A DNA stretch of 64,000 nucleotides, taken from the IMG/VR virus record IMGVR_UViG_3300044623_001092. One strand, given 5' to 3'. This DNA comes from a virus. Under the pieces are notes generated by a model. The model saw only the letters and a list, made by a program, of their open reading frames with translations. It was not told where the DNA came from and searched no databases. The position numbers and the translations under genes are program-made. This document shows positions 1 through 64,000 of this stretch, one piece after another (positions within the stretch are counted from its first letter, which is position 1; every line of letters starts with the position of its first letter).

Positions 1-471
1 ATGAAGAATCTGTCTTTGTTCTTGTTCTGTATCAATATTAAGTATGTCTTGTACCATTTCAGGTGACCAAGTTAATAAGATATGTTTTCTTGGCGTAAAA
101 TCAGTTGGGTCATATATGGTGGGACCTATCGCAGCACCATTCTTAACGGGTTTAATCAATCGACTTGGGTCGTACATTTCAGGTGTTAAACCTAACGATA
201 AAAGATAACATCTACCTTTAAATTCCATTAAATCAGATAACTTGATTGTATTTGCGGTATACACTCCCCCTCCAACTTTTTTAACCAACGGCATTTTTAA
301 AATCTCCAACGAATCACATTTAGCGAATTCATCACATTCTTTAATTATGTTTTTATATTTATCCAATTCTTTACCATAAAGACAAGTCTCAACAACAAAT
401 GTTTCATCATATTGATTTGGATTATCCTTTTTACCTAATAAGGCAACTTCTAAAAATTCTTTTAATTTCAT
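1..471 (-). CDS. hypothetical protein, partial (runs off window start)
   Basis: Read by hand: ATG at 471 (MKLKEFLEVALLGKKDNPNQ...) open for 157 codons to position 1; starts 1 nt after the stop of the 473..721 ORF. Confidence 0.75.
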   Translation of the reverse strand, partial: MKLKEFLEVALLGKKDNPNQYDETFVVETCLYGKELDKYKNIIKECDEFAKCDSLEILKMPLVKKVGGGVYTANTIKLSDLMEFKGRCYLLSLGLTPEMYDPSRLIKPVKNGAAIGPTIYDPTDFTPRKHILLTWSPEMVQDILNIDTEQEQRQILH

Positions 472-472
472 A

Positions 473-721
473 TTACATTACAATTCTTGGTGGATGACCT
501 AAATCATCATCCTGTTTTATTGATGGTACTACAATAGGTTGTAGACCACTATTTCTCTTATTACCTAAATGTCTAAATTTATCAATGTCAAATTCATTTT
601 CATCTTTAACTTGAGACATCTTTTCTTTAATAACATCAATATCTGACTCTTGGACAACCGTCCAACTTCTGTTAGTTAGAAATCCATCTAACCAAATATA
701 AAATTCCTTATGATTTATCAT
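473..721 (-). CDS. hypothetical protein (82 aa)
   Basis: ORF tightly coupled to neighbours (ATGA overlap with 718..945). Confidence 0.7.
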   Translation of the reverse strand: MINHKEFYIWLDGFLTNRSWTVVQESDIDVIKEKMSQVKDENEFDIDKFRHLGNKRNSGLQPIVVPSIKQDDDLGHPPRIVM

Positions 722-945
722 AACAATGTATTATCAATATCAAATAATAAGAACTCAGGATTTACATGCCCACAATCATCACAACGATATGTTGGGAAAG
801 GGACTATCGTGTCTTCATCAGTTCCTGTTAATTCACCTGACACTTTTTTAATTAGTGTTACCTCTTTGAAGTACATCCCTCCACACTCATCACAAACAAC
901 TGTTGGTTGTGATTTCAAATCAATCATTGGTTCATTTTCACTCAT
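718..945 (-). CDS. small zinc-ribbon protein
   Basis: Two CxxC pairs: CDECGG and CDDCGH. Confidence 0.75.
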   Translation of the reverse strand: MSENEPMIDLKSQPTVVCDECGGMYFKEVTLIKKVSGELTGTDEDTIVPFPTYRCDDCGHVNPEFLLFDIDNTLL

Positions 946-946
946 A

Positions 947-1216
947 CTATTCTACGTTAATTGATGAATCTTCATCATTTATTTTGTCTCTTTCAATATC
1001 TCTATCCCATAATTGTTCACTTAAAGTATCAAAATCATCATTAGTCGCTTTCATTTCATCAGCGTTATTCTCAACGTAATCCTTAATCTCTTTGTAAGTT
1101 TTACCATCTAATTCAGGATAATCCCCAATATTTAATTCAATAAATTCACGTCTAATCCAAGTAACATATGACTCAGTAACGTACACTTTAATCGTTTCTA
1201 ATTTTTCTTCACTCAT
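947..1216 (-). CDS. hypothetical acidic protein (89 aa)
   Basis: ORF in operon with 1-nt spacing to the next gene. Confidence 0.7.
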   Translation of the reverse strand: MSEEKLETIKVYVTESYVTWIRREFIELNIGDYPELDGKTYKEIKDYVENNADEMKATNDDFDTLSEQLWDRDIERDKINDEDSSINVE

Positions 1217-1308
1217 TTTATTACGTAATTTATATTTATTTTTCCAAGTCCATAGTTATCCCAAGTGGTATTATAATACCATATTGGTTCAATAGTTGTT
1301 TCATTCAT
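1213..1308 (-). CDS. small hypothetical protein (31 aa, MNETTIEPIWYYNTTWDNYGLGKININYVIK)
   Basis: Not in the ORF track; fills the gap exactly and its TGA overlaps the next ATG (ATGA at 1216-1213). Confidence 0.5.
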   Translation of the reverse strand: MNETTIEPIWYYNTTWDNYGLGKININYVIK

Positions 1309-1316
1309 AATATAAT

Positions 1317-2183
1317 TTATTTTGTTTTATTAGTCAAATATTTTGACATATCCATATTTAAAATTGTGCTTTGAACGTCTTTAGGTACTCTAAATTCTTC
1401 AAATTCCCCCTCATCACTCAGGTGAACTACGATACAACCATATATCTTAATATTTTCGTATTTAGACCCTTTTAACATATCTAACAATAATTTACCATAA
1501 AATGGTAATTGTGTAAAGTAGTGACCCAACGCAGTATCGTCCAAATGCTGAAATGGTGGTTTCATTTTTTTAGTGAAGAAACTAGCTTCAAAATTTTTCT
1601 TCTTATTAGTTTTCCAATCAGTAACAACAATACCTACCTCAGTCTTTTCCTTATTAAAGAATAACCATTTTTTATCGGGTTGACCAACATATTCCAACTC
1701 ATTACTACCTAAAACAATCTCAGTATCCAATAGAACACCTTCTCTTTCTTTCATCAACTCCAAATACCTCACACCCGCAGATATCATCGAGTCACCTTTC
1801 AAAACTTGTGTGAAATCCACCTCAAATATTGGTTCTCGAACTTCTTTGTTTAAATTAAACATTTCAACCGATTTCTTCTCAAGTAAGAAGTGAACTCTTG
1901 ACCCCATGTTGGTTGAATACGTACCAGCATCACCCCACTCTTTCAATAATCTATCTTTTTCTTCGGGGTCACCTTTAGATTTTTTCTCAGCAATTCCGTC
2001 AGTATCAAACTCAGTATAAAAAAGTTTCATCACTTTAGAAACTGAAGGCCAGTCAGTACGTGAATTACCTTCCTTATCAAGCATGGTATATGTGTGAGTA
2101 TCTTCCACGAAAGACATTCCTAATTCTTCTTGTTTTTTTTGAATTATTTCATTAATCTCATCTCTTATTTTATATAAATCCAT
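1317..2183 (-). CDS. PD-(D/E)XK family exonuclease (RecB/Cas4-like phage exonuclease)
   Basis: Motifs GSRVH, E-IVL, GQPD, TDWKT, YFTQLPFY. Confidence 0.8.
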   Translation of the reverse strand: MDLYKIRDEINEIIQKKQEELGMSFVEDTHTYTMLDKEGNSRTDWPSVSKVMKLFYTEFDTDGIAEKKSKGDPEEKDRLLKEWGDAGTYSTNMGSRVHFLLEKKSVEMFNLNKEVREPIFEVDFTQVLKGDSMISAGVRYLELMKEREGVLLDTEIVLGSNELEYVGQPDKKWLFFNKEKTEVGIVVTDWKTNKKKNFEASFFTKKMKPPFQHLDDTALGHYFTQLPFYGKLLLDMLKGSKYENIKIYGCIVVHLSDEGEFEEFRVPKDVQSTILNMDMSKYLTNKTK

Positions 2184-2184
2184 A

Positions 2185-3084
2185 TTATCTCATTTCATAA
2201 TAGTAATCGTTTATGTCCCCTCTCAAATCCGCAACATCAGAATCACCTGTGATTTTTATAATCTTAACTCTACCATACAAACCACCACCATTTAGATTAT
2301 GGAATAATTTAACTGAGTCACCCCAAGCATCACTGTCCAAACAAATAGTAATATTACCTGTTGCTTTATCATATAAAGTTTCAAATAACAAATCTGACAT
2401 ATGTTTACCTAACATAGGGATACTATTAGGTAAAAACACAGAGTCAAACGCCCCTTCAACTAAAAATATATCTTTATCCCAATCAATTAGATTTTCATTG
2501 AAGATGATTTTATCTTTTTCAGCTTCAGGATTCTTGTACTTAGCTTTAGTATGGGGGTCCCAACTCCTTGCGATGTAATAATTCAACTCACCATTTTTAT
2601 CATAAGACGGTATAACAATCCTACCAAAGTGGTTACCTTTATCACAAAACCCTATACCATATTTTTCAATAATATCATCAGTGATACCCCTATTTTTAAG
2701 ATAGGAATACGCTTGTTGATACACGGGGTATCTAGGGTTTGAGTCCCTGAATAATGTGAAATTATCAGGTAATCTTAATTTGGGTAATTTCTTTTCTCTT
2801 GGTTTATTTTCTTCGGGTTGTAAGATATTGTAAACTTTTTTCTGTTTTTTATTCCCATATTTGTCAAATAATTTACCCAAAGGTCCGTGAGTTCCGTTCT
2901 CATCACTACACGACCAACACTTATAAACGTGAGAAAAATAGTTAACCTCAAGGTTACCTTTATGTCTATCTTCATCACATTCAGGACAGTCAAAGGAGAT
3001 TTGTCCCCTATGTTCATAGTGGAGTTTCTCGTCACCCAGGACTTCCCTCAATAATTCAACCAATATTTCTTTATCATCCGACAT
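2185..3084 (-). CDS. dnaG: DNA primase (Zn finger + TOPRIM), DnaG/gp61-like
   Basis: CPEC...CWSC Zn-binding domain, YLKNRGI, GRIVIP, VEGAFD and DSD TOPRIM motifs; start placed at ATG 3084 (track start 3093). Confidence 0.9.
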   Translation of the reverse strand: MSDDKEILVELLREVLGDEKLHYEHRGQISFDCPECDEDRHKGNLEVNYFSHVYKCWSCSDENGTHGPLGKLFDKYGNKKQKKVYNILQPEENKPREKKLPKLRLPDNFTLFRDSNPRYPVYQQAYSYLKNRGITDDIIEKYGIGFCDKGNHFGRIVIPSYDKNGELNYYIARSWDPHTKAKYKNPEAEKDKIIFNENLIDWDKDIFLVEGAFDSVFLPNSIPMLGKHMSDLLFETLYDKATGNITICLDSDAWGDSVKLFHNLNGGGLYGRVKIIKITGDSDVADLRGDINDYYYEMR

Positions 3085-3090
3085 CACATA

Positions 3091-3121
3091 CAAAAATAAG
3101 CCAAAACTTTATATTAATCAA
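3091..3121 (-). promoter_or_regulatory. putative Bacteroidota-type housekeeping promoter for the primase operon
   Basis: Minus strand TTG-N20-TATTTTTG matches the TTG/-33 and TAnnTTTG/-7 consensus. Confidence 0.4.
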
Positions 3122-3147
3122 CCTTCACAAGTTTTTATCAACCTTTA

Positions 3148-3159
3148 TATTTATAAATA
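3148..3159 (+). promoter_or_regulatory. putative late promoter motif TATTTATA (palindromic TATTTATAAATA)
   Basis: Same motif recurs upstream of many structural genes. Confidence 0.55.
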
Positions 3160-3169
3160 AAGAAAATAA

Positions 3170-3394
3170 ATGCCAACGGAAATAATCATAACTTCAGTTT
3201 CAGGTGCCACACCCTTTAATGTTTATATATGTGATGACCCAATTATAACATGTGTATATGTTGATACTATAACAGTTGCCAATATACCATACTCGTTTAA
3301 TGTCCCATCAATATTGGATGGTCAAACGTCGTACAATTTGAAAGTGGTGGATAATAATGGTTGCTCCGTTGAGGAAAATTTAACATTATTATGA
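3170..3394 (+). CDS. small putative virion protein, paralogue of the N-terminal domain of the 2644-aa protein
   Basis: I-I-x-x-G-x-x-P-(F/Y)-x-(V/I)-Y-(I/V)-C-D...C-V...S-F-x-x-P-S-x-x-D...K-x-x-x-x-x-G-C pattern shared with the 6788 ORF. Confidence 0.75.
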   Translation: MPTEIIITSVSGATPFNVYICDDPIITCVYVDTITVANIPYSFNVPSILDGQTSYNLKVVDNNGCSVEENLTLL

Positions 3395-4515
3395 GTTGTT
3401 CTACTGAATATTGTATTAGTAATACTAACCACCCTGAATACGATGATAATTTCACATCAAACGGTGATTATGATGGTTATCCTAGTTGGTCTGGGTTAAC
3501 TAATGGATATTATATATATTTTAATACTACAGGAACACAATGGTGTTTATCCTCATCATTAGGTGGGGCTTGTTTATTATCAGGTAAATCACCGTGTACA
3601 TCAGAGTGTCCCGACTTAAACGGTGCGTATTTTGGTTCTGGTATGTGTTTAACACCTACCCCAACCCCAACGAATAATTGTGATATTTTAAATTTCGAAT
3701 CGTTTTTTGATTGTGAGGTTATACCAACTCCAACACCTACCCCAACTCCGACACAAACCCCTACAATGACTCCAACACCAAGTTCAACAAACTATTGTTC
3801 AATTGTGGAAGTTGTTGCAACAATCAATTCATATTCACCAACACCAACTCCAACACCAACAATTACACCGTCATCTTCAGGGATTATTGAAAGACCTTGT
3901 CATTTTTATGGTGACGCTACTTTCAATACGGTAAACGATATGATTAATTGTCCTATCAGTAAACAATTTCAAGATTGTTATAACGGGACAATGTATTACA
4001 CAACAAATAACGTAACTAACCCATCAGGGGGTGAAATTACTCAATATATGGTCTTTAACTCATTAGTCGATGGGTTAACTAAATGTATATCTTATGTTGG
4101 TACAACGAATCAAATTAGTGGGGTAAATAACATAATTTTAAGTTCAGGTCCTTATGGTTACTCTAACTTAGGAGGTTGTAATTCATGTATACCAACGCCA
4201 ACGCCAACACCTACATCAACAATGACACCAACACCAACACCTTCAATAACACCAACACCTTCAATAACACCAACACAAACTAAAACACCTACCCCAACCC
4301 AAACACCAACAACAACCCAAACACCAACAACAACCCAAACACCAACAACAACACCAACAACAACACCAACCCCAACCCAAACACCAACAACAACCCAAAC
4401 ACCAACAACAACACCAACCCAAACACCAACAACAACCCAAACACCAACCCCAACAACTACCCCAATAGTTCCAATACTTTGTGGTATATCGGGTTACACA
4501 TATGATATTTCATAA
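3391..4515 (+). CDS. Cys-rich, Thr/Pro-repeat (mucin-like) putative virion/fibre protein
   Basis: 374 aa with several (TP)n tracts, a C-terminal TPTTTQ array and Cys-rich globular segments. Confidence 0.75.
   Translation: MSCSTEYCISNTNHPEYDDNFTSNGDYDGYPSWSGLTNGYYIYFNTTGTQWCLSSSLGGACLLSGKSPCTSECPDLNGAYFGSGMCLTPTPTPTNNCDILNFESFFDCEVIPTPTPTPTPTQTPTMTPTPSSTNYCSIVEVVATINSYSPTPTPTPTITPSSSGIIERPCHFYGDATFNTVNDMINCPISKQFQDCYNGTMYYTTNNVTNPSGGEITQYMVFNSLVDGLTKCISYVGTTNQISGVNNIILSSGPYGYSNLGGCNSCIPTPTPTPTSTMTPTPTPSITPTPSITPTQTKTPTPTQTPTTTQTPTTTQTPTTTPTTTPTPTQTPTTTQTPTTTPTQTPTTTQTPTPTTTPIVPILCGISGYTYDIS
4302..4452 (+). repeat. 18-bp tandem repeat (acaccaacaacaacccaa) encoding TPTTTQ
   Basis: Near-exact tandem copies with indel variants visible in the sequence. 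Confidence 0.8.
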
Positions 4516-4537
4516 ACATGAAAAAAATTAATTAAAT

Positions 4538-6736
4538 ATGTCATTTTCAGCATCAACTTGTTTAACTAACACAGGAACAACAACATTAAGTTCTACGTTA
4601 ACAATATACAGTAATCCAATTTCACCAACAAGTCCAGGTACTTATGTAACTACTGTACCAACGACAGATATAACAGGAGGCAACTGTCCTTATACTTTTG
4701 AAGTTCCTGATGGTACGACAATAATAAGATTATCAGACCCAATTAGTGGTTGTTATTGTGATATACCTGTTAGCGATAATAATATGTGTACAACTTGTGA
4801 TTTGAATTTCAATACTTTTACATCCCCATCAGTTGGTAATATTGTTGCTGGTGATATCACAGGAACTTGTGACGCAAGTGTGTCTAACTACTTAATTTAT
4901 TGGTACGATGTAACAGACCCATTAACACCTATTTTCAAATTCAGTTCAGGTAAAGGGTCAATGTTTACACCATACGATAATATACACCCATTAACGGGTA
5001 CATCATCAGTTTTAGCAACATCAGGAACTTATGATGCAATATTGGAAAAAATAGAACTTAATGGTGTTGTTTTTTCAAGAACAGGTGGAACGGGGACTGT
5101 TTTGGCTGATTTAGATTGTTTACCATCAATAATTAACGGTGACCCTTTTGTAATATCAGCATTAAATTGTAGTAATGGTGGTGATAGTTCTAATTTACCA
5201 CAATATGAACATAGATTCGCATATTCAGCAACTACAGGTGGTAATTTACCTACACCATTAAGCACTACATTTGAATTATCCGCAGGTACCAAATACTTCC
5301 CATGGAAATTTCAAGGAAATTCAGTACCCGATAAAATCAAATTAACATTGGTTGCTAACGCTTATGGTGACGTACCAATAATTGTAGATTATTGGGATGT
5401 TGGTGATTTACCAAGTAATAATTCAACTCCAACAATATTTCCTAAATCAGCGGACACTACAAGTTTTTTCAGTAAGATAACCGTTTTAAGTGCGTTTACA
5501 ATAAGTAATGGTGATAATATACTAATTGAGGTGACACCATCAACCGCAAATACACAAACAAGTTGGACATTTTATTGTGGATGTTTAGACGAAATTAATT
5601 GTTTTGATTGTACACCAAGTACAGGTATGACAAGTGGTGGTACAATTAGTTATCAATTCCCTATAAGCGCAACAACATTTACCGCATATACAGGAAGTTG
5701 TAACGCAATTACTATTCAATATAAGGTTTATCAAGATTGTAGTTATTCTAATTGGACCGCTAGTACCGAGTACCAATATATGAATGGTAATGGTATTGAA
5801 CCAAATAATTTAGTTAATAAGTCAGGAACTCTGTATGTTAACTCAGTATCCTGTGGTGTCGCATCAAGCCCGACTTCCTCTCAATCATGTTTAAATTACG
5901 GAGCACCAACCGATATAACATATGAAAAAATACCTGGTTTATTCACCATAACATCCAATAATTCAACAGTTATTAGTGACCATTATAATAGATATATAAC
6001 TGCACTCGTCCCGTATATATCAACATTTTCAGGTGATAATACTAATGTTGGGTATTATAGGCACTTTTACGTAGAATGGCCAACATCAACGGGAATCACT
6101 CCTTGTGGTGATGGTACCACATCAAAAACCCTTCGTATTCATCAATCATCAATTGTAAGTACAGGTATGACAGGTAGTGATTACTACATATCATTCACTC
6201 TACCAACTGTCACAAACGGAATAACATTTACAAGTTGTGATTTAAATTGTAACAACAATGTGAATCAAATGGTAGTAAATATTAACACATCTTCAACAGG
6301 AAGTACTGAAAATTATACAGGAACAACCAATGTTGGTTCTTCATACCAATATGTGTTTTATAACGTTTTTTATTTAACTAGTGGTTCTACGAGTTCAGAT
6401 ACACTCACTGTTGGTTCATTATTGACTTTAGAAAATACTCATAATAACACATATCCCGCATCAGGTGAAACACCAACATTAATACCATCACTTTCGGGTG
6501 TCACATGCCCTAACATATTAAATAATATGAGTATAAGTTCTCCAATTCGTTATATTAAATACACATCCTATTATACTTGTAAGTTAATCAATCCAACAAA
6601 TCCATTGTCAACTGATATTAATATTTTTTCAAATTACATACCTATGAATGGTAATCCCAATCCCACTATACAAACCTTAATTGCTCAATATATTGGTGGT
6701 GTACTGAATATAATTGATTCTGATTATTTCGTGTAA
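4538..6736 (+). CDS. Ser/Thr/Gly/Cys-rich beta-structured putative virion protein (732 aa)
   Basis: Long ORF in the plus-strand island with composition typical of fibre/appendage proteins; no family recognised. Confidence 0.7.
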   Translation: MSFSASTCLTNTGTTTLSSTLTIYSNPISPTSPGTYVTTVPTTDITGGNCPYTFEVPDGTTIIRLSDPISGCYCDIPVSDNNMCTTCDLNFNTFTSPSVGNIVAGDITGTCDASVSNYLIYWYDVTDPLTPIFKFSSGKGSMFTPYDNIHPLTGTSSVLATSGTYDAILEKIELNGVVFSRTGGTGTVLADLDCLPSIINGDPFVISALNCSNGGDSSNLPQYEHRFAYSATTGGNLPTPLSTTFELSAGTKYFPWKFQGNSVPDKIKLTLVANAYGDVPIIVDYWDVGDLPSNNSTPTIFPKSADTTSFFSKITVLSAFTISNGDNILIEVTPSTANTQTSWTFYCGCLDEINCFDCTPSTGMTSGGTISYQFPISATTFTAYTGSCNAITIQYKVYQDCSYSNWTASTEYQYMNGNGIEPNNLVNKSGTLYVNSVSCGVASSPTSSQSCLNYGAPTDITYEKIPGLFTITSNNSTVISDHYNRYITALVPYISTFSGDNTNVGYYRHFYVEWPTSTGITPCGDGTTSKTLRIHQSSIVSTGMTGSDYYISFTLPTVTNGITFTSCDLNCNNNVNQMVVNINTSSTGSTENYTGTTNVGSSYQYVFYNVFYLTSGSTSSDTLTVGSLLTLENTHNNTYPASGETPTLIPSLSGVTCPNILNNMSISSPIRYIKYTSYYTCKLINPTNPLSTDINIFSNYIPMNGNPNPTIQTLIAQYIGGVLNIIDSDYFV

Positions 6737-6787
6737 AAAAGTTCACTATAGGTTTAAATAATTTAAAAATCAACTATTTATTATTGA

Positions 6788-9700
6788 ATGACATCTATTG
6801 AGATTGCTAACATAACAGGGTTATCATATCCCTATCAAATATACGTTTGCGACGTGTTTGGCAATCAGTGCGTACTGATTGCTACGATAAATACGTCAGT
6901 ACCTCCAAGTACTAGTTTCATATTACCAAGTCAATTTGATAATGCGCCAGCCGTCGGAGTTAAAATAATGACAAGTGATGGTTGTGAACGATTTGAAATT
7001 GTTTACTGTAACGTATTGGTTGCAACTCCTACACCTACTCCTACACCAACACCTACACCAACTCCAACACCTACCGTAACTAAAACCCCAACTCAAACAC
7101 CAACAAATACCGTAACACCAACTAACACTTCAACACAAACACCAACGAATGCTATAACACAAACACCAACGAATACTTCAACTCAAACACCTACTAATAC
7201 CGTAACTAATACACCAACTAATACGGAAACTCCAACTAACACACCAACACCCACAGTAACTAATACTGTAACTCAAACACCTACTAATACCGTAACTGAA
7301 ACACCTACTAATACTCCAACAAGTACTGTAACTGAAACGCCCACTAATACTCCTACTAGTACTGTAACTGAAACACCAACTAATACTCCAACGCCAACTA
7401 ATACTGAAACACCGACTAATACACCTACTAATACGGTAACAGAAACTCCTACGAATACCCCGACTAATACTACAACCCCAACATCAACAGTTACTGAAAC
7501 ACCGACTAACACACCAACCAATACCCCAACCAACACTATAACACCAACTGTTACTGAAACGCCAACTAACACTCCGACTAATACTATAACACCGACCGAA
7601 ACACCAACTAACACACCAACTAACACGTCAACAATAACACCATTTAACCCAACTAGTACACCAACATCTACTGTAACTGAAACTCCAACTCAAACACCTA
7701 CTCCTACTGTAACTGAAACACCAACAAATACTCCAACATCAACGGTAACCGAAACACCAACAAATACTCCAACATCAACTGTAACTGAAACTCCTACTAA
7801 CACTCCAACTAACACTCCAACTCCAACCAACACAGAAACCCCTACTAATACGCCAACCTCAACTGTTACCGAAACACCAACACAAACACCTACTAATACT
7901 CAAACCCCAACTAACACAGTTACTCAAACTCCAACAAACACTGTAACACCAACTAACACTTCAACACAGACTCCGACTAACACGCCTACGAATACTCCAA
8001 CGAACACCGTAACTAATACCGTTACTCCAACAAAAACTTCTACGAATACACCAACGAATACCCCAACAAATACGCCTACGAATACTGTTACACCGACAAA
8101 TACTTCTACTCAAACACCAACCAATACATCTACTAACACACCAACGAATACTGTTACACCAACGAATACTTCAACTCAAACTCCGACTAATACTCCCACT
8201 AACACATCTACGAATACACCAACACAAACACCAACGAACACAGTAACTAATACCGTTACTCCGACTAACACGTCGACAAATACTCCAACTAATACACCAA
8301 CAAATACTGTAACTCCAACCAATACTTCTACTAATACGCCTACGAATACTCCAACTAATACAGTGACTAATACTGTAACACCAACAAGGACTTCAACTAA
8401 CACACCTACGAATACTCCAACCAATACTGTAACGTCAACTATTACCCCAACTAATACTTCAACCAACACACCTACAAATACACCTACAAATACGGTTACT
8501 CCAACTAATACTTCAACCAATACTCCGACTAACACACCTACGAATACATCAACAAATACTCCTACAAATACTGTTACTCCAACTAACACACCTACGAATA
8601 CACCTACAAATACTGTTACTCCAACAAGGACTTCAACCAACACACCTACTAATACACCAACAAATACTATAACACCTACTAACACTTCAACTAACACACC
8701 TACAAATACTCCAACGAACACTGTTACACCAACAAGAACTTCAACAAATACTCCAACTAATACACCTACTAACACTGTAACACCAACAAGAACTTCAACA
8801 AATACTCCAACTAATACACCTACTAACACTGTAACACCAACAAGGACCTCTACCAATACCCCTACAAACACTCCAACGAACACTGTTACACCAACTAATA
8901 CTTCAACCAACACACCTACAAACACTCCAACGAACACTGTTACACCAACTAATACTTCAACCAACACACCCACAAACACTCCAACGAACACTGTTACACC
9001 AACTAATACTTCAACCAACACACCTACAAACACATCAACACAAACTCCGACTAACACACCAACAAATACTGTAACACCAACTAACACACCTACTAATACT
9101 TCTACTAACACACCTACAAATACACCAACTAACACACCTACTAATACTCCAACACAAACACCTACTAATACTCCAACGAATACTGTTACACCAACAAGGA
9201 CTTCAACAAATACTCCGACTAATACACCTACTAACACCCCAACGAATACGGTAACACCGACCAATACTGTAACTCAAACACCGACTAATACACCTACAGG
9301 AACTCCATTGGAGACTCCAACAAACACACCAACAAGAACATCAACTAATACCCCTACAAACACTCCAACGAATACTATTACCCCAACTAATACTTCTACT
9401 AACACCCCAACTAATACACCAACAAATACTGTCACATCCACAATTACCCCAACAAATACTTCTACTAATACCCCAACAAACACTGTGACACCAACTATTA
9501 CACCGACTAACACTTCAACAAACACACCTACGAACACTGTAACACCTACAAGAACTTCAACTAATACTCCGACTAATACTTCTACTAACACCCCAACGAA
9601 TACACCTACAAATACTGTTACTCCAACAAGGACTTCAACCAACACCCCAACTAATACACCTACAAATACGGTTACTCCAACAAATACTTCAACCAACACC

Positions 9701-12700
9701 CCTACGAATACTGTAACACCAACAAATACTTCAACTCAAACCCCTACGAATACTGTAACACCAACAAGAACTGCAATGAACACTCCTACGAATACCCCTA
9801 CAAATACTGTTACATCAACTAACACCCCAACGAACACTTCGACTAATACTCCTACGAATACGCCAACAAACACTGTAACATCAACTATAACTCCGACCAA
9901 TACTCCTACGAACACACCAACAAAAACTGTTACACCAACCAATACTTCTACTAACACACCTACAAATACACCGACTAACACCCCAACGAATACTGTAACA
10001 AATACACCTACAAAAACAGTTACCCCTACGAATACTCCTACGAATACTCCAACTAACACACCAACGAATACAGTTACACCAACAAGGACTTCAACAAATA
10101 CTCCAACTAACACACCAACGAATACAGTTACACCAACAAGGACTTCAACAAATACTCCAACTAACACACCAACGAATACAGTTACACCAACAAGGACTTC
10201 TACCAACACCCCTACGAATACACCTACGAATACACTGACACCAACAAGGACTTCAACAAATACTCCAACTAACACACCAACGAATACAGTTACACCAACA
10301 AGGACTTCTACCAACACCCCTACGAATACACCTACGAATACACTGACACCAACAAGAACTTCAACTAACACCCCTACGAATACACCTACGAATACACTGA
10401 CACCAACAAGAACTTCAACTAACACCCCTACGAACACTTCGACTAATACTCCTACGAATACGCCTACGAACACTGTCACACCAACAAGAACCGCAACTAA
10501 TACACCGACTAATACCTCAACAAATACACCAACAAAAACCCCTACACCAACAAAAACCCCAACGTCAACTTTGGGTCTTACAAATTATTTAGCACAACAA
10601 TGTTGCCCAACAACTCAATATTGGACATTACCTAATGGTAGTTTTACCGATTTCTCAACGGCAATACCTTTTGTTGATTGTGAGGACCCTGGAGTTTGTT
10701 ACAGGTCTATAAGAGATGGTGCTATAACACGTTATTGTAATAGTGGTATTACTTTATCAGTAGATTGGACTTACGAAACACAACCTTGCGGAGCGAAAGC
10801 GATTAAATCATTAAGTCCAATTTGTTCTGATAGTTATTGGTATTTTGTACAAAATAATGATTCAACACTTAACGTATATCAAATTGCTGATAATGGTTCT
10901 GGTTATGATATCTACAGTGATGTAGGTTGTTGTTCAGAAACTTATATGTCAGATTTAACTAACTCAACAACAGGAACTACTCCATCATTACCAAACTGTA
11001 ATTTTTCGTACACAGGTTCAGGTTTATTCGATTGGTTTAATCGTATTATTGATTTATCGGGTGATGACCCTAATTTACATTTCTACCCTTACTATAATTC
11101 AGGAACAACACAATGTTTAGTTAGTGGTAACGTTAATACTCAAGTAGTATCAATAACGAATAATTATTCTCCGTTGAATAAGACAGTTAAACTAAGTGAT
11201 GGTAATTGTTATAATATTATTTCAATTACAGGTGAAACGTCAACAACTACTTGGGTTCCACCAACATTATATAATGATTGTTTAACTTGTTCATTAACAA
11301 TTACTCCAACACCAACAAGAACCAATACACCAACACCGACTAAAACCCCAACACAAACACCTACAAACACTATCACACCAACTAAAACACCTACAAATAC
11401 CATTACACCTACAAACACTCCAACGAATACTTCTACGAATACCGTTACACCGACTAATACACCAACCAATACTGTAACTCCAACAAGAACACCGACTAAT
11501 ACTCCAACCAATACCGTAACTCCAACAAGAACACCGACTAATACTCCAACTAATACACCAACTAATACACCAACAAGAACCGCAACTAACACGCCTACAA
11601 ATACTGTTACACCAACAAGAACTGCAACGAACACTCCTACGAATACACCTACGAATACTATAACCCCAACTAATACTCCTACGAATACTGTAACACCAAC
11701 CAATACCCCAACGAACACTTCGACTAATACTCCTACGAATACACCAACAAGAACTGTTACACCAACAAGAACCCCGACTAATACGCCAACTAACACACCT
11801 ACAAATACTCCGACAAATACTGTTACACCAACAAGAACTGCAACGAACACTCCAACAAGAACCGCAACTAATACACCAACGAATACTGTTACTCCAACAA
11901 GAACCGCAACTAACACTCCTACAAACACCGTTACACCAACCCAAACAATTACCCCAACCCCAAACCAAACTTGTTTTACATACCCATCAGACCAAACTAA
12001 TATCATAATACCATCATCAGGTATTTCATCTGTTTACCCAATAACATTTACTATTTCAGGTTTAGTTACTGCAATTAGTGATGTTAAAATAACATTAAGT
12101 GGATATTCCCACACCTCAGTCGGAGATGTCGGTATGTTATTGGTAGCACCTGACAATACAAGTTGGTCATTACTATCAGGTAGAGTTGGAGCGGTTAATA
12201 ATGCGGTTAACGCTAACGTAACCTTAACAAGTTTTAGTTCACCAACATGGAATGGATATAGTTCAGGAACATTTAAAAATAATACATTGGTCGGTAACTC
12301 AATGCCATTCTCAGCACCATGTCCAACAACATTTGTTACGGGTAACTCACCTGAATTTACAATTTTTGATGGGTTACAACCACCTGTTTCAAATGGTCTA
12401 TGGAAATTATATATTCAAGATTTCTCAGTTATAGATTCTGGTACATTATCAGGAGCAACATTGGTTATTTGTTCTGAAAATACAACACCTACACCAACAC
12501 CAACTAATACTGTTACACCAACAATTACCCCGACTAATACGCCAACTAACACACCAACAAGAACTGTAACTCCAACAATAACTCCAACTAATACACCAAC
12601 AAGAACTGTAACACCAACAAGAACTTCAACTAATACTCCAACTAACACGCCGACAAACACTCCAACAAATACAGTTACACCATCTATAACACCAACCAAT

Positions 12701-14722
12701 ACCCCAACTAACACACCAACAAGAACTGTAACTCCAACAAGAACCCCAACTAATACTTCAACTAACACGCCGACAAACACACCAACTAATACAGTTACAC
12801 CAACAAGAACCCCGACTAATACGCCAACTAACACACCAACAAGAACCGCAACTAACACGCCGACAAATACTGTTACACCTACAAGAACCGCAACTAACAC
12901 GCCGACAAATACTCCAACAAATACAGTTACACCATCTATAACACCAACCAATACCCCAACTAACACCGTAACAAGAACTGTAACACCAACAAGAACTCCA
13001 ACTAATACTTCAACTAACACGCCGACAAACACACCAACTAATACAGTTACACCAACAAGAACCCCGACTAATACGCCAACTAACACACCAACAAGAACCG
13101 CAACTAACACGCCGACAAATACTGTTACACCTACAAGAACCGCAACTAACACGCCGACAAATACTCCAACAAAAACTGTTACACCATCTATAACACCAAC
13201 TAACACACCTACTAACACCGTAACAAGAACTGTAACACCAACAAGAACTCCAACTAATACTCCAACATCAACAGTTACACCGACAAGAACACCAACGAAT
13301 ACTCCAACACCTACTAAAACACCTACTCCAACACCAACATCAACATGTTTTAGTTATACTTTAGTTGGTACAGGTCGTTCAGGTGGTCAGTTCACATTTA
13401 CACCTTGTTGTACTAACGTTTATAATTCACCTGTTACTTTGAGTGCTGAGGATGGAGTATCAACAACTCAAGTATGTTCAAGTACATTACCTGTTTTATC
13501 AAGTGGTGGAGGAACAATCACGTTAAATGGTACATGTGATTATTGTGGTGATTGTTATTGTTTTGATTTGGCGGGTGGTGGATATACTTATATTGATTGT
13601 TCAGGGACAACACAAACTATTTTGACGTTGGCGACTACTGTATGTTCATCAAGTTATGTAGTACCAGATAGCTTTTCATCATCTTTCTCTAGAAGAGGAT
13701 TCTGTAGTGGTGGTATATGTCCAACACCAACACCTACACCAACACCAACGCCGACCATAACTGTTACACCGACAAGTACTTGTATTGGATATAACTTAAC
13801 TTACAACGGTGCTGAGTTAGGGTCATCAAGTGTTGCTTTTACACCATGTTGTAGTAATTCAACTGTGAATCCACGAGGGATGGGAATAGAAAGACCTTTT
13901 TTCTCAATTTGTTCAACAACTACACCTGTCGTTACTAATCTTAATGGTGGTAGTGTCTCAGTAGTTTCAACAGGTGTTTGTCCATGTACTACACCTACAC
14001 CAACACCAACAGTCACACCAACTAAAACAAATACACCAACACCCTCAGTTACTCCTAATTTTGTATCTGCGAATTTAATGATTCATTATGATTATAATAA
14101 TACATCATCATACGTTGGGACAGGTACATTAGTTAACGATTTAACGTCCGATAATATTACATCAACATTAACAGGCGGACCAACATTCAGTGGGTCACCA
14201 TTTGGTGTTATGAATTTTGATGGTGCTGGCGACCATACCTCATCCATCCAAAACGCCAATCTGTCAGCAATAACTAGCACGGTAACTTGTGAAGTATGGG
14301 TAAGACCTATTGATGTAAGTTTAGGTTCTGAAAAACAATTAGTAAATTATAATAATAACTTAGGTTTCAGAGCTAGAATAAACACAGATGGTTCAGTTGA
14401 AGCTATATATAACAACGGTGGAAGTGTCGATACCCTTCTAACCAGCCCTTCTTTAATTTTAAGTTCTACATGGTACCAAATAACTGTTGTATACCAAAAC
14501 ACATTGGTGAGTATTTACAAAAATGGGGCATTAGTAACCTCAGTTTTTGGATTAGGATTAAGCATGAACGCAACAAACACTAATATTCAATTTGGAAGAA
14601 TGTCTCCAGGTACTGAATGGTTTAAAGGTGGTTTAGGTATAATGAGAGTGTATAACTCAGCATTATCGGCAGCACAAGTCTTACAAAATTTTAATTTTAA
14701 TAGAGGAAGATTTGGTATATAA
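6788..14722 (+). CDS. giant mucin-like fibre/adhesin (2644 aa): N-terminal domain, three T/P/N repeat arrays, Cys-rich domains, proprotein-convertase P-domain-like module, C-terminal LamG/ConA-like domain
   Basis: P-domain-like signature [20 protein letters not shown]...[10 protein letters not shown]....DSGTL; LamG signature MNFDG.GD...T.EVWV...WYQITVVY....IYKNG...FKGGLG.MRVYN.ALS..QV.QNF. Confidence 0.85.
7024..10570 (+). repeat. coding low-complexity array 1 ([12 protein letters not shown] units)
   Basis: About 1180 codons of degenerate 12-bp-based repeats; exact 54-bp tandem at 10043-10200. Confidence 0.9.
11302..11965 (+). repeat. coding low-complexity array 2 (TPTN/TRTA units)
   Basis: Visible in translation and DNA. 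Confidence 0.9.
12482..13345 (+). repeat. coding low-complexity array 3 with a 252-bp higher-order repeat
   Basis: tccaacaaa...acaccatctataacacc recurs at 12661, 12913 and 13165. Confidence 0.85.
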
Positions 14723-14737
14723 GGATATTTATATAAT

Positions 14738-14986
14738 ATGTTCGAAAATAGAGTATTTATAATAATTTCAACCGTTGAAATTCCATTTATTAATTTTGAA
14801 GAGATTTTATTCAAATCTTACAATGACCTTATTTTGTCGGTGAACAAAACTAAAACAATTTTAAAATGGGATGGTCCTACAACACCATCATTTTACGATA
14901 ATTTAAATACTAAGGAAGGTCCATATACTATTAGTGAGATTACTCAAATTTTGTCAACACCTGAATGGTACATAGAAAGTAATTAA
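14738..14986 (+). CDS. hypothetical protein (82 aa), possible fibre accessory/chaperone
   Basis: Preceded by TATTTATA (14726-14733) and follows the fibre gene; function inferred from position only. Confidence 0.65.
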   Translation: MFENRVFIIISTVEIPFINFEEILFKSYNDLILSVNKTKTILKWDGPTTPSFYDNLNTKEGPYTISEITQILSTPEWYIESN

Positions 14987-15011
14987 AAAAAAAGGGAAGT
15001 AATAACTTCCC
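14985..15011 (-). terminator. intrinsic terminator between convergent transcription units
   Basis: GGGAAGT-AATA-ACTTCCC hairpin with an A-run on the left (U-tract on minus strand). Confidence 0.7.
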
Positions 15012-15035
15012 CATAACATTTTAATATTTAATTTT

Positions 15036-15644
15036 TTACCAAACCTCAATTTGATTCATAAAACCAAGGACACAACAATAGGCATCGGTTTGGTCAAAAT
15101 TTTCTTTCTTTAAAGTATTATTTTTGGTGTATAACCATTGAATTTGAGGTTCAAGTTTAGCAATTTTCTCCCATATAATCATTTTCTTATCAATGTCTTT
15201 AGGTAGACCACCAAACAAAACAAACTTACCTTTATCATTCTGTTGAACCAACTCAGGGAAAGCAAATTTTCTTGAGTTATAAGTCGATATAAATTCAGGT
15301 ACTATACCAAGGATATCGTAAATTTCTTTACAGATAAAACTATTAAACCTCATTAAAACTTGTACAGTATTAATATTATTTGAGTTCAACAAAGGTTCTT
15401 CAATAATGACTCTAACAATTCCTAAATTTTTATATTCTAAAAGTTTAGTATTAAAAACCTCAGCCTTTAACAATAAATCTTTAATTTTACTGTTATCTTG
15501 ATTTTCTGTAGATTTAGGTCTAGGTGAAATATGTGTCAATTCCAAAAGTTCTTTACTTTGGATGTCAAATAATGCCCACCCTATTGTTCGGGTTGAAACA
15601 TCTAATCCTAATACTTTTGGGCTTTCTTTTAATGTTTTACTCAT
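15036..15644 (-). CDS. ruvC: RuvC-like Holliday junction resolvase
   Basis: VLGLDVSTRTIGW, VIIEEP and DQTDAY RNase H-fold acidic motifs; start placed at MSKTLK. Confidence 0.8.
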   Translation of the reverse strand: MSKTLKESPKVLGLDVSTRTIGWALFDIQSKELLELTHISPRPKSTENQDNSKIKDLLLKAEVFNTKLLEYKNLGIVRVIIEEPLLNSNNINTVQVLMRFNSFICKEIYDILGIVPEFISTYNSRKFAFPELVQQNDKGKFVLFGGLPKDIDKKMIIWEKIAKLEPQIQWLYTKNNTLKKENFDQTDAYCCVLGFMNQIEVW

Positions 15645-15648
15645 AAAT

Positions 15649-18135
15649 TTAAAAATCAAATTTTATTACAAACTGTTGAATTCCGAGCCGTGGCGTAGGA
15701 GATTGTAGTTTAGATATAATCATAAGGTCGTCGTTCAAATCGTAAAGACCAATTTCAGTAATATATAGTTGATTACCATTTACCCAACCAGGATTTGAAC
15801 TTGCTTGGAACTCAGCATCACCCAAATTGATTTTATATCTCATTTCATATATTGTTGCTTGTACGTCAGTTTCAACAGTACCATAGAAGTAATATTCATC
15901 ACCAAAGTTTAGTTGGTGACCACTAAATCCAAGTGGTGTTAATTCAATATAATCCGATAAATCATATGATGGGGCGGCATCATATAAATCTTTACTAATA
16001 ACAAAAGTAGTACCTGTTAATCCATCTGCCGTAATATAACCATTAATCGTTGTCGCCGATAATATATCGGTATAATCAATAACTTTCCATTCAGTAGGGT
16101 CAGGTCTACCATCACCAATTACTTTTTGACAAATAATTTCAAATTTATCAGCAAAGAATCCTGTCGATAAATCGCATACATCAGGACAAAGTGTTGTACT
16201 CGTTGTTGTGTAAACACTTGTGGTTGTTGTTGTAATAACACTTGTTGTTGTTGTAGTCGTAGATGGTGAATACGATTTATAATTTAAACAATTAAATTCG
16301 GACCCAAATCTTACTGAGACATTTTGAGGTCCAATGTCTAAACAAGATAAATTAGGTCCTTGTATTTTAGTATAATAGTTACAATGTAACGAATTTGTAA
16401 AAGAATATTGATTACCCAATCTATAAGTAATGTATAAGTACTCAGTATTACCCGTTAAAATCCCCTCACTTGATTGATTTGATGGTCCACAAGTGTTTGG
16501 CGTAGTTAACCCTACTTTAGGAGCTGGTAACGTCCAATTTCGGTTTGATTTATATGATAACGATGCAATAATTTCTTCATCATCAATAATAACAATTTTA
16601 TGGTCAGGAAATACCTTACCAATTCTATTCGGTAAACCATTAATACTTGGGTTATCATCCCATAAATGATAATAACGAATACCAGGTGTGTTCATATCAA
16701 GGTTTTTCTTAGACTCAATATAGCTAGGCTGAAATAAGTCAAAATCCTCAAACCCTGGAGGGTCTACCCAAAATGTTTGTCCTTGACAACAATCAGGATT
16801 TTTATGCCACATCAATGATGGTAAACTAATTTTGAAGTTTCTTGCTTGTCCAACAGTATCTTCAGGTAATGTTGGGTCTAAAGGTTGTAACGCAAATTTT
16901 TCACCATAATAAAAATCAATTGTCTGATTGGTATAATGAATAATAGCAATTGCCTTTTGTTCTTCAGGTTGGACCTTAACAATCTCACTAAATGAATTAT
17001 AATAATATGTATCGGTCGTTTCAGCACTTAAAGTTGGGTCAACGTAGAATGTTTGACCTGAACTTGATTGATACCCTAAATATTCTTTAGTACCCACATA
17101 TTGTGCGGAACCAAACTTAGAAAAACCTTTAACAACATCACCATCTAATCCAGCTAAATCTTCTGACCAAGGAATATTCATATTCCATATCTTAACATCC
17201 AACTCATCAGTATCACATAACGATTCAAAATTAATAACATCAGTATTGTAATGATTTAATGGTGTAACACTATCATATAGGTTAGTCATATTAGGTGGGT
17301 AAATAATAGTTCTAGCGTAACACACACTTAATAAATCACCATAATCAGGTGTTGGTCTGTCTAACGTAATCTCGTTATTACAAACATCTAAAATTCTATA
17401 AGTTAAAATACCATAACAACTAAACATGCTCATACCACAATTAGGTATATCAACAGGTGTTGGTGTTGGGAATACCGTAGTTGTTGTTGTCGTAGTATCA
17501 CACGGTAAAGTTGTTGAGGTTGTCGTAGTTGGCGATAAGGTAGTTGTTGTTGTTGTTGTAGTCGATGTTGTACCACATCCACAATCATTTTTAGCTCGAC
17601 CATCAAAATAAATTGTGATTAAATCACCAGCCTGTGGTAATCTTGCTATATTTGTATTACAACCTGAATAAATAACAGTAATCACATCACTACCTGTTAA
17701 TGTTGACATATCAATCATGTAGTTAGAATTAATAACATGTTGATTATCCGTAAACGCACTCCAATATGTAAAGTTGTCTAACGTAATTCCTGTGAAGAAA
17801 CCTCTCGGTTCCGCTCTGTTATAGACAGGACTATCAATCGAATCCATATATGGTATACCATACGTATTACCTGTAAATCCTTTTACATAATACGGATATT
17901 TAATATTCTGTTTGTTTGATTGGGGAGCCCCACTTGAATTCTGAGCATTAAATGCTGGTTCCAATATCATCGTCTCTAATTGATTGTATGATGTTGGTAA
18001 GACATTATAAGAAACCTCACTATCACCAATTTGGAAATAAGATATGTTAAAATTACCTTGTGATAATTTTTCTCTCCCCGTATCAGTTAATCTACTGTTA
18101 ATTAACGCTGATGTATTTTTTAATATATAACTCAT
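15649..18135 (-). CDS. baseplate/tail-collar fibre-attachment protein with Thr-rich inserts
   Basis: N-terminal LTDTGREKLSQG....YFQIGD and C-terminal ITEIGLYD...LMIISKL..P resemble tail-collar fibre (DUF3751-like) halves; two poly-Thr tracts. Confidence 0.6.
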   Translation of the reverse strand: MSYILKNTSALINSRLTDTGREKLSQGNFNISYFQIGDSEVSYNVLPTSYNQLETMILEPAFNAQNSSGAPQSNKQNIKYPYYVKGFTGNTYGIPYMDSIDSPVYNRAEPRGFFTGITLDNFTYWSAFTDNQHVINSNYMIDMSTLTGSDVITVIYSGCNTNIARLPQAGDLITIYFDGRAKNDCGCGTTSTTTTTTTTLSPTTTTSTTLPCDTTTTTTTVFPTPTPVDIPNCGMSMFSCYGILTYRILDVCNNEITLDRPTPDYGDLLSVCYARTIIYPPNMTNLYDSVTPLNHYNTDVINFESLCDTDELDVKIWNMNIPWSEDLAGLDGDVVKGFSKFGSAQYVGTKEYLGYQSSSGQTFYVDPTLSAETTDTYYYNSFSEIVKVQPEEQKAIAIIHYTNQTIDFYYGEKFALQPLDPTLPEDTVGQARNFKISLPSLMWHKNPDCCQGQTFWVDPPGFEDFDLFQPSYIESKKNLDMNTPGIRYYHLWDDNPSINGLPNRIGKVFPDHKIVIIDDEEIIASLSYKSNRNWTLPAPKVGLTTPNTCGPSNQSSEGILTGNTEYLYITYRLGNQYSFTNSLHCNYYTKIQGPNLSCLDIGPQNVSVRFGSEFNCLNYKSYSPSTTTTTTSVITTTTTSVYTTTSTTLCPDVCDLSTGFFADKFEIICQKVIGDGRPDPTEWKVIDYTDILSATTINGYITADGLTGTTFVISKDLYDAAPSYDLSDYIELTPLGFSGHQLNFGDEYYFYGTVETDVQATIYEMRYKINLGDAEFQASSNPGWVNGNQLYITEIGLYDLNDDLMIISKLQSPTPRLGIQQFVIKFDF

Positions 18136-18155
18136 ATAATATTTTTTTAATTTTA

Positions 18156-19628
18156 TTATTCATACAACGATTGATTAAGAACACTACAACAATTACAACC
18201 TGTAATGCTAGCGTTAGTAACAAACGAATTAGTGGTAGCAAAATTAGCACTACAACAACCACTACCAGTTGCCGTCACACCATATTTTAATGGCCCAAGA
18301 GGTCCATCACCCAAATCAACGTTATCATACTCATTTGGTAATGGTGTTGGTTCAGGTGTTTGACTTTCAAATAATGCTTGTGGTGGTGGTGGATTATTAC
18401 ATGTTAACAGATAATCAGTTATTAACTTAATACTATAAACATCCGTTGAATTAATAGTTAAGTCAGTATAGTTACGATTAAAATTCGTCTGATACTTCAA
18501 ATAATTAGTACAACCTGGTGTCGTATTAGCAACCGTTGTTACGACATCATTATCAACACTTGGTATTGTTAAACCATTTTTAATAATTTCTGTGGTATAC
18601 GATTTAGTTGCCGAATTAAGATAAGGCGTTTGAGTAAACATTCCAGAAAAATCCATATTAAACTTAATTGTTGTTCCATCATTAGGTAATGATGGTGTAA
18701 TATTTACAACATACGTATATTCGTAAGATGTACTAGATACCTGAACCGTAGAAAATATATTCATTGATATAGTATAAACCGTCATAGGTTCACTAGTGAA
18801 TATTACATTACCTGATTGAGATGATACAATTGTACCTTCACTATCCTTAATTTGAGGTGTAAAAGTCACATCAGGACATAAGTTATTGAATAATGGATTA
18901 CTCACCCATGTTGTTCCCCCATTTACCGAATATTGATATGGTGGTACACCTCCAAGACCTTGTATTGTTATTGAAGCATCACAACTTGTACATGATGGGT
19001 TATTTTTAGTTACCATTAATCTTAAATTACCAACATTAACACATTCACCTTCAGTTACAGTTACAGTACCTTGATTACCCAACATTAACCACCCACTTAA
19101 TGGTGGATAGGTAGGGTCGTTATTAATAACCGTTAAATTATTTACAGTATCAACCAACTCCCAACGATTATCAACGTTATCCCAAACGATGGTATATAAA
19201 ACATCATCTGAAATCCAACTTTGTTTACCATTCACAATCCCATTAGGATTAAAATAAATAGATAAATCAACCACACTATCACCTTTAAAATAATGAATAA
19301 CCATACAGAAATCATACGTAATAATTGGTGATGTTGTTGTTGTTGTAGTTGTTGTTGGGACAACAGGCCCTGTTAATACACAAGTAGTATTTGCAGTAAA
19401 ATCACCATAATAATCAACAATCGTTGCAGGATACGAACCTGCCGATAAATTATTAATTGCAAATGAACTATTACCATTTTCCCAAGTAATATTGTAAGGT
19501 GGTGTTCCACCTGTAACAATTAAAGTTGCAGTACCATTAGACGCATTCTGTCCACTAGGATTAGTTACTTGACACGCAACCCCAAGTGGGAATATTACTA
19601 TAGGTTGACACTCATTATTTTCAGGCAT
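18156..19628 (-). CDS. SprB-repeat putative virion protein with Thr tract
   Basis: NG.ATL.VTGGTPPYNITW.NG......NLSAGSY...IVD and GGVPPYQYSVNGG repeats; PTTTTTTTTSP. Confidence 0.75.
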   Translation of the reverse strand: MPENNECQPIVIFPLGVACQVTNPSGQNASNGTATLIVTGGTPPYNITWENGNSSFAINNLSAGSYPATIVDYYGDFTANTTCVLTGPVVPTTTTTTTTSPIITYDFCMVIHYFKGDSVVDLSIYFNPNGIVNGKQSWISDDVLYTIVWDNVDNRWELVDTVNNLTVINNDPTYPPLSGWLMLGNQGTVTVTEGECVNVGNLRLMVTKNNPSCTSCDASITIQGLGGVPPYQYSVNGGTTWVSNPLFNNLCPDVTFTPQIKDSEGTIVSSQSGNVIFTSEPMTVYTISMNIFSTVQVSSTSYEYTYVVNITPSLPNDGTTIKFNMDFSGMFTQTPYLNSATKSYTTEIIKNGLTIPSVDNDVVTTVANTTPGCTNYLKYQTNFNRNYTDLTINSTDVYSIKLITDYLLTCNNPPPPQALFESQTPEPTPLPNEYDNVDLGDGPLGPLKYGVTATGSGCCSANFATTNSFVTNASITGCNCCSVLNQSLYE

Positions 19629-19653
19629 TATTATTCTGTTTTTATATAAATAA

Positions 19654-20643
19654 TCAGTTATTCCGTTTTTGTTGAATTAACGACTTCATAACTTCAATAT
19701 ATTTTATGGTTGAACTATTCTTTTCAATAAAATCAAAATAATTAGGGTCACTTTCAATCTTTTTTAAGGGGTCCTCATTAATATATTCCCCTTTATAAAA
19801 TTTCCTATCTTTTAAATCTTGAGTCACTCCCGCCATATGAAGAATTGGTTTCTTTTCATATATTACAATATCATCTGTCGCCCATGAAAAATCTAATTCT
19901 TTTGTTATTTTAGTTTCTTTACCAAAATACCATAGATTCCATAAGACCGACCACATTTCCGCAGTCCAAAATTGTATTTCACCAGGACTGATTGGGTATC
20001 GTTTTTGATAACTCATCATTTGGTCATATAATGGAACACAATCATTATATATCTTTTCCCACATCTTAGCGTCAGTGTCTTTAATAATATATTGACCACC
20101 ACCCGAATTCTCTTGATTACATTTAACACATTCAACATCAACACCAATAACATCAACCATTTCTTGAATCAATTGACCTTTATTTGAATTGGGGTGTTGT
20201 TGCTCATATCTTTCACAACAATCCATAATATAGTTATAACCAATATAACCCACAGTATCCGATACATATGTTATGTCATCATCTAATAACGCTTTAAAAT
20301 CAGGTAATTCTCTAAAGATGATATCAGCGTCATGTAAAAAAAATGACTTACCATATTGTGGATTCTCCACCAACCATTTATAGATTAAAAATGGTTTAAT
20401 ATTTGGTATATAATGTTTTCGTTCTCTATCATCTAAATAATGATGAACATTAATTCCTAATTTTTTTAATTCTAAAGATTCTTCACTAGGTTCTTTTTTA
20501 CCCTGAACCATTGCTAGCACAACATGAATATTATTGGGGTTAATACCTTTCTCGATGAAATTATGTACATAAACCTTAATTTGCCAATGAAAATATGGGA
20601 CATCAGGTTGTGCTGAAACAAATACTAAATTATTAAAATCCAT
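19654..20643 (-). CDS. GT-A fold glycosyltransferase, HPAT/peptidyl-serine galactosyltransferase (GT95/GT96)-like
   Basis: Ordered motifs YFHWQ, YIPNIKPF...KWL, HDADIIF (DxD), GGGQYII, WTAEMW, ILHMAG. Confidence 0.7.
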   Translation of the reverse strand: MDFNNLVFVSAQPDVPYFHWQIKVYVHNFIEKGINPNNIHVVLAMVQGKKEPSEESLELKKLGINVHHYLDDRERKHYIPNIKPFLIYKWLVENPQYGKSFFLHDADIIFRELPDFKALLDDDITYVSDTVGYIGYNYIMDCCERYEQQHPNSNKGQLIQEMVDVIGVDVECVKCNQENSGGGQYIIKDTDAKMWEKIYNDCVPLYDQMMSYQKRYPISPGEIQFWTAEMWSVLWNLWYFGKETKITKELDFSWATDDIVIYEKKPILHMAGVTQDLKDRKFYKGEYINEDPLKKIESDPNYFDFIEKNSSTIKYIEVMKSLIQQKRNN

Positions 20644-20703
20644 CTTCTTTTAAATTAAAAATATTAAAGAAGTCAATTTAATAAATGATAATATATTAAT
20701 CTT

Positions 20704-21243
20704 TTATGCGATAGTTGTTGTAGTTGTAGTAATTTGGTTAAAATTAGGTATTGTTGATTGTTCAAACTGTTCATCCATAAGTAACACCATAACATTTTTA
20801 ACACAACACATTACTTCCGCCTCCAAGACCTGGTATTCTTCAGCAATTGTTATGTCAAAAGTACCGTCACCATAATCAACGGTAAAACTAAGAGTGTCCT
20901 GACCCCCACTTATATTTGGAATAATTAAGGTTTCATTTTGAACACCTGTTTGGGGGGTACAAATCATCATATTCCAAAAAACCAAATATTTTTTATGATA
21001 ATCCAAATAACACACTTCCCAAAAATCAATATAAATTTTCTGTTCGAACTCAGGCTCACATGGTTCTCCAGAAATACAAACAGATGTCACATCAATATAA
21101 TTACTAAACGACTTAAAAAACGCATTTTTAGTTTCGGTTGCGGTAGTATACATGTTTTCCCAAGTTGAGCAATCCGATTCAGTTGTTCCTGTTCCGAATA
21201 TCCCTAAGTTAATATAATCACAATTATCGTAAAAAAATGCCAT
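20704..21243 (-). CDS. hypothetical protein with C-terminal Thr tract
   Basis: 179 aa, acidic and Cys-containing, ends ITTTTTTIA. Confidence 0.65.
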   Translation of the reverse strand: MAFFYDNCDYINLGIFGTGTTESDCSTWENMYTTATETKNAFFKSFSNYIDVTSVCISGEPCEPEFEQKIYIDFWEVCYLDYHKKYLVFWNMMICTPQTGVQNETLIIPNISGGQDTLSFTVDYGDGTFDITIAEEYQVLEAEVMCCVKNVMVLLMDEQFEQSTIPNFNQITTTTTTIA

Positions 21244-21254
21244 ACATAATAAAA

Positions 21255-24146
21255 TTAAAATTTATATTTAAATATTTGATATAATGGTGCGTGAAATGTC
21301 GCCCAAGTAAATGGTTTCCAAGCAAGTAACAATTCATTTAATGCTTTAAAATAAGCTTGAGATTGACTTCTTTGTGCAAAATCACAATCCTCAATATCAG
21401 GATAACCAATTATCACAGTACCATAAGGTGTCCAAGTATTAGTATTTGGGTCCCACTGATAAAAAAGATTATCATCTATAACAAAACAAAACGTACCAAA
21501 GTTGCTAGTTAACGGTAAATCACCATATGATTGTACCTCAGTCAAATATACTATATCAAAATCATATTGAGGCCCGATAAGACCTTCATCAGCAAATATT
21601 TTTTTACAACTACATCCTTGTAATACGTTAAATTTATACCAACCAATATTATTTTGTCCATAATCATAAAAATCAAATTCTTCGGCCGATGGTGGTAATA
21701 CAACCGTTAAATTTTCCGCGGCAGTTATAAGACCGTAAGTAAGGTATCCATTATACTCATTTTGATATTTAAGGTAAGCCATTCTAATTTGTTGGAATTG
21801 TTGTTCAACACCAGGAATTACACCTTGACAATCGTTAGGATTATAAAAAGGTAATTCAGTACATCTACTAGGGATGAAATCCGAATCACTTAGGTAATCC
21901 GCCCCAAAATAATTCCAAGTTATCGGAGAAATAACTTTAGTATCAGTAGTTTCACAATATTCATTAGTTATTTCACAATTTATCGGTATAAATTCAGGAG
22001 TATAACATCCTGTACACAATTCACATGATATATCATAATATATAACCATATTAATCACAACATCAGCGTCATTTAACGATACTATACTATTACAATCGGT
22101 TGTTATAGTCATTTTATTTTCTTCAACATCGAAGGTAACCGAAGCTATCCCATCATAACTAAGTAACATAGACTCAATAACATCATCCCACTCATTCACC
22201 GTTGGATATTCATTTAATGTAGTTCCTGTATAAAATTCTTGGGTTGTCGTCACACCACTAACGGTTACTGAAGCTTCAAATATAGATTGATTTAAAACAC
22301 AATTAAATTCATTTAGAGTCAACTCATAAAACCCTTCCAATAACATTTGTTTAGGTCCTTTAGTTAATAACTCACCATAATTAGATAAATCAGAGTCACA
22401 CACATTATAAACTTGATATGACGATACAAATACATTACCATCAATAGTTACCGTTCTAATTTTCTCACAATCATTACTATCAACAACCTTTAATGTGTAA
22501 GTTCCCGCAGATAAATTATTAACAGTCATACCTGTTTGACCATTTACGTTTGAACTCCACGTTAACACGAATGGTGGTATTCCACTCGTTATTAGTGCGG
22601 TAATGGTCCCATTATTACCAACCGTTGAATCAGTTGACGTTAATATAAAATCAACCCCACTAGATATGTTTACACTATCAACAATTGTTTGAGTACAACC
22701 ATTGTTATCCGTTACGTCAACACTATGAATTCCAGAAGATAAATTGGTGAAGGTATGGGAAGTTAATGAAGTAATTACTATTTCATCCCCATCTAAAGTA
22801 TAGGTATAATTAGGTGAACCTCCCGATATTATAACCTCAAAAACACCGTTATCATTACCACATGTTGTTCCTGTAACGTTTGAAGATAAATTAAACGTAT
22901 TATCATTTTCAATAGTAAATGAATTGGTATAGTCACAAGGCCCATTATCAGTAATGGATATGGTATAATCACCATAGGTCAAATTATTAAACGTCCATGT
23001 GGTACTTGGAAGTGTTTGGGTTGTTGTTGTACCTCCAACTTTAGTTAGTGTATAAACATATGGAGGTGAACCACCATTTAAATTCATTGTCACAAAACCC
23101 GAAGACCCACAAACAGAAGGTGAATACGAAAAAGACACCACCGAGAATCCACCTGGAGTTAATAAAGTAGCAATTCCCGACGCGGTACATAGACCTGAAT
23201 CCGTAATTAAAATATTATAATTACCACTTGAGACATTTGTAAATGTATATTCAGCGTCAAAAGTAAAATAATTACCAATTGATGATGCTGAAAAGTTATA
23301 AGGTGCGGTACCACCCGTTACCACAACTGTAATTTCACCATCAGAACTATAACAAGATGGGTCAGTAGTTAATATTGTTGCAATTCCAAGTGGGGGCACT
23401 TGACTAACCAAAGTCGTCTTACTAACAGAACAACCTGTATTATCCGTTACCGTAACATTGTATCCACCTGTTGTTAAACCTGTTAATGTTGAACCTGTAG
23501 TTCCATTTGACCATAAATAAGTGTAAGGTGGGTTACCCGTTAAACCCGTGATAAAAATTTTACCTGAATTAACCGCACAACCCGCATCATTAACCACATA
23601 AAATCCATAGTCAACTGTATTTGAGTCTTGTATAATAATCGTTTCACTTTTACCCGTACAACCACCACCATCATCAGCAACAACATAATAAGTACTAGCA
23701 GATAAATTAGTGAACTCGAAAGTCTCATACGTAGTTAATGCCGAAGTTATAAAACCATTATCGTAGTCGTATAAGTAAAATATCGCATTCCCAAACATAT
23801 TCGTAGTTGTTGCAGTAACACTACCGTTATCATTACCACATAAAGTATTAGTAAACCCATCCACTGAAACACAAGTACCACTTGATATATAAACGTTAAC
23901 AGGTATTACTGTATTTATTGGGTTACAACTATCAATAATTGTAAATGAATATGTGGATGCCGATAAGTCAGTTACCGTATATTCAGTAACACCTACACCT
24001 AACGCTATCGTACCATAAGAAGAAGGTGTTAACCATTGTATAGTATAATCAGGAGCAGTCCCCGTAATTTCGATAGTAAACGCCCCGCTATTAGTATTCG
24101 AACAATCACCTGTAATACTTAAACTATATGAAAGAGGACAAGCCAT
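21255..24146 (-). CDS. multi-SprB-repeat putative virion adhesin/fibre protein
   Basis: About 7 repeats of C....G.I.....GG..PY.Y.W.......NL..G.Y...V.D..GC. Confidence 0.8.
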   Translation of the reverse strand: MACPLSYSLSITGDCSNTNSGAFTIEITGTAPDYTIQWLTPSSYGTIALGVGVTEYTVTDLSASTYSFTIIDSCNPINTVIPVNVYISSGTCVSVDGFTNTLCGNDNGSVTATTTNMFGNAIFYLYDYDNGFITSALTTYETFEFTNLSASTYYVVADDGGGCTGKSETIIIQDSNTVDYGFYVVNDAGCAVNSGKIFITGLTGNPPYTYLWSNGTTGSTLTGLTTGGYNVTVTDNTGCSVSKTTLVSQVPPLGIATILTTDPSCYSSDGEITVVVTGGTAPYNFSASSIGNYFTFDAEYTFTNVSSGNYNILITDSGLCTASGIATLLTPGGFSVVSFSYSPSVCGSSGFVTMNLNGGSPPYVYTLTKVGGTTTTQTLPSTTWTFNNLTYGDYTISITDNGPCDYTNSFTIENDNTFNLSSNVTGTTCGNDNGVFEVIISGGSPNYTYTLDGDEIVITSLTSHTFTNLSSGIHSVDVTDNNGCTQTIVDSVNISSGVDFILTSTDSTVGNNGTITALITSGIPPFVLTWSSNVNGQTGMTVNNLSAGTYTLKVVDSNDCEKIRTVTIDGNVFVSSYQVYNVCDSDLSNYGELLTKGPKQMLLEGFYELTLNEFNCVLNQSIFEASVTVSGVTTTQEFYTGTTLNEYPTVNEWDDVIESMLLSYDGIASVTFDVEENKMTITTDCNSIVSLNDADVVINMVIYYDISCELCTGCYTPEFIPINCEITNEYCETTDTKVISPITWNYFGADYLSDSDFIPSRCTELPFYNPNDCQGVIPGVEQQFQQIRMAYLKYQNEYNGYLTYGLITAAENLTVVLPPSAEEFDFYDYGQNNIGWYKFNVLQGCSCKKIFADEGLIGPQYDFDIVYLTEVQSYGDLPLTSNFGTFCFVIDDNLFYQWDPNTNTWTPYGTVIIGYPDIEDCDFAQRSQSQAYFKALNELLLAWKPFTWATFHAPLYQIFKYKF

Positions 24147-27100
24147 TAATTACATAAAATATTAAAATTTATTCCGACATTAATTTTTAAATTAACCCCA
24201 TTATCATTTTCTGAACATATATTATTAAATATTATCACAGTGTCGTTACCTGTGAAATTATAATCATATCCATACACTTTCAATTCATCAAAAGCGGTTT
24301 CCAAAGCAATGTCCCACCCAGTGTTGGTTGTTGGGTAACTTAGATTTGGTATTGTTAAACCAACCCCTGTAAAGAACGGTATTTGTATAATCATAATATC
24401 ATTTATTCTGATATCAACAAACCAACTTGAATTCAATGAATTTATAACACAGTCATTTAACGTAAAACCATTTTCACTTAAATATTGGTTTAATAAGTAA
24501 CTTAAAACACCACTATATTGTTGTATTCTTGGACTAGTATCCCATGGATAAACAGGACATTCTGTTGATTGTACAGGACAATCAATAGGGAATATACTTG
24601 TTGTTAATGTACAAGGTTTACAAGGTACAGGAACAATTTCACAACCTCTTTGTCTTCTCCAAACAAATTTTTGTCTATGGAAAATTGAATTTTCATACTT
24701 AACACCTGTATTCCATATTGTAGATGCTGGTATCATTTGTTCTACCAATCTCACCCAATAACTACCCATACCATTAACGTATTCAATCATTTTTTGGTAT
24801 GAAAAATTATCATTAGAAACACCAATAGCATTTTGAGATTCTAAATACTTCCAAAATATCGAACCTAAAGTTGGATATCCACCTACTTTACTACCACTAA
24901 ACTGTCTATCCCTAACATTAATCATATTCAACCAAAACGTTTGTGCAAATTCGAAAAATGTTTGTGTTTTTGGTTGTGGATTTATTTCAGTCCAATCAAC
25001 CCCACCTTTACTTGGATAGATATTTTTAGGTATAACATTATAAAATTGTGTTGGTAATACAGTTGGTGACGGTACTGTTAAGAACTCAGGATTAACCGCA
25101 ACACCATAAGTAATCGCATTAGGACCAATAACAATATTACTAAAAAGACTAGTTAATGTTAAATCAGCAAAATTGTCAGGTACTTTTATTTCAGTACTAC
25201 CTGTAAATGACCCTGAACTAATAGTTACACCCGTTGATATTTCTAAATCAGGTCCTGAAACCTTACCTAAAGTATTTTTAAAATCTATTCTAATGTCAAA
25301 ATCTTTTGATACATTTGAAGTAACGTTAAATGTCGCTTTTACTGACCCAGGTTCATATGTCGCTGATAGATTTAAGGTAATAGTTGTTGATGGAATATAA
25401 TTCATTCCTTGATTCGGAATCGGATAATTATATTGTCTCGACATATACCAAATATCATATGCAATCCCTTGTCCAGGATTTAAAAATAAATCAACGTTTT
25501 TAACATTTAAAACTAATTTATCATTAGTTGTATAATATCTAGCATTATATTTACCATCCAAGTTACTTCTTAAACCAACTTCTTTATCAGTCCAACTTTT
25601 ATTATTATCAACATTAATTTTTAATTTATACCCAAGTTTCATAAATGGGAACTTACGGAATCTATCTAAATAATCTTGACCATAAGCATATGGTTTTAAT
25701 GAAGTTTGGAAACTAGGATTTGCCCCTGTAAAAACACTTGTGGTTAAATTAACTTGTTCAGGAGCCCTATGTTCAGGTGTTTGTTCAAACCACCCACTTC
25801 CCGATTGAAAGAAATAAGTTTCAGTGTCTTCGGGTGCTGACGGGTAACCAAAATCATCCATCGGATATTCATCTCTAGTTATATTAACGTCTTGTAATGA
25901 GTTTTGTGTTGTAAACCCTGTGTATGTATTCCCCATGATAGAGAATATATATGTGGAGTCCAAAACAGGTGTATCCTGTACATAAGTACCTCCTGATATT
26001 GACGTAAAATTACTATTGAACTGTTTTAAATTAATTTTTTGGTCGGCAAGATATACGTGTTCATTAAATTCAACTAATGCCTCAGGAGCACCTATTAACG
26101 ACATCAAAGTCTCAATTGATTTTCTAGTTCCTTTAGACTTAAACAAATAAGCAGAATTTAAGACTAAATTTCTATAATATTGGTAATTTAATTCATCGGG
26201 TGTTAATACCGAATTAATGCCACTAAATGCCGATTTTTGAGCGTTTTTATCGCCAAATACTGAACTCAATAATTCTTCGTTAGATATTGGGGATATATTT
26301 GTTTTCCAACCTAATGTTTGGGCCAAATTCTTTAATAATTGTGACGGTATATCATTCCCAACATTATAATTTACTGAGTTCACATACGCCAAAGCATCAA
26401 TGAATTTTTTAGTTTCATCAAAACTTCTACCATATACTTGTAATACTTTTTGAACTTTTTGACCTGTAGTATCAAACTCATTAAACGCACCCGTAGTTAA
26501 AAATCTTGAGATTAAGTCAGTTTTATATCCATCAAAACTAACACTAATCTCGTTAAGTTGACTTAAATAATTTGTGAATGACCCAGTGATAATATCAATG
26601 TTCCAAATAGAATTAATTGGCCATGTTACAGTTTTAAACCCTGTATAATACGTCCCATCTTCAGATGACATTGGTATATTAAAAGTTGCTGAATATTTTG
26701 GTGTGACATTTCTATTTAATAAGAAATTTTCCACTTGGTCCAACTTTTCATTAAATACTTTATTAACCTCAAAATCATTAGGTCTAACAACTAATGAGTC
26801 ATAACTAACACCATTCCCATTAAATGGATTACCTTCAACAACCAATGTTAATATCCCACTAACCAATGATTGTGTTGGTGTTATTCTTAGTAATGAATAA
26901 CCTTCACCATTAATGTATAAAGAATACTTGGCGTATTCCACCGTCATATTTCTTAATTGTGATACAGGTATTTCCCTTAATTCTAAATTTCTAGTTGCAT
27001 TAACCGTAAAATCAATACCGAATGGATTTCTAAGTTTAACGATGTTTAATTCGAAAGTTGTAACATCTTGAACACTATCGTAAACAATATTTAATGCCGT

Positions 27101-27505
27101 TGCACCTGTTGTATAATCAGGTGCATACACTGTAGATTCAATCGCACCAGGATAATAATTAATAATATTTTCAACCGAAGCCGAAATTCTCTTAACCATC
27201 GAACCATAGAGGTTGAAATTGGTAATTTGTGATAAATCAAAATTTGGATAAACTTTAAAATTATTCTCAAAAATTGCTTTAGATTGTTCAACGGTATCAA
27301 TCCCCAAACCTTGTAGGTTTATCGGGTTAGAAAATACCCCTGTCGTAAAGGTTCTATTAACTTTTTCAGTAACGGATTCTGTAAATTCAAAATTACCTTG
27401 CGTTAACCCACCTCCTTGCACTAATTGGAATCCAACCAAATCATCGGAAAAGGTTCCTGACCCTGCGGCACTTTGTGGTGGACAAGTATATTTTTTAATC
27501 GCCAT
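24146..27505 (-). CDS. baseplate wedge protein, gp7/P2 gpI-like
   Basis: PSQLLKNLAQTLGW...YYRNLVLNSAYLFKSKGTRKSIE.LM.LIG motif. Confidence 0.65.
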   Translation of the reverse strand: MAIKKYTCPPQSAAGSGTFSDDLVGFQLVQGGGLTQGNFEFTESVTEKVNRTFTTGVFSNPINLQGLGIDTVEQSKAIFENNFKVYPNFDLSQITNFNLYGSMVKRISASVENIINYYPGAIESTVYAPDYTTGATALNIVYDSVQDVTTFELNIVKLRNPFGIDFTVNATRNLELREIPVSQLRNMTVEYAKYSLYINGEGYSLLRITPTQSLVSGILTLVVEGNPFNGNGVSYDSLVVRPNDFEVNKVFNEKLDQVENFLLNRNVTPKYSATFNIPMSSEDGTYYTGFKTVTWPINSIWNIDIITGSFTNYLSQLNEISVSFDGYKTDLISRFLTTGAFNEFDTTGQKVQKVLQVYGRSFDETKKFIDALAYVNSVNYNVGNDIPSQLLKNLAQTLGWKTNISPISNEELLSSVFGDKNAQKSAFSGINSVLTPDELNYQYYRNLVLNSAYLFKSKGTRKSIETLMSLIGAPEALVEFNEHVYLADQKINLKQFNSNFTSISGGTYVQDTPVLDSTYIFSIMGNTYTGFTTQNSLQDVNITRDEYPMDDFGYPSAPEDTETYFFQSGSGWFEQTPEHRAPEQVNLTTSVFTGANPSFQTSLKPYAYGQDYLDRFRKFPFMKLGYKLKINVDNNKSWTDKEVGLRSNLDGKYNARYYTTNDKLVLNVKNVDLFLNPGQGIAYDIWYMSRQYNYPIPNQGMNYIPSTTITLNLSATYEPGSVKATFNVTSNVSKDFDIRIDFKNTLGKVSGPDLEISTGVTISSGSFTGSTEIKVPDNFADLTLTSLFSNIVIGPNAITYGVAVNPEFLTVPSPTVLPTQFYNVIPKNIYPSKGGVDWTEINPQPKTQTFFEFAQTFWLNMINVRDRQFSGSKVGGYPTLGSIFWKYLESQNAIGVSNDNFSYQKMIEYVNGMGSYWVRLVEQMIPASTIWNTGVKYENSIFHRQKFVWRRQRGCEIVPVPCKPCTLTTSIFPIDCPVQSTECPVYPWDTSPRIQQYSGVLSYLLNQYLSENGFTLNDCVINSLNSSWFVDIRINDIMIIQIPFFTGVGLTIPNLSYPTTNTGWDIALETAFDELKVYGYDYNFTGNDTVIIFNNICSENDNGVNLKINVGINFNILCN

Positions 27506-28413
27506 TATTGTGTTATATTTGTAAAGTTTTTACTAAAATCAATGTTATTACCTCTATCTTGTCTAACTTCATATAATAATGAATTAAATTGGTCTCTGAT
27601 TTCGTAAAGGTTATATTGTTTGTAGATATTATTGTTAGTATCATAAAGAGTGTAAATACCATCATCCATTGACTTAGTTTGATTACCATATAGAGCAATT
27701 GCCAATGTTGAGAAATCATGTTCGGCCAATTCAATATCCAAAGTAATCGGGTTGAAAAAGGTATTAGTTATAATTATATCTTGGTTAGGTTGACCAATAT
27801 ATGGTGTGGCATTTGGTTTATTTGTCGGAGCCGATGATGGTGATAACGTACAAAATAACAGGTTACTATTACTGTCAGTATATCTATACCTAATAGCCTT
27901 CTGAGAAGAGTTCGTAACATTTTGTACCACGGGCTCACAGAAAAATGATGAGGTAACTAATCTAAAAAAATTAGGTATCTTTGTACCATCAGAATTTAAG
28001 TATTCAATTCTAAAACCAACTAACCCTTGATTAACAAATTTATTTCGATAATTAGATGGTACCTCATTTAAATTAATTACAATACCTTTAACATTTGGAA
28101 GTGCTGATAAAACACCACAATCCATTATTTTTGTTCTAATTTGTGCAGGTCTAATATATAATGTATAAATCCCAATTTTATTAAATTGGTCCGCTGGTAA
28201 AGTTAAATTATATAACCCACCCAATATCTCAACATTAGCATTACCACCTGTATTCGCATTATTAAAATACGGTTTTAGTAATGATGATGCGTCTAACTTT
28301 TTTAATACAAAGTTGTCAGTTTCATCCCTTGATGGTGTATAATTTAAAATTATTTCAACATCTTCAGGAGATACATCCGCGGGTCTTATAGTACCATAGG
28401 TTCCTGTTGCCAT
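27505..28413 (-). CDS. hypothetical structural protein (302 aa)
   Basis: In the baseplate operon with TAATG coupling; no family recognised. Confidence 0.7.
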   Translation of the reverse strand: MATGTYGTIRPADVSPEDVEIILNYTPSRDETDNFVLKKLDASSLLKPYFNNANTGGNANVEILGGLYNLTLPADQFNKIGIYTLYIRPAQIRTKIMDCGVLSALPNVKGIVINLNEVPSNYRNKFVNQGLVGFRIEYLNSDGTKIPNFFRLVTSSFFCEPVVQNVTNSSQKAIRYRYTDSNSNLLFCTLSPSSAPTNKPNATPYIGQPNQDIIITNTFFNPITLDIELAEHDFSTLAIALYGNQTKSMDDGIYTLYDTNNNIYKQYNLYEIRDQFNSLLYEVRQDRGNNIDFSKNFTNITQ

Positions 28414-28438
28414 TCTATTATATTATCTTTTTTTTTAT

Positions 28439-29626
28439 TTAATAAGTTATGATATTGAAAAATCCGTAACCGTAATTAACTATTTCACCAATACTCCTAA
28501 CTTCATTCAATCTTTGTACTCTTTCGTAAGCACTAACTTTTCCTCTATCTATAAATACATCACTTTGTACTTCTGCATCATCAATAACATTTAATAATAC
28601 TTCATTTTTTGTTAAACCCGAACAAACCAACATATCTGACGTTATTCCCGATGATTGAACAACAAAAATTGTCGTACCATCAACATAATCATAGTAATCA
28701 ATATCATTAATTGTATAGGCGGTATACGTATTACCCAAATCAGGTCCCCAAAACGTACCTATATTACCTGAAGTACCCGTTATCGGAACACCTATTAAAA
28801 ATTTCTCAGCAAATAAATTAGCCTTTTTACCGTAGACTTCCAACCCATTAACATTTGACGTTGTATAACCCGTAATAATTATTGGTGATGATGAAACATC
28901 ATATACTTCTAAATCACAATTAGAGTCACCACTAAAAATATAATCATACATTATCGGAGTTCCCGACCAATTACCACCTGCAGGTACAAAATAAGCAGTA
29001 CCATTTGGATTTGTTATTGTCACATCCGAATATGGTACCGATATTTCTTTTTTTATAATATTGTACCCCCATGGACTCATACCTGACATACTTATCGTAT
29101 AGTCACCACTTGCAACGTATGTGTGGGTGTAATAATTAGGTGAAAAATTCGTTATTGTTTCCGTTATACCATCCCCCCAATCAACTTTATAATCTGAAAA
29201 TTGTAAGTAACTTAGAGATTGAATATCTGAGGTATTATAAAAATAATATTCATAAGGATTTAATGTGGTTGAGGAAAATAAAAAATTATTCACAACATCC
29301 TTTTGTAATACCGCCCCGTCAAACGTTGAATAATATCCAATGTCGATGCAAGTTTCACTTATAAAAATAGGGATAGTTAAACCCGTTAATAATGAATTAT
29401 ATTGTGTCGTACCCGTATTGTAAGTACCACCCGATAATACTTCAGTCATTGACGAATAAACAAATGTTTGACCCGTATAATTTTTTGTTACCGCACTTGT
29501 AAAAATATCACAACAAATTTCAACATCAAATTCCTCGTTATAAGAATTACCTGTATAGTCAATTAAAAATATATCACCATTAATTACTTCAGGAGATATT
29601 CTTACATTATATATTCTATCACTCAT
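28439..29626 (-). CDS. PKD-domain putative structural protein
   Basis: YKVDWGDG.TE........HTY..SGDYTISM PKD signature. Confidence 0.7.
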   Translation of the reverse strand: MSDRIYNVRISPEVINGDIFLIDYTGNSYNEEFDVEICCDIFTSAVTKNYTGQTFVYSSMTEVLSGGTYNTGTTQYNSLLTGLTIPIFISETCIDIGYYSTFDGAVLQKDVVNNFLFSSTTLNPYEYYFYNTSDIQSLSYLQFSDYKVDWGDGITETITNFSPNYYTHTYVASGDYTISMSGMSPWGYNIIKKEISVPYSDVTITNPNGTAYFVPAGGNWSGTPIMYDYIFSGDSNCDLEVYDVSSSPIIITGYTTSNVNGLEVYGKKANLFAEKFLIGVPITGTSGNIGTFWGPDLGNTYTAYTINDIDYYDYVDGTTIFVVQSSGITSDMLVCSGLTKNEVLLNVIDDAEVQSDVFIDRGKVSAYERVQRLNEVRSIGEIVNYGYGFFNIITY

Positions 29627-30444
29627 TATGGATTAACATATTCATACCATTTTATGGGAGTACCATTCCCGATTCGACTACCTAAGTAATTATAGATTTT
29701 GTAGGTTTTATCATTATAATCCAACACAACTTTATTATAAAAAAAGTTTTCATTGTTAAATAAAAATTTATTAGGTAACGATGATTGAGGTACCGTCATC
29801 ATTCTAACATACACACCTTGTTTAGCGTCAAAAAATTTAATTGACACATAAAATGTATCAAGATTTATTATTTTTCTTGATTTTAACCAATAATAGAAAA
29901 ACCCATCCATGTTAATGGAATTTTCACCAGGTGATGTTATATAGTCAAATAAATAATTAGGTTTTTTGATTATTACATTTTTTAAACTTATCGACATATC
30001 AACAGTTTCATATAAACCACTATATGATGGGATTATAACCGTAAAATAATTAGTTTGTTTAGTCCCGTCATTAGAATCGTAAAAATCCAATTTAAAAAAT
30101 GATTTTTTAAATGGTTTAGTTAAACCATAAATTTCTTCTTTAGTAAATCCTTCACTTATATAACTATTGGTCCAATCATTAATTGTTGACGCAGTAACGT
30201 TACTAGTTAACCCCGAATAAAAATTAAATTCGTAATTTAAAACTGTTTTATTACCTGATTTGTATGGTGAATGAGCAAATCTAATTACCTCAAAATCGTC
30301 AGGTATTCCCGACACTATTTTAATAACCTCATCTTGATATACTTCAATACTATCATCTCTACCCAAAAAATCCCACTGAATTTCAATAGGTATTGTTATA
30401 TTTTGATTAGTACCTGGTACCGTAAATTTATATTTATTATTCAC
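29626..30444 (-). CDS. hypothetical structural protein
   Basis: ORF in the baseplate operon; likely GTG start at 30444 overlapping the upstream stop (track start 30468). Confidence 0.7.
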   Translation of the reverse strand: MNNKYKFTVPGTNQNITIPIEIQWDFLGRDDSIEVYQDEVIKIVSGIPDDFEVIRFAHSPYKSGNKTVLNYEFNFYSGLTSNVTASTINDWTNSYISEGFTKEEIYGLTKPFKKSFFKLDFYDSNDGTKQTNYFTVIIPSYSGLYETVDMSISLKNVIIKKPNYLFDYITSPGENSINMDGFFYYWLKSRKIINLDTFYVSIKFFDAKQGVYVRMMTVPQSSLPNKFLFNNENFFYNKVVLDYNDKTYKIYNYLGSRIGNGTPIKWYEYVNP

Positions 30445-32248
30445 ACTCGTCAATTTTAGGTGCCGCAACTACGGAATTGTTTATTAACCCATAACTATAA
30501 TTACTTCCTTCACCAATTAATCTGAAAATAATATCAATATAAGGATAATGTGCATTGTTTAAAAATGGGTAATCAACACCAATATTATCATTATCAACAT
30601 ATCCGTAAGGGTATATATCTCTCCAACGAAATTTATTATCATTTTGTGAAAAATACGCATAATCAGGTATACCAACCACATTCATGGGATTACCCTCCTC
30701 AACATAATCAGAATAAGCCCTAATTTTTACAGGATAAAGTGGTTTATAGTAGTAACCCTTGCAATTATCTCCAAATGGGTTTGAGTTAGGGGACACTCCA
30801 ATATTAAAATAATACGGATTAAATCTAAATTTATGATACATATCCGAAATAACTCGTTCTTCTTGACTGTAATCATTCCATTCACAATAATCCCCATCAA
30901 ACACATCACCTTTAGAAGGTGCGTTAACATAAGTAAAAGGTTTACCAGGTATTCCATACGGTGTGGTATAAGAACCCATAGTAAAATTAGTATTGGAATC
31001 GGGATTAGAGTTTCTCCACCAAGTATTTGACGCAGTTGGATTAATATTCAACGGATGTGTATTGAATTCCCATCCTTGTTTTAACCCATAAAACCCTCCA
31101 CCAGATTTAGTTAAACCAAATGTCCAACCAAGATACCCTTTCCATATTATTGAATAATATAGTTCACTAATCGGTCGTTTATGATTATCAATTATAGTTG
31201 ACGTATCAATATCATCACTAAATGATGAAGTGTACACAGTGCTACCATTTTTAATAGAAATACGACTTTGTTTATTTGGTGATATATTACTACTTATAAG
31301 TTTTCTATTAGATTTAAAAATTTGTTGTTCAAATCCTGACTTACCTAAAACAATACTATCCTCATCAGTCAATATTTTATGTTGTCTGACATAATATGTC
31401 GACATAGTTTCACCACTGTTCGTTATGTCAATTATACGTTTAAATGTACCCGTTTGATTATTAGTAAAAGTCGTACCCGTAAAACCAACATTATATATAT
31501 TGAAAATATATTCATTAGTACCATAGAATGGGTCACCTAACGAGTAAACCTGAAAAGAATCTATACCATCATAATTAAAACTTAATTTAACAAATTCACC
31601 AACCGATAAACCATGAGCAACAGGACACCTAAAGGAAATTACAGGTTGAGATTGGTCACTACCTTGACTAACAACAAATGGTATTCCATCCGAGGATACC
31701 CAATTTAACCCAACATTTGCAATTTCATCAAAATATGACATTTTTTTATTATATAAATTATCATAAACATAACTCACATAAATCGACCAATTATATGTGT
31801 AAGCACTTTTGTTAATGAAATCTAAATGCTTAATATTACCACTATCGTTAGTCGTATAACCTGAGATATCATTATCAATCCTTACAAAATCAAACTCATA
31901 AAATTGTGGAAACCCACTAAATAATACAGTCGAACCACTAGTACATATTTTATACGCTAACGACTTTTCATTTTCATAATATAAACTTGATTTATATGGG
32001 TAATAATTTGTGGTTCCCATATACACATTATTAAACAATAAAGACATTTTACTAATCGGTCTAAATATAGTCGACGCTTGTCTTTCATCATCATATATCT
32101 GTTGTAAATCAATACTAATATTTCTATCAAATTCAACATTTTCTTTATATGTTTGTACTAAAGGTACTTTAAACAATAAATTTAAGTCAGGAGCTGATTT
32201 ATATCTCAAAGACCCTAATACAACTCTATATTCTATTCTTTCACTCAT
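30437..32248 (-). CDS. hypothetical structural protein (603 aa)
   Basis: Coupled ORF in the baseplate operon, aromatic and beta-rich. Confidence 0.7.
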   Translation of the reverse strand: MSERIEYRVVLGSLRYKSAPDLNLLFKVPLVQTYKENVEFDRNISIDLQQIYDDERQASTIFRPISKMSLLFNNVYMGTTNYYPYKSSLYYENEKSLAYKICTSGSTVLFSGFPQFYEFDFVRIDNDISGYTTNDSGNIKHLDFINKSAYTYNWSIYVSYVYDNLYNKKMSYFDEIANVGLNWVSSDGIPFVVSQGSDQSQPVISFRCPVAHGLSVGEFVKLSFNYDGIDSFQVYSLGDPFYGTNEYIFNIYNVGFTGTTFTNNQTGTFKRIIDITNSGETMSTYYVRQHKILTDEDSIVLGKSGFEQQIFKSNRKLISSNISPNKQSRISIKNGSTVYTSSFSDDIDTSTIIDNHKRPISELYYSIIWKGYLGWTFGLTKSGGGFYGLKQGWEFNTHPLNINPTASNTWWRNSNPDSNTNFTMGSYTTPYGIPGKPFTYVNAPSKGDVFDGDYCEWNDYSQEERVISDMYHKFRFNPYYFNIGVSPNSNPFGDNCKGYYYKPLYPVKIRAYSDYVEEGNPMNVVGIPDYAYFSQNDNKFRWRDIYPYGYVDNDNIGVDYPFLNNAHYPYIDIIFRLIGEGSNYSYGLINNSVVAAPKIDECE

Positions 32249-35200
32249 TAATATGTAATATCATCAAAATCAAACCAAGATTCTGCAAATTTATCATAAG
32301 CAGTTTTACCTTGTTTTAATCCAAAGTAAAAATGATATGGAGCACCTACCGTAATCGAATCAGGTGATGGTGAATTTCTATCCCAAGTGGTTATGTCAGC
32401 CGAAAGTTGTCCTGAACTATCAACCGAATAAATATACCCTTTAAAATAATTAGTTTGATTCAGGTTAGTTGTTCTAAAATATCTTGAACTTTTTTCTAAT
32501 CTATCCAACTCTTGATATTTGTGTTTAAAAAATACGTTACCAGTTGCAACACCGTCAGTGTCCCAATCATTATCTTGAGTACCAAAAACATTATCTTTGA
32601 ACCCATTTCTCTGTTTAATAGTCCATTGATAATACGGTACTTCTTGTGAAAATGTCGGAATATCCTCTAACCCACAATTATCTGAAACATTACCAACACC
32701 TGTATATATAATTCTCTTAGGAGTTAAATAATCTCTCGCCTGTGTATCAGAATTATAAAAAACACCAAAAACACTCCCTTTACCAAATTTAGTAAAAGAA
32801 AAAATCGAGTTTCCACTATAATAACCAGGTTCAAAAGGAACTATACCCATTTCAGAATTAATTGACAACATTTGAGCTAAATCACCATCAATACCTTGTT
32901 TAGGTCGACTAAAAAACGAGTTTATACCACCTATATTAGTACTATTAGCAATTCTCAACGTAATAAATAAACTAAGTATATCTTCAATACCATTATATGA
33001 TGTAGGGCCAAGTTTATCCATAACGTACCCTTTATATTTATTCGATAATGAAACCTCCTCTAAAAATTTTTGTTTTGGTCCTAAATCCATCATAGTTGTT
33101 GGAAACATTAAATTACGTTTGTTACCATTATTATTTCCCGAATCTTGACCAACAAATTCATTACTATATGAATATGGTGCGCTTCTATAATAATAATTCC
33201 CATTAGTACTATCAAAAACCATAGTATCAACACAATATTTAGAAAACGGTTGATTTTCATCATCAAAAAATGTTGTATTTTTGAATGGGAATGCGTATAA
33301 AGTACCATTAATCCAATTATTGGTAAACATGAATGAAAAGATTTCACGACAAACCCCATACATAATTGTTTGTCGTTTATACCATTCAGCTAAATAAAAG
33401 AAATCCTCAAACATACTTAAAATTGGTATTCTTACGAAAACATAACAACCCCCTTCCATAATCGGTTTTTTTCCAATTAATGAGGTAAAACAGGCACTAT
33501 CAGACTCTTTTATGGTCACTTGACCGTCAGGATTATCACCAACATAACAACCTAACGGAACCATCCCATCACATTGAAGACTAGCCAATACATCACTACC
33601 ACCTAAATCTTCTGTAACATCATCAAAATTAGAATCAAAACTAACTTGTGATAAATCAAATGTAGTTGTCTCACCACCTCCATTTGGGCTATAAATCATT
33701 AAGTTACCGTTTTCCATCAAAACACAATTATTTCCTGAATTATTTAATTCCGAGGTTGATGAAGGTAATCTATCCGACCTCATAATAATTTGACGACCAC
33801 TCGACCCCAAATTAAACACCATAGTTAAAGTTCCGTAAATTTTAGAATATAAACTACTAGTATCATAAGGATTTGTTGCTACTGGAGATGGTGGATAATT
33901 AAATACCACTTGTAATGATAAAACTGAACCACCTTCAACTTGTTCATTAGGGAAATAACCTCTATTATTACCAGTTGTTTGTGAATTAGTACTAGGAGAA
34001 TAATAATAACAACTAGACGGACCCAATTGAATATTCCATTCCTTAGCCATGTCATTATTCAAACTAACCGCAATACCTCCTGCAGATGGTATAGTTGTCG
34101 ATAGTGGAGGTGTTAATGATTGGTGTGTTTCATCTAAACTTGAGTAATATTTAGTCATTGTTGTTGTAAACGCACTAAATTGATTACCTGGTAAATATTG
34201 ATAAGAATCATAAAACAATGTCTGATTAGAATAGGTATCTACCGTAGAACTATTAGCGATTATTGCTGGTGAATTATGTTTAACATTACGTAATTTACCT
34301 TGTATTGGAATATTTAAGTTAAAATCTCCAACAACAATTGAGTTAGAATTACCAAACGATGAATGACCATATAACTTACTTAAATCATAACTACATTTTC
34401 TTTTACTAGTGTTTGGGTCAACCCCTCTAACCATAAAAACCAAACTTTGACCACTAAAAGATTTAAAACAACTAACAGGTGAAAAATTAAAGTTATCACT
34501 ACAATTTAAAAAATCACTATTAATATAAATCGAGTAAGCATAATTATTAATAAAACGAAAAGGTAATGAATTTGGTAAAGCCGTTGATGATAAAGTTAAG
34601 AAATCGTTAATTGTTTGAACCTTAATCACTTGGAAATATTCAATATCCATCGGATAGTTCGAATATGTAACATCTTCAGTAAATGCGGTAAACGTATATA
34701 ATGAATTAGGTGGTGAAATTGTACCACCATTATTAGGGTTAGCATAACTAACTTGTCTTGTAAATTGATTCACATTCGCAATTAATGTTGGTGTACCAAT
34801 TGTCGACCCTGTTATTGAGTTCGTTGAATATATATTAGTTGTCGCACCCGTTAAATTAATATCCATTGATTTTGTCGGGTCAGTAAATGTGTAAATTCCA
34901 CCAACTTCATATCTATCAATAAAATTTGGGTCAACAGGGACACAAATCACATTATCTAAATGCCAAGTAGTCCCCGAATTATTCAAATTAACATCAAAAG
35001 TAACTTTAATTTGGTTTACACCACCTCCAGGTGTTACTGTTGGATTAAAGTATTTTGCTTTAGTATTGAATAAGTTTAGTCTGTTTGATAATGTTAAACT
35101 TGAACTAAAAACGTATTTATCACCTACACCACTCAATTGATGTAATCCTTGAGATTTATTACCCTTACCCGCTAAAAGTTCCGAATAAATTACAGGTTGT

Positions 35201-37143
35201 GAACCACAGTTATATGCCGAGGTATCATAAAATCTACTAATTACACCCGAACTTCCTAAACTCTGTTGACTAGCATTTATTGAGTTTGTAGTAGCATTAG
35301 GTGGTGGTGTTAAATCAGTCGAAGCTTGCATACCTTTTTCACAGTTTTCACAATCAGGATAAGATAATAAACATACATGTATTCTAAATTCAGTACATAG
35401 ACTAACCATCGCTTTTGCGGCATCAAATATTCCTTGTGCAGAATCTTTTATGTCTTGACCTTTACTACCCGTACCAGGTATACTATCAATAATGGCTCCA
35501 ATAGCGTAAATAATTCCACCAATAACATATAAAACAACCGCAAGTATGGGAAATAAAATACACGCTATAAGTTTTAAAACGTGAAGTACCATTAATAAGG
35601 AGAAAATTGTGGGGAAAAATAATATCATGAATATCATGTACAATGTATACAGAAAATCAGGTTGGTGTTGACCATCATTAATCGGAAATTTAACATTATC
35701 AGATTCACATGTTGTATCAGTAATAAATTTAATACCAATAAATTTTTTCTTATTAACACCTTGTCTATATTGTGATATTAGACTTGAAACTGTATACACT
35801 TTGTTATACACCATTTCATAAAATTTATCTTTACAATCAATAGCATCAATTATCATTTGTTGACCAAAAGTAGTAGTATCATCCCCATAATCATCCCAAT
35901 TTACACTAAACGAATATGAACGCATCCTATCCGAGGCACCACCAGGAACAGGACCACTAGACGACCAACCATACTCTCTAATGTTTGGGACCAAATAATA
36001 CCCTCGTTTAACTGAGGCACTTAAAGATGGTGATTGATTCCACTTTACTTTGAACCTGTACTTACCTTTAGTTGGGACCCCAATACTAGGGTCGGTTGAT
36101 ATAACTTGTTGACCAAATTCATTTGTGGTTACATAATCCAAGTTCATTGGTACATTTACCATCCAAACACCATTCTCATCAATAACTTGACCACCATTAT
36201 CTAATTGGAAATTTTCTAATGAGGGTCTACCTTTACTATCTAAATTTATTGTTTGTCGAATAGCTTTAATTTGACCCGTTCCCGTAATTAACGAACATTG
36301 TTGACCCATTTTTCTTTTGGGTTTACATTTAGTACTAATTGATGATTCATCAATGTCTGAAATCATAGAACCCATATAAATCGCAACAGGATTTATTCGA
36401 ATATTAGCTTGTTCAGAAATATCAAAATCAGTCCTTGTTATACCAATACTACATAATTCAGGTTCACCCCATAATGGTTCAACTTCAACATTACGAGAGA
36501 ATGATAGTATCTGAGGTAATGAATTTAAGTTAGTTGAAGATTTAAAACTATTACCATCAACCATAGAAGATGTTGCCAAACCCATTGAAATTAAATCATT
36601 AGGTGTTAATGAAAATTCACCAATATCTGACAAATCCAAATCAACAAATAATGTTTGAGGTCCTGTAGGTACACCAAATATCATAAAATCACCACTATCA
36701 TTAGTCACAGTAGTATATCTATAATATTTGTCATAAACTTCTATTAATGTTGGGTCAGTTATAACATCTTCTCTATCAAAAAAAGTCCCTGTCGGAGTGT
36801 GTCCATTATATGATGGTGCATAAGGTAATAAATTATATCTATACCCATCTTCATTTTGGTCCGTTATTACTCTATAAGGGTATATCTCGGAAATAATCGG
36901 ATTATCCGCATCTTGTTCGGATAACGGTATAAATACAGAAACTCTGGCATTAGGTAACCCTAAACCATTATTCACACTAACCCTACCAATAACTACCCCA
37001 TAATCCGAGCATTGTCTTGTATAGATTTGGTCTTGTAATATTTTTAATGATAATATCTCAAGATATTCAAATTCTTGGTCAATTGTTACTTTTAATGATT
37101 TATCTACTCCAGGTGTTGTTCTTATTCTGTAAGAATTTGACAT
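32248..37143 (-). CDS. large baseplate-associated protein with N-terminal Ig-like (carboxypeptidase-regulatory-like) domain and internal hydrophobic hairpin
   Basis: GVVIGRV....GLGLPNARVSVF...TNDSGDFMIFGVP.G; about 55-aa hydrophobic segment near aa 498-555. Confidence 0.7.
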   Translation of the reverse strand: MSNSYRIRTTPGVDKSLKVTIDQEFEYLEILSLKILQDQIYTRQCSDYGVVIGRVSVNNGLGLPNARVSVFIPLSEQDADNPIISEIYPYRVITDQNEDGYRYNLLPYAPSYNGHTPTGTFFDREDVITDPTLIEVYDKYYRYTTVTNDSGDFMIFGVPTGPQTLFVDLDLSDIGEFSLTPNDLISMGLATSSMVDGNSFKSSTNLNSLPQILSFSRNVEVEPLWGEPELCSIGITRTDFDISEQANIRINPVAIYMGSMISDIDESSISTKCKPKRKMGQQCSLITGTGQIKAIRQTINLDSKGRPSLENFQLDNGGQVIDENGVWMVNVPMNLDYVTTNEFGQQVISTDPSIGVPTKGKYRFKVKWNQSPSLSASVKRGYYLVPNIREYGWSSSGPVPGGASDRMRSYSFSVNWDDYGDDTTTFGQQMIIDAIDCKDKFYEMVYNKVYTVSSLISQYRQGVNKKKFIGIKFITDTTCESDNVKFPINDGQHQPDFLYTLYMIFMILFFPTIFSLLMVLHVLKLIACILFPILAVVLYVIGGIIYAIGAIIDSIPGTGSKGQDIKDSAQGIFDAAKAMVSLCTEFRIHVCLLSYPDCENCEKGMQASTDLTPPPNATTNSINASQQSLGSSGVISRFYDTSAYNCGSQPVIYSELLAGKGNKSQGLHQLSGVGDKYVFSSSLTLSNRLNLFNTKAKYFNPTVTPGGGVNQIKVTFDVNLNNSGTTWHLDNVICVPVDPNFIDRYEVGGIYTFTDPTKSMDINLTGATTNIYSTNSITGSTIGTPTLIANVNQFTRQVSYANPNNGGTISPPNSLYTFTAFTEDVTYSNYPMDIEYFQVIKVQTINDFLTLSSTALPNSLPFRFINNYAYSIYINSDFLNCSDNFNFSPVSCFKSFSGQSLVFMVRGVDPNTSKRKCSYDLSKLYGHSSFGNSNSIVVGDFNLNIPIQGKLRNVKHNSPAIIANSSTVDTYSNQTLFYDSYQYLPGNQFSAFTTTMTKYYSSLDETHQSLTPPLSTTIPSAGGIAVSLNNDMAKEWNIQLGPSSCYYYSPSTNSQTTGNNRGYFPNEQVEGGSVLSLQVVFNYPPSPVATNPYDTSSLYSKIYGTLTMVFNLGSSGRQIIMRSDRLPSSTSELNNSGNNCVLMENGNLMIYSPNGGGETTTFDLSQVSFDSNFDDVTEDLGGSDVLASLQCDGMVPLGCYVGDNPDGQVTIKESDSACFTSLIGKKPIMEGGCYVFVRIPILSMFEDFFYLAEWYKRQTIMYGVCREIFSFMFTNNWINGTLYAFPFKNTTFFDDENQPFSKYCVDTMVFDSTNGNYYYRSAPYSYSNEFVGQDSGNNNGNKRNLMFPTTMMDLGPKQKFLEEVSLSNKYKGYVMDKLGPTSYNGIEDILSLFITLRIANSTNIGGINSFFSRPKQGIDGDLAQMLSINSEMGIVPFEPGYYSGNSIFSFTKFGKGSVFGVFYNSDTQARDYLTPKRIIYTGVGNVSDNCGLEDIPTFSQEVPYYQWTIKQRNGFKDNVFGTQDNDWDTDGVATGNVFFKHKYQELDRLEKSSRYFRTTNLNQTNYFKGYIYSVDSSGQLSADITTWDRNSPSPDSITVGAPYHFYFGLKQGKTAYDKFAESWFDFDDITY

Positions 37144-37213
37144 AATAATCTTTTAACATAAATAGTTTATATACTATTTTTAAAAATAGATGATTATGAA
37201 TAAAAATAAATTA

Positions 37214-39052
37214 TCAACTGAAATTAACTGTTGATAGATTTTTAACCCTTACATTAATATCTTTGTTAGAATATCTAATTTGGTAAGTTTGATTTGGTTC
37301 CGCGAATATAGTATCGTCAACCAACTCAATCTCTTTTGTTTCATTATCAACATATCTTTGTGATGTTTGAGACGATGAATATTGACCACCAACTTTATTA
37401 AATACTTTAATATCCGATAATGATATTACTCCATTCTGACTTTGTATTTGTCGTCTAATTTCCGATAAATTAACATTCTGACCCATTTGTCGATTAGACG
37501 GTTCAAAGTATGTTGAAACTAAAGTAATGATTTGTGAAATAACCGCCCCTTGTGTTTGACTACTATCCAATACAACATCAATATTTAATCCCAAATCAAT
37601 CACATTTGCGGATTCTATTGAGATATAATCGTTTATCATCCTATAGTTTGATAGATAGTTAGCAATATTACTTTTTAACGTATTAGAAACAACCTCACTC
37701 AATGTTCCCGATTCATCGTAAGCCAATATTTGTATTTTGATTTTGTTATTTTCTTCAGTGATAGCAACTTTAGCAGGTGCCCCAAATTGAGATGGCATTG
37801 TTCTAATAATTGAATCGTAGTCGTTTACTGTTACCGCCCTTTTTTGTGCCGCAAAGTTAAATGAAACCAAATTTCGAACTTCTTCCATAGTAGGGAAATT
37901 AGCCCCACCAATTGCCGCAGTTACGTTAGTACAACCAAGTGAATTAACCACAGTTGTATTAATTGATTGTGATGGACCATTAACAAAGAATGATACGGTT
38001 CCAATTTGAGAAATAACGTTAACACCAACATTAGTTCCTGTACCACCACCAACTCTATACTGTACAAACAACGTAGAATTACCTTTTAATGTACTACCTA
38101 ACGCCAAGTTATTAGAATACTTGTATAAATCCAATTTAAACCCATTTCTAGCAAATTCTCTTAACTGTTCGTCAGCAGATTGACTACCACCACCAAATGT
38201 CATTTTTAAGAAACCTTCAGGTGTGAATTCTGAAATAAACTTATCACTTGTTGCAATATATTTACCAACTTTAATACCTGGTTTATCGGATACTTTTGTT
38301 GGGTCCTCAATGAAAACTCTATCCTCAGCTAACGCACTTACCTCATACCATCTATTTTCTAATCCCAAAAACTCTTGTGCCGACGGTACATTAGTATATT
38401 GTGTACCATCCTTCAATAAAAGACTAGTAATACCTAACACATTTTTATCAGGTAAAAACATTTCATAAAAAGGTTTAACATCATTGGCAGTTATAACTTT
38501 TTTGAATACCTTTGTAAGACCATTAACAACTGTTTCTCTTTTAACAATAGTGTAATTAAGTAATTTGTTATTAGAATCAAAATTAGGGATTTTTTTTCTG
38601 TTAGGGTACCCATCAGCATTAGTTGGGGATGTAAAATCAATATCATAAACCGTTTCAAAACTTTGTCCCGCACCATTCACCTGAGAACCACGTCTCAATA
38701 TACCACAATATCTTAAATCCTCCTTATCACCAAACGCAGGAACTGTAATTGAAAAATCAACTAAAGCAACCGAAGGTCTTTGACCTGGTATCTTCAATCC
38801 ATAAGTTCTAGCAATATTAAATATTGAAGAAGGTTGTTGAGCGTATTGTAACACTGTTTCCTGAATACTTCTATCAATATTAAATTGTAAGTTATCGGTA
38901 ACCGCAGCATTTAAATCTAATAATACGGAGAATACCGACGCATCATTAAAGTTATCAACTAAATCAGGATAATACGTTTTAGTGAAGTTTATTAATTCAG
39001 TTCTTATTGATTGAAAATCTCTAGTCGTATAAGATATTTTTTTATTAGCCAT
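37214..39052 (-). CDS. baseplate wedge subunit, T4 gp6/baseplate J-like
   Basis: RDFQSIRTELINF...DFNDAS-like, IARTYG, YRVGGG, AAIGGA, QKRAVTVNDY motifs. Confidence 0.9.
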   Translation of the reverse strand: MANKKISYTTRDFQSIRTELINFTKTYYPDLVDNFNDASVFSVLLDLNAAVTDNLQFNIDRSIQETVLQYAQQPSSIFNIARTYGLKIPGQRPSVALVDFSITVPAFGDKEDLRYCGILRRGSQVNGAGQSFETVYDIDFTSPTNADGYPNRKKIPNFDSNNKLLNYTIVKRETVVNGLTKVFKKVITANDVKPFYEMFLPDKNVLGITSLLLKDGTQYTNVPSAQEFLGLENRWYEVSALAEDRVFIEDPTKVSDKPGIKVGKYIATSDKFISEFTPEGFLKMTFGGGSQSADEQLREFARNGFKLDLYKYSNNLALGSTLKGNSTLFVQYRVGGGTGTNVGVNVISQIGTVSFFVNGPSQSINTTVVNSLGCTNVTAAIGGANFPTMEEVRNLVSFNFAAQKRAVTVNDYDSIIRTMPSQFGAPAKVAITEENNKIKIQILAYDESGTLSEVVSNTLKSNIANYLSNYRMINDYISIESANVIDLGLNIDVVLDSSQTQGAVISQIITLVSTYFEPSNRQMGQNVNLSEIRRQIQSQNGVISLSDIKVFNKVGGQYSSSQTSQRYVDNETKEIELVDDTIFAEPNQTYQIRYSNKDINVRVKNLSTVNFS

Positions 39053-39058
39053 AATTTT

Positions 39059-39514
39059 TTATATATTAATAATTACAAAGTCACTTGGGTTAAATGCGTC
39101 ATTAGTTACGACATAATCAATCCTAACTTTAGCGGTATGTTCTTTTTCGGAAATTCCTGGTACTCTAAATACTCTTTCATCCCCATCTACATAAGTACCT
39201 TTATCTTCCTCACCATCAGATGCTGCTTTGACACTAATACTTGTTATTTTAAGATTTGGTAAATATTCATCAACAGAATCTCTAATTTCGGATTCTATTT
39301 CTGAAAATGTTGGACCATCAAGTGGTTCAAAAATATATTCATATAATCTTGTACCAAAATCAGGTAAATAATACCTTGTCCCCTTTCTTGTTAATAAAAG
39401 GTGAATCAAACTACTTCTAATCTCTTCTTCATTCGTTTGAGATAAATCTAAATATTTACCGTCAAAAGAATCTCTAAAAGGGAAGTTAATACCGTATGTA
39501 TTTCCATTTGCCAT
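39059..39514 (-). CDS. baseplate wedge subunit / sheath initiator, T4 gp25-like
   Basis: GINFPF...IRSSLIHLLLTRKGTRYYLPDFGT.LY.YIFEP. Confidence 0.9.
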   Translation of the reverse strand: MANGNTYGINFPFRDSFDGKYLDLSQTNEEEIRSSLIHLLLTRKGTRYYLPDFGTRLYEYIFEPLDGPTFSEIESEIRDSVDEYLPNLKITSISVKAASDGEEDKGTYVDGDERVFRVPGISEKEHTAKVRIDYVVTNDAFNPSDFVIINI

Positions 39515-39563
39515 ATTATATAAATATAATGTTATAATATTTCCAATAAATAGATATAAAATA

Positions 39564-39592
39564 AAAAACTCTCGACAGTGTCGAGAGTTTTT
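39564..39592. terminator. bidirectional intrinsic terminator after nrdA
   Basis: Perfect inverted repeat AAAAACTCTCGACA-G-TGTCGAGAGTTTTT. Confidence 0.8.
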
Positions 39593-39607
39593 AAAACTTA
39601 AATTATC

Positions 39608-42025
39608 CTATGATGAACAACCAAAACATTCAAATTCCGAATCACTTGGTTTTTCAGGTATCACGTCGACTTTAGGTTTTTCATTAGTAACAGGTCTTTC
39701 TTTTCTTGAGATATCCACTGCTAAGTGTTTCGCTCCTGTTGAAATCGCTTTAGTTCTAATGTAATAACTTAAAGTTTTCAATCCTTTATCCCATCCGTGA
39801 AAGTGTGATGAGGTTATTTTTGATAATGTTGGATTATTCATATAGATATTCATTGATTGTGATTGGTCGATGAAAGGGGCTCTCTCAGCCGCCATATCAA
39901 TCAATTCTCTTTGTGAAATCTCCCAAATTGTTTTGTATTTGTTAATTAAATGTTCAATACGTGTAACTTTTTTATTGTAATTTTTATCCTCAACATCAAG
40001 GTAATGATTGAAGTTAATATTTTGAATTGACCCCTCATTTAAGATGATATCATTTTTCAAATCTTCACACCAAACACCAATTTTTTCAAAATCTTGAATT
40101 AAATACTTGTTAACAATTAAAATCTCACCTCCAACTACACGTCTGTTAAATAACGCTGAGTGAGCTGGTTCAGTCATTTCAAATGACCCCGTTATCTTAG
40201 CTGAAGATGCCACAGGCATCTGAGCCGTGAATAATGAGTTACAAATACCGTGTTTCATCACACTATCTTTTAATGAATACCAATCCCACATTCCTGATAA
40301 ATCATCTTCAGATAACCCCCACATATCAAATTGGAACACACCTTTCGACATTGGAGAACCTTCAAAGTAACCATATGGTTGATATTTCCCTTCAACACAT
40401 AATTGATTACTCTCAGTAATTGATGCGAAATAAATTGTTTCGAAAATTTCTTTATTTAATTTTCTTGCCTCATCAGATGTGAAAACATAATCCATTAAAT
40501 AAAACACGTCAGCTAATCCTTGAACACCAATAGCAATTGCTCTTTGTTCTAAACCACCTTTAAGTCCTTTCTGAGTTGAATAACTATTGATGTTAATAAC
40601 CTTGTTTAATGTTCTTGTAACTTTTCTAACCTCATCAAATAATAATTTGAAGTCGAATTTACCGTCAATAATAAAGTTTTTCAACACCATAGATGATAAT
40701 GTACATATGGCCGTCGTTTCTTCATCAGTGTATTGGAATATCTCAGCACATAAGTTAGATTGGTGAATAACTCCAATGTTTTGGTGGTTAGTTTTCTTAT
40801 TAGCGTTATCTTTAGAACATAAATAAGGAACACCTGTTTCAATTTGAGACTCCAAAATTTTTGTCCAAACCTCAGTAGCACTTACTTTTTTACCTAATCC
40901 TAATTCAACTGCTTTTGCATAAGTTTGTTCATACTCATCACCATAAGACTCTTGTAATGGTTTTAGACCCGCTTTCTTAATATCATTAGGACAGAACAAA
41001 TACCAATCACCACCGTTTCTAACCGCGTGCATGAAGTTATCAGGAATCCACAATGCCGTGAACAAATCTCTCGCTCTTAACTCATCTTTACCTGTATTCT
41101 TTTTGATATCCAATAAATCGAAAATATCTTTATGCCAAGGTTCGATATAGATTGCCGCACTACCAGGTCTTCTTCCTTGTTGATTAAAGAATCTTAACCC
41201 TTCATTAACAATTTTTAAGTATTTTAATAAACCACCCGCGAATCCACCTGAACTTGTTATACGACTTTCTTTACTACGTAAGTTAGACATACATAAACCA
41301 ATACCTGCAGCATCAGAAGAATAAGTTGAGATATCACTGAATGTGTTTAATAACCCTTGTCTTGAATCCGAATCATTATAATGTAACACACAAGACGCTA
41401 ACTGAGGGATTAATGTTCCTGAGTTAATCATAATTGGGGTTGCTTTAGAGATTCTTTGTTCTGATAAAGATTTGTAGTAGTCCATAGCCTCCTCATATGA
41501 TTCAGTAACCCACAAAGCGATTCTCATATACATATGTTGGGGTCTTTCGATAACTTTACCGTTAGGTAATTTCAACAAGTACATTTCTTGTAATGCTTTC
41601 CAAGCGAAAAAGTCAAAGTTATAATCATTTTCGTGATTAATAACAGAATCAATATTACTTGGTCCATATTCCTCAATTATACTAACCAATTTATCGTGAA
41701 CGACACCTTCAGTATGTAAAACTTTAATAGTCTCAGAAAAACTATCCAAGGTATCTTTATGATACGCTGAGATAGCAACTGATGACGCCAATCTTGAGTA
41801 GTCGTGATGACTACCAGTGTACGATGACGCAATTTCATATACTAATTTATCCAATTCTTTAGTAGTAATATAACCTTCAGTTGGTACTGAAGTTATTACT
41901 TTAATGAAAATCTCATCAAAGTTAACATTAAGCCCTTTGGACGCTTTTTTAACTCTGTTGTAAATTTTTTGAGGATTAAATGATTGTTTCTCCCCGTTTC
42001 TTTTTTTAATTTTTAATGACATCAT
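39608..42025 (-). CDS. nrdA: class Ia ribonucleotide reductase alpha subunit with N-terminal ATP cone
   Basis: IKKRNG ATP cone, ERPQH, ATP, QLASC, SNLCAEI, CTLSS, MPVASS, KTLSYY, C-terminal CFGC. Confidence 0.97.
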   Translation of the reverse strand: MMSLKIKKRNGEKQSFNPQKIYNRVKKASKGLNVNFDEIFIKVITSVPTEGYITTKELDKLVYEIASSYTGSHHDYSRLASSVAISAYHKDTLDSFSETIKVLHTEGVVHDKLVSIIEEYGPSNIDSVINHENDYNFDFFAWKALQEMYLLKLPNGKVIERPQHMYMRIALWVTESYEEAMDYYKSLSEQRISKATPIMINSGTLIPQLASCVLHYNDSDSRQGLLNTFSDISTYSSDAAGIGLCMSNLRSKESRITSSGGFAGGLLKYLKIVNEGLRFFNQQGRRPGSAAIYIEPWHKDIFDLLDIKKNTGKDELRARDLFTALWIPDNFMHAVRNGGDWYLFCPNDIKKAGLKPLQESYGDEYEQTYAKAVELGLGKKVSATEVWTKILESQIETGVPYLCSKDNANKKTNHQNIGVIHQSNLCAEIFQYTDEETTAICTLSSMVLKNFIIDGKFDFKLLFDEVRKVTRTLNKVININSYSTQKGLKGGLEQRAIAIGVQGLADVFYLMDYVFTSDEARKLNKEIFETIYFASITESNQLCVEGKYQPYGYFEGSPMSKGVFQFDMWGLSEDDLSGMWDWYSLKDSVMKHGICNSLFTAQMPVASSAKITGSFEMTEPAHSALFNRRVVGGEILIVNKYLIQDFEKIGVWCEDLKNDIILNEGSIQNINFNHYLDVEDKNYNKKVTRIEHLINKYKTIWEISQRELIDMAAERAPFIDQSQSMNIYMNNPTLSKITSSHFHGWDKGLKTLSYYIRTKAISTGAKHLAVDISRKERPVTNEKPKVDVIPEKPSDSEFECFGCSS

Positions 42026-42043
42026 ATCAATTATAATATTTTA

Positions 42044-42991
42044 TTAAAACTCGTCAGTGAACGTAATTGTTTCATTCAATTTAGCCTTTTGGTATTCAAG
42101 GGTTCTATTTTCAAAGAAGTTACCTTTAGTTTCAACCGCAATCTGTTCCATGAACTTGAAAGGTTGGTCGACATTAAATTCTTTACTACAACCTAACTTG
42201 TACAATAGACCATCAACCACAAATTCTAAATATTGTTTCATTAAATTAGAATTCATTCCAATTAAAGAAACAGGTAGTGATTCGGTTATAAATTCTTTTT
42301 CAATTTCCAATGCTGAAAGTAAGATTTCTTTAATACGTTTTTCACTTGGTTTGTCCTCAATATGGTTGTTCAATAAGTGAATAGCGAAGTCACAGTGAAG
42401 ATTTTCGTCTTTGAAAATCAATGCGTTAGCGTCACATAAACCTTGCATAATCCCTCTTGATTTCAACCAAAATATTGAACAGAATGAACCAGAAAAAAAT
42501 ATCCCTTCCACCGCTGCAAATGCTATCAATCGTTCTTGAAAAGATGCGTTCTCAATCCAATCTAAAGCCCATTTTGCTTTCTTTTGAACTGCTTCTAATC
42601 TGTCAATTGCGTGAAAACAATCATCTTTTTCCTTAGAGTCTGTGATATAAGTATCAATCAATAAAGAATAAGTTAATGAGTGTTCGTTCTCCATCGCAAT
42701 TTGAAAACCATAGAAGAATTTAGCCTCAGGATATTGAACCTCTCTTGAGAAGTTCTCAGCAATGTTTTCATTAACAATACCATCAGATGCCGCAAAAAAC
42801 GCTAAGATATTTTTGATAAAATATTTTTCATTATCTGATAAATTTTCCCAATCTCTAATGTCATCACTCAAATCAAATTCTTCAGCCGTCCAAAACGCCG
42901 CTTTGTGGTCTTTGTAAAATTGCCAAATATCATGGTATTGTATTGGGAATACCACAAATCTGTCAGGGTTTGGTTTTAAAATATTTTCCAT
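42044..42991 (-). CDS. nrdB: class Ia ribonucleotide reductase beta subunit
   Basis: [27 protein letters not shown] (radical Tyr), [15 protein letters not shown]; start placed at MENILK. Confidence 0.97.
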
Positions 42992-42992
42992 A

Positions 42993-44411
42993 TTACTCAG
43001 GTTTTTCTTTGTTATCTTTGTTATCTTTGTTATCATTACTTTTTTGATTCAATTTACGTTTCTCCATCAAATCTTTAATTCTCTGTCTATTTTGTTCTTC
43101 TTTTTGTTCTTCAAGACCTAAGAATGTAACTGATGACTCTGTATCAATTTCTAACATTCCGTTATCAAATTTACAGTTCTCAAACACAACCCCATCATCA
43201 CCGATACGAGACTTAGTAATCGCAATAGTTGCTAATTTCATCTCTTTTTGTTGTAAAGTTTTAGCAACTGAGATAATAACGTGACCTACTTGTGCTTTCT
43301 TAATCGAACCACCCATTTGGTCAGTAGTAACAACCTCAGATGAGATTGAACTTCTATTACCTTGAGTTGCGGTCCAACCAACTAAATCAAGTTCGTGACA
43401 CATAGCCTCAAATGACCTCATCACAGACCCCTCAGATTTCCATTCATCACTATGTTGTCTATCAGGTATAACACAGTCAATGTAATCCAAAAGAACCATA
43501 TCAACTTTATTACCATCAGCAATCATTTTTCTGATTTGGTTTTTTATTTGGAACATTGATATTGTATCAGACGGTAATTTCGTTAGGATTAATTGGTTCT
43601 CCATTTTTTCCTTGATTTCCTTAACCGCAATCATAACTTCATCCTTTTTAGTTGATAAATCATCAGGGTGAACTTTTGTCCACAAAGTTATGTGTTTTCT
43701 TTGGATAATCTTAGGATTATCTTCAAAAAATATTTGAAGGACATTATAACCTAAATTAAATGCGTTATTCGCGATTTTAGTTAATAACGTAGATTTACCC
43801 ACACCTGTCGGTGCCAAAACAACACCAATTTCACCTTTAGCTAAACCACCCTTTAATAATCGGTCAATACCTGGTATTCCCATTGGTATAGGATGTCTAT
43901 AATCCTCATTTAAAACAGAATCTAAGTCAGAAAACACGTCTGACATACCACTTTCTCTTTGACCTACTTGTAAAGCCTCTCTAACTAATTGTTCAACTTT
44001 ATCATAGTTTTCGAACTCACCACCATCTATGATTTTTTGTGCTTTGTTCATCACTTTTTGAAGTTCTTGTTGTTTACAAAACTTCATTGCTTTATCCTGA
44101 ACAAAGTCCCCACCTTCAATAGGTGACTCTTTAATTTTTTTAATGGTATCAATAACCATTTTTGACGCCAATTCTTGTTGTAGTTCAGATTTTGTAATCT
44201 GTTCTAACGTATCATACGTTGGTGTATGCTCGTATTTAACGTAGTACTCTTTAATCATCTGCATGATTAATTTAAAGTACTTGTTTTCAAAGTAATTCAC
44301 CTCTATTACGTCAATAATAGACCTTGCAAATTCCTTATCAACAATAATTTGGTTTAATAACTGTAGTTGAAAACTACTTCCTAAATAATCAAAATTTTTC
44401 TTAGAACTCAT
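42993..44411 (-). CDS. dnaB: replicative DNA helicase, DnaB/gp41-like
   Basis: Walker [31 protein letters not shown]. Confidence 0.9.
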
Positions 44412-44440
44412 ATGTTTTTATATTGTATTAATCATAAATA

Positions 44441-44893
44441 TTAAACCTCAAGTGGAATTCCAAGATATTCGTAAGTTAAATTTTTAGATGAAAAAATGTC
44501 AGTCAAAGACATAAGTAAGTTTTTTAGGTGTGGGCGTACGTCCACAGTGTATCTTATCTTCGGAGGGTATATTTTAGCATCAAACTCTCTATGACAAATT
44601 GTCACGTCTCCCTCTTTAATATAGACACTAAAAGACTCAGGTCCATCAGTATATGATGTATCAAGTACTGAAGGGTTGTTCATAATTTCATACATGTTAT
44701 CCAACATATATGTTGCAGATTTCATCTTTAATTCTCGTTCCAAATCATTCTTGAAATCTTTAATTAGATTATACAAATCTATCGAGCCTTTCGCTTTCGG
44801 ATTATAATCTTTAATATTAAAAAGTCTTTGAACGATAATGTTGTTATTCACTTTCATTAAAAATTCCAATTTTGTTGCCGTTTGTTCTTTCAT
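44441..44893 (-). CDS. hypothetical protein (150 aa)
   Basis: ORF in the replication operon; no family recognised. Confidence 0.7.
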   Translation of the reverse strand: MKEQTATKLEFLMKVNNNIIVQRLFNIKDYNPKAKGSIDLYNLIKDFKNDLERELKMKSATYMLDNMYEIMNNPSVLDTSYTDGPESFSVYIKEGDVTICHREFDAKIYPPKIRYTVDVRPHLKNLLMSLTDIFSSKNLTYEYLGIPLEV

Positions 44894-44897
44894 ACTT

Positions 44898-45896
44898 TTA
44901 ATTTTTAAACTTTCTTTTTTCTTTTCTTGCTAATTTTAAATAGGGTGTCAAGAATTTCACCCATTCATTATCTCTCTTAGGTAGGTATTTGAATAAACCA
45001 TCTTCCATCATCATTTTCATCAGATTCTTGTACCCCCTACCTTCAGGGTCTAAAGTTTCTGAGTAATAAAGTTCTACAATTTCTTTTCCATCATCATTAA
45101 TTAAAGGGTTCGACAAATCAACTATTTTTTCATTAATAACAAAAAATTCATCACCAAATATACCATTTTTTGTTTTACCACTTAATAAATTTTTAAGTGC
45201 CGAGTTTTCTTTATCTTCTTTTAACATACCCTCAGCTCTTGTTAAAATATCGGAAACAGATACCACTTTTTCAAGTATCTCAGGAAATAATTTGATAAAT
45301 GTTTTTTCACCTAAGTAATATATACCGTCAATATTATCTGACTTATCACCCGATAGTATTTTATAGGTTGTAACGTTCTGATGAGGTATCTCAATGTTGT
45401 CAATTTTGATTTTATCCCCATTCTTATAGACTTTCTTCTGTGATGGTGAATAGACACTCACTTTATCAGAGATAAGTTGTGTAAGGTCTTTATCATCAGA
45501 AAAAATAACTTTAGTTTCAGTTTCGGAAATATGACAATAATGAGCAATTAAATCATCGGCTTCATTATTAGGAATATCAATTTGTCTAACAAATGTTTCC
45601 TCTAAATATTGTTTGATTCGTTGTCTTTGTTGGTGATAAGATTCTTCGTTAAAGTTCTTGTAAACTCTACGGTTTTCTTTGTATTGAGGGTATATTAGTT
45701 TTCGAGATGAGGAATTATCTTCCCCATCCCAAAATACTACTACTTTATCAAAATTATGTTCTTCAATAAATTTTCTAATGGTGTTTAAAAAGTGCCAAAT
45801 TCCACCCACATGTCGTCCTTCATGGTAAAATTCTTTTACACCATGAAATCCAATTTTAAATAAATTATTCCCGTCAATTAATAGGGTTTTTGTCAT
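44898..45896 (-). CDS. 5'-3' exonuclease / flap endonuclease (PolA N-terminal, T4 RNase H-like)
   Basis: LLIDGNNL, VFWDG, YKENR, EADDLIA, SDDKDLTQL, GDKSDNIDGI..LGEKT. Confidence 0.92.
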   Translation of the reverse strand: MTKTLLIDGNNLFKIGFHGVKEFYHEGRHVGGIWHFLNTIRKFIEEHNFDKVVVFWDGEDNSSSRKLIYPQYKENRRVYKNFNEESYHQQRQRIKQYLEETFVRQIDIPNNEADDLIAHYCHISETETKVIFSDDKDLTQLISDKVSVYSPSQKKVYKNGDKIKIDNIEIPHQNVTTYKILSGDKSDNIDGIYYLGEKTFIKLFPEILEKVVSVSDILTRAEGMLKEDKENSALKNLLSGKTKNGIFGDEFFVINEKIVDLSNPLINDDGKEIVELYYSETLDPEGRGYKNLMKMMMEDGLFKYLPKRDNEWVKFLTPYLKLARKEKRKFKN

Positions 45897-45921
45897 TTTT
45901 TACCATTAAATGGTTCTACAA

Positions 45922-46926
45922 TCAATCTTCGAATTCTTCTTCCGCTTCAGTAGATGCAAAAATTTCACTCAGTTTGAAGTCACCTTCACCACCTAATTTT
46001 TGATTCCAATATTCGGAAAATTCTTTTTTGTACTTGTCAATCTCGGTTTTATCGTCTTTGATATAACCTTGAGGAACTGCCAATATTTTACCATCTTTAT
46101 ATGATAACCCATTAACGTGGTTCTTCAATATTGAAATTTTTGTTCTCGTTGCGTAAACAACCGTTCTATTATTTTTAGTCGCGGTAATGTGATTAATACC
46201 CGCTTTCTTTTGATTACCAAATAAGAATACTAATGACGATGCTAACCATATAGCTTCACCACCTTTAGCCTTAATCTCAGGTTGTCCAAAAGGATTATCA
46301 GGTAATTCTACCCAAGGTTGATTAATAACCACCATACTCGCCCAATAAGGAACATCTTCTTTTTTAGTTTTAGATATTCTCGCTGAAATACCCATACCAA
46401 TTTTATCGGCAAAAGTTGCTGCGTTATGTTGTTTACCACCTTTACCATCAAATGTCATCTTACAAGGTATTGAACCCACAGAATCCCATAAAAAGATAAT
46501 GTTAAAAGGAATTTCACCTTTATCTTGAGCATCTAAAATATTATTGATAAATTCCGTTGCTTGTTCAATGTAATCAAAACTATCATTGAAGATAAAATGA
46601 CCGTCCCATTCTCCATCAGAGTTTTGTTCAGCCTGAAGTCCTAATTCAACCGCATGTTCCCAATTCCATTTTCTTTCAGTAATAATGAATACAGGTAAGT
46701 CACCTTGTTTTTGTGCGTTCGCCGCGGCCAAAATCATTGCAGTTGTTTTAGATGAGTTTGAGTGCCCTAAAAACATACTGATGTGTCCTTTACTTGGCCC
46801 TGGTATCCCACACGCTTCAGTAAACGCCTCACCACAATTGTAAAAACTCTCAGGTTTGTATTTTGTCTTAGTAGAATACTTTTCTTTAATAGTGTCTAAT
46901 GATATTTCTTTTTTCTTAATTGCCAT
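45922..46926 (-). CDS. uvsX: RecA/UvsX-like recombinase
   Basis: GIP...I....GHSNSSKTT, FIITE, WDSVG, VINQ, KGGEA, KNHV. Confidence 0.85.
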   Translation of the reverse strand: MAIKKKEISLDTIKEKYSTKTKYKPESFYNCGEAFTEACGIPGPSKGHISMFLGHSNSSKTTAMILAAANAQKQGDLPVFIITERKWNWEHAVELGLQAEQNSDGEWDGHFIFNDSFDYIEQATEFINNILDAQDKGEIPFNIIFLWDSVGSIPCKMTFDGKGGKQHNAATFADKIGMGISARISKTKKEDVPYWASMVVINQPWVELPDNPFGQPEIKAKGGEAIWLASSLVFLFGNQKKAGINHITATKNNRTVVYATRTKISILKNHVNGLSYKDGKILAVPQGYIKDDKTEIDKYKKEFSEYWNQKLGGEGDFKLSEIFASTEAEEEFED

Positions 46927-46949
46927 AAATAAATGTATTAATAAATTTT

Positions 46950-46980
46950 AAAAAGATAAACCCCAAATATGGGGTTTATC
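46950..46980 (-). terminator. intrinsic terminator/hairpin after the ssb gene
   Basis: GATAAACCCCA-AATA-TGGGGTTTATC with adjacent A-run. Confidence 0.75.
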
Positions 46981-46994
46981 ATGAAATAATTCAA

Positions 46995-47861
46995 TTAGAA
47001 TGGTAAGTCTTCTTCAGGTTCGTCATTCACTTGAGAATCAACTAAAACTTCAGTCGTAACTTTAGTTTTTGACGCTCCACCGAATGTTTCTTCAGATGTG
47101 TCAGTATCACCGTAAGTGTACTTACCTAAAACAGTGTCCCATTTTGGTGTTTGACCATTAGCAATAGCTTCTAAGTACTCAACAGGTTTTTTAGAATAAA
47201 CGTCTCTCCAAGTTAATGAGTTATTAACCCACTCATTAGCAACGTCTTTATCCTCATGAACAGGTGCTGGGTCATCGTACATAACTGTTTGGATAACAGT
47301 ATACTCTTTTCCTTTAGGTGTCTTAGCCTTAGTTAATTCAAGGATAATGTCTCTACCGTTTTCAGGGTCAGTGATATCACCTTTAGCTCTCCAAATAGGA
47401 ATGATTTTGTCTAACACACCTTCATTTTTGTAGTTGTGTTTAAAACGCCAAAACTTAACACCATCTTCAGGTCTGTCTCTGTCGATAACTTTAATGATAT
47501 AAAATTTACGGGCTCTGTAATCACCTGCTAATTTTTTATCACTCTCTTTACCTGTTGACATCAACTCATCGTAAACTTCTGTTAGTGGGGAACGCTCATT
47601 GTCGTTTTTTCCTGGGTCGTACAATTTAAGGTATTGTCCGTCAACTTGAATTTCATGGAACCAAGCTTCAACGAATGGTGAACCACCATCAGTAGCTGGT
47701 AAAATTCTCAGTCTTTTTTGACCTTGTTTTTCATTTTTTTCTAAGATAGCTGCGAAGTATCTTTTCATTCTGTCTTCTTGAGACATTTTTGGGGTAAAGT
47801 TACCCGTTTGTTGTGCTTTCTCGTACTGAGATAACACCGCGTCTAAACTGTTTGTCGCCAT
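46995..47861 (-). CDS. single-stranded DNA-binding protein, T4 gp32-like
   Basis: RLRILP....SPF.E.WFH, GVKFWRF, DITDPENGRDI, acidic C-terminus EEDLPF. Confidence 0.85.
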   Translation of the reverse strand: MATNSLDAVLSQYEKAQQTGNFTPKMSQEDRMKRYFAAILEKNEKQGQKRLRILPATDGGSPFVEAWFHEIQVDGQYLKLYDPGKNDNERSPLTEVYDELMSTGKESDKKLAGDYRARKFYIIKVIDRDRPEDGVKFWRFKHNYKNEGVLDKIIPIWRAKGDITDPENGRDIILELTKAKTPKGKEYTVIQTVMYDDPAPVHEDKDVANEWVNNSLTWRDVYSKKPVEYLEAIANGQTPKWDTVLGKYTYGDTDTSEETFGGASKTKVTTEVLVDSQVNDEPEEDLPF

Positions 47862-47887
47862 ATATGTTAATTTAAATTGTTTACTAA

Positions 47888-47916
47888 ATTATAATCTAAA
47901 AATTCTTGTCAGTCAA
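47888..47916 (-). promoter_or_regulatory. sigma70-like promoter for the replication block
   Basis: Minus strand TTGACT-N17-TATAAT, 27 nt upstream of the ssb ATG and just downstream of a terminator. Confidence 0.55.
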
Positions 47917-47927
47917 TTATGTCAGTT

Positions 47928-47958
47928 AAAAAAAACGAGCCTAAACTCGTTTTTTTTT
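47928..47958. terminator. bidirectional intrinsic terminator
   Basis: A8-CGAG-CCTAAA-CTCG-T-run. Confidence 0.7.
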
Positions 47959-48669
47959 TTATTGTATTCTTTTAAAGTTATCAGGTTCCTTACTATTCTC
48001 AAAATCTCTAAAAGATTTTTTTACATCACTTGGTGTGTAATCTTCAACATCGTCTTGAGTTAAAATATACTCTTCTTTTCCCTGTTTTTCAAATTTTTCT
48101 TGATTATCATCGAAATAATCACTTAATTTCTGATTGAAAGGTCCTGAATCTAAACTTCTTAGTTCCATTTTTTCTTCAGGTGATTTTGTTCTGTATTTCT
48201 CAATTTTTGCTTCTAAACTATTAAGTTTATCTACAATACTATCCATATCACCCAATCTTTCTTCAAGACTTGTTAATTGACCAAATAATTGTTCGAAATA
48301 TTCTTCTTGTTTTTTCTCAACATTTTTTTGAGATTTAACTAAGTCAGTTATTTCAAGTTCTTTATTATCTTTTCCTTTATCGTCAAGTTTCTCAACATCA
48401 GGGTCAGATGTAATATCAATTGGTTCTGCAATTGGGTCTCCACCCATAGCATCAGGAGCCGCTGGTGGAACCGCTCCCATAGCGTCAGGTGAGGGTAACG
48501 CTCCCGCATCAGGCGGAATTGCTCCCGCATCAGGTGGTGGAGGTAATGCTCCCTCATCAGGTGGTGGGGGTAATGCTCCCGCGTCTTGTTCTGTAATATA
48601 TCTATTAATTGAGTTATATCTTTTTAACTCATTTAAAATTTTAACATCTATTTTCATGCTCTTATCCAT
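47959..48669 (-). CDS. acidic protein with Pro-rich repeats and a coiled coil
   Basis: DAGALPPPP-type repeats (48460-48590) followed by a heptad-rich region. Confidence 0.7.
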   Translation of the reverse strand: MDKSMKIDVKILNELKRYNSINRYITEQDAGALPPPPDEGALPPPPDAGAIPPDAGALPSPDAMGAVPPAAPDAMGGDPIAEPIDITSDPDVEKLDDKGKDNKELEITDLVKSQKNVEKKQEEYFEQLFGQLTSLEERLGDMDSIVDKLNSLEAKIEKYRTKSPEEKMELRSLDSGPFNQKLSDYFDDNQEKFEKQGKEEYILTQDDVEDYTPSDVKKSFRDFENSKEPDNFKRIQ

Positions 48670-48886
48670 TTAATAATTGTTTAACTCCGTTATGTGTTTC
48701 AACCTGAACTCGTCTGTTTCTATTGATGGTGTTATCAACTCTCTCAATTAAACCATCTCTCATTCTAATTGTGTAACAATCACCAGTATCTAAATCACAA
48801 ACTTGTTTAGTACCGTCACCCATATCTTTTTCTGTAGTTTTAGTATTCTTACCTAAGTAATTATCTAATATTAGTTTAGTATTCAT
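48662..48886 (-). CDS. hypothetical protein (74 aa)
   Basis: Preceded by TATTTATA (48901-48908); CDLDTGDC motif. Confidence 0.7.
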   Translation of the reverse strand: MNTKLILDNYLGKNTKTTEKDMGDGTKQVCDLDTGDCYTIRMRDGLIERVDNTINRNRRVQVETHNGVKQLLNG

Positions 48887-48918
48887 AATATATCTTTCTA
48901 TATAAATATCGTCATTTT

Positions 48919-51900
48919 TTAATTAATCGCATTATATACGTCAATTGATTTTTTTACCTTATCTTCTAAGTTTTTCAACTTAGTTTTATCATAACTATTA
49001 TACACACTCATATCTTTCATCATAGGCCCCTTAATTGTTAAGTTATTAATAATTAAAAATTTTGCAATAGAGGATGCCGTCACCTCAACACTACCCATTC
49101 TTGATTTCCATCTACCAACAATAAATTTCAAATGATTATACAAGTCATTGAATACCGCATAGGGTAATATTGTACTATCATTCGCCGATGTCAAACAAAA
49201 AAATTGTTTATTACCTATAAAGTAAGTTTCTGAAGAACCCCAAGCACCATCAGATAATGTTACACCACCGTAGTTACTTTCATACGCAGTCATTTTAATA
49301 TCACCATTGGCCGATTCAACATATAAGGCCGCGAATACGACATACTGTAATACACTTCCATCAACACCATCCGATATTAAAACATTTTTAAGTTCATTTT
49401 TAACTTTAGAGAATGTTGAGTTATTCACGGTAGGGGTAATATCATGGAATTCATCATATGGTGCAACTGGTTTACATGTTTGTGGTTGTGTCAATTCTTT
49501 ATCACCACCACTAATCGCTTGTATTTTCTCTTGTTGTGATTTAGCAGTTCCATCAGCGTTTTTACTTTCCTTTTCTTTAGCCTCTTTATCCTTTTTATTA
49601 TTCTCAATAATACTTTTCAATAAGTTATTTTTCAATGTTTGGATATATCCATCAATCTTAGGTAAAGATGCCGTAGGTTGTCTAATACCTGTAATAATGG
49701 TTTCAAATGAACCTTGGGTAATTGAATGACTAACTGTTTGAATCATATATGGACCATTAAACATTGGTACATATCTTAAATTGAAATACATCGTCGGTTG
49801 TATTAACGCATTACCCATCATAGATACTGTACAGGTATAACTTCTATTCTTATATAAATTATACAAAGATAAACTTTGTGAACTACCACCTCTATTACCT
49901 GCTTGATTTGCCATTTGGTTAATCACCTCCAAAGATTCCACTGTTGATGAACTATTTTTTTGGTCAACCATAAACCCATAAAACATAGATTGATTTTGAG
50001 GCCCAATATCAACATTAAATCCAACAACCTTGTTAGACTTATCCCAATCTTTTTTACCGACTTGGTTTTCCACTAATGGATTATCAACACGTCTTAAATC
50101 AAACGCATCATTTCTGTATCTATAGTCAACGTTTTCTTTTAAATCCAATTGTTCAGATGGTTTACCCGCATAATAACAAACCATTTTAGGTCCCGATTCT
50201 CTATAATCAACATCCATAAATGTACCAAATAATGTATTTGCAAATTCTAAAGTACCTTCAGGTTTTGGTTTTGGGTTTTTACTAACGTCTTGTACATTAT
50301 AAAAATTCACATATGACGGTAAATTATGTACAACAAAATTGTTTTCCTGTAATATAGTTTGTACGAAAGATAACATACTAACTTTAGGGGAATCCAACAC
50401 GTTTTGTAATCTATTTTTTAATTTATATACGTCAACTAAAACTTTCTCCCCAATATTTCTACTAGCTCTATCCAATAACAATATATCTTCAAACAATGTT
50501 TTAACTTTAAAGTCATTACCCGATATCCACTTGTCATTTAATGATTTAAACGACTCCCAAAGTTCAATTTTTGATTGAGGTCCTTCCAAATCAGATACTA
50601 CTTGATTCTCAGGACTATTATTAACATTAGGTAATTTTTTATTTAAAGTTATCATGATATTATCAAAAACTTTATCTAAAAAATAATCTGTCTGTGTTAA
50701 ATAATCAGTCATTGACTGTAAAAACTTAGTGTTATTAAAGGTACTATCCTTTAATTTATTAGTCGCATAAATTTTAATTAATGGCGCCAAATCTTTAATA
50801 TTACTAATTTCAAATGAAACATTGTTATCAATAAAAAAGTCGGTAATATATGAACCATTATCATCATATTTTAATTTATCAATATTTGAGAAACCCACAT
50901 AAGTTTCAAGGGCTTTCCATTCATTAGGATAATTAGTTATTGATGTTACCAAATTTGTATTTGGTGGTAATGCGTTTGGTGTTACAATACTATAATCACC
51001 ATATTTGTATTGGTCTACAATATTTAAAAACGAAAATGTGTAAAAAAGTTTTTTATTGTAATTAGTTGGGTTACCAAATTTAATAATCTTTTTAGAATTC
51101 ATAAATTCAATAATTGTATTATTAAGATTTTCAACTTGTTTTAATTGTATATTTTCAATTAAATTTGTACTATTTGTACCAGTAGTTTTAGGGATTTTAG
51201 CTAAAGTTCTCATCATACTTTGGAAGTTGTGTGTAGGGTCCCCTTCCAAAGTATCGTAAATTGTTTTCGAATAATTTAAAAACTCTTGTTCAAGAATATC
51301 TAATACGTCTTTTTCAAAGACACTAAACATTTCACTAATATCGTCATAACCATTACTATCACCATTTATCGAAAAATTTTCTTGTGAAGATGTTAATCCT
51401 GTAAAAATTTCTTTTAAATATTGAGATGGTGTTGGTTTAATTAATTTATCAACATCAAAATATCCATAATTAGGTGCAGCCCAAAATGTTCTAACTGAAC
51501 CATTAAAAACCGCGGTATTACCCGTTACTTCAATTTTTTGTTCATTACCATTAAAACATTCTTGATATGTTTGATTAATTATAGAACCCTCAGAAGGCAT
51601 CAAATAGAAACTAGTATCATCTAAAGTTTTAACATATATTGACCAAGGTATTACTTTTAAATTTTTAGTATCCGCAGTACTAGTATTAAGTAAGTTAGTT
51701 GATTGATTAATTATAGCCCCATCAACGTAATTTAGAGTTAAACCTGACGCTATACCATATTGTATATCAGTTGACGTATATCCCGTATACAACATAAACC
51801 CTTGATAAAATACGTTAAAATCATTAAGTGTTTTAGGGTAAAATCCAACGTTTATTAATGATGAGGTATCAGTAAGGCCAGGTCCCATACTAATGGTTGT

Positions 51901-54900
51901 GTTTTTTTCCAATATAATATCAACATTACCACCACCAATTGTCAATGAGTATACTGTAGTTAATCCACTTGCAACAGGGTCATAATTTCCCGCATAATCA
52001 AAACTTTTCCAAGAATTATCTAAGATATCATTTCCCGTTTCAATATAGTTTTTATATCTATGCCAAATTGACCCATATTTTAATATCCAAGCATATGGTA
52101 CTCTATGAATAGCCCCAAATTTTTTCATAGTAGCAAAAATATAATCTAAATCAGTAGTAGAACCACCTGTATTTTTGGTTTTATATTTCTCCCTTAATGT
52201 CGCCAAAGGTAAACTATTTAAAAACAAATAAGCGGCCTCTTTATATGGGTATAAGTCAGAATTTCTAAAATTATCCACACCATTTTGGATTGCATTAACA
52301 AAATAAGGTGTGTTCATCATTGATACCGTTTGATTAGTATTAACATTCCCACTGTAATTTACGTATTTTAAATTACCTTCAGTAAAAAACTGTTTTTCAC
52401 TAGTTCTATCAGAATAATAATTTTTAACATCATTACTTTTAATACCATCCGAACTTTTTAAGAAATTACTAAAAGGTAAACAAACTGTTTTATCATCATC
52501 ACCACTTTTAAAGTTAGTAATTATTTTTTTACTTTTATTAAAGTTCAATACCTTGGTTGTATTAAACGCCACACTAGTATTTGCGATGGTTACACCATTT
52601 GCAAGATTTCCTTGTTCCCAATTTAAATCCGTAAATGGATATGTTTCAGTAAATGTCACAGAATTAGATGTTGTGGATGCTGATATATAATTAGTAATTA
52701 CAGGTTCAGTTTCTAATGAGATTGTTATATCTTTACCCGAAATTTCCGACATAATTTCAAATTGAGAATCATTAACATAGTTCTTTAAATAAACCGTATT
52801 GAATATCCCTCTAATATAGTTCTGCCAACTTAAACCAACTCCGTCATTTGATATATGTTTTAATGTTGGTATAATATTTCTCGAATTTAACGCATAATCT
52901 TTTAGTTTTAAAATTAAAAATGGATTACTATTAGATAATGATTTCAAGACATTGTTACTTTCAACGTCAGCAACAACTTGAGCAATACTATCAATTTCAC
53001 CCGTACCATAAACTCTACTTAATCGAGTATAATAAGTATAAATTAATAATCTTTCATATAATTCGTAGATAAATTTTACCTCTTCTTTATTACCAAAAAT
53101 CTCATTACTTGCAGGATATTCTATAGAATTTAATGTTATTCTTTGTGTTTGGGTTTCACCATTATTACCCGCCGTAGGGTCTGATGGTGGTGTTGTTCGT
53201 TCAACAAATCCTTTTATAAATTCCTCAACAAATTCAATTTCTGGCCACACATCAAATAAAAAACCTTTAGTTTTACTAACCACTTTAGAATCACCAGGAT
53301 ACTGTATTTCATATTTTTCATGACCATCTTCACCCGATGTCGAAACAATGTATTGTGGCCAAGGATAAACAGGTATATCACTACTCACATTAACATCTTT
53401 AGTATCAGGACTAGCGTTAGAAACATCTTTATCAAAGATAGCATCTTTTCTAATCTTATCATCCCTAACATTCCAAGCCTTAGTATGTACCTCATCTAAT
53501 AGACGTAAAAACGCTTCACCATTAGCAAAAATAACGGCTAACACATTTCGAATGTTAGGTGTAAACCCAATACCATTAGTTTTACTTACCAATAATTTTG
53601 ATAATGACTCTGTTAAAGCGGTCTCAATCTCTTCACGGATTACTTTTAAGTCTTTAGACATTTTACCCGTTAAATCCATAAAAGAATTAGAACCCTCAAA
53701 TTTAAACCATTCAGTTGGTAATATTTTAACATTATTAATGTTAACCTCATTTGTAACATTAAAAATACCAGCCTCTTTTAGTTCATTTTGAAAATTCTTA
53801 ATATCATCAGGTGATGGGTCAACTTTAACTTTTTTAACTTGTCTATATGTCGGAACATAATCAATTTCTGACGGTGTTATTGTTGCCGTAAAAATATTTT
53901 CAGTTATTCGGTTTTCAACTTGACATGTTTTACGGTTACCATCAATAGTATACCCACCATTTATTCCAACAGTTTTATTTTTATTTAATAAGTCATTATA
54001 CTCACCCAACTTACCAAATAATTCAGTTTTAGCGTTTTTTCGACTTTGTTCATCTGACAATTCTTTTTTAAAAGTATAAACTTTAGTTCCATCCTTTTTA
54101 ATTAAGAAATTGGTTCTATCCATATATTTATCAAACCAAGACCCTTTTCCATCCGATAAATATAAGAATATTTCTTTCTCATATTCATTCAAAGTACTCT
54201 GATAAGTATCAATATCGGTTATTGGGTCTAAATTAGCTTTAGTAAAAGAATCTAAAGTATTTTTAATAAAGTTTTCAATGTTATCCCTCATTTGTACAAT
54301 AGTTAACTCAGGAAAATCGTCAGGAATTAATCCTTTTGATTTATATTCATTGTACATTTCTTTCACTTTCTGATAACCTTTCTCAACAATAGCATTATCA
54401 ACGTTTGAAAAATTACTAGGTCCACCTTGTTGGGTTTGGACTTTTAATCTTGATTTATACATATGAGGTGTTGCAATAAGATACCCCATACTTATCTCAC
54501 CTAAAATAGTATATTTGTAAGTATAAAAATTTAAACTAATTTTAAAATTCCCATCACCTGAATCATATCGAGATGAAAAACTTTGTAACATTAACGCTAA
54601 TTTAACCGCTTTACCATAATAACCTTTAATAGTTAAATGGAATAATGGATAAGGTAAATTGAAGAATGCCGCGTATGGTGAATTATCCCCCGCTTCAAAT
54701 AACGCACGACCTTTAACGTCCTCTAATTGAATGTCTACTCGTGGCATAAATGAAAGGTCCTGATTAATACTAATACTTGTCATACCTAACAATCCATTGT
54801 CAGTTGCTCCTATATCACCATTAGATTTAGTTGTTTGTTTGATATACCAATCTTCTTTGTTTTTAGGATTAAAAATTTGTTTTTGTGTTGGTTGGTTAAT

Positions 54901-55215
54901 ACCTTTACCATCTAAAGAACTTTGTCCCGTTATTTCATTTGTATAGGCATTATCTAATAATCCTTTACCTCCAGGATTAAGAAAATTAATTGATGCCAAT
55001 GAAACTGTTTGGATAGCGTCACCATTTGCCGACCCTACCGATAATTTAGTTCTCGGTAATACTCTACACTCTAAGTTAGCATACATTACCAAGTTTTCTT
55101 GTTTTACATATCGTTCTTTTACATTACCATCTAAATCAACCACTTTATTGGGGTCAACAATTGTGATATTATTGTAATCAAATTCTACTAAAATATTTTC
55201 TATTTTATCTGCCAT
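48919..55215 (-). CDS. large baseplate hub protein (gp27/GpD-like termini) with possible C-terminal glucosaminidase-like domain
   Basis: N-terminal GMTSISI...PRVDIQLEDVKG; C-terminal YTCTVSMMGNALIQP.MYF.L..VPMFNGPYMI..VSHSI....FET...GIR hub motif. Confidence 0.65.
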   Translation of the reverse strand: MADKIENILVEFDYNNITIVDPNKVVDLDGNVKERYVKQENLVMYANLECRVLPRTKLSVGSANGDAIQTVSLASINFLNPGGKGLLDNAYTNEITGQSSLDGKGINQPTQKQIFNPKNKEDWYIKQTTKSNGDIGATDNGLLGMTSISINQDLSFMPRVDIQLEDVKGRALFEAGDNSPYAAFFNLPYPLFHLTIKGYYGKAVKLALMLQSFSSRYDSGDGNFKISLNFYTYKYTILGEISMGYLIATPHMYKSRLKVQTQQGGPSNFSNVDNAIVEKGYQKVKEMYNEYKSKGLIPDDFPELTIVQMRDNIENFIKNTLDSFTKANLDPITDIDTYQSTLNEYEKEIFLYLSDGKGSWFDKYMDRTNFLIKKDGTKVYTFKKELSDEQSRKNAKTELFGKLGEYNDLLNKNKTVGINGGYTIDGNRKTCQVENRITENIFTATITPSEIDYVPTYRQVKKVKVDPSPDDIKNFQNELKEAGIFNVTNEVNINNVKILPTEWFKFEGSNSFMDLTGKMSKDLKVIREEIETALTESLSKLLVSKTNGIGFTPNIRNVLAVIFANGEAFLRLLDEVHTKAWNVRDDKIRKDAIFDKDVSNASPDTKDVNVSSDIPVYPWPQYIVSTSGEDGHEKYEIQYPGDSKVVSKTKGFLFDVWPEIEFVEEFIKGFVERTTPPSDPTAGNNGETQTQRITLNSIEYPASNEIFGNKEEVKFIYELYERLLIYTYYTRLSRVYGTGEIDSIAQVVADVESNNVLKSLSNSNPFLILKLKDYALNSRNIIPTLKHISNDGVGLSWQNYIRGIFNTVYLKNYVNDSQFEIMSEISGKDITISLETEPVITNYISASTTSNSVTFTETYPFTDLNWEQGNLANGVTIANTSVAFNTTKVLNFNKSKKIITNFKSGDDDKTVCLPFSNFLKSSDGIKSNDVKNYYSDRTSEKQFFTEGNLKYVNYSGNVNTNQTVSMMNTPYFVNAIQNGVDNFRNSDLYPYKEAAYLFLNSLPLATLREKYKTKNTGGSTTDLDYIFATMKKFGAIHRVPYAWILKYGSIWHRYKNYIETGNDILDNSWKSFDYAGNYDPVASGLTTVYSLTIGGGNVDIILEKNTTISMGPGLTDTSSLINVGFYPKTLNDFNVFYQGFMLYTGYTSTDIQYGIASGLTLNYVDGAIINQSTNLLNTSTADTKNLKVIPWSIYVKTLDDTSFYLMPSEGSIINQTYQECFNGNEQKIEVTGNTAVFNGSVRTFWAAPNYGYFDVDKLIKPTPSQYLKEIFTGLTSSQENFSINGDSNGYDDISEMFSVFEKDVLDILEQEFLNYSKTIYDTLEGDPTHNFQSMMRTLAKIPKTTGTNSTNLIENIQLKQVENLNNTIIEFMNSKKIIKFGNPTNYNKKLFYTFSFLNIVDQYKYGDYSIVTPNALPPNTNLVTSITNYPNEWKALETYVGFSNIDKLKYDDNGSYITDFFIDNNVSFEISNIKDLAPLIKIYATNKLKDSTFNNTKFLQSMTDYLTQTDYFLDKVFDNIMITLNKKLPNVNNSPENQVVSDLEGPQSKIELWESFKSLNDKWISGNDFKVKTLFEDILLLDRASRNIGEKVLVDVYKLKNRLQNVLDSPKVSMLSFVQTILQENNFVVHNLPSYVNFYNVQDVSKNPKPKPEGTLEFANTLFGTFMDVDYRESGPKMVCYYAGKPSEQLDLKENVDYRYRNDAFDLRRVDNPLVENQVGKKDWDKSNKVVGFNVDIGPQNQSMFYGFMVDQKNSSSTVESLEVINQMANQAGNRGGSSQSLSLYNLYKNRSYTCTVSMMGNALIQPTMYFNLRYVPMFNGPYMIQTVSHSITQGSFETIITGIRQPTASLPKIDGYIQTLKNNLLKSIIENNKKDKEAKEKESKNADGTAKSQQEKIQAISGGDKELTQPQTCKPVAPYDEFHDITPTVNNSTFSKVKNELKNVLISDGVDGSVLQYVVFAALYVESANGDIKMTAYESNYGGVTLSDGAWGSSETYFIGNKQFFCLTSANDSTILPYAVFNDLYNHLKFIVGRWKSRMGSVEVTASSIAKFLIINNLTIKGPMMKDMSVYNSYDKTKLKNLEDKVKKSIDVYNAIN

Positions 55216-55531
55216 AATATAAGAAGTGGTTATCTAATGCGTTTTTATAATCTTGTAAAGAAGCTACTAAAGGAACTGGAATTGTCAAGATTGAACCATC
55301 AGGAATATTCCATTCCAATCCTCCGTACATGGGATTAGCAATTAAAATTAACCACCCAAAGTATGGGGAACCATAATATTGTTGTGATAAAATATCTAAT
55401 CTTGATTGTCCAACCTTGTAAATATATCGTTTATCACTAGTTTTAGTTGGTAATGTAATATACGGAACAACCGTTTGTTCACCATTTAAAACAAAATTGT
55501 TATATCTGTTATAATATTGTCTTCCAGCCAT
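55205..55531 (-). CDS. LysM-like baseplate wedge protein (gp53/P2 gpX-like)
   Basis: YKVGQSRLDILSQQYYGSPYFGWLILIANP......IPDG.ILTIP. Confidence 0.85.
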   Translation of the reverse strand: MAGRQYYNRYNNFVLNGEQTVVPYITLPTKTSDKRYIYKVGQSRLDILSQQYYGSPYFGWLILIANPMYGGLEWNIPDGSILTIPVPLVASLQDYKNALDNHFLYYGR

Positions 55532-58500
55532 TATATCGTTATTTTACCATCAAAAGTTGATAATACTGTAGCATCGGAACCATAATTAGTTGTACCATAA
55601 ATATTTTTAAGGGTCTGTTCTTGAACTTCGTTATTTGTGTCGTCTTTAATTGTATTATAATCCATTCTTCTAACTTTACCTTTAGGATACATAACTTCAC
55701 TAATACCCGTAGTATATTTAGTATATTCTTTATCTTTCTTAAAATCACTAATAAGTTTTTCCTCTTTCTTTAATTCTTTAAGATAATCGTCAGATAATTT
55801 ATCACAAATTTTATTAAAATATTTTTTAATTTTTTTGTTTACATCATTAGTTAAAGGACCTGAAATAACAAAATCTTTAAAACCTTGTAATTTACTACTA
55901 TCGGTTAAAACTCTTGCCATCACCATAAAAAACAGTACATTACTAATATCAGTTAATGGTTTAAATGGTTCACCATCACCAATATTAAAGTCTTCAATTA
56001 TTAACTTTTTAGTTTTTAATAATTTATAAAAATCCTCTAAACTTTTTGGTAATTTGTCGTAATCAGTTTCAAATTCAATAAACGTATTAGCGGCAATACT
56101 TGTACTACTAACATCACCTTGTTTTGTCGAACCACTAAGATTATATACTTCAGGTGTTAACCCATCTTTAATTATACCATCAGTTTTAGTTTTTACTAAA
56201 TTAAGTTGTCTTATCAAACCTAATAATTCATTTTGTTGTGACACCATATCACCAATAATAGTTGATAATCCTGAATTATAATCACTAACCATGTTATTCA
56301 CATATTGTTCCATGTTTTGTCTCAACAAAGTCATACCAACAGTTCCATCATCAATATTTTTATCGTCCAAAATATATCCAATTATTGGATTAACATTACC
56401 AACTTTAATAAATGTAATTACTTTTTCAAACAATGTTTTAGTTTGTTCAGTTATATCGGGTTTACCATAAATTATGTTAGTTCTATTTACGACCCCAATA
56501 GTACCATCCGTATATTGACGAGTACCAATATTATTCATCATTTGTAAAGTACCATAGTTATATTGTAAAACCACTTTTTCCATTTGATTTGGAATATTAG
56601 TATAATACTTAGTGGACACATCTAATAAACTATCCATAACTTTACCATACAGAATTTCTCCCGTATCACCAATAGTTGCTGGTGTTGTTTTAATTTCACC
56701 AATTGGTGTTCCACCTTTATTCGGTTGCTGATTATTAACCGTTTCATTTTTACCGTTACTTGAATTTGCAACAATAGAGTCAAATATTTTTTTATCTAAG
56801 GCCGAAGTATCTTCAGTTGCCGTAGCTCTTTCGTCATAAATCTCAGTATTCGCATAATAATTGAAAGACAACGCGTTCTGTAATTGGTCAACAGGTCCTT
56901 TTAACCCCATACCACCAATTATGTTAAAACCTAAACTAACCTCAACTATCATTGGTTGAACTCCAATACCTTCAGGGTTCATATCAAATAATAATGGGTC
57001 ATATGTGAAACTAAGATTATTAGGTATAATTTTAGTATGATAGAAATCACCAATCCTAAGTACTAAGACAGGTGCTGAACCAAATGATGTATTTGTCGCA
57101 TCATTATAAACAGGTTTCCCATCAGGACCAATAACAGGAATCGTATCACCAGGTCTAACACATTGATTTAAAAATGTTATACGAGAATTTAACCCTTCAG
57201 GTGTCATTGAGTGAAACGCTGGATTGAAGTACTTAATTTTTTCTTTAAATGAACTATAAATCATCGGGTCATTTTCTTTAATCATGTCAAAATAATCACA
57301 TTCTGACAATAAAGCCCTTAACACTTTTTTACTTAACCCTTCTTTAAAAGTTTTACTAACATCCTTAGTTGGTTGTGGTTTTAATGGTGTTATTTTATTC
57401 TCAATAGTTTCAGGTTTTTCAATAACAGGAGGTGGTGGTGGTGGCATAGGTTCCGCAGTTATATTTTTGATATTAACACGTCTACAAGCCATCGCACTTA
57501 ACGCATATTTTTGAGATACCGCATTACTAACACCTGTACTCCCTGATATATCAATATGACAATCTATAGATTCACCTGAACCCCCATCACCTTTTGGTAC
57601 TATCACGGTTTCAATTTCACCTTTAGCAGTTGCTGAAACAACTTTAAATTGTTCTTTACCAGCAACCATAAATTCACCTAAATTAGCCTCACCTATTTTT
57701 GTCGTTTTAAAAAATTCTTTAACAGAACTAATTCTTCGTTCTGATAATGATTTATTATAATCAACTGAAGCAACGGCCGATGCCGAACCAACCATAGTTA
57801 TAGTAATACTTTTTAATGTTTTACTTTTAAGTAAATTATAGGCCTCAACAATAAAACCATCAGTTTTTGTAATTGTTTCATAATTCCATTTAATTAAATT
57901 AAAAAAGGCATCCGTATTACGATTGATGTTACCTTCATCAAATGTTACTTTTGATTTATTATAATAGTTATCAATATTACTATCACTAGTATATACGTCA
58001 TAAGTTCCTTTATAATTAGTTCCCGATGTTTTAGGTATATCATTTTCAAAGTAAAAAGAAAAATCTTTATACTTATTTTCAAATTCTTTTGCCGCGGTAT
58101 CCGAAGTTGTTGATGTCTTTTGTGGGTCACCTGTACTAGCGGCATTACCACCTGTACTCGTATTTTGGGCTGGTATCGACTGTTTTAACGTTGATAATTC
58201 TTCAGGTGTTAATCTTGGGTTGTTTAATGCGTTTTGTATTTGTTCTAATTCGGAAACAGGTACTTTGTTATATTTTAGAGCTAAAGTATATAAATCAAAT
58301 TTAGCACAACCCGCAAAAAACGATTCAATAATAGAATTAGTTCGTTCTGAACTAGCATCCTTTAATTGGTGATTCACAATTAAATTCAAAACCGATGGGT
58401 GGTCAACTACTATTTTCCAAGATAAACTACCCGTTCTACTCGTATCTTTATAAGTATAAATTGGTTCAGGTCTACCGATAAAACTAGTTGGATTCCAATT

Positions 58501-60333
58501 CGCCTGACTTGAATCATTAAACTTAATGTCATACGGTGGAAACCACATAACACGTCCACCATTTGGACCTCTTTCACATACAGGCAAATCACTTACTCGG
58601 AACCCATCACGTCCTGAAGTTCTCCAAGCTAAATTCTCAATTGAGAACATATATTTTTTAGCGTAACCCCCAGCATCATTCCAACCCGTTCCAGCAACAA
58701 TATTTGATGACCCAGGATTCTTTAACGGAGCAATATTAAGGTTAAACGTATTATCTAATACAGAATTATTAAATTGTCGACCTGAAGTAGTAATACCATC
58801 AGTTTTTTGTAAATCGGAGTAAGTATAATACGGTGTATCTTTAGCAAATACTCGACAATATTCAACCCCCGCCTCAGCACCTGTCGTATTATCTGTATAT
58901 GATACAACTTGAGAACCTTTAGTCATTTCTTTATAACCATCATTAAACACTTTGGAAACTTGATTAATTGCGTTACCAACATGTTTTAATCTATTTGGAC
59001 CCGTAACGTTATCCGCAGAATTAATTAATTTTTGAGTATTATCAAGTATTGAATCATTTTTTAATTTTAAATTAGTCGATTCATTGCTTTGATATTTAGA
59101 ACTAATAATATTAAATTCTTCATCAACACCACCTGTTCCACCACCAACTGTTGGACGAAATCCAGCATTACCTTTATACTTTGGTGATGTCCAAACAAAA
59201 TTACCATCAATACTTTTACCATCACCATTTAAACCAAAATTTAAAGTACTAATGTTACCCTCATATAATTTAGAAATCTCATCAGGACCATAAACAGGTG
59301 CCAATACTTGTTTACCACTAGAGTTAACAGGAATTTGATTTGCTGGTGAAGTAATTTGAGATGGGTCTGAATTTGGACTACCGATATAAAAACTACTTGT
59401 TACCGTACCATTAGGATTTATAGCATTAGCAATACTATTAACTAATCCGACAACCGCACCTATAGGTCCACCAATTTCTGAGTCATAATTAGGTGAATAT
59501 TTATTATAATATAAATTGGCAAATAAAGCCGACTTTTGACCATTACCCGTATTAGCTAAAAATATTTGTGAAGGGTTTCTTTTTAAATTTAAAATAGGTC
59601 CAAGTAATCCTCCCGTTAAATCATTAACGGTACTTAAAGCTCCCGAAGTTTGTGACGTTGGTAAACTATTATTAGTATTTTCTTCAAAATAATCACCAGG
59701 GATAAATGAAACGGGCCAATAAGCCCCCGCAAGTCTTGTGGCGAAATCCGCCGCCGCGATTATAGGATTTTCAGGAATTGTTATCTTCCAATTTCTATAA
59801 ATTAATGGTTGTTGTCCTGTGGCGATTAAGGCAGCTTGAAATGGGTCTTGTAATGAACTTAAATTAACAACACCAACAGTACTTTGGTATATTTCAAAAT
59901 TTATTCTATCTTCAAACGCTTTCTTTAAAAAAGTCGCACCTAATTTAGCTAGATAAGAATCTTGAGATAATGAACCATCAGAACCTGTTGGATTATTATT
60001 AAGTAATATTGAATATGGTGTATATTTTGACGGTAAAAAACTTTCTAAGTATGGACCTTGATTTGGTGCGTTATTTAACACCTGAAAATCATACATACTT
60101 AAATTGTACCCACCGTTAGGACCAAAACCATTAATAACATAATAATTAGTCGGAGACAAAATATTAAGATTATTAGGGGAATCAATTACACTAAAATTAC
60201 TTAAACTTGTTTCATAATTAATAGCACCACTTGGTGGACTATAAGTACCTGTAACACTATAGGGACTTAAATTTTTTACAATTAAAGTATTTCTAAAACT
60301 TGTCGTAGATGCAAATGATAATGGACTTGGCAT
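55531..60333 (-). CDS. tail-tube initiator-like baseplate protein with inserted OmpA-like domain
   Basis: FPPYDIKFND...NW....FIGRPEPIYTY....R.GSLSW and PVLVLRIGDF...IIP..LSF.Y...MIVEVSLGF; OmpA-like FYFEND...GSAS.....YNKSLSERR..SV...RRV. Confidence 0.65.
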   Translation of the reverse strand: MPSPLSFASTTSFRNTLIVKNLSPYSVTGTYSPPSGAINYETSLSNFSVIDSPNNLNILSPTNYYVINGFGPNGGYNLSMYDFQVLNNAPNQGPYLESFLPSKYTPYSILLNNNPTGSDGSLSQDSYLAKLGATFLKKAFEDRINFEIYQSTVGVVNLSSLQDPFQAALIATGQQPLIYRNWKITIPENPIIAAADFATRLAGAYWPVSFIPGDYFEENTNNSLPTSQTSGALSTVNDLTGGLLGPILNLKRNPSQIFLANTGNGQKSALFANLYYNKYSPNYDSEIGGPIGAVVGLVNSIANAINPNGTVTSSFYIGSPNSDPSQITSPANQIPVNSSGKQVLAPVYGPDEISKLYEGNISTLNFGLNGDGKSIDGNFVWTSPKYKGNAGFRPTVGGGTGGVDEEFNIISSKYQSNESTNLKLKNDSILDNTQKLINSADNVTGPNRLKHVGNAINQVSKVFNDGYKEMTKGSQVVSYTDNTTGAEAGVEYCRVFAKDTPYYTYSDLQKTDGITTSGRQFNNSVLDNTFNLNIAPLKNPGSSNIVAGTGWNDAGGYAKKYMFSIENLAWRTSGRDGFRVSDLPVCERGPNGGRVMWFPPYDIKFNDSSQANWNPTSFIGRPEPIYTYKDTSRTGSLSWKIVVDHPSVLNLIVNHQLKDASSERTNSIIESFFAGCAKFDLYTLALKYNKVPVSELEQIQNALNNPRLTPEELSTLKQSIPAQNTSTGGNAASTGDPQKTSTTSDTAAKEFENKYKDFSFYFENDIPKTSGTNYKGTYDVYTSDSNIDNYYNKSKVTFDEGNINRNTDAFFNLIKWNYETITKTDGFIVEAYNLLKSKTLKSITITMVGSASAVASVDYNKSLSERRISSVKEFFKTTKIGEANLGEFMVAGKEQFKVVSATAKGEIETVIVPKGDGGSGESIDCHIDISGSTGVSNAVSQKYALSAMACRRVNIKNITAEPMPPPPPPVIEKPETIENKITPLKPQPTKDVSKTFKEGLSKKVLRALLSECDYFDMIKENDPMIYSSFKEKIKYFNPAFHSMTPEGLNSRITFLNQCVRPGDTIPVIGPDGKPVYNDATNTSFGSAPVLVLRIGDFYHTKIIPNNLSFTYDPLLFDMNPEGIGVQPMIVEVSLGFNIIGGMGLKGPVDQLQNALSFNYYANTEIYDERATATEDTSALDKKIFDSIVANSSNGKNETVNNQQPNKGGTPIGEIKTTPATIGDTGEILYGKVMDSLLDVSTKYYTNIPNQMEKVVLQYNYGTLQMMNNIGTRQYTDGTIGVVNRTNIIYGKPDITEQTKTLFEKVITFIKVGNVNPIIGYILDDKNIDDGTVGMTLLRQNMEQYVNNMVSDYNSGLSTIIGDMVSQQNELLGLIRQLNLVKTKTDGIIKDGLTPEVYNLSGSTKQGDVSSTSIAANTFIEFETDYDKLPKSLEDFYKLLKTKKLIIEDFNIGDGEPFKPLTDISNVLFFMVMARVLTDSSKLQGFKDFVISGPLTNDVNKKIKKYFNKICDKLSDDYLKELKKEEKLISDFKKDKEYTKYTTGISEVMYPKGKVRRMDYNTIKDDTNNEVQEQTLKNIYGTTNYGSDATVLSTFDGKITI

Positions 60334-60371
60334 TTTTATTATTTTAATATAAATAGATTATCGAACTGTTT

Positions 60372-62264
60372 TTAAACAGTTAATCCGTTGTTAGTTAACG
60401 TTTCTTTTAATTTTTTACTTAACGCTTGTAATGTATCAGTTTTATTTAATACTTCCATTACTTTAGTTTCAGAAAGATTCCCACCATCAATCTTGATTGA
60501 TAATGTAATATCGTGAGTATTTTTATTTTCATTTACCGTACCATTTGATTGTGAATTCATAGGTTGATTCAACATATTTAATTTCTCCAAAAATTCAGGA
60601 CCTTTGGTCATTGCGAATATCGAATCTTGAGGTAATGTTTTAACAGTTTTTCCAGGCATTTTTATCATATCATCAACTTTTTCAATAGCATGTGTACTCT
60701 GAGGTTGAACATCTATTTTTGCGTTGTCAGTCACACCATCTTTTTTAATCGTTGAAAAATTAAACGTATCAGTTATTATTGTATTAAGATTTTGAAATGT
60801 TTTGGTAAATGCACCATCAACATATTCCCCAAAACCTTTCATTGTTGTAGTTAACGCATCAAAATTAAGTTTACCACCTTTAAATGATTCCGCTAAACCA
60901 CCAGTTGTTAGATTTAATTGTTCTCTAAGTTGAGTTGTAGTAGTACCCGCGTTTTTATCATCAAACGCATCCGCCAATTTTTGTGAACCTTCTTTAGCAC
61001 CTTTTAATACTTTACTTGTCGCTTTAGCTCCCGCAAATGCGTATTGTGTTTTACTTTCGATTGTTTTTAAACTTGCCGCCATCGCAGTTGAAACACTTAA
61101 TTGGTCTTTAGCTAACTCAGTAATGTCTTTAGGTTTTTGTGATTCAAAAAACGATTTTCTTTCATCCTCACCCATACTACTAATTGACTGCATAGCTTCT
61201 TCCATATTTAAAGACTTACCATCAAGTGTCATTTTGTACTCACCACCAGCACTCATTTCAGACATGTTAGCTATCATTGTTTTTTCTTCTTCAGTGAAAT
61301 TTCCTGAAAAACGAATCTTAGACATTTTATCACCAAGTTCCGCACTACTTAACGCCATCTTCGCTAAACTTCCTTGTGTCATACCTAATGCCGATTCAAC
61401 CTCCATCATTTGACGTTTAGCCCCTGGCATAATTTCAAATTGACCTTTTTCATTTAAAGTCGTAAATTGTTTTGACATTTCAACAATTTGATTTTGTAAT
61501 TCAGCTGGGTCATTTTGAGCTAAATCCATTAAACGAAGTGGGTCTAATAAATCTGACTGTGCAACACCTAATCTTTGTAATGATGCCGCCATCTCAATCG
61601 CTGATTCAGGATTGAATGCTTTATCAATTGTATTTCCAATATCACGAATATTAATCCTCATATTAACCGCCTGAGCCGCCATTTTAGCAAGACCATCCAC
61701 ACCCCCTTGAAATGTGTATTTATTCATCAGGTCAAGATTTTGAGCGACTTGACCACCTACTTTTTCAGCACTCACCCCAATTTCTCGAGCCCTATCCATG
61801 ATTTTTTGAACTTGACTAGTTGATTGATATAAAGAAATACCAACGTCTTTAAGTCCTGTAATTAATGAGTCAGATTGACCAGGTAATACTTGTTGAATAG
61901 CAAATAAATCTTTATATGATTCTGTTGTAAGAACTAAATTTCTACCAACACTTTCAGAAACATTCTTTTGTATTTCAAGAATATTTTCAAAACCACCACC
62001 TAATTTAGTAACCTCAACAACGGCATCAGACATACTGATTTTTAAGTTGTCAATTTGGGCTCTACCTTGACCAAATTTTTTAATGACTTCAGATGTTTTA
62101 TCATCAACATCAATAATAACATTCATGATTTTAGTAGGGTCGATAGCGTCCTTAAACGCTTGACCTAATTTTTGACCTATATCAGTAAGACCTTCACTAA
62201 TTTTTTTCGTTGTGTTATTAACACCGTCACCAACACCGTCATTAGTTTGAAAAAAGAAACCCAT
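60372..62264 (-). CDS. tape measure protein (putative)
   Basis: Helical Ala/Gln/Met/Lys-rich 630 aa, located directly after tail tube and chaperone genes. Confidence 0.7.
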   Translation of the reverse strand: MGFFFQTNDGVGDGVNNTTKKISEGLTDIGQKLGQAFKDAIDPTKIMNVIIDVDDKTSEVIKKFGQGRAQIDNLKISMSDAVVEVTKLGGGFENILEIQKNVSESVGRNLVLTTESYKDLFAIQQVLPGQSDSLITGLKDVGISLYQSTSQVQKIMDRAREIGVSAEKVGGQVAQNLDLMNKYTFQGGVDGLAKMAAQAVNMRINIRDIGNTIDKAFNPESAIEMAASLQRLGVAQSDLLDPLRLMDLAQNDPAELQNQIVEMSKQFTTLNEKGQFEIMPGAKRQMMEVESALGMTQGSLAKMALSSAELGDKMSKIRFSGNFTEEEKTMIANMSEMSAGGEYKMTLDGKSLNMEEAMQSISSMGEDERKSFFESQKPKDITELAKDQLSVSTAMAASLKTIESKTQYAFAGAKATSKVLKGAKEGSQKLADAFDDKNAGTTTTQLREQLNLTTGGLAESFKGGKLNFDALTTTMKGFGEYVDGAFTKTFQNLNTIITDTFNFSTIKKDGVTDNAKIDVQPQSTHAIEKVDDMIKMPGKTVKTLPQDSIFAMTKGPEFLEKLNMLNQPMNSQSNGTVNENKNTHDITLSIKIDGGNLSETKVMEVLNKTDTLQALSKKLKETLTNNGLTV

Positions 62265-62309
62265 ATTAATTTAAATTGTTATAATATAAATACACCAAAG
62301 AATATTTTA

Positions 62310-62472
62310 CTAATCCTTTGGTGTATTGTCTTCGATGATTTTATCTATCAAATATTTCCTAATATAGGTTGGGATATTTAAATAGTCAGTATACGACATC
62401 CTTAAAAATCTCGCTAAGATATAGAACTCATCTATTAAATATTTTACGTAATCAGAAGAAAGGGCGAAAAAA
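62310..62472 (-). CDS. tail assembly chaperone C-terminal extension (GT/E'/gp51-like), probably reached by frameshift
   Basis: Overlaps the end of the chaperone gene in the +1 frame; YLIDEFYIL....MSY.D...IPTY.RKYL resembles post-frameshift chaperone segments. Confidence 0.6.
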
Positions 62473-63210
62473 CTCAGCCCCAAAGGATACATCAAATGTT
62501 ACCTTTTCTCCAGACGGGGCTATTACTTCCCTCTTTAAATCTAAAGAAGGTTGATTATTGTTAATAAAATTTCGGATATGTTTAGAATCCATAATAGGTA
62601 ATGTATCAATAAATTTTGAAATATACCCTCTGTCATTATTTCCATTAACAGATATAATTAATTTATTTAATCTCCAAGTAATTTTTGGGGGAATTAATCC
62701 AACAGGATATTCTTCCGCTTGTCTATCTAATTCAACTATTTCATTAAATGTTAATGGTCTTAATTGAACGGTCATTTCAGTTTTAGGTAATGTTGTTGTA
62801 TATAAACCATTTTCATCAGGTTTATGTTCAGTTTGTTTAATATTTAACGACTCCAAATATTCTGTGTGTGGAAAATATTTATTAGTCGAGGGGTCTAATA
62901 ATTGAACACTATATTCAGAACCAAATGATGTGTTTCTTAAAAAGATTAAGATAGCTTCAACATCACCTTCTAAAAGTTCATCAGGTCTTAAATCAGGTTC
63001 ATATATTTTATTTCTCAATAACCCAATTACAATATTTTCTTTTGAATTTCGATTAGAATTCAATAAGTAATTTTCATCGTTCGCAGTTAAATAACCAACT
63101 TTAACCGATTTTTTCTTTGATTTATAAAAAATACCACCACTAGGTAATGTTACCACATCATGTGGTAAGTTAAAATTTTCTTGTCCAGCTTGCATTAAAC
63201 TTTGTTCCAT
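62452..63210 (-). CDS. tail assembly chaperone / T4 gp26-like hub assembly protein
   Basis: V.LPSGG.FY, YLTANDE..L, LLEGD..AIL..LR..SFG.EY, TLP, IISVNG, ends FFRPFF; lies between tube and TMP. Confidence 0.8.
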   Translation of the reverse strand: MEQSLMQAGQENFNLPHDVVTLPSGGIFYKSKKKSVKVGYLTANDENYLLNSNRNSKENIVIGLLRNKIYEPDLRPDELLEGDVEAILIFLRNTSFGSEYSVQLLDPSTNKYFPHTEYLESLNIKQTEHKPDENGLYTTTLPKTEMTVQLRPLTFNEIVELDRQAEEYPVGLIPPKITWRLNKLIISVNGNNDRGYISKFIDTLPIMDSKHIRNFINNNQPSLDLKREVIAPSGEKVTFDVSFGAEFFRPFF

Positions 63211-63260
63211 ATAAATTACTTTTATTTTAAATATAATTGGTAACTTGTTTTAATAAACAC

Positions 63261-63293
63261 AAAAAAATCCACGCAAACCAAATTACGTGGATT
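63261..63293 (-). terminator. intrinsic terminator after the tail tube gene
   Basis: Minus strand AATCCACGTAA-TTTGGT-TTGCGTGGATT followed by a U-tract. Confidence 0.75.
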
Positions 63294-63314
63294 ATTAAAT
63301 TTAATATTTTTATC

Positions 63315-63803
63315 TTAGTATATTAAGACACATCTATCAGGACGTAGAGTTGCATTAATCTCTGCAACACCATCTGTACTATATCCTAAAGAACCAAAGT
63401 CAACATCAGATAACCAAGCACCTTGAAGTAACCATTTTTCAACAACAACTCCTGTTGGGTCTAACATTTCTAAGTAAACGTCTTTTTTATAACCTGCAGC
63501 ATATCCCATACGACCTGTAACAGACTCAGCACATAAACGTACCCACTCCATTAACGCTTGAGACGCTGAAGGTCCAATCGGGTCACGGAATTTAACACTG
63601 ATTGTTCCCCAAGTAAATCTACCCGCAACATAAGTTGATGTATTTAAAAATTGGATTTCAGTTGCCGCAATAGTTAATTTAGGTCTAGCAGTTGATTCAA
63701 CGAACCATTCATTAATACCTAGTGAAGAATCAAACCTTAATATAAACCTATTTTGTCTTTTTGGTTCATAAGGAAGCGGCATTTTCATTAGTAAATCAGC
63801 CAT
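63315..63803 (-). CDS. tail tube protein, T4 gp19-like
   Basis: EPKRQNRF, RP.L....EI.FLN...YVAGR.TW..I.V.F.D, EW, YKKD..L..LDP.G..VEKW.L.GAW. Confidence 0.9.
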   Translation of the reverse strand: MADLLMKMPLPYEPKRQNRFILRFDSSLGINEWFVESTARPKLTIAATEIQFLNTSTYVAGRFTWGTISVKFRDPIGPSASQALMEWVRLCAESVTGRMGYAAGYKKDVYLEMLDPTGVVVEKWLLQGAWLSDVDFGSLGYSTDGVAEINATLRPDRCVLIY

Positions 63804-63834
63804 ATTTATTTATTTTAATTTTTGTTTATGTTTT

Positions 63835-63846
63835 TATTTATAAATA
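63835..63846 (-). promoter_or_regulatory. putative late promoter TATTTATA upstream of the tail tube gene
   Basis: Same motif as upstream of other structural genes. Confidence 0.55.
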
Positions 63847-63967
63847 TCCCTTGAATAATTTTTCTATTTACTTCCAGAATTTAAAAAATTATTATTCTAG
63901 TATAAAAATTAGTTCTAGTTTATTATTTTAATATTATTTTATTTATTAACTTTATTTAATAAATATA

Positions 63968-64000
63968 TTAATAAGGCTTTTTAGTTCCTCCATGCGTTGA
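63968..64000 (-). CDS. 3' end of an upstream gene (...STHGGTKKPY*), partial
   Basis: Open frame from the window end to TAA at 63970-63968. Confidence 0.4.
   Translation of the reverse strand, partial: STHGGTKKPY

Follow-up and report, generated by a model that had tools for sequence, protein, structure and literature searches.

P0001, a 329-aa protein encoded within a phage structural operon, is probably a dedicated virion threonine O-glycosyltransferase with a soluble GT8/HPAT-like GT-A fold, acting on disordered threonine runs. The predicted fold, the conservation of its metal-site residues, the position of the gene, and both a statistical and a gain/loss link to poly-Thr are established in this work.

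The DNA analysed here (the window) is a stretch of 64,000 nucleotides, IMG/VR record IMGVR_UViG_3300044623_001092. It comes from a large uncultured phage, in which the enzyme gene is unannotated and lies among tail and fibre genes. The features that bear on the argument are the following.

3391..4515, plus strand: 374-aa protein with PT/TPTQ arrays, 24% Thr and 13% Pro, no signal peptide; possible acceptor
6788..14722, plus strand: 2644-aa beads-on-a-string protein, 36.6% Thr; possible acceptor
15649..18135, minus strand: 828-aa candidate acceptor, conserved in the lineage, Thr runs at two fixed insertion sites
18156..19628, minus strand: 490-aa SprB-repeat candidate acceptor, next gene downstream of that of the enzyme; residues 92-99 (DNA 19332-19355) form a T8 linker
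19654..20643, minus strand: gene of P0001, predicted 329-aa soluble GT-A glycosyltransferase (PHROG 4417; assigned by motifs and predicted fold)
20704..21243, minus strand: 179-aa candidate acceptor directly upstream of the enzyme gene, T6 tail ...ITTTTTTIA (tract DNA 20713-20730)
21255..24146, minus strand: 963-aa SprB-repeat structural protein upstream of the enzyme gene, 13.8% Thr, longest run only T4

Predicted fold of P0001 and its relation to known glycosyltransferases

The open reading frame and the motif series from which the sequence-only reading derived a glycosyltransferase are both present, the gene being on the minus strand. YFHWQ is found at residues 17-21, YIPNIKP...KWL at 78-91, HDADII at 104-109, GGGQYII at 181-187, WTAEMW at 226-231 and ILH at 267-269. 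The key residues are the DxD pair D105/D107, H269-x-x-G272, and K284. Across 59 diverse family members D107, H269, G272 and K284 are invariant, and D105 is near-invariant (at least 90% conserved; 59 sequences of about 30-89% identity). As judged from the sequence, the DxD of D105/D107 plus H269 fit a metal site, in which H269 is presumably a metal ligand, as we assume from GT8 enzymes. The family is large (850 clusters at 50% identity). PHROG 4417, to which P0001 belongs, is labelled "unknown function". Searches of Pfam (E up to 0.1), NCBIfam and PDB sequences gave no match, and no curated glycosyltransferase family was matched by the P0001 sequence. The sole PDB match of a profile search, to TAL-effector repeats, was rejected as spurious. 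A transmembrane segment was not found in P0001 (maximum Kyte-Doolittle 19-residue mean 0.81).

The AlphaFold2 model of P0001 (pLDDT 97.4) has a GT-A glycosyltransferase fold, and this confident prediction, together with the conserved DxD and the invariant histidine, supports the earlier proposal that the protein is a glycosyltransferase. Among solved chains, 111 reach at least Z 8 against the model, with glycosyltransferases in all of the first 26 places. The closest are retaining GT-A enzymes, namely glycogenin (Z 15.3), Skp1 alpha-galactosyltransferase (14.7), LgtC (14.5) and GlyE (13.8), with 211-232 aligned residues and only 9-12% identity to P0001. With GT8 enzymes P0001 shares the GT-A core, the DxD motif and a downstream His-x-x-Gly...Lys pattern (Z 13.5-15.3, including 3tzt). 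Several of these enzymes work on proteins in the cytoplasm, and GlyE is the GT8 enzyme of the pneumococcal serine-rich-repeat adhesin pathway. Foldseek agrees with the GT8-type matches, but unlike GT8 enzymes P0001 has extra helical elements and the TM score by query is only 0.4-0.47 (at most 0.47 for solved GT8 structures). PF01501 (GT8) was matched neither by P0001 (Pfam, E up to 0.1) nor by any of the 59 members scanned. A GT-A-like fold could also add a group other than a simple sugar to Thr, such as a sugar-1-phosphate or a nucleotide. Hexose-1-phosphotransferases (GNPTAB, CpsY) and nucleotidyltransferases indeed appear in the fold list, but lower (Z 9-10) than the GT8-type glycosyltransferases, and the DxD, H-x-x-G and Lys pattern of P0001 is that of GT8. 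We consider the transfer of such a group very improbable.

The predicted fold nearest to P0001 is that of a Chlorophyta cluster in which 99% of the members carry PF23452 (HPAT, hydroxyproline O-arabinosyltransferase). The two predicted models align over 294 residues at rmsd 4.0, and the TM score by query, 0.73, exceeds the Foldseek score of any solved GT8 structure. The suggestion that P0001 is plant-like thus stands for the fold, while the sequence does not demonstrate that it belongs to GT95/GT96. P0001 does not match PF23452 (HPAT/GT95), which is reached by 2 of the 59 family members and only at E 0.09; in some viral Atlas clusters of the family PF23452 is found on 10% of members. The lipooligosaccharide and O-antigen enzymes LgtC and WbbM are likewise among the top fold matches, and the label "mucin-type" given by the earlier reading holds as an analogy only, not as homology to GalNAc transferases. 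While P0001 has the HPAT/GT95 fold by predicted models, it is devoid of a membrane anchor; plant HPAT and SGT1 enzymes are Golgi membrane proteins. Their targets are side-chain hydroxyls of Hyp or Ser within extended protein repeats rich in Pro and Ser, whereas for P0001 the acceptor would be Thr. No prolyl hydroxylase was detected within the window. If the P0001 family is sister to the extensin-glycosylating HPAT/SGT enzymes, a shared origin would be indicated. A further likeness is offered by A64R of Chlorovirus PBCV-1, a virus-encoded GT-A enzyme that glycosylates the major capsid protein of its own virus (fold match Z 10.7). However, this is a eukaryotic virus and the match is far more distant than those to GT8 or HPAT. 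A64R builds atypical N-linked glycans.

Among proteins of 593-2000 aa, a profile search yielded only fused forms from bacteria and viruses, and no plant or algal SGT1 (peptidyl-serine alpha-galactosyltransferase, GT96). In these longer relatives the P0001-like part is fused to PF11397 Skp1-type GlcNAc-T, O-FucT, GT2, GT4, GT6, GT7C or GT32. Fusion with other glycosyltransferase domains would suit an enzyme that extends a sugar first placed on the same virion glycoproteins by another host or phage enzyme. Extension of protein-attached glycans is also what the close folds Skp1 alpha-GalT, XXYLT1, UGGT and GlyE carry out, and the 64 kb seen here is part of a probably much larger genome. On the other hand, the top match glycogenin places sugar directly on a protein side chain, the window yielded no second glycosyltransferase, and in small Bacillota siphoviruses (36-40 kb) the homologue is the sole candidate glycosyltransferase in the structural module at the loci examined. 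We regard an extending role as unlikely.

Threonine runs around the enzyme gene and across phages

The placement of the enzyme inside a structural operon was confirmed: the gene is part of a long minus-strand operon with baseplate-wedge genes (37214-39514) and SprB-repeat proteins, where it follows the baseplate genes and is flanked by SprB-repeat and fibre-like genes. Its neighbours carry the poly-Thr tracts that had been described for them, in the tail of the 179-aa protein, the T8 linker of the 490-aa SprB-repeat protein, whose C-terminus is Cys-rich, and two regions of the 828-aa protein. In the latter, T8, T4 and T7 runs occupy residues 192-220 (17476-17562) at the first site and T6 and T5 runs residues 626-639 (16219-16260) at the second. 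Its AlphaFold2 model is poor (pLDDT 50), and Pfam, PHROG and Atlas gave no function for it. No T5-or-longer run of the window is more than about 4 kb away from the enzyme gene, and at 8-14% Thr, going by composition, runs of 6-8 cannot be chance. The adjacent island with two T/P-array proteins is present as proposed, on the plus strand. It encodes the 374-aa protein and the 2644-aa protein, in which about 2000 residues of TPTN-type arrays are set between Cys-rich globular modules, followed by a C-terminal Laminin_G_3 domain. Thr/Pro runs also act as plain linkers. A complex prediction that paired P0001 with the last 55 residues of the 179-aa protein scored 0.01, which counts neither for nor against binding. 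There are no tRNA genes within the window, and megablast of the region against cultured phages gave no match.

In 80 close relatives of this window the density of T5-or-longer runs is 11 times that of control loci, and the runs cluster in the 0-6 kb that follow the enzyme gene. The runs of this lineage are internal and mostly downstream of the enzyme. The closest relatives of the 179-aa protein lack its T6 tail. A rule for the lineage by which the gene just upstream ends in poly-Thr was considered and rejected, the upstream gene being hypervariable and rarely Thr-ending in the 80 relatives.

The expected co-occurrence of the enzyme with Thr-rich virion genes was found to be strong in forward, reverse and gain/loss tests. 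In all nine cultured phage lineages examined (phiFL2A, phiCTP1, Bacchae, R3.3, 9183, PMBT8, bIL285, 1706 and Chryseobacterium MA9V-3) poly-Thr tails or runs occur in virion-module genes by the homologue, the Thr-bearing neighbours being capsid, tail-tube, Ig-like or unannotated genes that abut it or lie near. For the reverse test, 118 IMG/VR loci were chosen solely by nine consecutive ACN codons; in 99 of these loci at least eight consecutive Thr are encoded in frame. The enzyme was present in 9 of these 118 poly-Thr loci against 0 of 118 poly-Ser loci with nine TCN codons (Fisher p 0.003), and in 9/9 positives the enzyme gene directly follows the poly-Thr ORF, with both on one strand. In the forward test, on species-dereplicated bacterial genomes, a Thr-rich window was found within 6 kb in 28/39 stand-alone forms compared to 20/118 control loci, which were not phylogenetically matched (p 6e-10). 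Gain and loss follow the same pattern. In the enzyme-positive phages phiFL2A and R3.3, capsid and tail-tube proteins alike bear poly-Thr tails. In six related phages (Bassarid, phiJL-1, ATCC8014, Javan47, Javan505 and Javan377) the enzyme was not detected within a structural module of 17-18.5 kb; such tails are missing there, and the proteins stop where the tails would start.

These observations bear on the possibility that the acceptor is not a protein but a host envelope polysaccharide, teichoic acid, LPS or phage DNA, with the Thr runs being ordinary flexible linkers common in structural modules. The top folds include LgtC and WbbM, builders of lipooligosaccharide and O-antigen, and Thr/Pro linkers are frequent in fibre-like proteins. 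Moreover, fused bacterial forms (Chitinophaga, Pedobacter, Acidimicrobiia) have Thr-rich neighbours in only 7/41 cases, so that poly-Thr is not a mark of the entire family, whose acceptors may differ. A non-protein acceptor would, however, account poorly for an enzyme that abuts a poly-Thr gene in every reverse-test hit and at no poly-Ser locus, and for C-terminal Thr tails on capsid and tail-tube proteins solely in the enzyme-positive phages of the same genus. The siphovirus homologues are encoded behind the capsid gene, or between those of tail tube and chaperone, rather than in early or lysogeny modules, and the lack of a membrane segment in P0001 also argues against it. We regard a non-protein acceptor as unlikely and favour glycosylation of virion threonines.

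Proposed mechanism and comparison with mycobacteriophages

From the above we infer that Thr receives a sugar, which donor supplies it, and how the phage may benefit. P0001 would be a soluble, cytoplasmic, metal-dependent glycosyltransferase, produced along with the late baseplate and fibre genes, and a retaining mechanism is expected because of its GT8/HPAT-like GT-A architecture. It would recognise disordered Thr runs of virion proteins and attach to the Thr hydroxyls a sugar that is probably a hexose, with a UDP-sugar as donor. Candidate acceptors in this phage are the three neighbours of 179, 490 and 828 aa, possibly joined by the plus-strand proteins of 374 and 2644 aa through their Thr/Pro arrays. 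Dense O-glycosylated, mucin-like patches on the particle could be the outcome. Such patches might shield against proteases or antibodies, hydrate and stiffen linkers, or assist adhesion.

To our knowledge, records of glycosylated phage particles have until now come mainly from a few mycobacteriophages, where the glycosylation alters antibody recognition. In Che8, Corndog and Myrna, phage-encoded glycosyltransferases are described as decorating the phage's own particle, with glycans at the C-termini of capsid and tail-tube subunits (Freeman et al. 2023, Cell Host Microbe 31:1216, as cited in PMC12619734 and PMC13313380). These glycan positions correspond to the sites of the poly-Thr tails in the enzyme-positive Bacillota phages. 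The P0001 gene and its siphovirus homologues lie within or beside structural genes, as would be expected of such a system. Pairing with a poly-Thr tag, hosts among Bacillota and Bacteroidota, and internal Thr runs in fibre-like proteins do not feature in that summary of the mycobacteriophage systems. None of the 77 phage records with a P0001 homologue (tblastn, E up to 1e-3) is a Mycobacterium phage, which indicates, at this sensitivity, a different enzyme family.

Because homologues adjoin Thr-run particle proteins in many unrelated phages, these phages probably sugar-coat their own particles. We lean, with some reserve, towards a wider reading in which a poly-Thr tag and one cytoplasmic glycosyltransferase form a widespread two-part system that O-glycosylates capsids, tail tubes and fibres in phages of Bacillota, Bacteroidota and other phyla, the enzyme being a prokaryotic/viral sister of plant HPAT/SGT. 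Such a two-part system would be new to the literature; in published work no account was found of the P0001 family or of a pairing of poly-Thr with a glycosyltransferase. If the wider reading is correct, particle glycosylation would be common among phages, and the family would provide the first prokaryotic/viral relatives of plant HPAT-type enzymes with a predicted substrate. The rule would be simple, a Thr run plus one enzyme, and directly testable in laboratory strains, and the pair of tag and enzyme could serve as a portable tool for site-directed protein glycosylation in bacteria. Consequences would also follow for the immunogenicity and stability of phages, for their adhesion to mucus or polysaccharide, and for studies of host range. 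The hosts of the P0001 family comprise lactic acid bacteria, enterococci, staphylococci, clostridia and Bacteroidota, and dairy and therapy-relevant phages are included.

The candidate gene and its setting

P0001, the 329-aa candidate glycosyltransferase, is encoded by a real ORF on the minus strand, and every motif that a sequence-only reading had listed for it is present in the order claimed: YFHWQ (residues 17-21), YIPNIKP (78-84) followed by KWL (89-91), HDADII (104-109), GGGQYII (181-187), WTAEMW (226-231) and ILH (267-269). The gene was also rightly placed in a structural operon, a long minus-strand array that runs from baseplate-wedge genes through large unannotated proteins to two SprB-repeat proteins (963 and 490 aa).

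Features of the window
15036-15659, minus strand: RuvC-like gene, far end of the operon
19654-20643, minus strand: P0001 gene, 329 aa
37214-39514, minus strand: baseplate-wedge genes, start of the operon
48919-55215: giant unannotated ORF, 2098 aa
55531-60333: giant unannotated ORF, 1600 aa

The Thr-rich features of the surrounding genes are as first described. The 179-aa protein encoded directly upstream of the P0001 gene ends in ITTTTTTIA, the 490-aa protein directly downstream carries T8 at residues 92-99, and the 828-aa protein has five Thr runs spread over two sites. On a convergent plus-strand island, a 374-aa protein contains PT arrays and a 2644-aa protein consists of 36.6% Thr, with a Laminin_G_3 domain at its C-terminus. 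Minus-strand ORFs of 117-362 aa antisense to the 2644-aa gene (7273-13218) are most likely artefacts of repetitive ACN/CCN composition and not genes. The sole PHROG match of the 828-aa protein (15649-18135), a weak one of its poly-Thr stretch at residues 189-226 to the 'major tail protein' family phrog_14018 (E 0.008), is probably due to low complexity; it hints that this family may itself contain Thr tails.

The window is AT-rich (GC 32.6%) and derives from a large myovirus, with genes for tail tube, baseplate, ribonucleotide reductase, DnaB and a UvsX-like protein. Judged by the baseplate wedge protein, Flavobacterium phages are its closest cultured relatives, with an identity of only 26%. 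A replication and nucleotide-metabolism block at 39608-47861, with both ribonucleotide reductase subunits, a DnaB-like helicase, an exonuclease, a UvsX-like recombinase and SSB, lies between the baseplate genes and the two giant ORFs, and the gene order around it is an unusual mosaic.

Fold and family of P0001

Sequence searches with P0001 gave no Pfam, NCBIfam or PDB match, and its only family match was PHROG 4417 ('unknown function', E 6.5e-72). None of the 1228 near-length homologues (E <=1e-5) has a name beyond 'hypothetical'; the family comprises 850 clusters at 50% identity (E <=1e-3). The AlphaFold2 model, built on a 59-sequence alignment, has a pLDDT of 97.4. In an exhaustive structural comparison, retaining GT-A enzymes of the GT8 type came out on top: glycogenin (Z 15.3), the cytoplasmic Skp1 alpha-galactosyltransferase (14.7), LgtC (14.5), UGGT (14.1), the GT8 half of WbbM (14.1) and GlyE of the pneumococcal serine-rich-repeat pathway (13.8). 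The capsid-glycosylating A64R of PBCV-1 scored 10.7. Foldseek agrees with these GT8-type matches. D107, H269, G272 and K284 are invariant in the alignment and D105 nearly so, and the family thus shares with GT8 enzymes a conserved DxD and the His-x-x-Gly...Lys pattern. The proposal that P0001 is a glycosyltransferase is borne out to the extent that we regard it as very probable; that it transfers a non-sugar group, with the GT8-type folds leading the comparison, seems most unlikely. P0001 is expected to act in the cytoplasm, because its sequence has no hydrophobic segment.

The suggested kinship with plant hydroxyproline O-arabinosyltransferases (HPAT) stands for the fold, but not for the sequence. 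The best predicted-structure match outside the family is a green-algal cluster (TM 0.73 over 294 residues, well above the 0.4-0.47 for solved GT8 structures) in which 99% of members carry PF23452, the HPAT family of Pfam. In some viral clusters of the P0001 family 10% of members reach PF23452, but sequence comparison gives no significant link: P0001 itself has no match, and 2 of 59 family members match at E 0.09. The model therefore indicates a protein that is HPAT-like in fold and not a demonstrated member of GT95.

Longer relatives are fusions to other glycosyltransferase domains, including PF11397 (Skp1-type GlcNAc transferase) and a protein O-fucosyltransferase family. It is improbable that P0001 itself extends a glycan instead of initiating it. 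In some long relatives (P0279, P0197 and P0278) the domain occurs together with a radical-SAM/SPASM module, with methyltransferase domains or, in a 1915-aa protein, with GT4 plus GT2 domains, a sign that certain lineages may make more elaborate modifications.

Threonine runs beside the enzyme gene

The link to poly-Thr was approached in four ways: through cultured phages, a reverse scan, a forward scan, and gain and loss in orthologous modules. All four agree with the predicted co-occurrence with Thr-rich genes. Homologues were found by tblastn in 77 phage records, mostly of Bacillota phages, and in 9/9 lineages examined the structural module contains the enzyme gene next to one for a Thr-tagged protein. 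The enzyme gene directly follows the tail-tube gene in phiFL2A, phiCTP1, PMBT8 and 1706; in 9183, bIL285 and R3.3 it comes after the capsid gene, and in the herellevirus Bacchae after an Ig-like 'major tail protein'. The tags are tails such as T8, T10 and T16, lying a few residues ahead of the stop codon; in Chryseobacterium phage MA9V-3 there are internal windows of 10/12 and 11/12 Thr in two genes just upstream of the enzyme. In Bacchae (5057-7167) Thr-rich C-terminal parts are shared by three small proteins encoded in a row around the enzyme gene, of 170, 116 ('major tail protein') and 65 aa; Thr repeats make up more than half of the 116-aa one.

Homologues of the phiFL2A tail-tube protein are present in 76 phage records. 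In the enzyme-positive phiFL2A and R3.3, poly-Thr tails occur on the capsid protein as well as on the tail-tube protein. Six phages, of which three (Bassarid, phiJL-1 and ATCC8014) belong to the genus of R3.3 and three are streptococcal prophages, showed no enzyme in the 17-18.5 kb of structural module examined and no run of at least T5 anywhere in it; their proteins end where the tails start in enzyme-positive phages. The homologue in phiFL2A (NC_013643.1, 5001-5910), annotated solely as the 30-aa gp49, matches in two pieces in different frames, as in phiFL1C, which may reflect a frameshifted gene or a sequencing error; long poly-Thr tails are nonetheless retained on the capsid and tail-tube proteins.

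In the reverse direction, IMG/VR was scanned for nine consecutive ACN codons. A family member was present in 9 of the 118 loci returned, whereas a nine-TCN (poly-Ser) scan, with similar GC content and total length, gave 0/118 (Fisher p 0.003); in 9/9 enzyme-bearing loci the enzyme gene is abutted upstream, on its own strand, by the poly-Thr ORF. The forward test used species-dereplicated bacterial genomes and asked for a window of at least 7/12 Thr within 6 kb.

Loci with a Thr-rich window
Stand-alone forms (<=400 aa): 28/39
Fused forms: 7/41
Control viral loci: 20/118

The difference between stand-alone and fused forms has p 1e-6, and that between stand-alone forms and controls p 6e-10. Many Bacillota prophages have T5-T9 tails at the end of three proteins, one of capsid size (~390 aa), one of ~110 aa and one of tail-tube size (~205 aa). 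The main reservation about the overall reading is that the Thr link is absent from the fused bacterial forms. It is unlikely that the acceptor is not a protein and the Thr linkers are coincidental. A homologue 62% identical to P0001, adjoining a gene with T6/T7 runs, occurs on a 5.3-kb contig assigned to a Candidatus Woesearchaeota MAG (CAYGYN010000024.1), probably a mis-binned phage contig and not an archaeal gene.

Close relatives and the proposed role

In the 80 close relatives examined (59-83% identity), the enzyme gene is preceded by a hypervariable, fibre-like gene whose product seldom ends in Thr. Runs of at least T5 occur within 10 kb in 73/80 loci, at 1.97 per 10 kb versus 0.17 in control loci, and are concentrated 0-6 kb downstream of the enzyme gene on the same strand. 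Most lie within homologues of the 828-aa protein (53-78% identity), which at two fixed, Cys-flanked sites bear inserts of Thr or Pro-Thr that differ in length. At the first site poly-Thr and PT arrays interchange, which indirectly supports grouping the two together. The 828-aa protein gave too poor a model for its fold to be named; its Thr regions are predicted to be disordered.

We consider it likely that P0001 is a dedicated virion Thr O-glycosyltransferase, which would modify disordered Thr runs in the cytoplasm; the evidence for these runs as acceptor is their association with the enzyme. Phage particle glycosylation is already known: in mycobacteriophages, according to work cited in PMC12619734, glycans are found at capsid and tail-tube C-termini. 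The P0001 family differs in that Mycobacterium phages are absent from the 77 tblastn-matched phage records, and our literature search found no description of the family or of its pairing with poly-Thr. The window phage may belong in or near the newly named aquatic 'moraphage' lineage of large Bacteroidota phages, whose core genome is reported to include four glycosyltransferase orthogroups (PMC12619734).

Follow-up and report, generated by a model that had tools for sequence, protein, structure and literature searches.

Why does a single short peptide pattern recur in the structural proteins of one phage? The question is raised by a 64,000-nucleotide stretch of viral DNA (the window), which belongs to a large, uncultured phage of a clade whose hosts are probably Bacteroidota. 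The initial annotation of the window counted about 20 copies of the tetrapeptide [ST][GA]xT (Ser/Thr-Gly/Ala-x-Thr) in a 732-aa protein and 9 in a 395-aa PKD protein, and proposed a modification signal, perhaps for the encoded glycosyltransferase, that marks virion-exterior proteins. Here, we scored the motif against expected values from sequence shuffles (global and local), permuted-order controls, and pairwise residue terms. Both counts proved exact (20 against 3.2 expected and 9 against 0.9), with the tetrapeptides as listed.

In the outer baseplate and fibre proteins the motif is about four- to ninefold more frequent than chance. Pooled over ten structural proteins, 70 copies are observed and 16.5 expected (z 12.9). 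The supposed enrichment over composition-preserving shuffles is thus real, and it persists when residues are shuffled only within blocks of 40, 20, or 10. In the same ten proteins, ten non-overlapping order permutations of the motif all give z ≤ 2.5; the overlapping permutation T[GA].[ST] scores z 6.9. Pairwise residue terms predict 34 copies as against the 70 observed in the structural proteins, and an unbiased gapped-pattern scan places TG.T and SA.T in the top two ranks. No DNA word common to the motif sites was found, and a DNA-level cause is ruled out because codons vary between sites. The motif-bearing structural proteins are Thr-rich (10–15%), and a chance or compositional artefact of proteins rich in Thr, Ser, and Gly might be suspected on that account. 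It is rejected by the global and local shuffles, the permutation controls, and the pairwise expectations, and a 2644-aa protein with 36% Thr is depleted in the motif (7 vs 21 expected). We regard an artefact as extremely improbable.

The motif is found mainly in proteins of the distal baseplate, fibre, and adhesin types; the gp6-like, gp25-like, and replication proteins have none (Table 1). This distribution is in line with the virion-exterior location first proposed. Eighteen inner or non-structural proteins of the window hold 3 copies (7.7 expected). The enzymes of the phage, by a tally over per-protein rows, have about 4 copies where 4 are expected, with no clear avoidance. The 805-aa NrdA does lack the motif, as had been noticed, yet 0 vs 0.7 expected is uninformative alone. 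The claim that many more copies occur in four further proteins stands for the 963- and 603-aa proteins; the excess is weak in the 1119-aa protein and not significant in the 1631-aa protein. The 2098-aa protein (48919-55215) has 8 sites overall against 2.4 expected. A PHROGs search with ten structural proteins gave no match.

Table 1. Motif-bearing proteins of the window, the negative control, and the candidate glycosyltransferase. Sites are given as observed vs expected number of [ST][GA]xT copies.
Feature	Position	Strand	Motif sites	Remarks
732-aa multi-beta-sandwich, Cys-rich virion or fibre-type protein	4538..6736	+	20 vs 3.2	z 9.9
828-aa protein	15649..18135	-	8 vs 2.0	Poly-Thr tracts, residues 189-220 and 623-632
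490-aa SprB-repeat protein	18156..19628	-	2 vs 1.6	Pfam SprB E 1.5e-8; poly-Thr tract; unenriched here
329-aa candidate GT-A-like enzyme (HDAD)	19654..20643	-	0	Sole glycosyltransferase candidate in the window
963-aa SprB-repeat protein	21255..24146	-	13 vs 3.7	Pfam SprB E 3.1e-21
1119-aa baseplate or fibre protein	24146..27505	-	5 vs 1.7	Weak
395-aa baseplate-module protein	28439..29626	-	9 vs 0.9	z 8.9; weak PKD match
280-aa protein	29626..30468	-	2 vs 0.2	
603-aa baseplate-module protein	30437..32248	-	5 vs 0.5	
1631-aa protein	32248..37143	-	5 vs 2.4	Downstream of gp6-like gene; not significant
gp6-like inner baseplate wedge protein	37214..39052	-	0 vs 0.9	Pfam Baseplate_J; negative control
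Seven-site cluster, residues 1083-1275 of 2098-aa protein	51391..51969	-	7	Site positions in 48919-55215 ORF

Could the recurrence reflect hidden common ancestry, all motif proteins deriving from very diverged Ig-like modules (SprB/PKD-type), each with two or three of the motif positions preserved? Part of the set fits this description. The 963- and 490-aa proteins belong to the SprB-repeat family (PF13573, Bacteroidota gliding adhesins), and their profiles match at 98% in hhalign. Two strings of the SprB consensus, xTGGTxPY and LSAGTY, match the motif, and there are about three motif positions per repeat; the sites of these two proteins, mostly so in the 963-aa protein, are SprB-repeat consensus. 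In addition, the 828-aa protein, which has no Pfam match, shows a weak profile match to the 963-aa protein (83%, 74 columns), as does the 1119-aa protein, and the N-terminus of the 732-aa protein, modelled as a beta-sandwich chain, carries a TGGxxPY-like element. The initial statements that the motif spans unrelated folds and that shared ancestry does not explain it therefore fail for the 963/490 SprB proteins, and the first is weakened by the 828 match. The first holds for the 732, 395, and 603 families, and outside the SprB-repeat proteins no detectable shared ancestry accounts for the motif. BLASTP and hhalign found no relation of the 732, 395, and 603 families to each other or to any of the others (hhalign probability <1.5%). 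Against the 963/490 SprB families, the probability is ≤0.5% for 732 and 395, and the 603 pairing lies outside the top hits, i.e. ≤0.2%. Unlike the SprB members, the 732-, 395-, and 603-aa proteins have no Pfam SprB match, nor do the 828-, 1119-, and 1631-aa proteins. Common descent is also at odds with the flanks of the motif, which are little conserved outside -1 to +3, the sole standout being Asn at +5 (2.7x). An ancestor common to all of these proteins is unlikely.

Within homologue families the motif is kept in place. The 732 family (79 homologues) has 754 sites against 171 expected and 22 motif columns common to at least 10 sequences. About 80% of its motif copies fall in such shared columns; lineage-private sites reach only 1.26x expectation, so that the bulk of the excess consists of positionally conserved columns. 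Eight of the nine sites of the 395-aa protein are kept in 66–100% of 118 homologues, and its orthologues (n=80) hold 728 sites vs 94 expected. There are 308 sites vs 49 in the 603 orthologues (n=80), with 5 conserved motif columns, and 208 vs 38 in the 828 orthologues. The 963-aa protein has 10 conserved motif columns, at least 6 of them in repeat context. The 1631 orthologues (n=79; 487 vs 205, 2.4x) are enriched at the family level only. The 1119 orthologues have 250 sites vs 98 expected, though one control permutation scores equally high, and the 280 orthologues have 53 vs 17 and no conserved motif column. The gp6-like orthologues (n=75) have 0 sites vs 56 expected. This apparent total avoidance was rejected as evidence because three control permutations (four including the overlapping T[GA].[ST]) also give 0 and the orthologues are not independent. 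Overall, a strong motif excess is found in hundreds of relatives, which form large metagenomic families.

Such fixed positions suit a micro-motif whose role is structural and nothing more: a small residue between two hydroxyl residues would form a beta-bulge or cap the strand end, closing strands in Thr/Ser/Gly-rich beta-sandwiches. There would then be no reader, and the restriction to a lineage would reflect lineage-specific families and composition. The sites are conserved in position to a degree equal to or above that of average columns, and the predominance of shared columns over lineage-private sites in the 732 family points the same way. So does the structural context. AF2 models the 732-aa protein as a chain of beta-sandwiches (pLDDT 90), for which Foldseek, run against PDB and BFVD, gives generic multi-beta-sandwich, FN3, CUB, or tail-fibre matches only. 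In this model, DSSP assigns the motif sites to turns and the ends of strands, and coil directly follows the motif (+4) at 17 of the 20, as at the C-ends of strands. Yet the assignments are mixed (9 strand, 9 coil, 2 helix), which counts against a single structural role. For the 395-aa protein, AF2 gave a model of too low quality for use (pLDDT 51).

The residues accepted by the motif are informative on the same point. Hydroxyl residues are required at positions 1 and 4 of the motif and a small residue at position 2, and a hydrophobic residue is favoured before it; specificity is seen at three of the four motif residues. At position 4, the 732 family shows a 4.4x enrichment for Thr, as compared with 1.6x for Ser and about 1x for Val, Ile, and Asn. 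Patterns with Asn or Asp in the first place reach about 1–1.6x, and those with Ser, Asn, or Pro in the second about 1x. SA.T is enriched 7.5x and TA.T 2.9x, as against 0.98x for N[GA].T and 0.91x for [ST]N.T. It follows from the 7.5x enrichment of SA.T that position 2 demands a small residue and not a positive-phi Gly. In type I'/II' two-residue Gly hairpin turns, Asn, Asp, and Gly are interchangeable and Ala is disfavoured. The motif accepts Ala and does not use Asn or Asp, and its identity with such a beta-hairpin turn is rejected; the same preference weighs against structural roles that need a turn Gly. On the other hand, residue -1 is hydrophobic in 62% of sites vs 37%, and position x is often hydrophobic, both of which suit packing.

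If the motif merely capped strands, beta-rich virion proteins of other phages should carry it as well. No excess was found in T4, in the Flavobacterium myophage immuto, in four cultured phages (of Enterococcus, Chryseobacterium, Clostridium, and Staphylococcus hosts), or in LR756508, and beta-rich virion proteins of T4, immuto, and others of these phages were among those compared. A fibre repeat of immuto, GDGSGLTGIT, does contain the same tetrapeptide pattern, and with SprB it shows that the tetrapeptide belongs to known structural repeats. An excess is seen in the 735-kb megaphage LR756501, in which a 666-aa protein has 16 sites vs 2.7 and a 1350-aa protein 24 vs 2.1, and where the sites share the hydrophobic residue at -1. 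Some 732 homologues of similar composition have 0 sites vs 2.3–2.4 expected, and one of them is an allele in a close relative of the phage. In these the fold family is retained, and motif sites are lost through non-conservative changes; the motif is dispensable for the fold. A search for loci related to the zero-motif homologue P0218 gave none. In a relative of another such homologue, P0173, no 395-like or gp6-like protein was found, on a contig that stops before the baseplate block. A structural role would also require unrelated families, at least 732, 395, and 603, each to converge on one tetrapeptide. On balance, we rank the structural strand-end motif just below a tag that is read, and consider it nearly as likely.

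Judged by sequence comparison, the motif has arisen at many positions in at least three families without detectable mutual homology, as well as in the 828 and SprB families, between which there are weak links. It has been kept at these positions, and comparable proteins of other phages lack it. Our leading reading, held tentatively and at less than even confidence, is that the motif is a lineage-specific tag read in trans, with O-glycosylation by another putative enzyme as the probable outcome. The tag would be a selected short linear sequence, hydrophobic-[Ser/Thr]-[Gly/Ala]-x-Thr, and in the baseplate, fibre, and adhesin proteins that face outward it would occupy turns and the ends of beta-strands. 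Its common cause would be a trans-acting reader common to these phages, and the likeliest candidate is an enzyme that would act in the cytoplasm on one or other hydroxyl.

Which enzyme could be the reader? The encoded glycosyltransferase proposed at first, a 329-aa protein, has no match in Pfam or PDB and a weak Atlas lead to HPAT. Its family is widespread, including phages of Enterococcus, Lactobacillus, Staphylococcus, and Clostridium. In 6 of the 6 cultured phages inspected, its homologues directly follow poly-Thr proteins, none of which has a significant motif excess (largest, 9 vs 4.0). No homologue was found in the motif-rich LR756501, nor does any glycosyltransferase gene adjoin the motif-rich genes of that megaphage. 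Because of the poly-Thr pairing and the absence from LR756501, the 329-aa enzyme is judged not to be the reader. LR756501 also goes some way towards what the initial annotation had named as evidence against its own proposal, an equal presence of the motif in phages lacking the enzyme. The 329-aa family accompanies poly-Thr tails on tail-tube and capsid proteins and not the motif; in the window, the enzyme probably acts on the poly-Thr tracts that its neighbours, the 828-, 490-, 374-, and 2644-aa proteins, contain. GT2 and GT1 genes are present in motif-positive and motif-negative phages alike.

The most plausible modification would be O-glycosylation by another glycosyltransferase of the clade, acting on folded or folding beta-modules. 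This mode of reading may be likened to that of the eukaryotic POFUT and POGLUT enzymes. POFUT1/2 and POGLUT1 recognize O-glycosylation sequons of EGF and TSR repeats, which, like the phage motif, are short, lie at fixed conserved places in small folded beta-rich modules, and are read on the folded domain; unlike it, they are Cys-framed and served by ER enzymes of eukaryotes. A second parallel is Vp54 of chlorovirus PBCV-1, with its virus-specific N-glycan sequon (A/G)-N-T-x-T. That glycosylation is likewise virus-encoded, and its non-canonical sequon also ends in x-Thr. The acceptor there is Asn in a single capsid protein, and [AG]NT.T is rare in the phage proteins considered here (3 vs 0.8 expected). 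The general O-glycosylation system of Bacteroidota, the likely host phylum, modifies Ser or Thr followed by a small or aliphatic residue (D-[ST]-[AILVMT]). It is, however, periplasmic, and its sequon shows no enrichment in the target proteins (26 vs 31.3 expected, z -1.0).

A literature search on the motif returned nothing relevant, and searches on phage virion glycosylation gave general context only. Mycobacteriophage virions are glycosylated by phage-encoded glycosyltransferases, and the acceptors are the C-terminal tails, rich in Ser and Thr, of subunits that make up the capsid and the tail tube (Freeman et al. 2023, PMC10527164, cited in PMC12619734). As that work is represented in PMC12619734, the likeness is that phage enzymes decorate outward virion proteins in the cytoplasm, and the poly-Thr proteins of the window similarly adjoin the candidate 329-aa enzyme. 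The difference from the system so described is that the window motif is an internal, positionally conserved tetrapeptide of baseplate and fibre proteins. A glycosyltransferase linked genetically to its substrates, as in mycobacteriophages, was not found for the motif: the 329-aa enzyme goes with poly-Thr, and GT1 and GT2 do not discriminate.

The motif might also act without covalent modification, its exposed hydroxyl/small/hydroxyl strand edges binding host polysaccharide or docking subunits or a fibre chaperone. In G002, a complete relative, the proteins that hold the excess are of the receptor-binding type and contain DUF285, BspA-LRR, Fib_succ_major, and PKD modules; this, with the presence of the motif in distal baseplate proteins, is consistent with binding. 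But the motif also occurs in the highly conserved baseplate proteins 395 and 603, which are unlikely to touch variable receptors. We know of no carbohydrate-binding motif of the form [ST][GA]xT, and consider direct binding or assembly improbable, slightly more so than common ancestry.

Returning to the read tag, its fullest form would make the motif the sequon of an undescribed putative cytoplasmic modification system, most likely O-glycosylation, in a large clade of freshwater and marine Bacteroidota jumbo phages and megaphages. The marks would fall at fixed positions of outward baseplate and fibre proteins, and the system would be distinct from a putative second one in which the 329-aa enzyme acts on poly-Thr. 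We put this forward as a possibility, a shade more cautiously than the tag itself.

The analysis separates two things that had been conflated, the 329-aa enzyme family of poly-Thr tails and the [ST][GA]xT motif. A motif that is only structural would still be useful as a marker, of unusual sharpness, for one class of baseplate and fibre modules in phages. If an enzyme reads it as a tag, no earlier example of a sequon-type code for protein modification would have been described in tailed phages, and hundreds of abundant, uncultured large phages would carry this one. Such a code would bear on virion shielding or host adhesion, and would provide a simple sequence rule that predicts which orphan phage proteins face outward.

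The [ST][GA]xT tetrapeptide (Ser/Thr-Gly/Ala-x-Thr) is concentrated in a subset of the window's proteins, designated here by length, at counts well above those of composition-preserving shuffles, which give the expected number per protein. The initial annotation had counted it by hand in the 732- and 395-aa proteins; these counts and the listed tetrapeptides are exact, and both proteins are clearly enriched. It had also reported many more copies in the 963-, 1119-, 603- and 1631-aa proteins. The 963- and 603-aa proteins do exceed their shuffles, whereas the 1631-aa protein is not significant in the window. Across 18 of the window's enzymes and inner virion proteins, 3 sites were counted against 7.7 expected. 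Shuffling in blocks of 40, 20 or 10 residues alters the enrichment little; therefore, local composition is not the cause. Codons vary among the sites, and thus no DNA word lies behind the pattern. Among twelve orderings of the same residue classes, the sole standouts are [ST][GA].T (70 vs 16.5, z 12.9) and the overlapping T[GA].[ST], and an unbiased gapped-tripeptide scan ranks TG.T (30 vs 6.3) and SA.T (17 vs 2.3) highest. The 70 copies also exceed the 34 predicted from the pairwise parts of the motif. Position -1, the residue in front, is hydrophobic at 62% of sites (background 37%), and the motif so preceded occurs 45 times against 6.1 expected. A chance origin of the excess is excluded.

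Motif counts and coordinates of the features discussed; orthologue counts come from 80 related IMG/VR loci
Feature	Coordinates (strand)	Observed	Expected	z or remark	Orthologues, observed vs expected	Conserved motif columns
732 aa	window 4538-6736 (+)	20	3.2	z 9.9		
395 aa	window 28439-29626 (-)	9	0.9	z 8.9	728 vs 94	8
963 aa		13	3.7		700 vs 236	10
828 aa		8	2.0		208 vs 38	5
603 aa		5	0.5		308 vs 49	5
280 aa		2	0.2			
1119 aa		5	1.7		250 vs 98	3
1631 aa		5	2.4	not significant	487 vs 205	3
302 aa					32 vs 27	
2098 aa		8	2.4			
2098 aa, residues 1083-1275	window 51391-51969 (-)	7				
2644 aa (36% Thr)	window 6788-14722 (+)	7	21	depleted		
329 aa, candidate enzyme	window 19654-20643 (-)					
1350-aa orphan of LR756501	L089:24576-28625 (-)	24	2.1	z 14.7		
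G002 adhesin-like protein	271522-276423			motif-enriched		
G002 adhesin-like protein	211563-215318			motif-enriched		
732-aa slot, L090	L090:10001-12202	0				
732-aa slot, L092	L092:10001-12241	10				

The window is a portion of a large T4-like myophage, with Pfam matches to structural proteins (gp25-like, gp6/Baseplate_J-like, gp53-like and gp19-like) and to NrdA, NrdB, a DnaB-type helicase, RecA/UvsX-like and gp32-like proteins and a 5'-3' exonuclease. The host is probably a member of Bacteroidota, because the nearest NrdA relatives (42% identity) belong to Cellulophaga and Tenacibaculum phages and the huge-phage record LR756502, the gp6-like protein is nearest to those of huge-phage record LR756508 and Flavobacterium phage immuto, and two structural proteins (963 and 490 aa) contain SprB repeats in Pfam. 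Downstream of the gp6-like gene lie genes for proteins of 1631, 603, 280, 395, 302, 1119, 963, 179, 329, 490, 828 and 207 aa, which make up the distal baseplate/fibre block. The 732-aa gene is on the opposite strand from this block and adjoins the genes of a 374-aa Thr/Pro-rich and the 2644-aa mucin-like protein. In the latter (36.6% Thr), long (P-T-N-T)-type stalks lie between globular parts, among them one weakly matching a proprotein-convertase P-domain and a C-terminus that is LamG-like. In the 2098-aa protein, seven of the eight sites fall within 190 residues, which suggests a single motif-bearing module within an otherwise motif-poor protein.

The sites are conserved, and positions 1, 2 and 4 are selective. 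The metagenomic family of the 395-aa protein has at least 1885 members. Among 118 homologues (56-99% identity), eight of the nine sites are each retained in 66-100%; Ser and Thr replace each other at position 1, as do Gly and Ala at position 2, and position 4 is nearly always Thr. For the 732-aa protein (231 cluster representatives), 79 full-length homologues of 25-54% identity contain 754 sites against 171 expected, and the motif occupies 22 alignment columns, each common to at least 10 sequences. In this family, Ser and Thr are the residues used at position 1, where Asn shows no enrichment (0.98x) and Asp little (1.6x); position 2 is Gly or Ala rather than Ser, Asn or Pro; position 4 favours Thr (4.4x), Ser much less (1.6x), and not Val, Ile or Asn. 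The most enriched form is SA.T (7.5x). Lineage-private sites reach only 1.26x expectation (z 2.9), which indicates that the bulk of the excess arose early and has been maintained. The gp6-like family has no site where 56 are expected; this is not taken as motif avoidance, since several control orderings are likewise at zero there.

The excess is not a general property of phage fibres. It was not found in 24 T4 virion proteins (including gp7-12, gp34-37 and Hoc), among 27 ORFs around the gp6-like gene of LR756508, or across 13 baseplate/fibre-block proteins of immuto, despite the presence of the tetrapeptide within the immuto fibre repeat GDGSGLTGIT. Structural modules of Enterococcus phiFL1A, Chryseobacterium MA9V-3, Clostridium phiCTP1 and Staphylococcus PMBT8 show no significant excess either, the largest value being 9 vs 4.0 in phiCTP1 gp26. 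In the 735-kb megaphage LR756501, by contrast, the excess is strong: its homologue of the 732-aa protein (25% identity) has 16 sites where 2.7 are expected, and an unrelated 1350-aa orphan, in which the same hydrophobic residue precedes the motif, is enriched as well (see table); the orphan gene adjoins three collagen-repeat genes and that distant homologue. In G002, a complete 322-kb relative, the excess is found only in some ten large proteins, including the baseplate block and proteins of adhesin type that carry DUF285, BspA-LRR, Fib_succ_major and PKD modules. The adhesin-like proteins listed in the table combine modules of these kinds. The G002 sheath is mildly enriched (7 vs 2.9), and the major capsid protein is not (3 vs 1.1).

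It had been proposed that the motif spans unrelated folds, so that shared ancestry does not explain it. This is correct for the 732-, 395- and 603-aa families, which have no profile-profile match to any motif family (probabilities < 1.5%), but not for the 963- and 490-aa proteins, whose sites lie in SprB repeats (xTGGTxPY, gqTGxT..nL, LSAGTY). The 490-963 pair is the only BLASTP link among motif proteins, and the complete list of profile-profile links adds weak ones between 828 and 963 (83%, 74 columns) and between 963 and 1119 (70%). Shared ancestry thus appears to account for the excess in part, and a hidden common ancestry of all motif-bearing proteins is unlikely. Sequence comparison shows the pattern to be genuine, sharply defined and present throughout the clade, and no homology that could be detected accounts for it.

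A purely structural role, as a strand-end or bulge motif, is a substantial possibility, though not our first choice. The sites are positionally conserved, their flanks are hydrophobic, new sites arise at a low rate, and the tetrapeptide is found in known structural repeats. The AF2 model of the 395-aa protein is poor; that of the 732-aa protein is confident (pLDDT 90.3, pTM 0.84) and is a chain of beta-sandwich domains with some helices, with generic fold matches only (FN3-, CUB-, PA14- and Big2-type tail-fibre proteins). At its 20 sites, motif residues 1-3 divide about evenly between strand and coil, apart from one or two helical residues per position; the following residue is coil at 17 of the 20, and strands restart 2-4 residues on. 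In this model, the motif tends to lie at the end of a strand or the start of a turn, but the context is not uniform. The 732-aa family also has 11 invariant or nearly invariant cysteines, with several more kept in most members, which is unusual for a cytoplasm-assembled protein; in the mature virion, these cysteines may form disulfides or bind metal.

Five of the 79 homologues of the 732-aa protein have no site or one site at similar Thr and Gly content. One zero-site allele, in locus L090, is flanked by genes 66-76% identical to those of the window; in locus L092, the neighbours of the slot are enriched too. The 732-aa slot behaves as an exchangeable cassette. The L090 and L092 alleles are only about 31% identical to the 732-aa protein, with flanks at 63-76%. 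The G002 orthologue of the 395-aa protein keeps three of nine sites, the others being lost by deletion or non-conservative changes, e.g. Gly to Ile. Judged from such alleles, the motif is dispensable for the fold.

The initial annotation suggested that the encoded glycosyltransferase (GT) may read the motif. The only candidate in the window is the 329-aa ORF, whose N-terminal strand reads VFVSA. It carries a DxD motif (HDAD) and found no match in Pfam, PDB-sequence or profile searches, the sole leads being a weak protein-atlas neighbour (HPAT in 10% of members) and one weak Nucleotid_trans match. It is about 70% conserved across the clade and has full-length homologues (32-38% identity) in 77 cultured phages, with hosts including Enterococcus, Lactobacillus, Staphylococcus, Lactococcus, Clostridium and Chryseobacterium. 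In all six phages inspected (loci L084-L087, L093, L094), the homologue directly follows a gene whose product has a poly-Thr tract or tail and is either a tail-tube/major tail protein or small, with a Thr content of 34-45%. Poly-Thr ends are also frequent in the capsid and portal proteins of these phages. For PLE3 and Bacchae, the motif counts are raw ones from near the homologue, at 0-2 per protein. In the window, poly-Thr tracts occur in the 828-, 490-, 374- and 2644-aa proteins, around the 329-aa gene, and are absent from the 732-, 395-, 603- and 963-aa proteins. Because of the poly-Thr neighbours in six of six phages, and because motif-rich LR756501 has no homologue, the candidate enzyme is not the reader of the tetrapeptide and most likely serves poly-Thr tracts. 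This role would parallel the virion glycosylation of mycobacteriophages, which is cited in PMC12619734, and the family appears to be a widespread module for virion modification at poly-Thr.

Genes for generic GT2 and GT1 enzymes are present in motif-positive (G002, G003, LR756501) and motif-negative (immuto, LR756508) phages alike, so that gene content argues neither for nor against another GT. Neither the Bacteroidota sequon D[ST][AILVMT] nor N-x-S/T shows enrichment. The tetrapeptide may be a trans-read tag, most plausibly an O-glycosylation sequon: a putative enzyme other than the 329-aa one would read it on folded modules and add an O-glycan. We prefer this reading tentatively, at less than even confidence, because unrelated families have repeatedly fixed one and the same tetrapeptide, and have done so only in this phage lineage. 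Further reasons are that the motif demands a pair of hydroxyls plus a small residue, that the fold can do without it, and that it is limited to outward-facing proteins. The tag and structural readings are close to each other; hidden ancestry is less likely than either, as is a direct binding or assembly role, the most doubtful of the four. The motif may thus mark the outward-facing proteins of this phage lineage for O-glycosylation.

Follow-up and report, generated by a model that had tools for sequence, protein, structure and literature searches.

A 2644-residue protein of a large tailed phage was found to consist of small folded domains strung between three very long arrays of alternating threonine, (Thr-X)n, and it is one member of a widespread family of modular, putatively D1-anchored adhesins rather than a one-off. 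The gene lies in a 64,000-nt window, i.e., the whole stretch of DNA analyzed here, from the virus record IMGVR_UViG_3300044623_001092 (all positions are window coordinates). We see about an even chance that the product is a modular adhesin on the surface of a large tailed phage that probably infects Bacteroidota.

The gene occupies positions 6788..14722 (+), starts with ATG and runs through 0 internal stops to encode 2644 aa plus stop. The product contains 967 Thr, 363 Pro and 340 Asn residues as well as 40 Cys residues, and 1699 of its 2644 residues fall within the three arrays. An earlier note, made from the sequence alone, had described a beads-on-a-string protein with about 1700 residues in T/P/N arrays, and this description holds, as folded segments alternate with three strict (Thr-X)n arrays in an intact ORF. 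The same note had seen no signal peptide, which agrees with an alignment of the N-terminal domain, D1: in each of the 36 relatives aligned, homology begins with residue 1, this residue already lies within D1, and a hydrophobic leader is absent from the N-terminus of 36 of 36 D1 homologues. Neither a membrane segment nor a signal peptide was detected in the 2644-aa protein, and none of the six globular segments returned a Pfam match to a peptidase family. A proprotein convertase or subtilisin/kexin protease was considered and rejected, as there is no Peptidase S8 domain upstream and the P-domain described below has (T-X)n arrays on both sides.

The arrays are strict dipeptide alternations, with a longest unbroken (T-X) run of 552 residues. 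Array 1 (7022..10573, +; aa 79-1262, 1184 aa) has 1173 of its 1184 residues in (T-X) runs, array 2 (11303..11968, +; aa 1506-1727, 222 aa) is essentially one unbroken run (220 of 222 residues), and array 3 (12467..13345, +; aa 1894-2186, 293 aa) has 281 of 293 residues in runs. The X position is filled most often by Pro, then by Asn, then by Ser and Val, and then by Arg. Over the 1699 aa, Thr makes up ~49-50% and Pro, the commonest partner, ~18% of residues. The arrays are built of tandem units of 18 aa and multiples thereof, and are thus Pro/Thr/Ser-rich tandem repeats of the mucin type; the signal peptide that would mark secretory-pathway entry, as in a mucin, is absent. No heptad or beta-helix pattern was found in the arrays, nor were any tRNA genes that could serve Thr-rich arrays found in the window. 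At the DNA level the repeats of array 1 are degenerate (57-89% matches over repeat rows), and no repeated 101-mers occur in the gene outside 10043-13073. A young 54-bp (18-aa) tandem repeat lies within array 1 (10055..10437, +; 7.1 copies, 89% matches), and a 252-bp repeat lies within array 3 (12639..13266, +; 2.5 copies, 96%). The earlier suggestion that the arrays could span hundreds of nm stands as a contour length but not as an expected reach, since a flexible chain of such arrays would have a mean span of tens of nm up to ~100 nm.

D1 (6788..7021, +; 78 aa), delineated by tblastn across related loci and by alignment, is a putative virion anchor. It was found in 59 of 80 related phage loci, N-terminal in its ORF every time, and three Cys residues (C21, C28 and C66) are invariant in the 36-relative alignment. 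D1-fused proteins among these loci range from 252 to 3005 aa, the latter exceeding the protein described here. Database-wide, the fusion partners are DUF285/BspA-type repeats, PF17164 repeats, PA14 with cEGF, or PF07603. D1 itself has no Pfam or PHROG match. Compared with the SprB repeat (PF13573) it gave no Pfam hit at E <= 1, and hhalign of the D1 alignment against the SprB units of the window aligned the expected motifs with a probability of only 2.5%.

The second folded domain, D2 (10574..11302, +; aa 1263-1505, ~243 aa), is a Cys-rich alpha/beta domain of a rare family. Only seven true relatives were found among 1.84 billion representative proteins. D2 has no Pfam or PHROG match, and relatives were absent from viral_contigs and metagenome_contigs, from cultured phages (tblastn) and from the 1454-4627-aa size band of a word-indexed protein database. 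One relative is the C-terminal domain of a protein adjoining a tail-collar fibre gene and crAss ring proteins; another (P0036) is 92% identical to D2, on a 1.3-kb fragment that is uninformative on array length. AlphaFold prediction from the single sequence (pLDDT 32) was not usable and was superseded by a confident AF2 model from eight sequences (pLDDT 85.6, pTM 0.79). This model gave TM <= 0.22 against the PDB (Foldseek), a best Z of 5.0 in the VIA wide comparison, which is noise level, and no BFVD match with E <= 0.001 (best E 0.014, TM 0.20); as modelled, the D2 fold therefore has no detectable match among solved or viral structures.

The remaining folded modules lie towards the C-terminus. 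D3 (11969..12466, +) is a stand-alone proprotein-convertase P-domain-like beta-sandwich matching PF01483 (P_proprotein; 27.4 bits, cut-off 21, E 3.8e-6; a partial match, profile positions 10-65 of 86), with copies in orthologues at 87% identity in L006, 67% in L003 and L004 and 54% in L005. D4 (13346..13732, +) comprises two small Cys-rich modules, homologues of which precede LamG in L003 and L005, and D5 (13781..13987, +) is one more of this type and a paralogue of the first half of D4 (E 0.006); this region (aa 2187-2400) has no Pfam or PHROG match. D6 (14060..14719, +) is a C-terminal LamG/concanavalin-A-like jelly roll (PF13385, Laminin_G_3; 72.4 bits, cut-off 27.6, E 6e-20, profile positions 5-150 of 151). 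The earlier note had placed a Cys-rich domain at about 10570-11300, a P-domain-like module at about 11970-12475, small Cys-rich repeats at 13345-13990 and a LamG lectin-like tip at about 14070-14720, and all four were recovered, the P-domain and LamG scoring above the Pfam gathering thresholds. D6 also matches phrog_8510 ('virion structural protein', E 8.8e-18) and, weakly, phrog_8147 ('tail fiber protein', E 0.0034); beyond such weak hits on the LamG part, PHROG returned no tail-fibre family for the protein. D6 shares 28-32% identity with proteins of Flavobacterium phage immuto and Synechococcus phage S-PM2; those of immuto are annotated as structural and lie amid tail-fibre genes, and that of S-PM2 carries the annotation virion structural protein. 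Neither the P-domain nor LamG has sequence relatives among solved structures.

In phage attachment proteins, the N-terminus is classically conserved and the distal binding modules vary. In the present family the distal modules differ between relatives even at 84% backbone identity; for example, L006, the closest relative by backbone, retains the P-domain but has other modules where D2 and LamG would be. Modules are thus exchanged between close relatives at the arrays, and the combination of a conserved N-terminal D1 with variable distal modules fits a virion-anchored adhesin. A search of the literature on phage Thr/Pro arrays, mucin-like phage proteins and LamG receptor-binding proteins returned no description of this family. 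As an adhesin, the protein would be docked by D1 on the particle (tail, baseplate or head), and the three arrays would serve as long, proline-stiffened, hydrophilic spacers, unable to fold compactly, that present D2, the P-domain-like beta-sandwich, the small Cys modules and the terminal LamG lectin-like domain. First contact with glycans or proteins of the host surface would be made through these modules, reversibly and multivalently, so that the virion may capture hosts over a wider radius. The arrays would also be the sites at which phages exchange modules and at which repeat units are gained and lost, which would make the gene a fast-evolving host-range cassette. Against this proposal count the frequent occurrence of D1 as a free-standing gene (see below), the lack of a tail-fibre family match beyond the weak hits on LamG, and the 40 Cys residues, which imply disulfides that would not be expected to form in the cytoplasm before lysis.

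An adhesin may also work without any benefit from the length of its spacers. The array length of orthologues ranges from 0 to >1100 aa; in P0035, whose N-terminus is 36% identical to D1, homologous D1 and D2 are directly adjacent with no array between them and are followed by DUF285, and another relative (L034, 636 aa) has no array. That such relatives with short or no linkers do well suggests that array length may not matter, in which case the protein would act like them and its arrays would represent run-away expansion of slippage- and recombination-prone linker DNA. The young units (96% and 89%) and the unit-sized polymorphism described below indicate that expansion is ongoing. However, most of the array DNA is old and codon-diversified, yet the T-X alternation is kept strictly for up to 552 residues with no frameshift or stop, which speaks for purifying selection of this peptide pattern. 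Long arrays, moreover, are found again in independent lineages whose N-terminal domains differ, and exceed 4000 residues on other viral contigs. Neutral spacers are accordingly considered unlikely.

Some members of the family point to a protective or colloidal brush, i.e., a virion-bound, hydrophilic and possibly glycosylated coat against proteases, grazers, host defences and non-specific sticking, in which the distal modules would be secondary. D1 is often a free-standing gene (71-112 aa), which suggests a decoration or cement protein rather better than a fibre anchor; one relative (L027, 252 aa) consists of D1 and an array without a recognisable binding module; and in other phages, arrays of 3400-4400 residues are capped by small domains only. 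PMC12619734 cites a glycan shield on the virions of mycobacteriophages. Set against this are the five or six folded modules of the present protein, two of them of a carbohydrate-binding-type fold, and the swapping of modules between close relatives, which indicates specificity determinants rather than a passive coat, so that a brush is judged rather unlikely.

The surroundings of the gene bear on whether the protein is part of the virion at all. That the window is of phage origin, as the earlier note had taken it to be, is corroborated by its baseplate wedge, RNR and DnaB genes. Two co-oriented genes lie upstream. The first (3391..4515, +; 374 aa) has an N-module that recurs in P0033 (61% identity over 269 aa), joined there to D2 and Fib_succ_major. 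The second encodes a putative 732-aa protein with no assigned function (p732; 4538..6736, +), which travels with D1 and D2 genes in L052 and is present as the exact protein on 11 contigs. A small downstream ORF (p82; 14738..14986, +; 82 aa) is conserved only beside the orthologues L003, L004 and L005, and is followed by a terminator-like hairpin (14993..15012) between this + strand island and a convergent - strand structural block with the baseplate wedge gene and SprB-repeat proteins. Promoter-like sites were no commoner than in shuffled sequence. Gene content varies within the island (p732 occurs in 6 of 80 loci and p82 in 3), and the flanking genes are conserved (a RuvC-like gene in 78 of 80). 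The island is thus transcribed opposite to the structural block, and it also adjoins replication genes (primase and exonuclease), an arrangement that would suit a protein released at lysis or acting in or on the infected cell, be it by matrix polysaccharide binding, cell aggregation or as a decoy. Such a role is nevertheless improbable, given that the protein is without signal peptide or membrane segment, that D1, D2 and p732-like genes sit within the co-oriented structural block in L052, and that relatives of D2 and LamG occur among tail genes.

With respect to the phage itself, the backbone gene has 497 IMG/VR relatives on contigs of up to 322 kb. Among cultured phages there was no megablast match to 20 kb of the window and no tblastn match to the 828-aa backbone protein, which also has no sequence relative among solved structures. 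The nearest cultured relative is Flavobacterium phage immuto and, together with the SprB repeats, this points to a Bacteroidota host; judged from sequence, this clade of large phages probably infects Bacteroidota.

The arrays are reproducible. An independent metagenome assembly from another sample (L085; from a lake, JGI sample 3300034095) holds an intact 2560-aa ORF with 99.8% identity over 8.7 kb, its array 3 being shorter by one 252-bp unit, and a further contig (L088) is 100% identical across the compared window 4409-10108, excepting unit indels at 8609-9208 (net 54 bp, in array 1). Repeat units have thus been gained or lost between strains or assemblies, and the caveat of the earlier note that array length might be an assembly artefact is not upheld, because the independent assembly gives the same gene. 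Although seven other contigs with the neighbouring gene stop within array 1 (window 7062-8215) and the 252-bp unit holds a 176-bp exact repeat, the longest of the gene, an array length or open frame made by repeat mis-assembly is very improbable and largely refuted by the intact frame of L085, the identity of L088 outside one indel zone and the 600-1130-aa arrays of orthologues in other metagenomes. Arrays of this kind break short-read assemblies and gene callers call antisense ORFs within them (e.g., 8176-9264, -), which are composition artefacts; such genes are therefore systematically under-reported.

The arrays are probably substrates for phage-encoded O-glycosylation. The candidate enzyme is the product of a 329-aa core gene (19654..20643, -; phrog_4417), which was found in 63 of the 80 loci with 55-87% identity and has an H-D-A-D motif of which H104, D105 and D107 are invariant. 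It is a candidate glycosyltransferase only: neither it nor 17 homologues scanned matched Pfam, it has no PDB match, and in one Atlas neighbour cluster PF23452 (HPAT) occurs in 10% of members. Glycosyltransferases also adjoin a LamG/TPT-linker relative. Phage enzymes that glycosylate virions have precedents in XacN1 (PMC5852040) and in mycobacteriophages (as cited in PMC12619734). A more far-reaching and tentative proposal, which we hold to be doubtful, is that of 'viral mucins' in a large freshwater phage clade, whereby cytoplasmic phage glycosyltransferases would decorate the thousand-residue (Thr-X)n arrays of proteins anchored through D1, the virion would bear glycosylated hairs or tentacles tipped with swappable lectin-like modules including D2, and the array DNA would double as a shuffling substrate.

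If the adhesin is on the particle, it would be an attachment device unlike rigid trimeric fibres, namely a long polymer tether with several small binders, and for the abundant Bacteroidota phages of fresh water, host range and adsorption kinetics would have to be modelled differently. The family is also a natural case of domain shuffling at low-complexity linkers. Its arrays are a candidate substrate for protein glycosylation by phage enzymes, and D1 and D2 are two domains as yet uncharacterised.

Among known systems, modular phage receptor-binding and tail-fibre proteins share the conserved N-terminus, the swapped distal modules and a position near baseplate and fibre-type genes, but the present protein has no beta-helix, coiled-coil or collar shaft and carries ~1700 non-folding (T-X)n residues instead. 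The Pro/Thr linkers of bacterial and fungal glycoside hydrolases and cellulosomal proteins, as well as mucin PTS domains, are O-glycosylated and extended, and likewise join folded binding modules by Thr/Pro alternation; those linkers, however, span tens of residues in secreted proteins, whereas the arrays described here reach 1184 residues, with Asn as a major partner and no signal peptide. In the decoration proteins T4 Hoc and T5 pb10, which are non-essential, variable and proposed to provide weak surface adherence, a small anchor domain similarly carries outward adhesion modules, in their case Ig-like domains; no Ig-like domain was detected here, D1 is not detectably related to their anchors, and the scale is ten times larger. 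The weak-adherence role of Ig-like phage decoration is an idea also cited in PMC5259590, which describes ~119-nm flexible tail 'hairs' with tiny terminal globules in the jumbo myovirus vB_PcaM_CBB. Such hairs have the morphology expected from a spacer-plus-globule protein, although vB_PcaM_CBB is an unrelated phage of enterobacteria. As in virion glycosylation in mycobacteriophages (via PMC12619734) and XacN1 (PMC5852040), where glycosyltransferase genes accompany glycosylated structural proteins, the candidate enzyme lies in the structural block; in mycobacteriophages the capsid and tail tube subunits bear the glycans on their short C-terminal tails, in contrast to the putative thousand-residue substrates proposed here. 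The so-called 'moraphages' (PMC12619734), in whose description threonine tracts are not mentioned, are aquatic freshwater phages with genomes of up to ~307 kb, predicted Bacteroidota/Flavobacteriia hosts and several core glycosyltransferase groups. The agreement of the phage studied here with these 25 published genomes is in freshwater habitat, size and host prediction.

The plus-strand gene at 6788-14722, the longest ORF in the window, opens with an ATG codon and encodes, without an internal stop, a protein of 2644 amino acids (aa), of which 1670 are Thr, Pro or Asn. The earlier note had credited this protein with approximately 1700 residues of T/P/N arrays, and 1699 array residues were indeed found, distributed over array 1 (aa 79-1262; 1184 aa, with 1173 residues in (T-X) runs), array 2 (aa 1506-1727; 220 of 222 residues) and array 3 (aa 1894-2186; 281 of 293). 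Beyond mere T/P/N richness, the arrays exhibit a strict dipeptide alternation, (T-X)n, which is kept up for as many as 552 residues without a break; for the partner residue X, the order is P > N > S, V > R. The protein, which contains two uncharacterised domains, is in part supported as a modular protein for attachment or decoration of the phage, with giant Thr-alternating spacers in place of a shaft. A distinct tract type, i.e., poly-Thr inserts with, for example, runs of 8-10 Thr, is present in three proteins of the minus-strand structural block (15649-18135, 18156-19628 and 20704-21243).

Most of the array DNA is old, and its codons have diversified: in array 1, the rows reported by Tandem Repeats Finder have 57-89% matches. 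Two young repeat blocks were also reported, at 10055-10437 (54-bp unit, 7.1 copies, 89%) and 12639-13266 (252-bp unit, 2.5 copies, 96%). Exact repeats in the gene reach 176 bp at most, and an exact-repeat check returned no repeated 127-mers outside 12746-13047.

The folded parts between and beyond the arrays (D1 to D6) were examined individually. The P-domain-like module and LamG lectin-like tip proposed previously were both recovered by domain search: D3 (aa 1728-1893) matches the proprotein-convertase P-domain PF01483 (27.4 bits versus a Pfam threshold of 21), while D6 (aa 2425-2644) is a clear Laminin_G_3/ConA-like domain (PF13385, E 6e-20). Since Pfam returned no peptidase domain in the protein, the P-domain represents a beta-sandwich standing on its own. 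A further match of D6 is phrog_8510, annotated as ‘virion structural protein’, and tblastn linked this domain to a 233-aa ‘structural protein’, flanked by tail-fibre genes in Flavobacterium phage immuto, and to a ‘virion structural protein’ of Synechococcus phage S-PM2. No family could be assigned to the small Cys-rich modules D4 and D5, the first half of D4 being repeated as D5, and in orthologues their homologues stand before LamG. D2 (aa 1263-1505), the Cys-rich domain previously placed at about 10570-11300, matched no Pfam or PHROG family, and HMMER, run exhaustively against 1.84 billion representative proteins, yielded only seven real relatives. With these as alignment, AlphaFold2 produced a confident alpha/beta model (pLDDT 85.6, pTM 0.79), albeit from a shallow alignment. 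This model gave no significant match to the PDB in Foldseek (TM <= 0.22), noise-level hits to designed helical cages among 48,161 PDB representatives in VIA-align (best Z 5.0), and nothing at E <= 0.001 among the BFVD viral models (best E 0.014, TM 0.20). Based on the few relatives and these three fold searches, D2 is considered a rare domain whose modelled fold, derived from that shallow alignment, is possibly new. In a crAss-like contig, a 780-aa protein with D2 as its C-terminal domain adjoins a tail-collar fibre gene and crAss ring proteins.

D1 (aa 1-78) was traced via the adjacent 828-aa backbone gene (15649-18135, minus strand), which has 497 IMG/VR relatives on contigs of up to 322 kb; 80 of these loci were fetched. 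D1, with three invariant cysteines, is present in 59 of the 80 loci, always at the extreme N-terminus of its ORF, either as a free-standing gene of 71-112 aa or leading longer proteins of 252, 343, 373, 636-641, 727, 879, at least 1356, 1750 and 3005 aa. In the ESM Atlas, all neighbours of free-standing D1 are viral clusters that have no Pfam family. The design of the window protein recurs in two orthologues: that of L003/L004 (1750 aa) comprises D1, 808 TX residues, a Cys module, 116 TX residues, the P-domain, 210 TX residues, and Cys modules with LamG, while that of L005 (3005 aa) comprises D1, 92 TX residues, a Cys module, 1132 TX residues and six more modules, of which LamG is the last. 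Longer D1 proteins, sought with a profile, numbered 38 more (203-1544 aa), some bearing DUF285 (BspA-type repeats), PF17164, PA14 with cEGF, or PF07603. Array content of the window protein is the highest among the 81 D1-clade loci compared, and is exceeded among viral contigs at large. A short motif (hydrophobic-LLQ-E/D ... LQ-E/D-G ... I-E, or FQDG..F.FMD...Y.FQ), which may be a docking peptide, ends many D1 or T/P-linker proteins, namely at the C-termini of L027, L041, L044, P0006, P0007 and P0009, as well as the ~100-aa free-standing D1 genes (columns 85-107 of the D1 alignment).

The 2644-aa protein is read as a D1-anchored adhesin, in which the (T-X)n chain would act as a stiffened, hydrophilic spacer and the distal modules belong to binding types and change places in the manner of receptor-binding domains. 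A role of D1 proteins in decoration of the virion or as a brush is kept alive alongside it, as free-standing D1 genes exist and some family members are devoid of any binding module. As regards the adhesin reading, the locus with the closest backbone (L006; 84% identity in the 828-aa protein) retains the P-domain at 87% identity and carries different modules at the positions of D2 and D4-D6. In P0035, D1 (36% identity) is followed directly by D2, without an array, and then by DUF285 repeats, while P0033 runs from the N-module of the window gene 3391-4515 (61% identity, 269 aa) over a T/P linker into D2 (60% identity) and Fib_succ_major; in L052, D1, a D2 protein and a protein resembling the upstream 732-aa product (4538-6736, plus strand) are three separate adjoining genes. 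T/P tracts form the junctions of all these rearrangements. Genes of the plus-strand island (3391-14986) are patchy across the clade, the 732-aa gene occurring in 6/80 loci and the downstream 82-aa ORF (14738-14986, plus strand) in 3/80, and the flanking genes are conserved (RuvC-like in 78/80, primase in 51/80). Patchy island, conserved flanks and swapped modules together show the pattern of a hypervariable specificity cassette.

As for reach, the T-X arrays cannot form a sheet or compact fold because about one residue in four is proline. With 0.31-0.36 nm for each residue, the 1699 array residues would have a contour of ~530-610 nm, so that the previously suggested span of hundreds of nm holds as contour; as expected reach it does not, and is an upper bound, because the worm-like-chain rms span of array 1 (~400 nm contour) would be only ~28 nm for an assumed persistence length of 1 nm, or ~90 nm if 10 nm is assumed. 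Hundreds of nm would be approached only under heavy glycosylation or in flow.

That the array length is an assembly artefact is contradicted by L085, a 12.7-kb contig from another sample that covers the whole gene with its frame intact (2560 aa; 99.8% identity over 8.7 kb) and has precisely one 252-bp unit fewer in array 3, and by L088, which covers the first 1111 codons at 100% identity over the compared interval 4409-10108 except 8609-9208, where repeat units were gained or lost (54 nt net difference). Array length can therefore be taken as genuine to a few per cent; uncertainty or polymorphism is confined to how many copies of the youngest units are present. Seven further contigs end inside array 1, indicating that short-read assemblers tend to break there, and 11 contigs, drawn from JGI, ENA and Logan samples, encode the 732-aa neighbour protein letter-for-letter. 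The antisense ORFs called in the array region, in the window and in L085, are composition artefacts. Public records over window positions 7000-13300 (L085 and others) replace the giant plus-strand ORF by antisense ORFs of 117-362 aa, and no copy of the exact 2644-aa protein was found in a 15-billion-protein collection. Giant (T-X)n genes are a class systematically mis-annotated by gene callers.

Glycosylation of the arrays is possible, as a lead only. The 329-aa core gene phrog_4417 (19654-20643, minus strand) in the structural block, present in 63/80 loci at 55-87% identity and more conserved than its structural neighbours, encodes a hydrophobic strand followed by an H-D-A-D motif that is invariant. 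Its product, for which neither a Pfam family (17 homologues were also scanned) nor a solved-structure match was found, has one Atlas neighbour cluster with PF23452 (HPAT) in 10% of members and is a candidate GT-A-type glycosyltransferase. The gene for P0009, a LamG/TPT-linker relative, adjoins GT2 and GT4 genes, a UDP-glucose dehydrogenase and an epimerase. P0009 is carried on a phage-like ENA contig (L001), and its family comprises metagenomic proteins of 1460-1650 aa sharing a ~650-aa N-terminal domain, T/P linkers and two LamG domains.

Genes for a baseplate wedge protein (phrog_219), ribonucleotide reductase and a DnaB-like helicase mark the window as phage DNA; its nearest cultured relative, Flavobacterium phage immuto, is only distant, as is an uncultured 484-kb phage. 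The island meets the minus-strand structural block convergently at a terminator-like hairpin (14993-15012), and in L052 the same gene set sits within a co-oriented structural block. SprB repeats, i.e., the repeats of the Flavobacterium gliding-motility adhesin, occur in two neighbouring window proteins as well as in neighbours of the relatives, and suggest a host among the Bacteroidota. Phage proteins consisting of SprB-type repeats, encoded at 18156-19628 and 21255-24146 (both minus strand), are conserved in 80/80 and 79/80 related loci, respectively.

At least 119 stretches of IMG/VR contain DNA encoding one 11-residue peptide. In L173, almost pure (T-X)n fills an ORF of 4628 aa or more that is open on either side, while the 155-kb record IMGVR_UViG_3300008108_000023 (L213 and L214; bases 99690-83585, minus strand) encodes a 4248-aa ORF with a 90-aa N-domain followed by 662 and 3426 array residues and, after a frame change, a 1169-aa stretch with three Cys modules. 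Another viral contig, L126, also carries a much larger (T-X)n gene. Since such larger proteins bear small N-terminal domains other than D1, the design appears to have arisen, or spread, beyond the D1 family. A literature search found no published description of such phage proteins. The window lineage may be that of the recently described moraphages. These are freshwater phages reaching 307 kb, for which hosts among the Flavobacteriia are predicted and which have four core groups of glycosyltransferases; their published description (PMC12619734) makes no mention of threonine tracts. The nearest morphological precedent for the window protein is provided by the ~119-nm tail hairs with terminal globules of jumbo phage CBB (PMC5259590).
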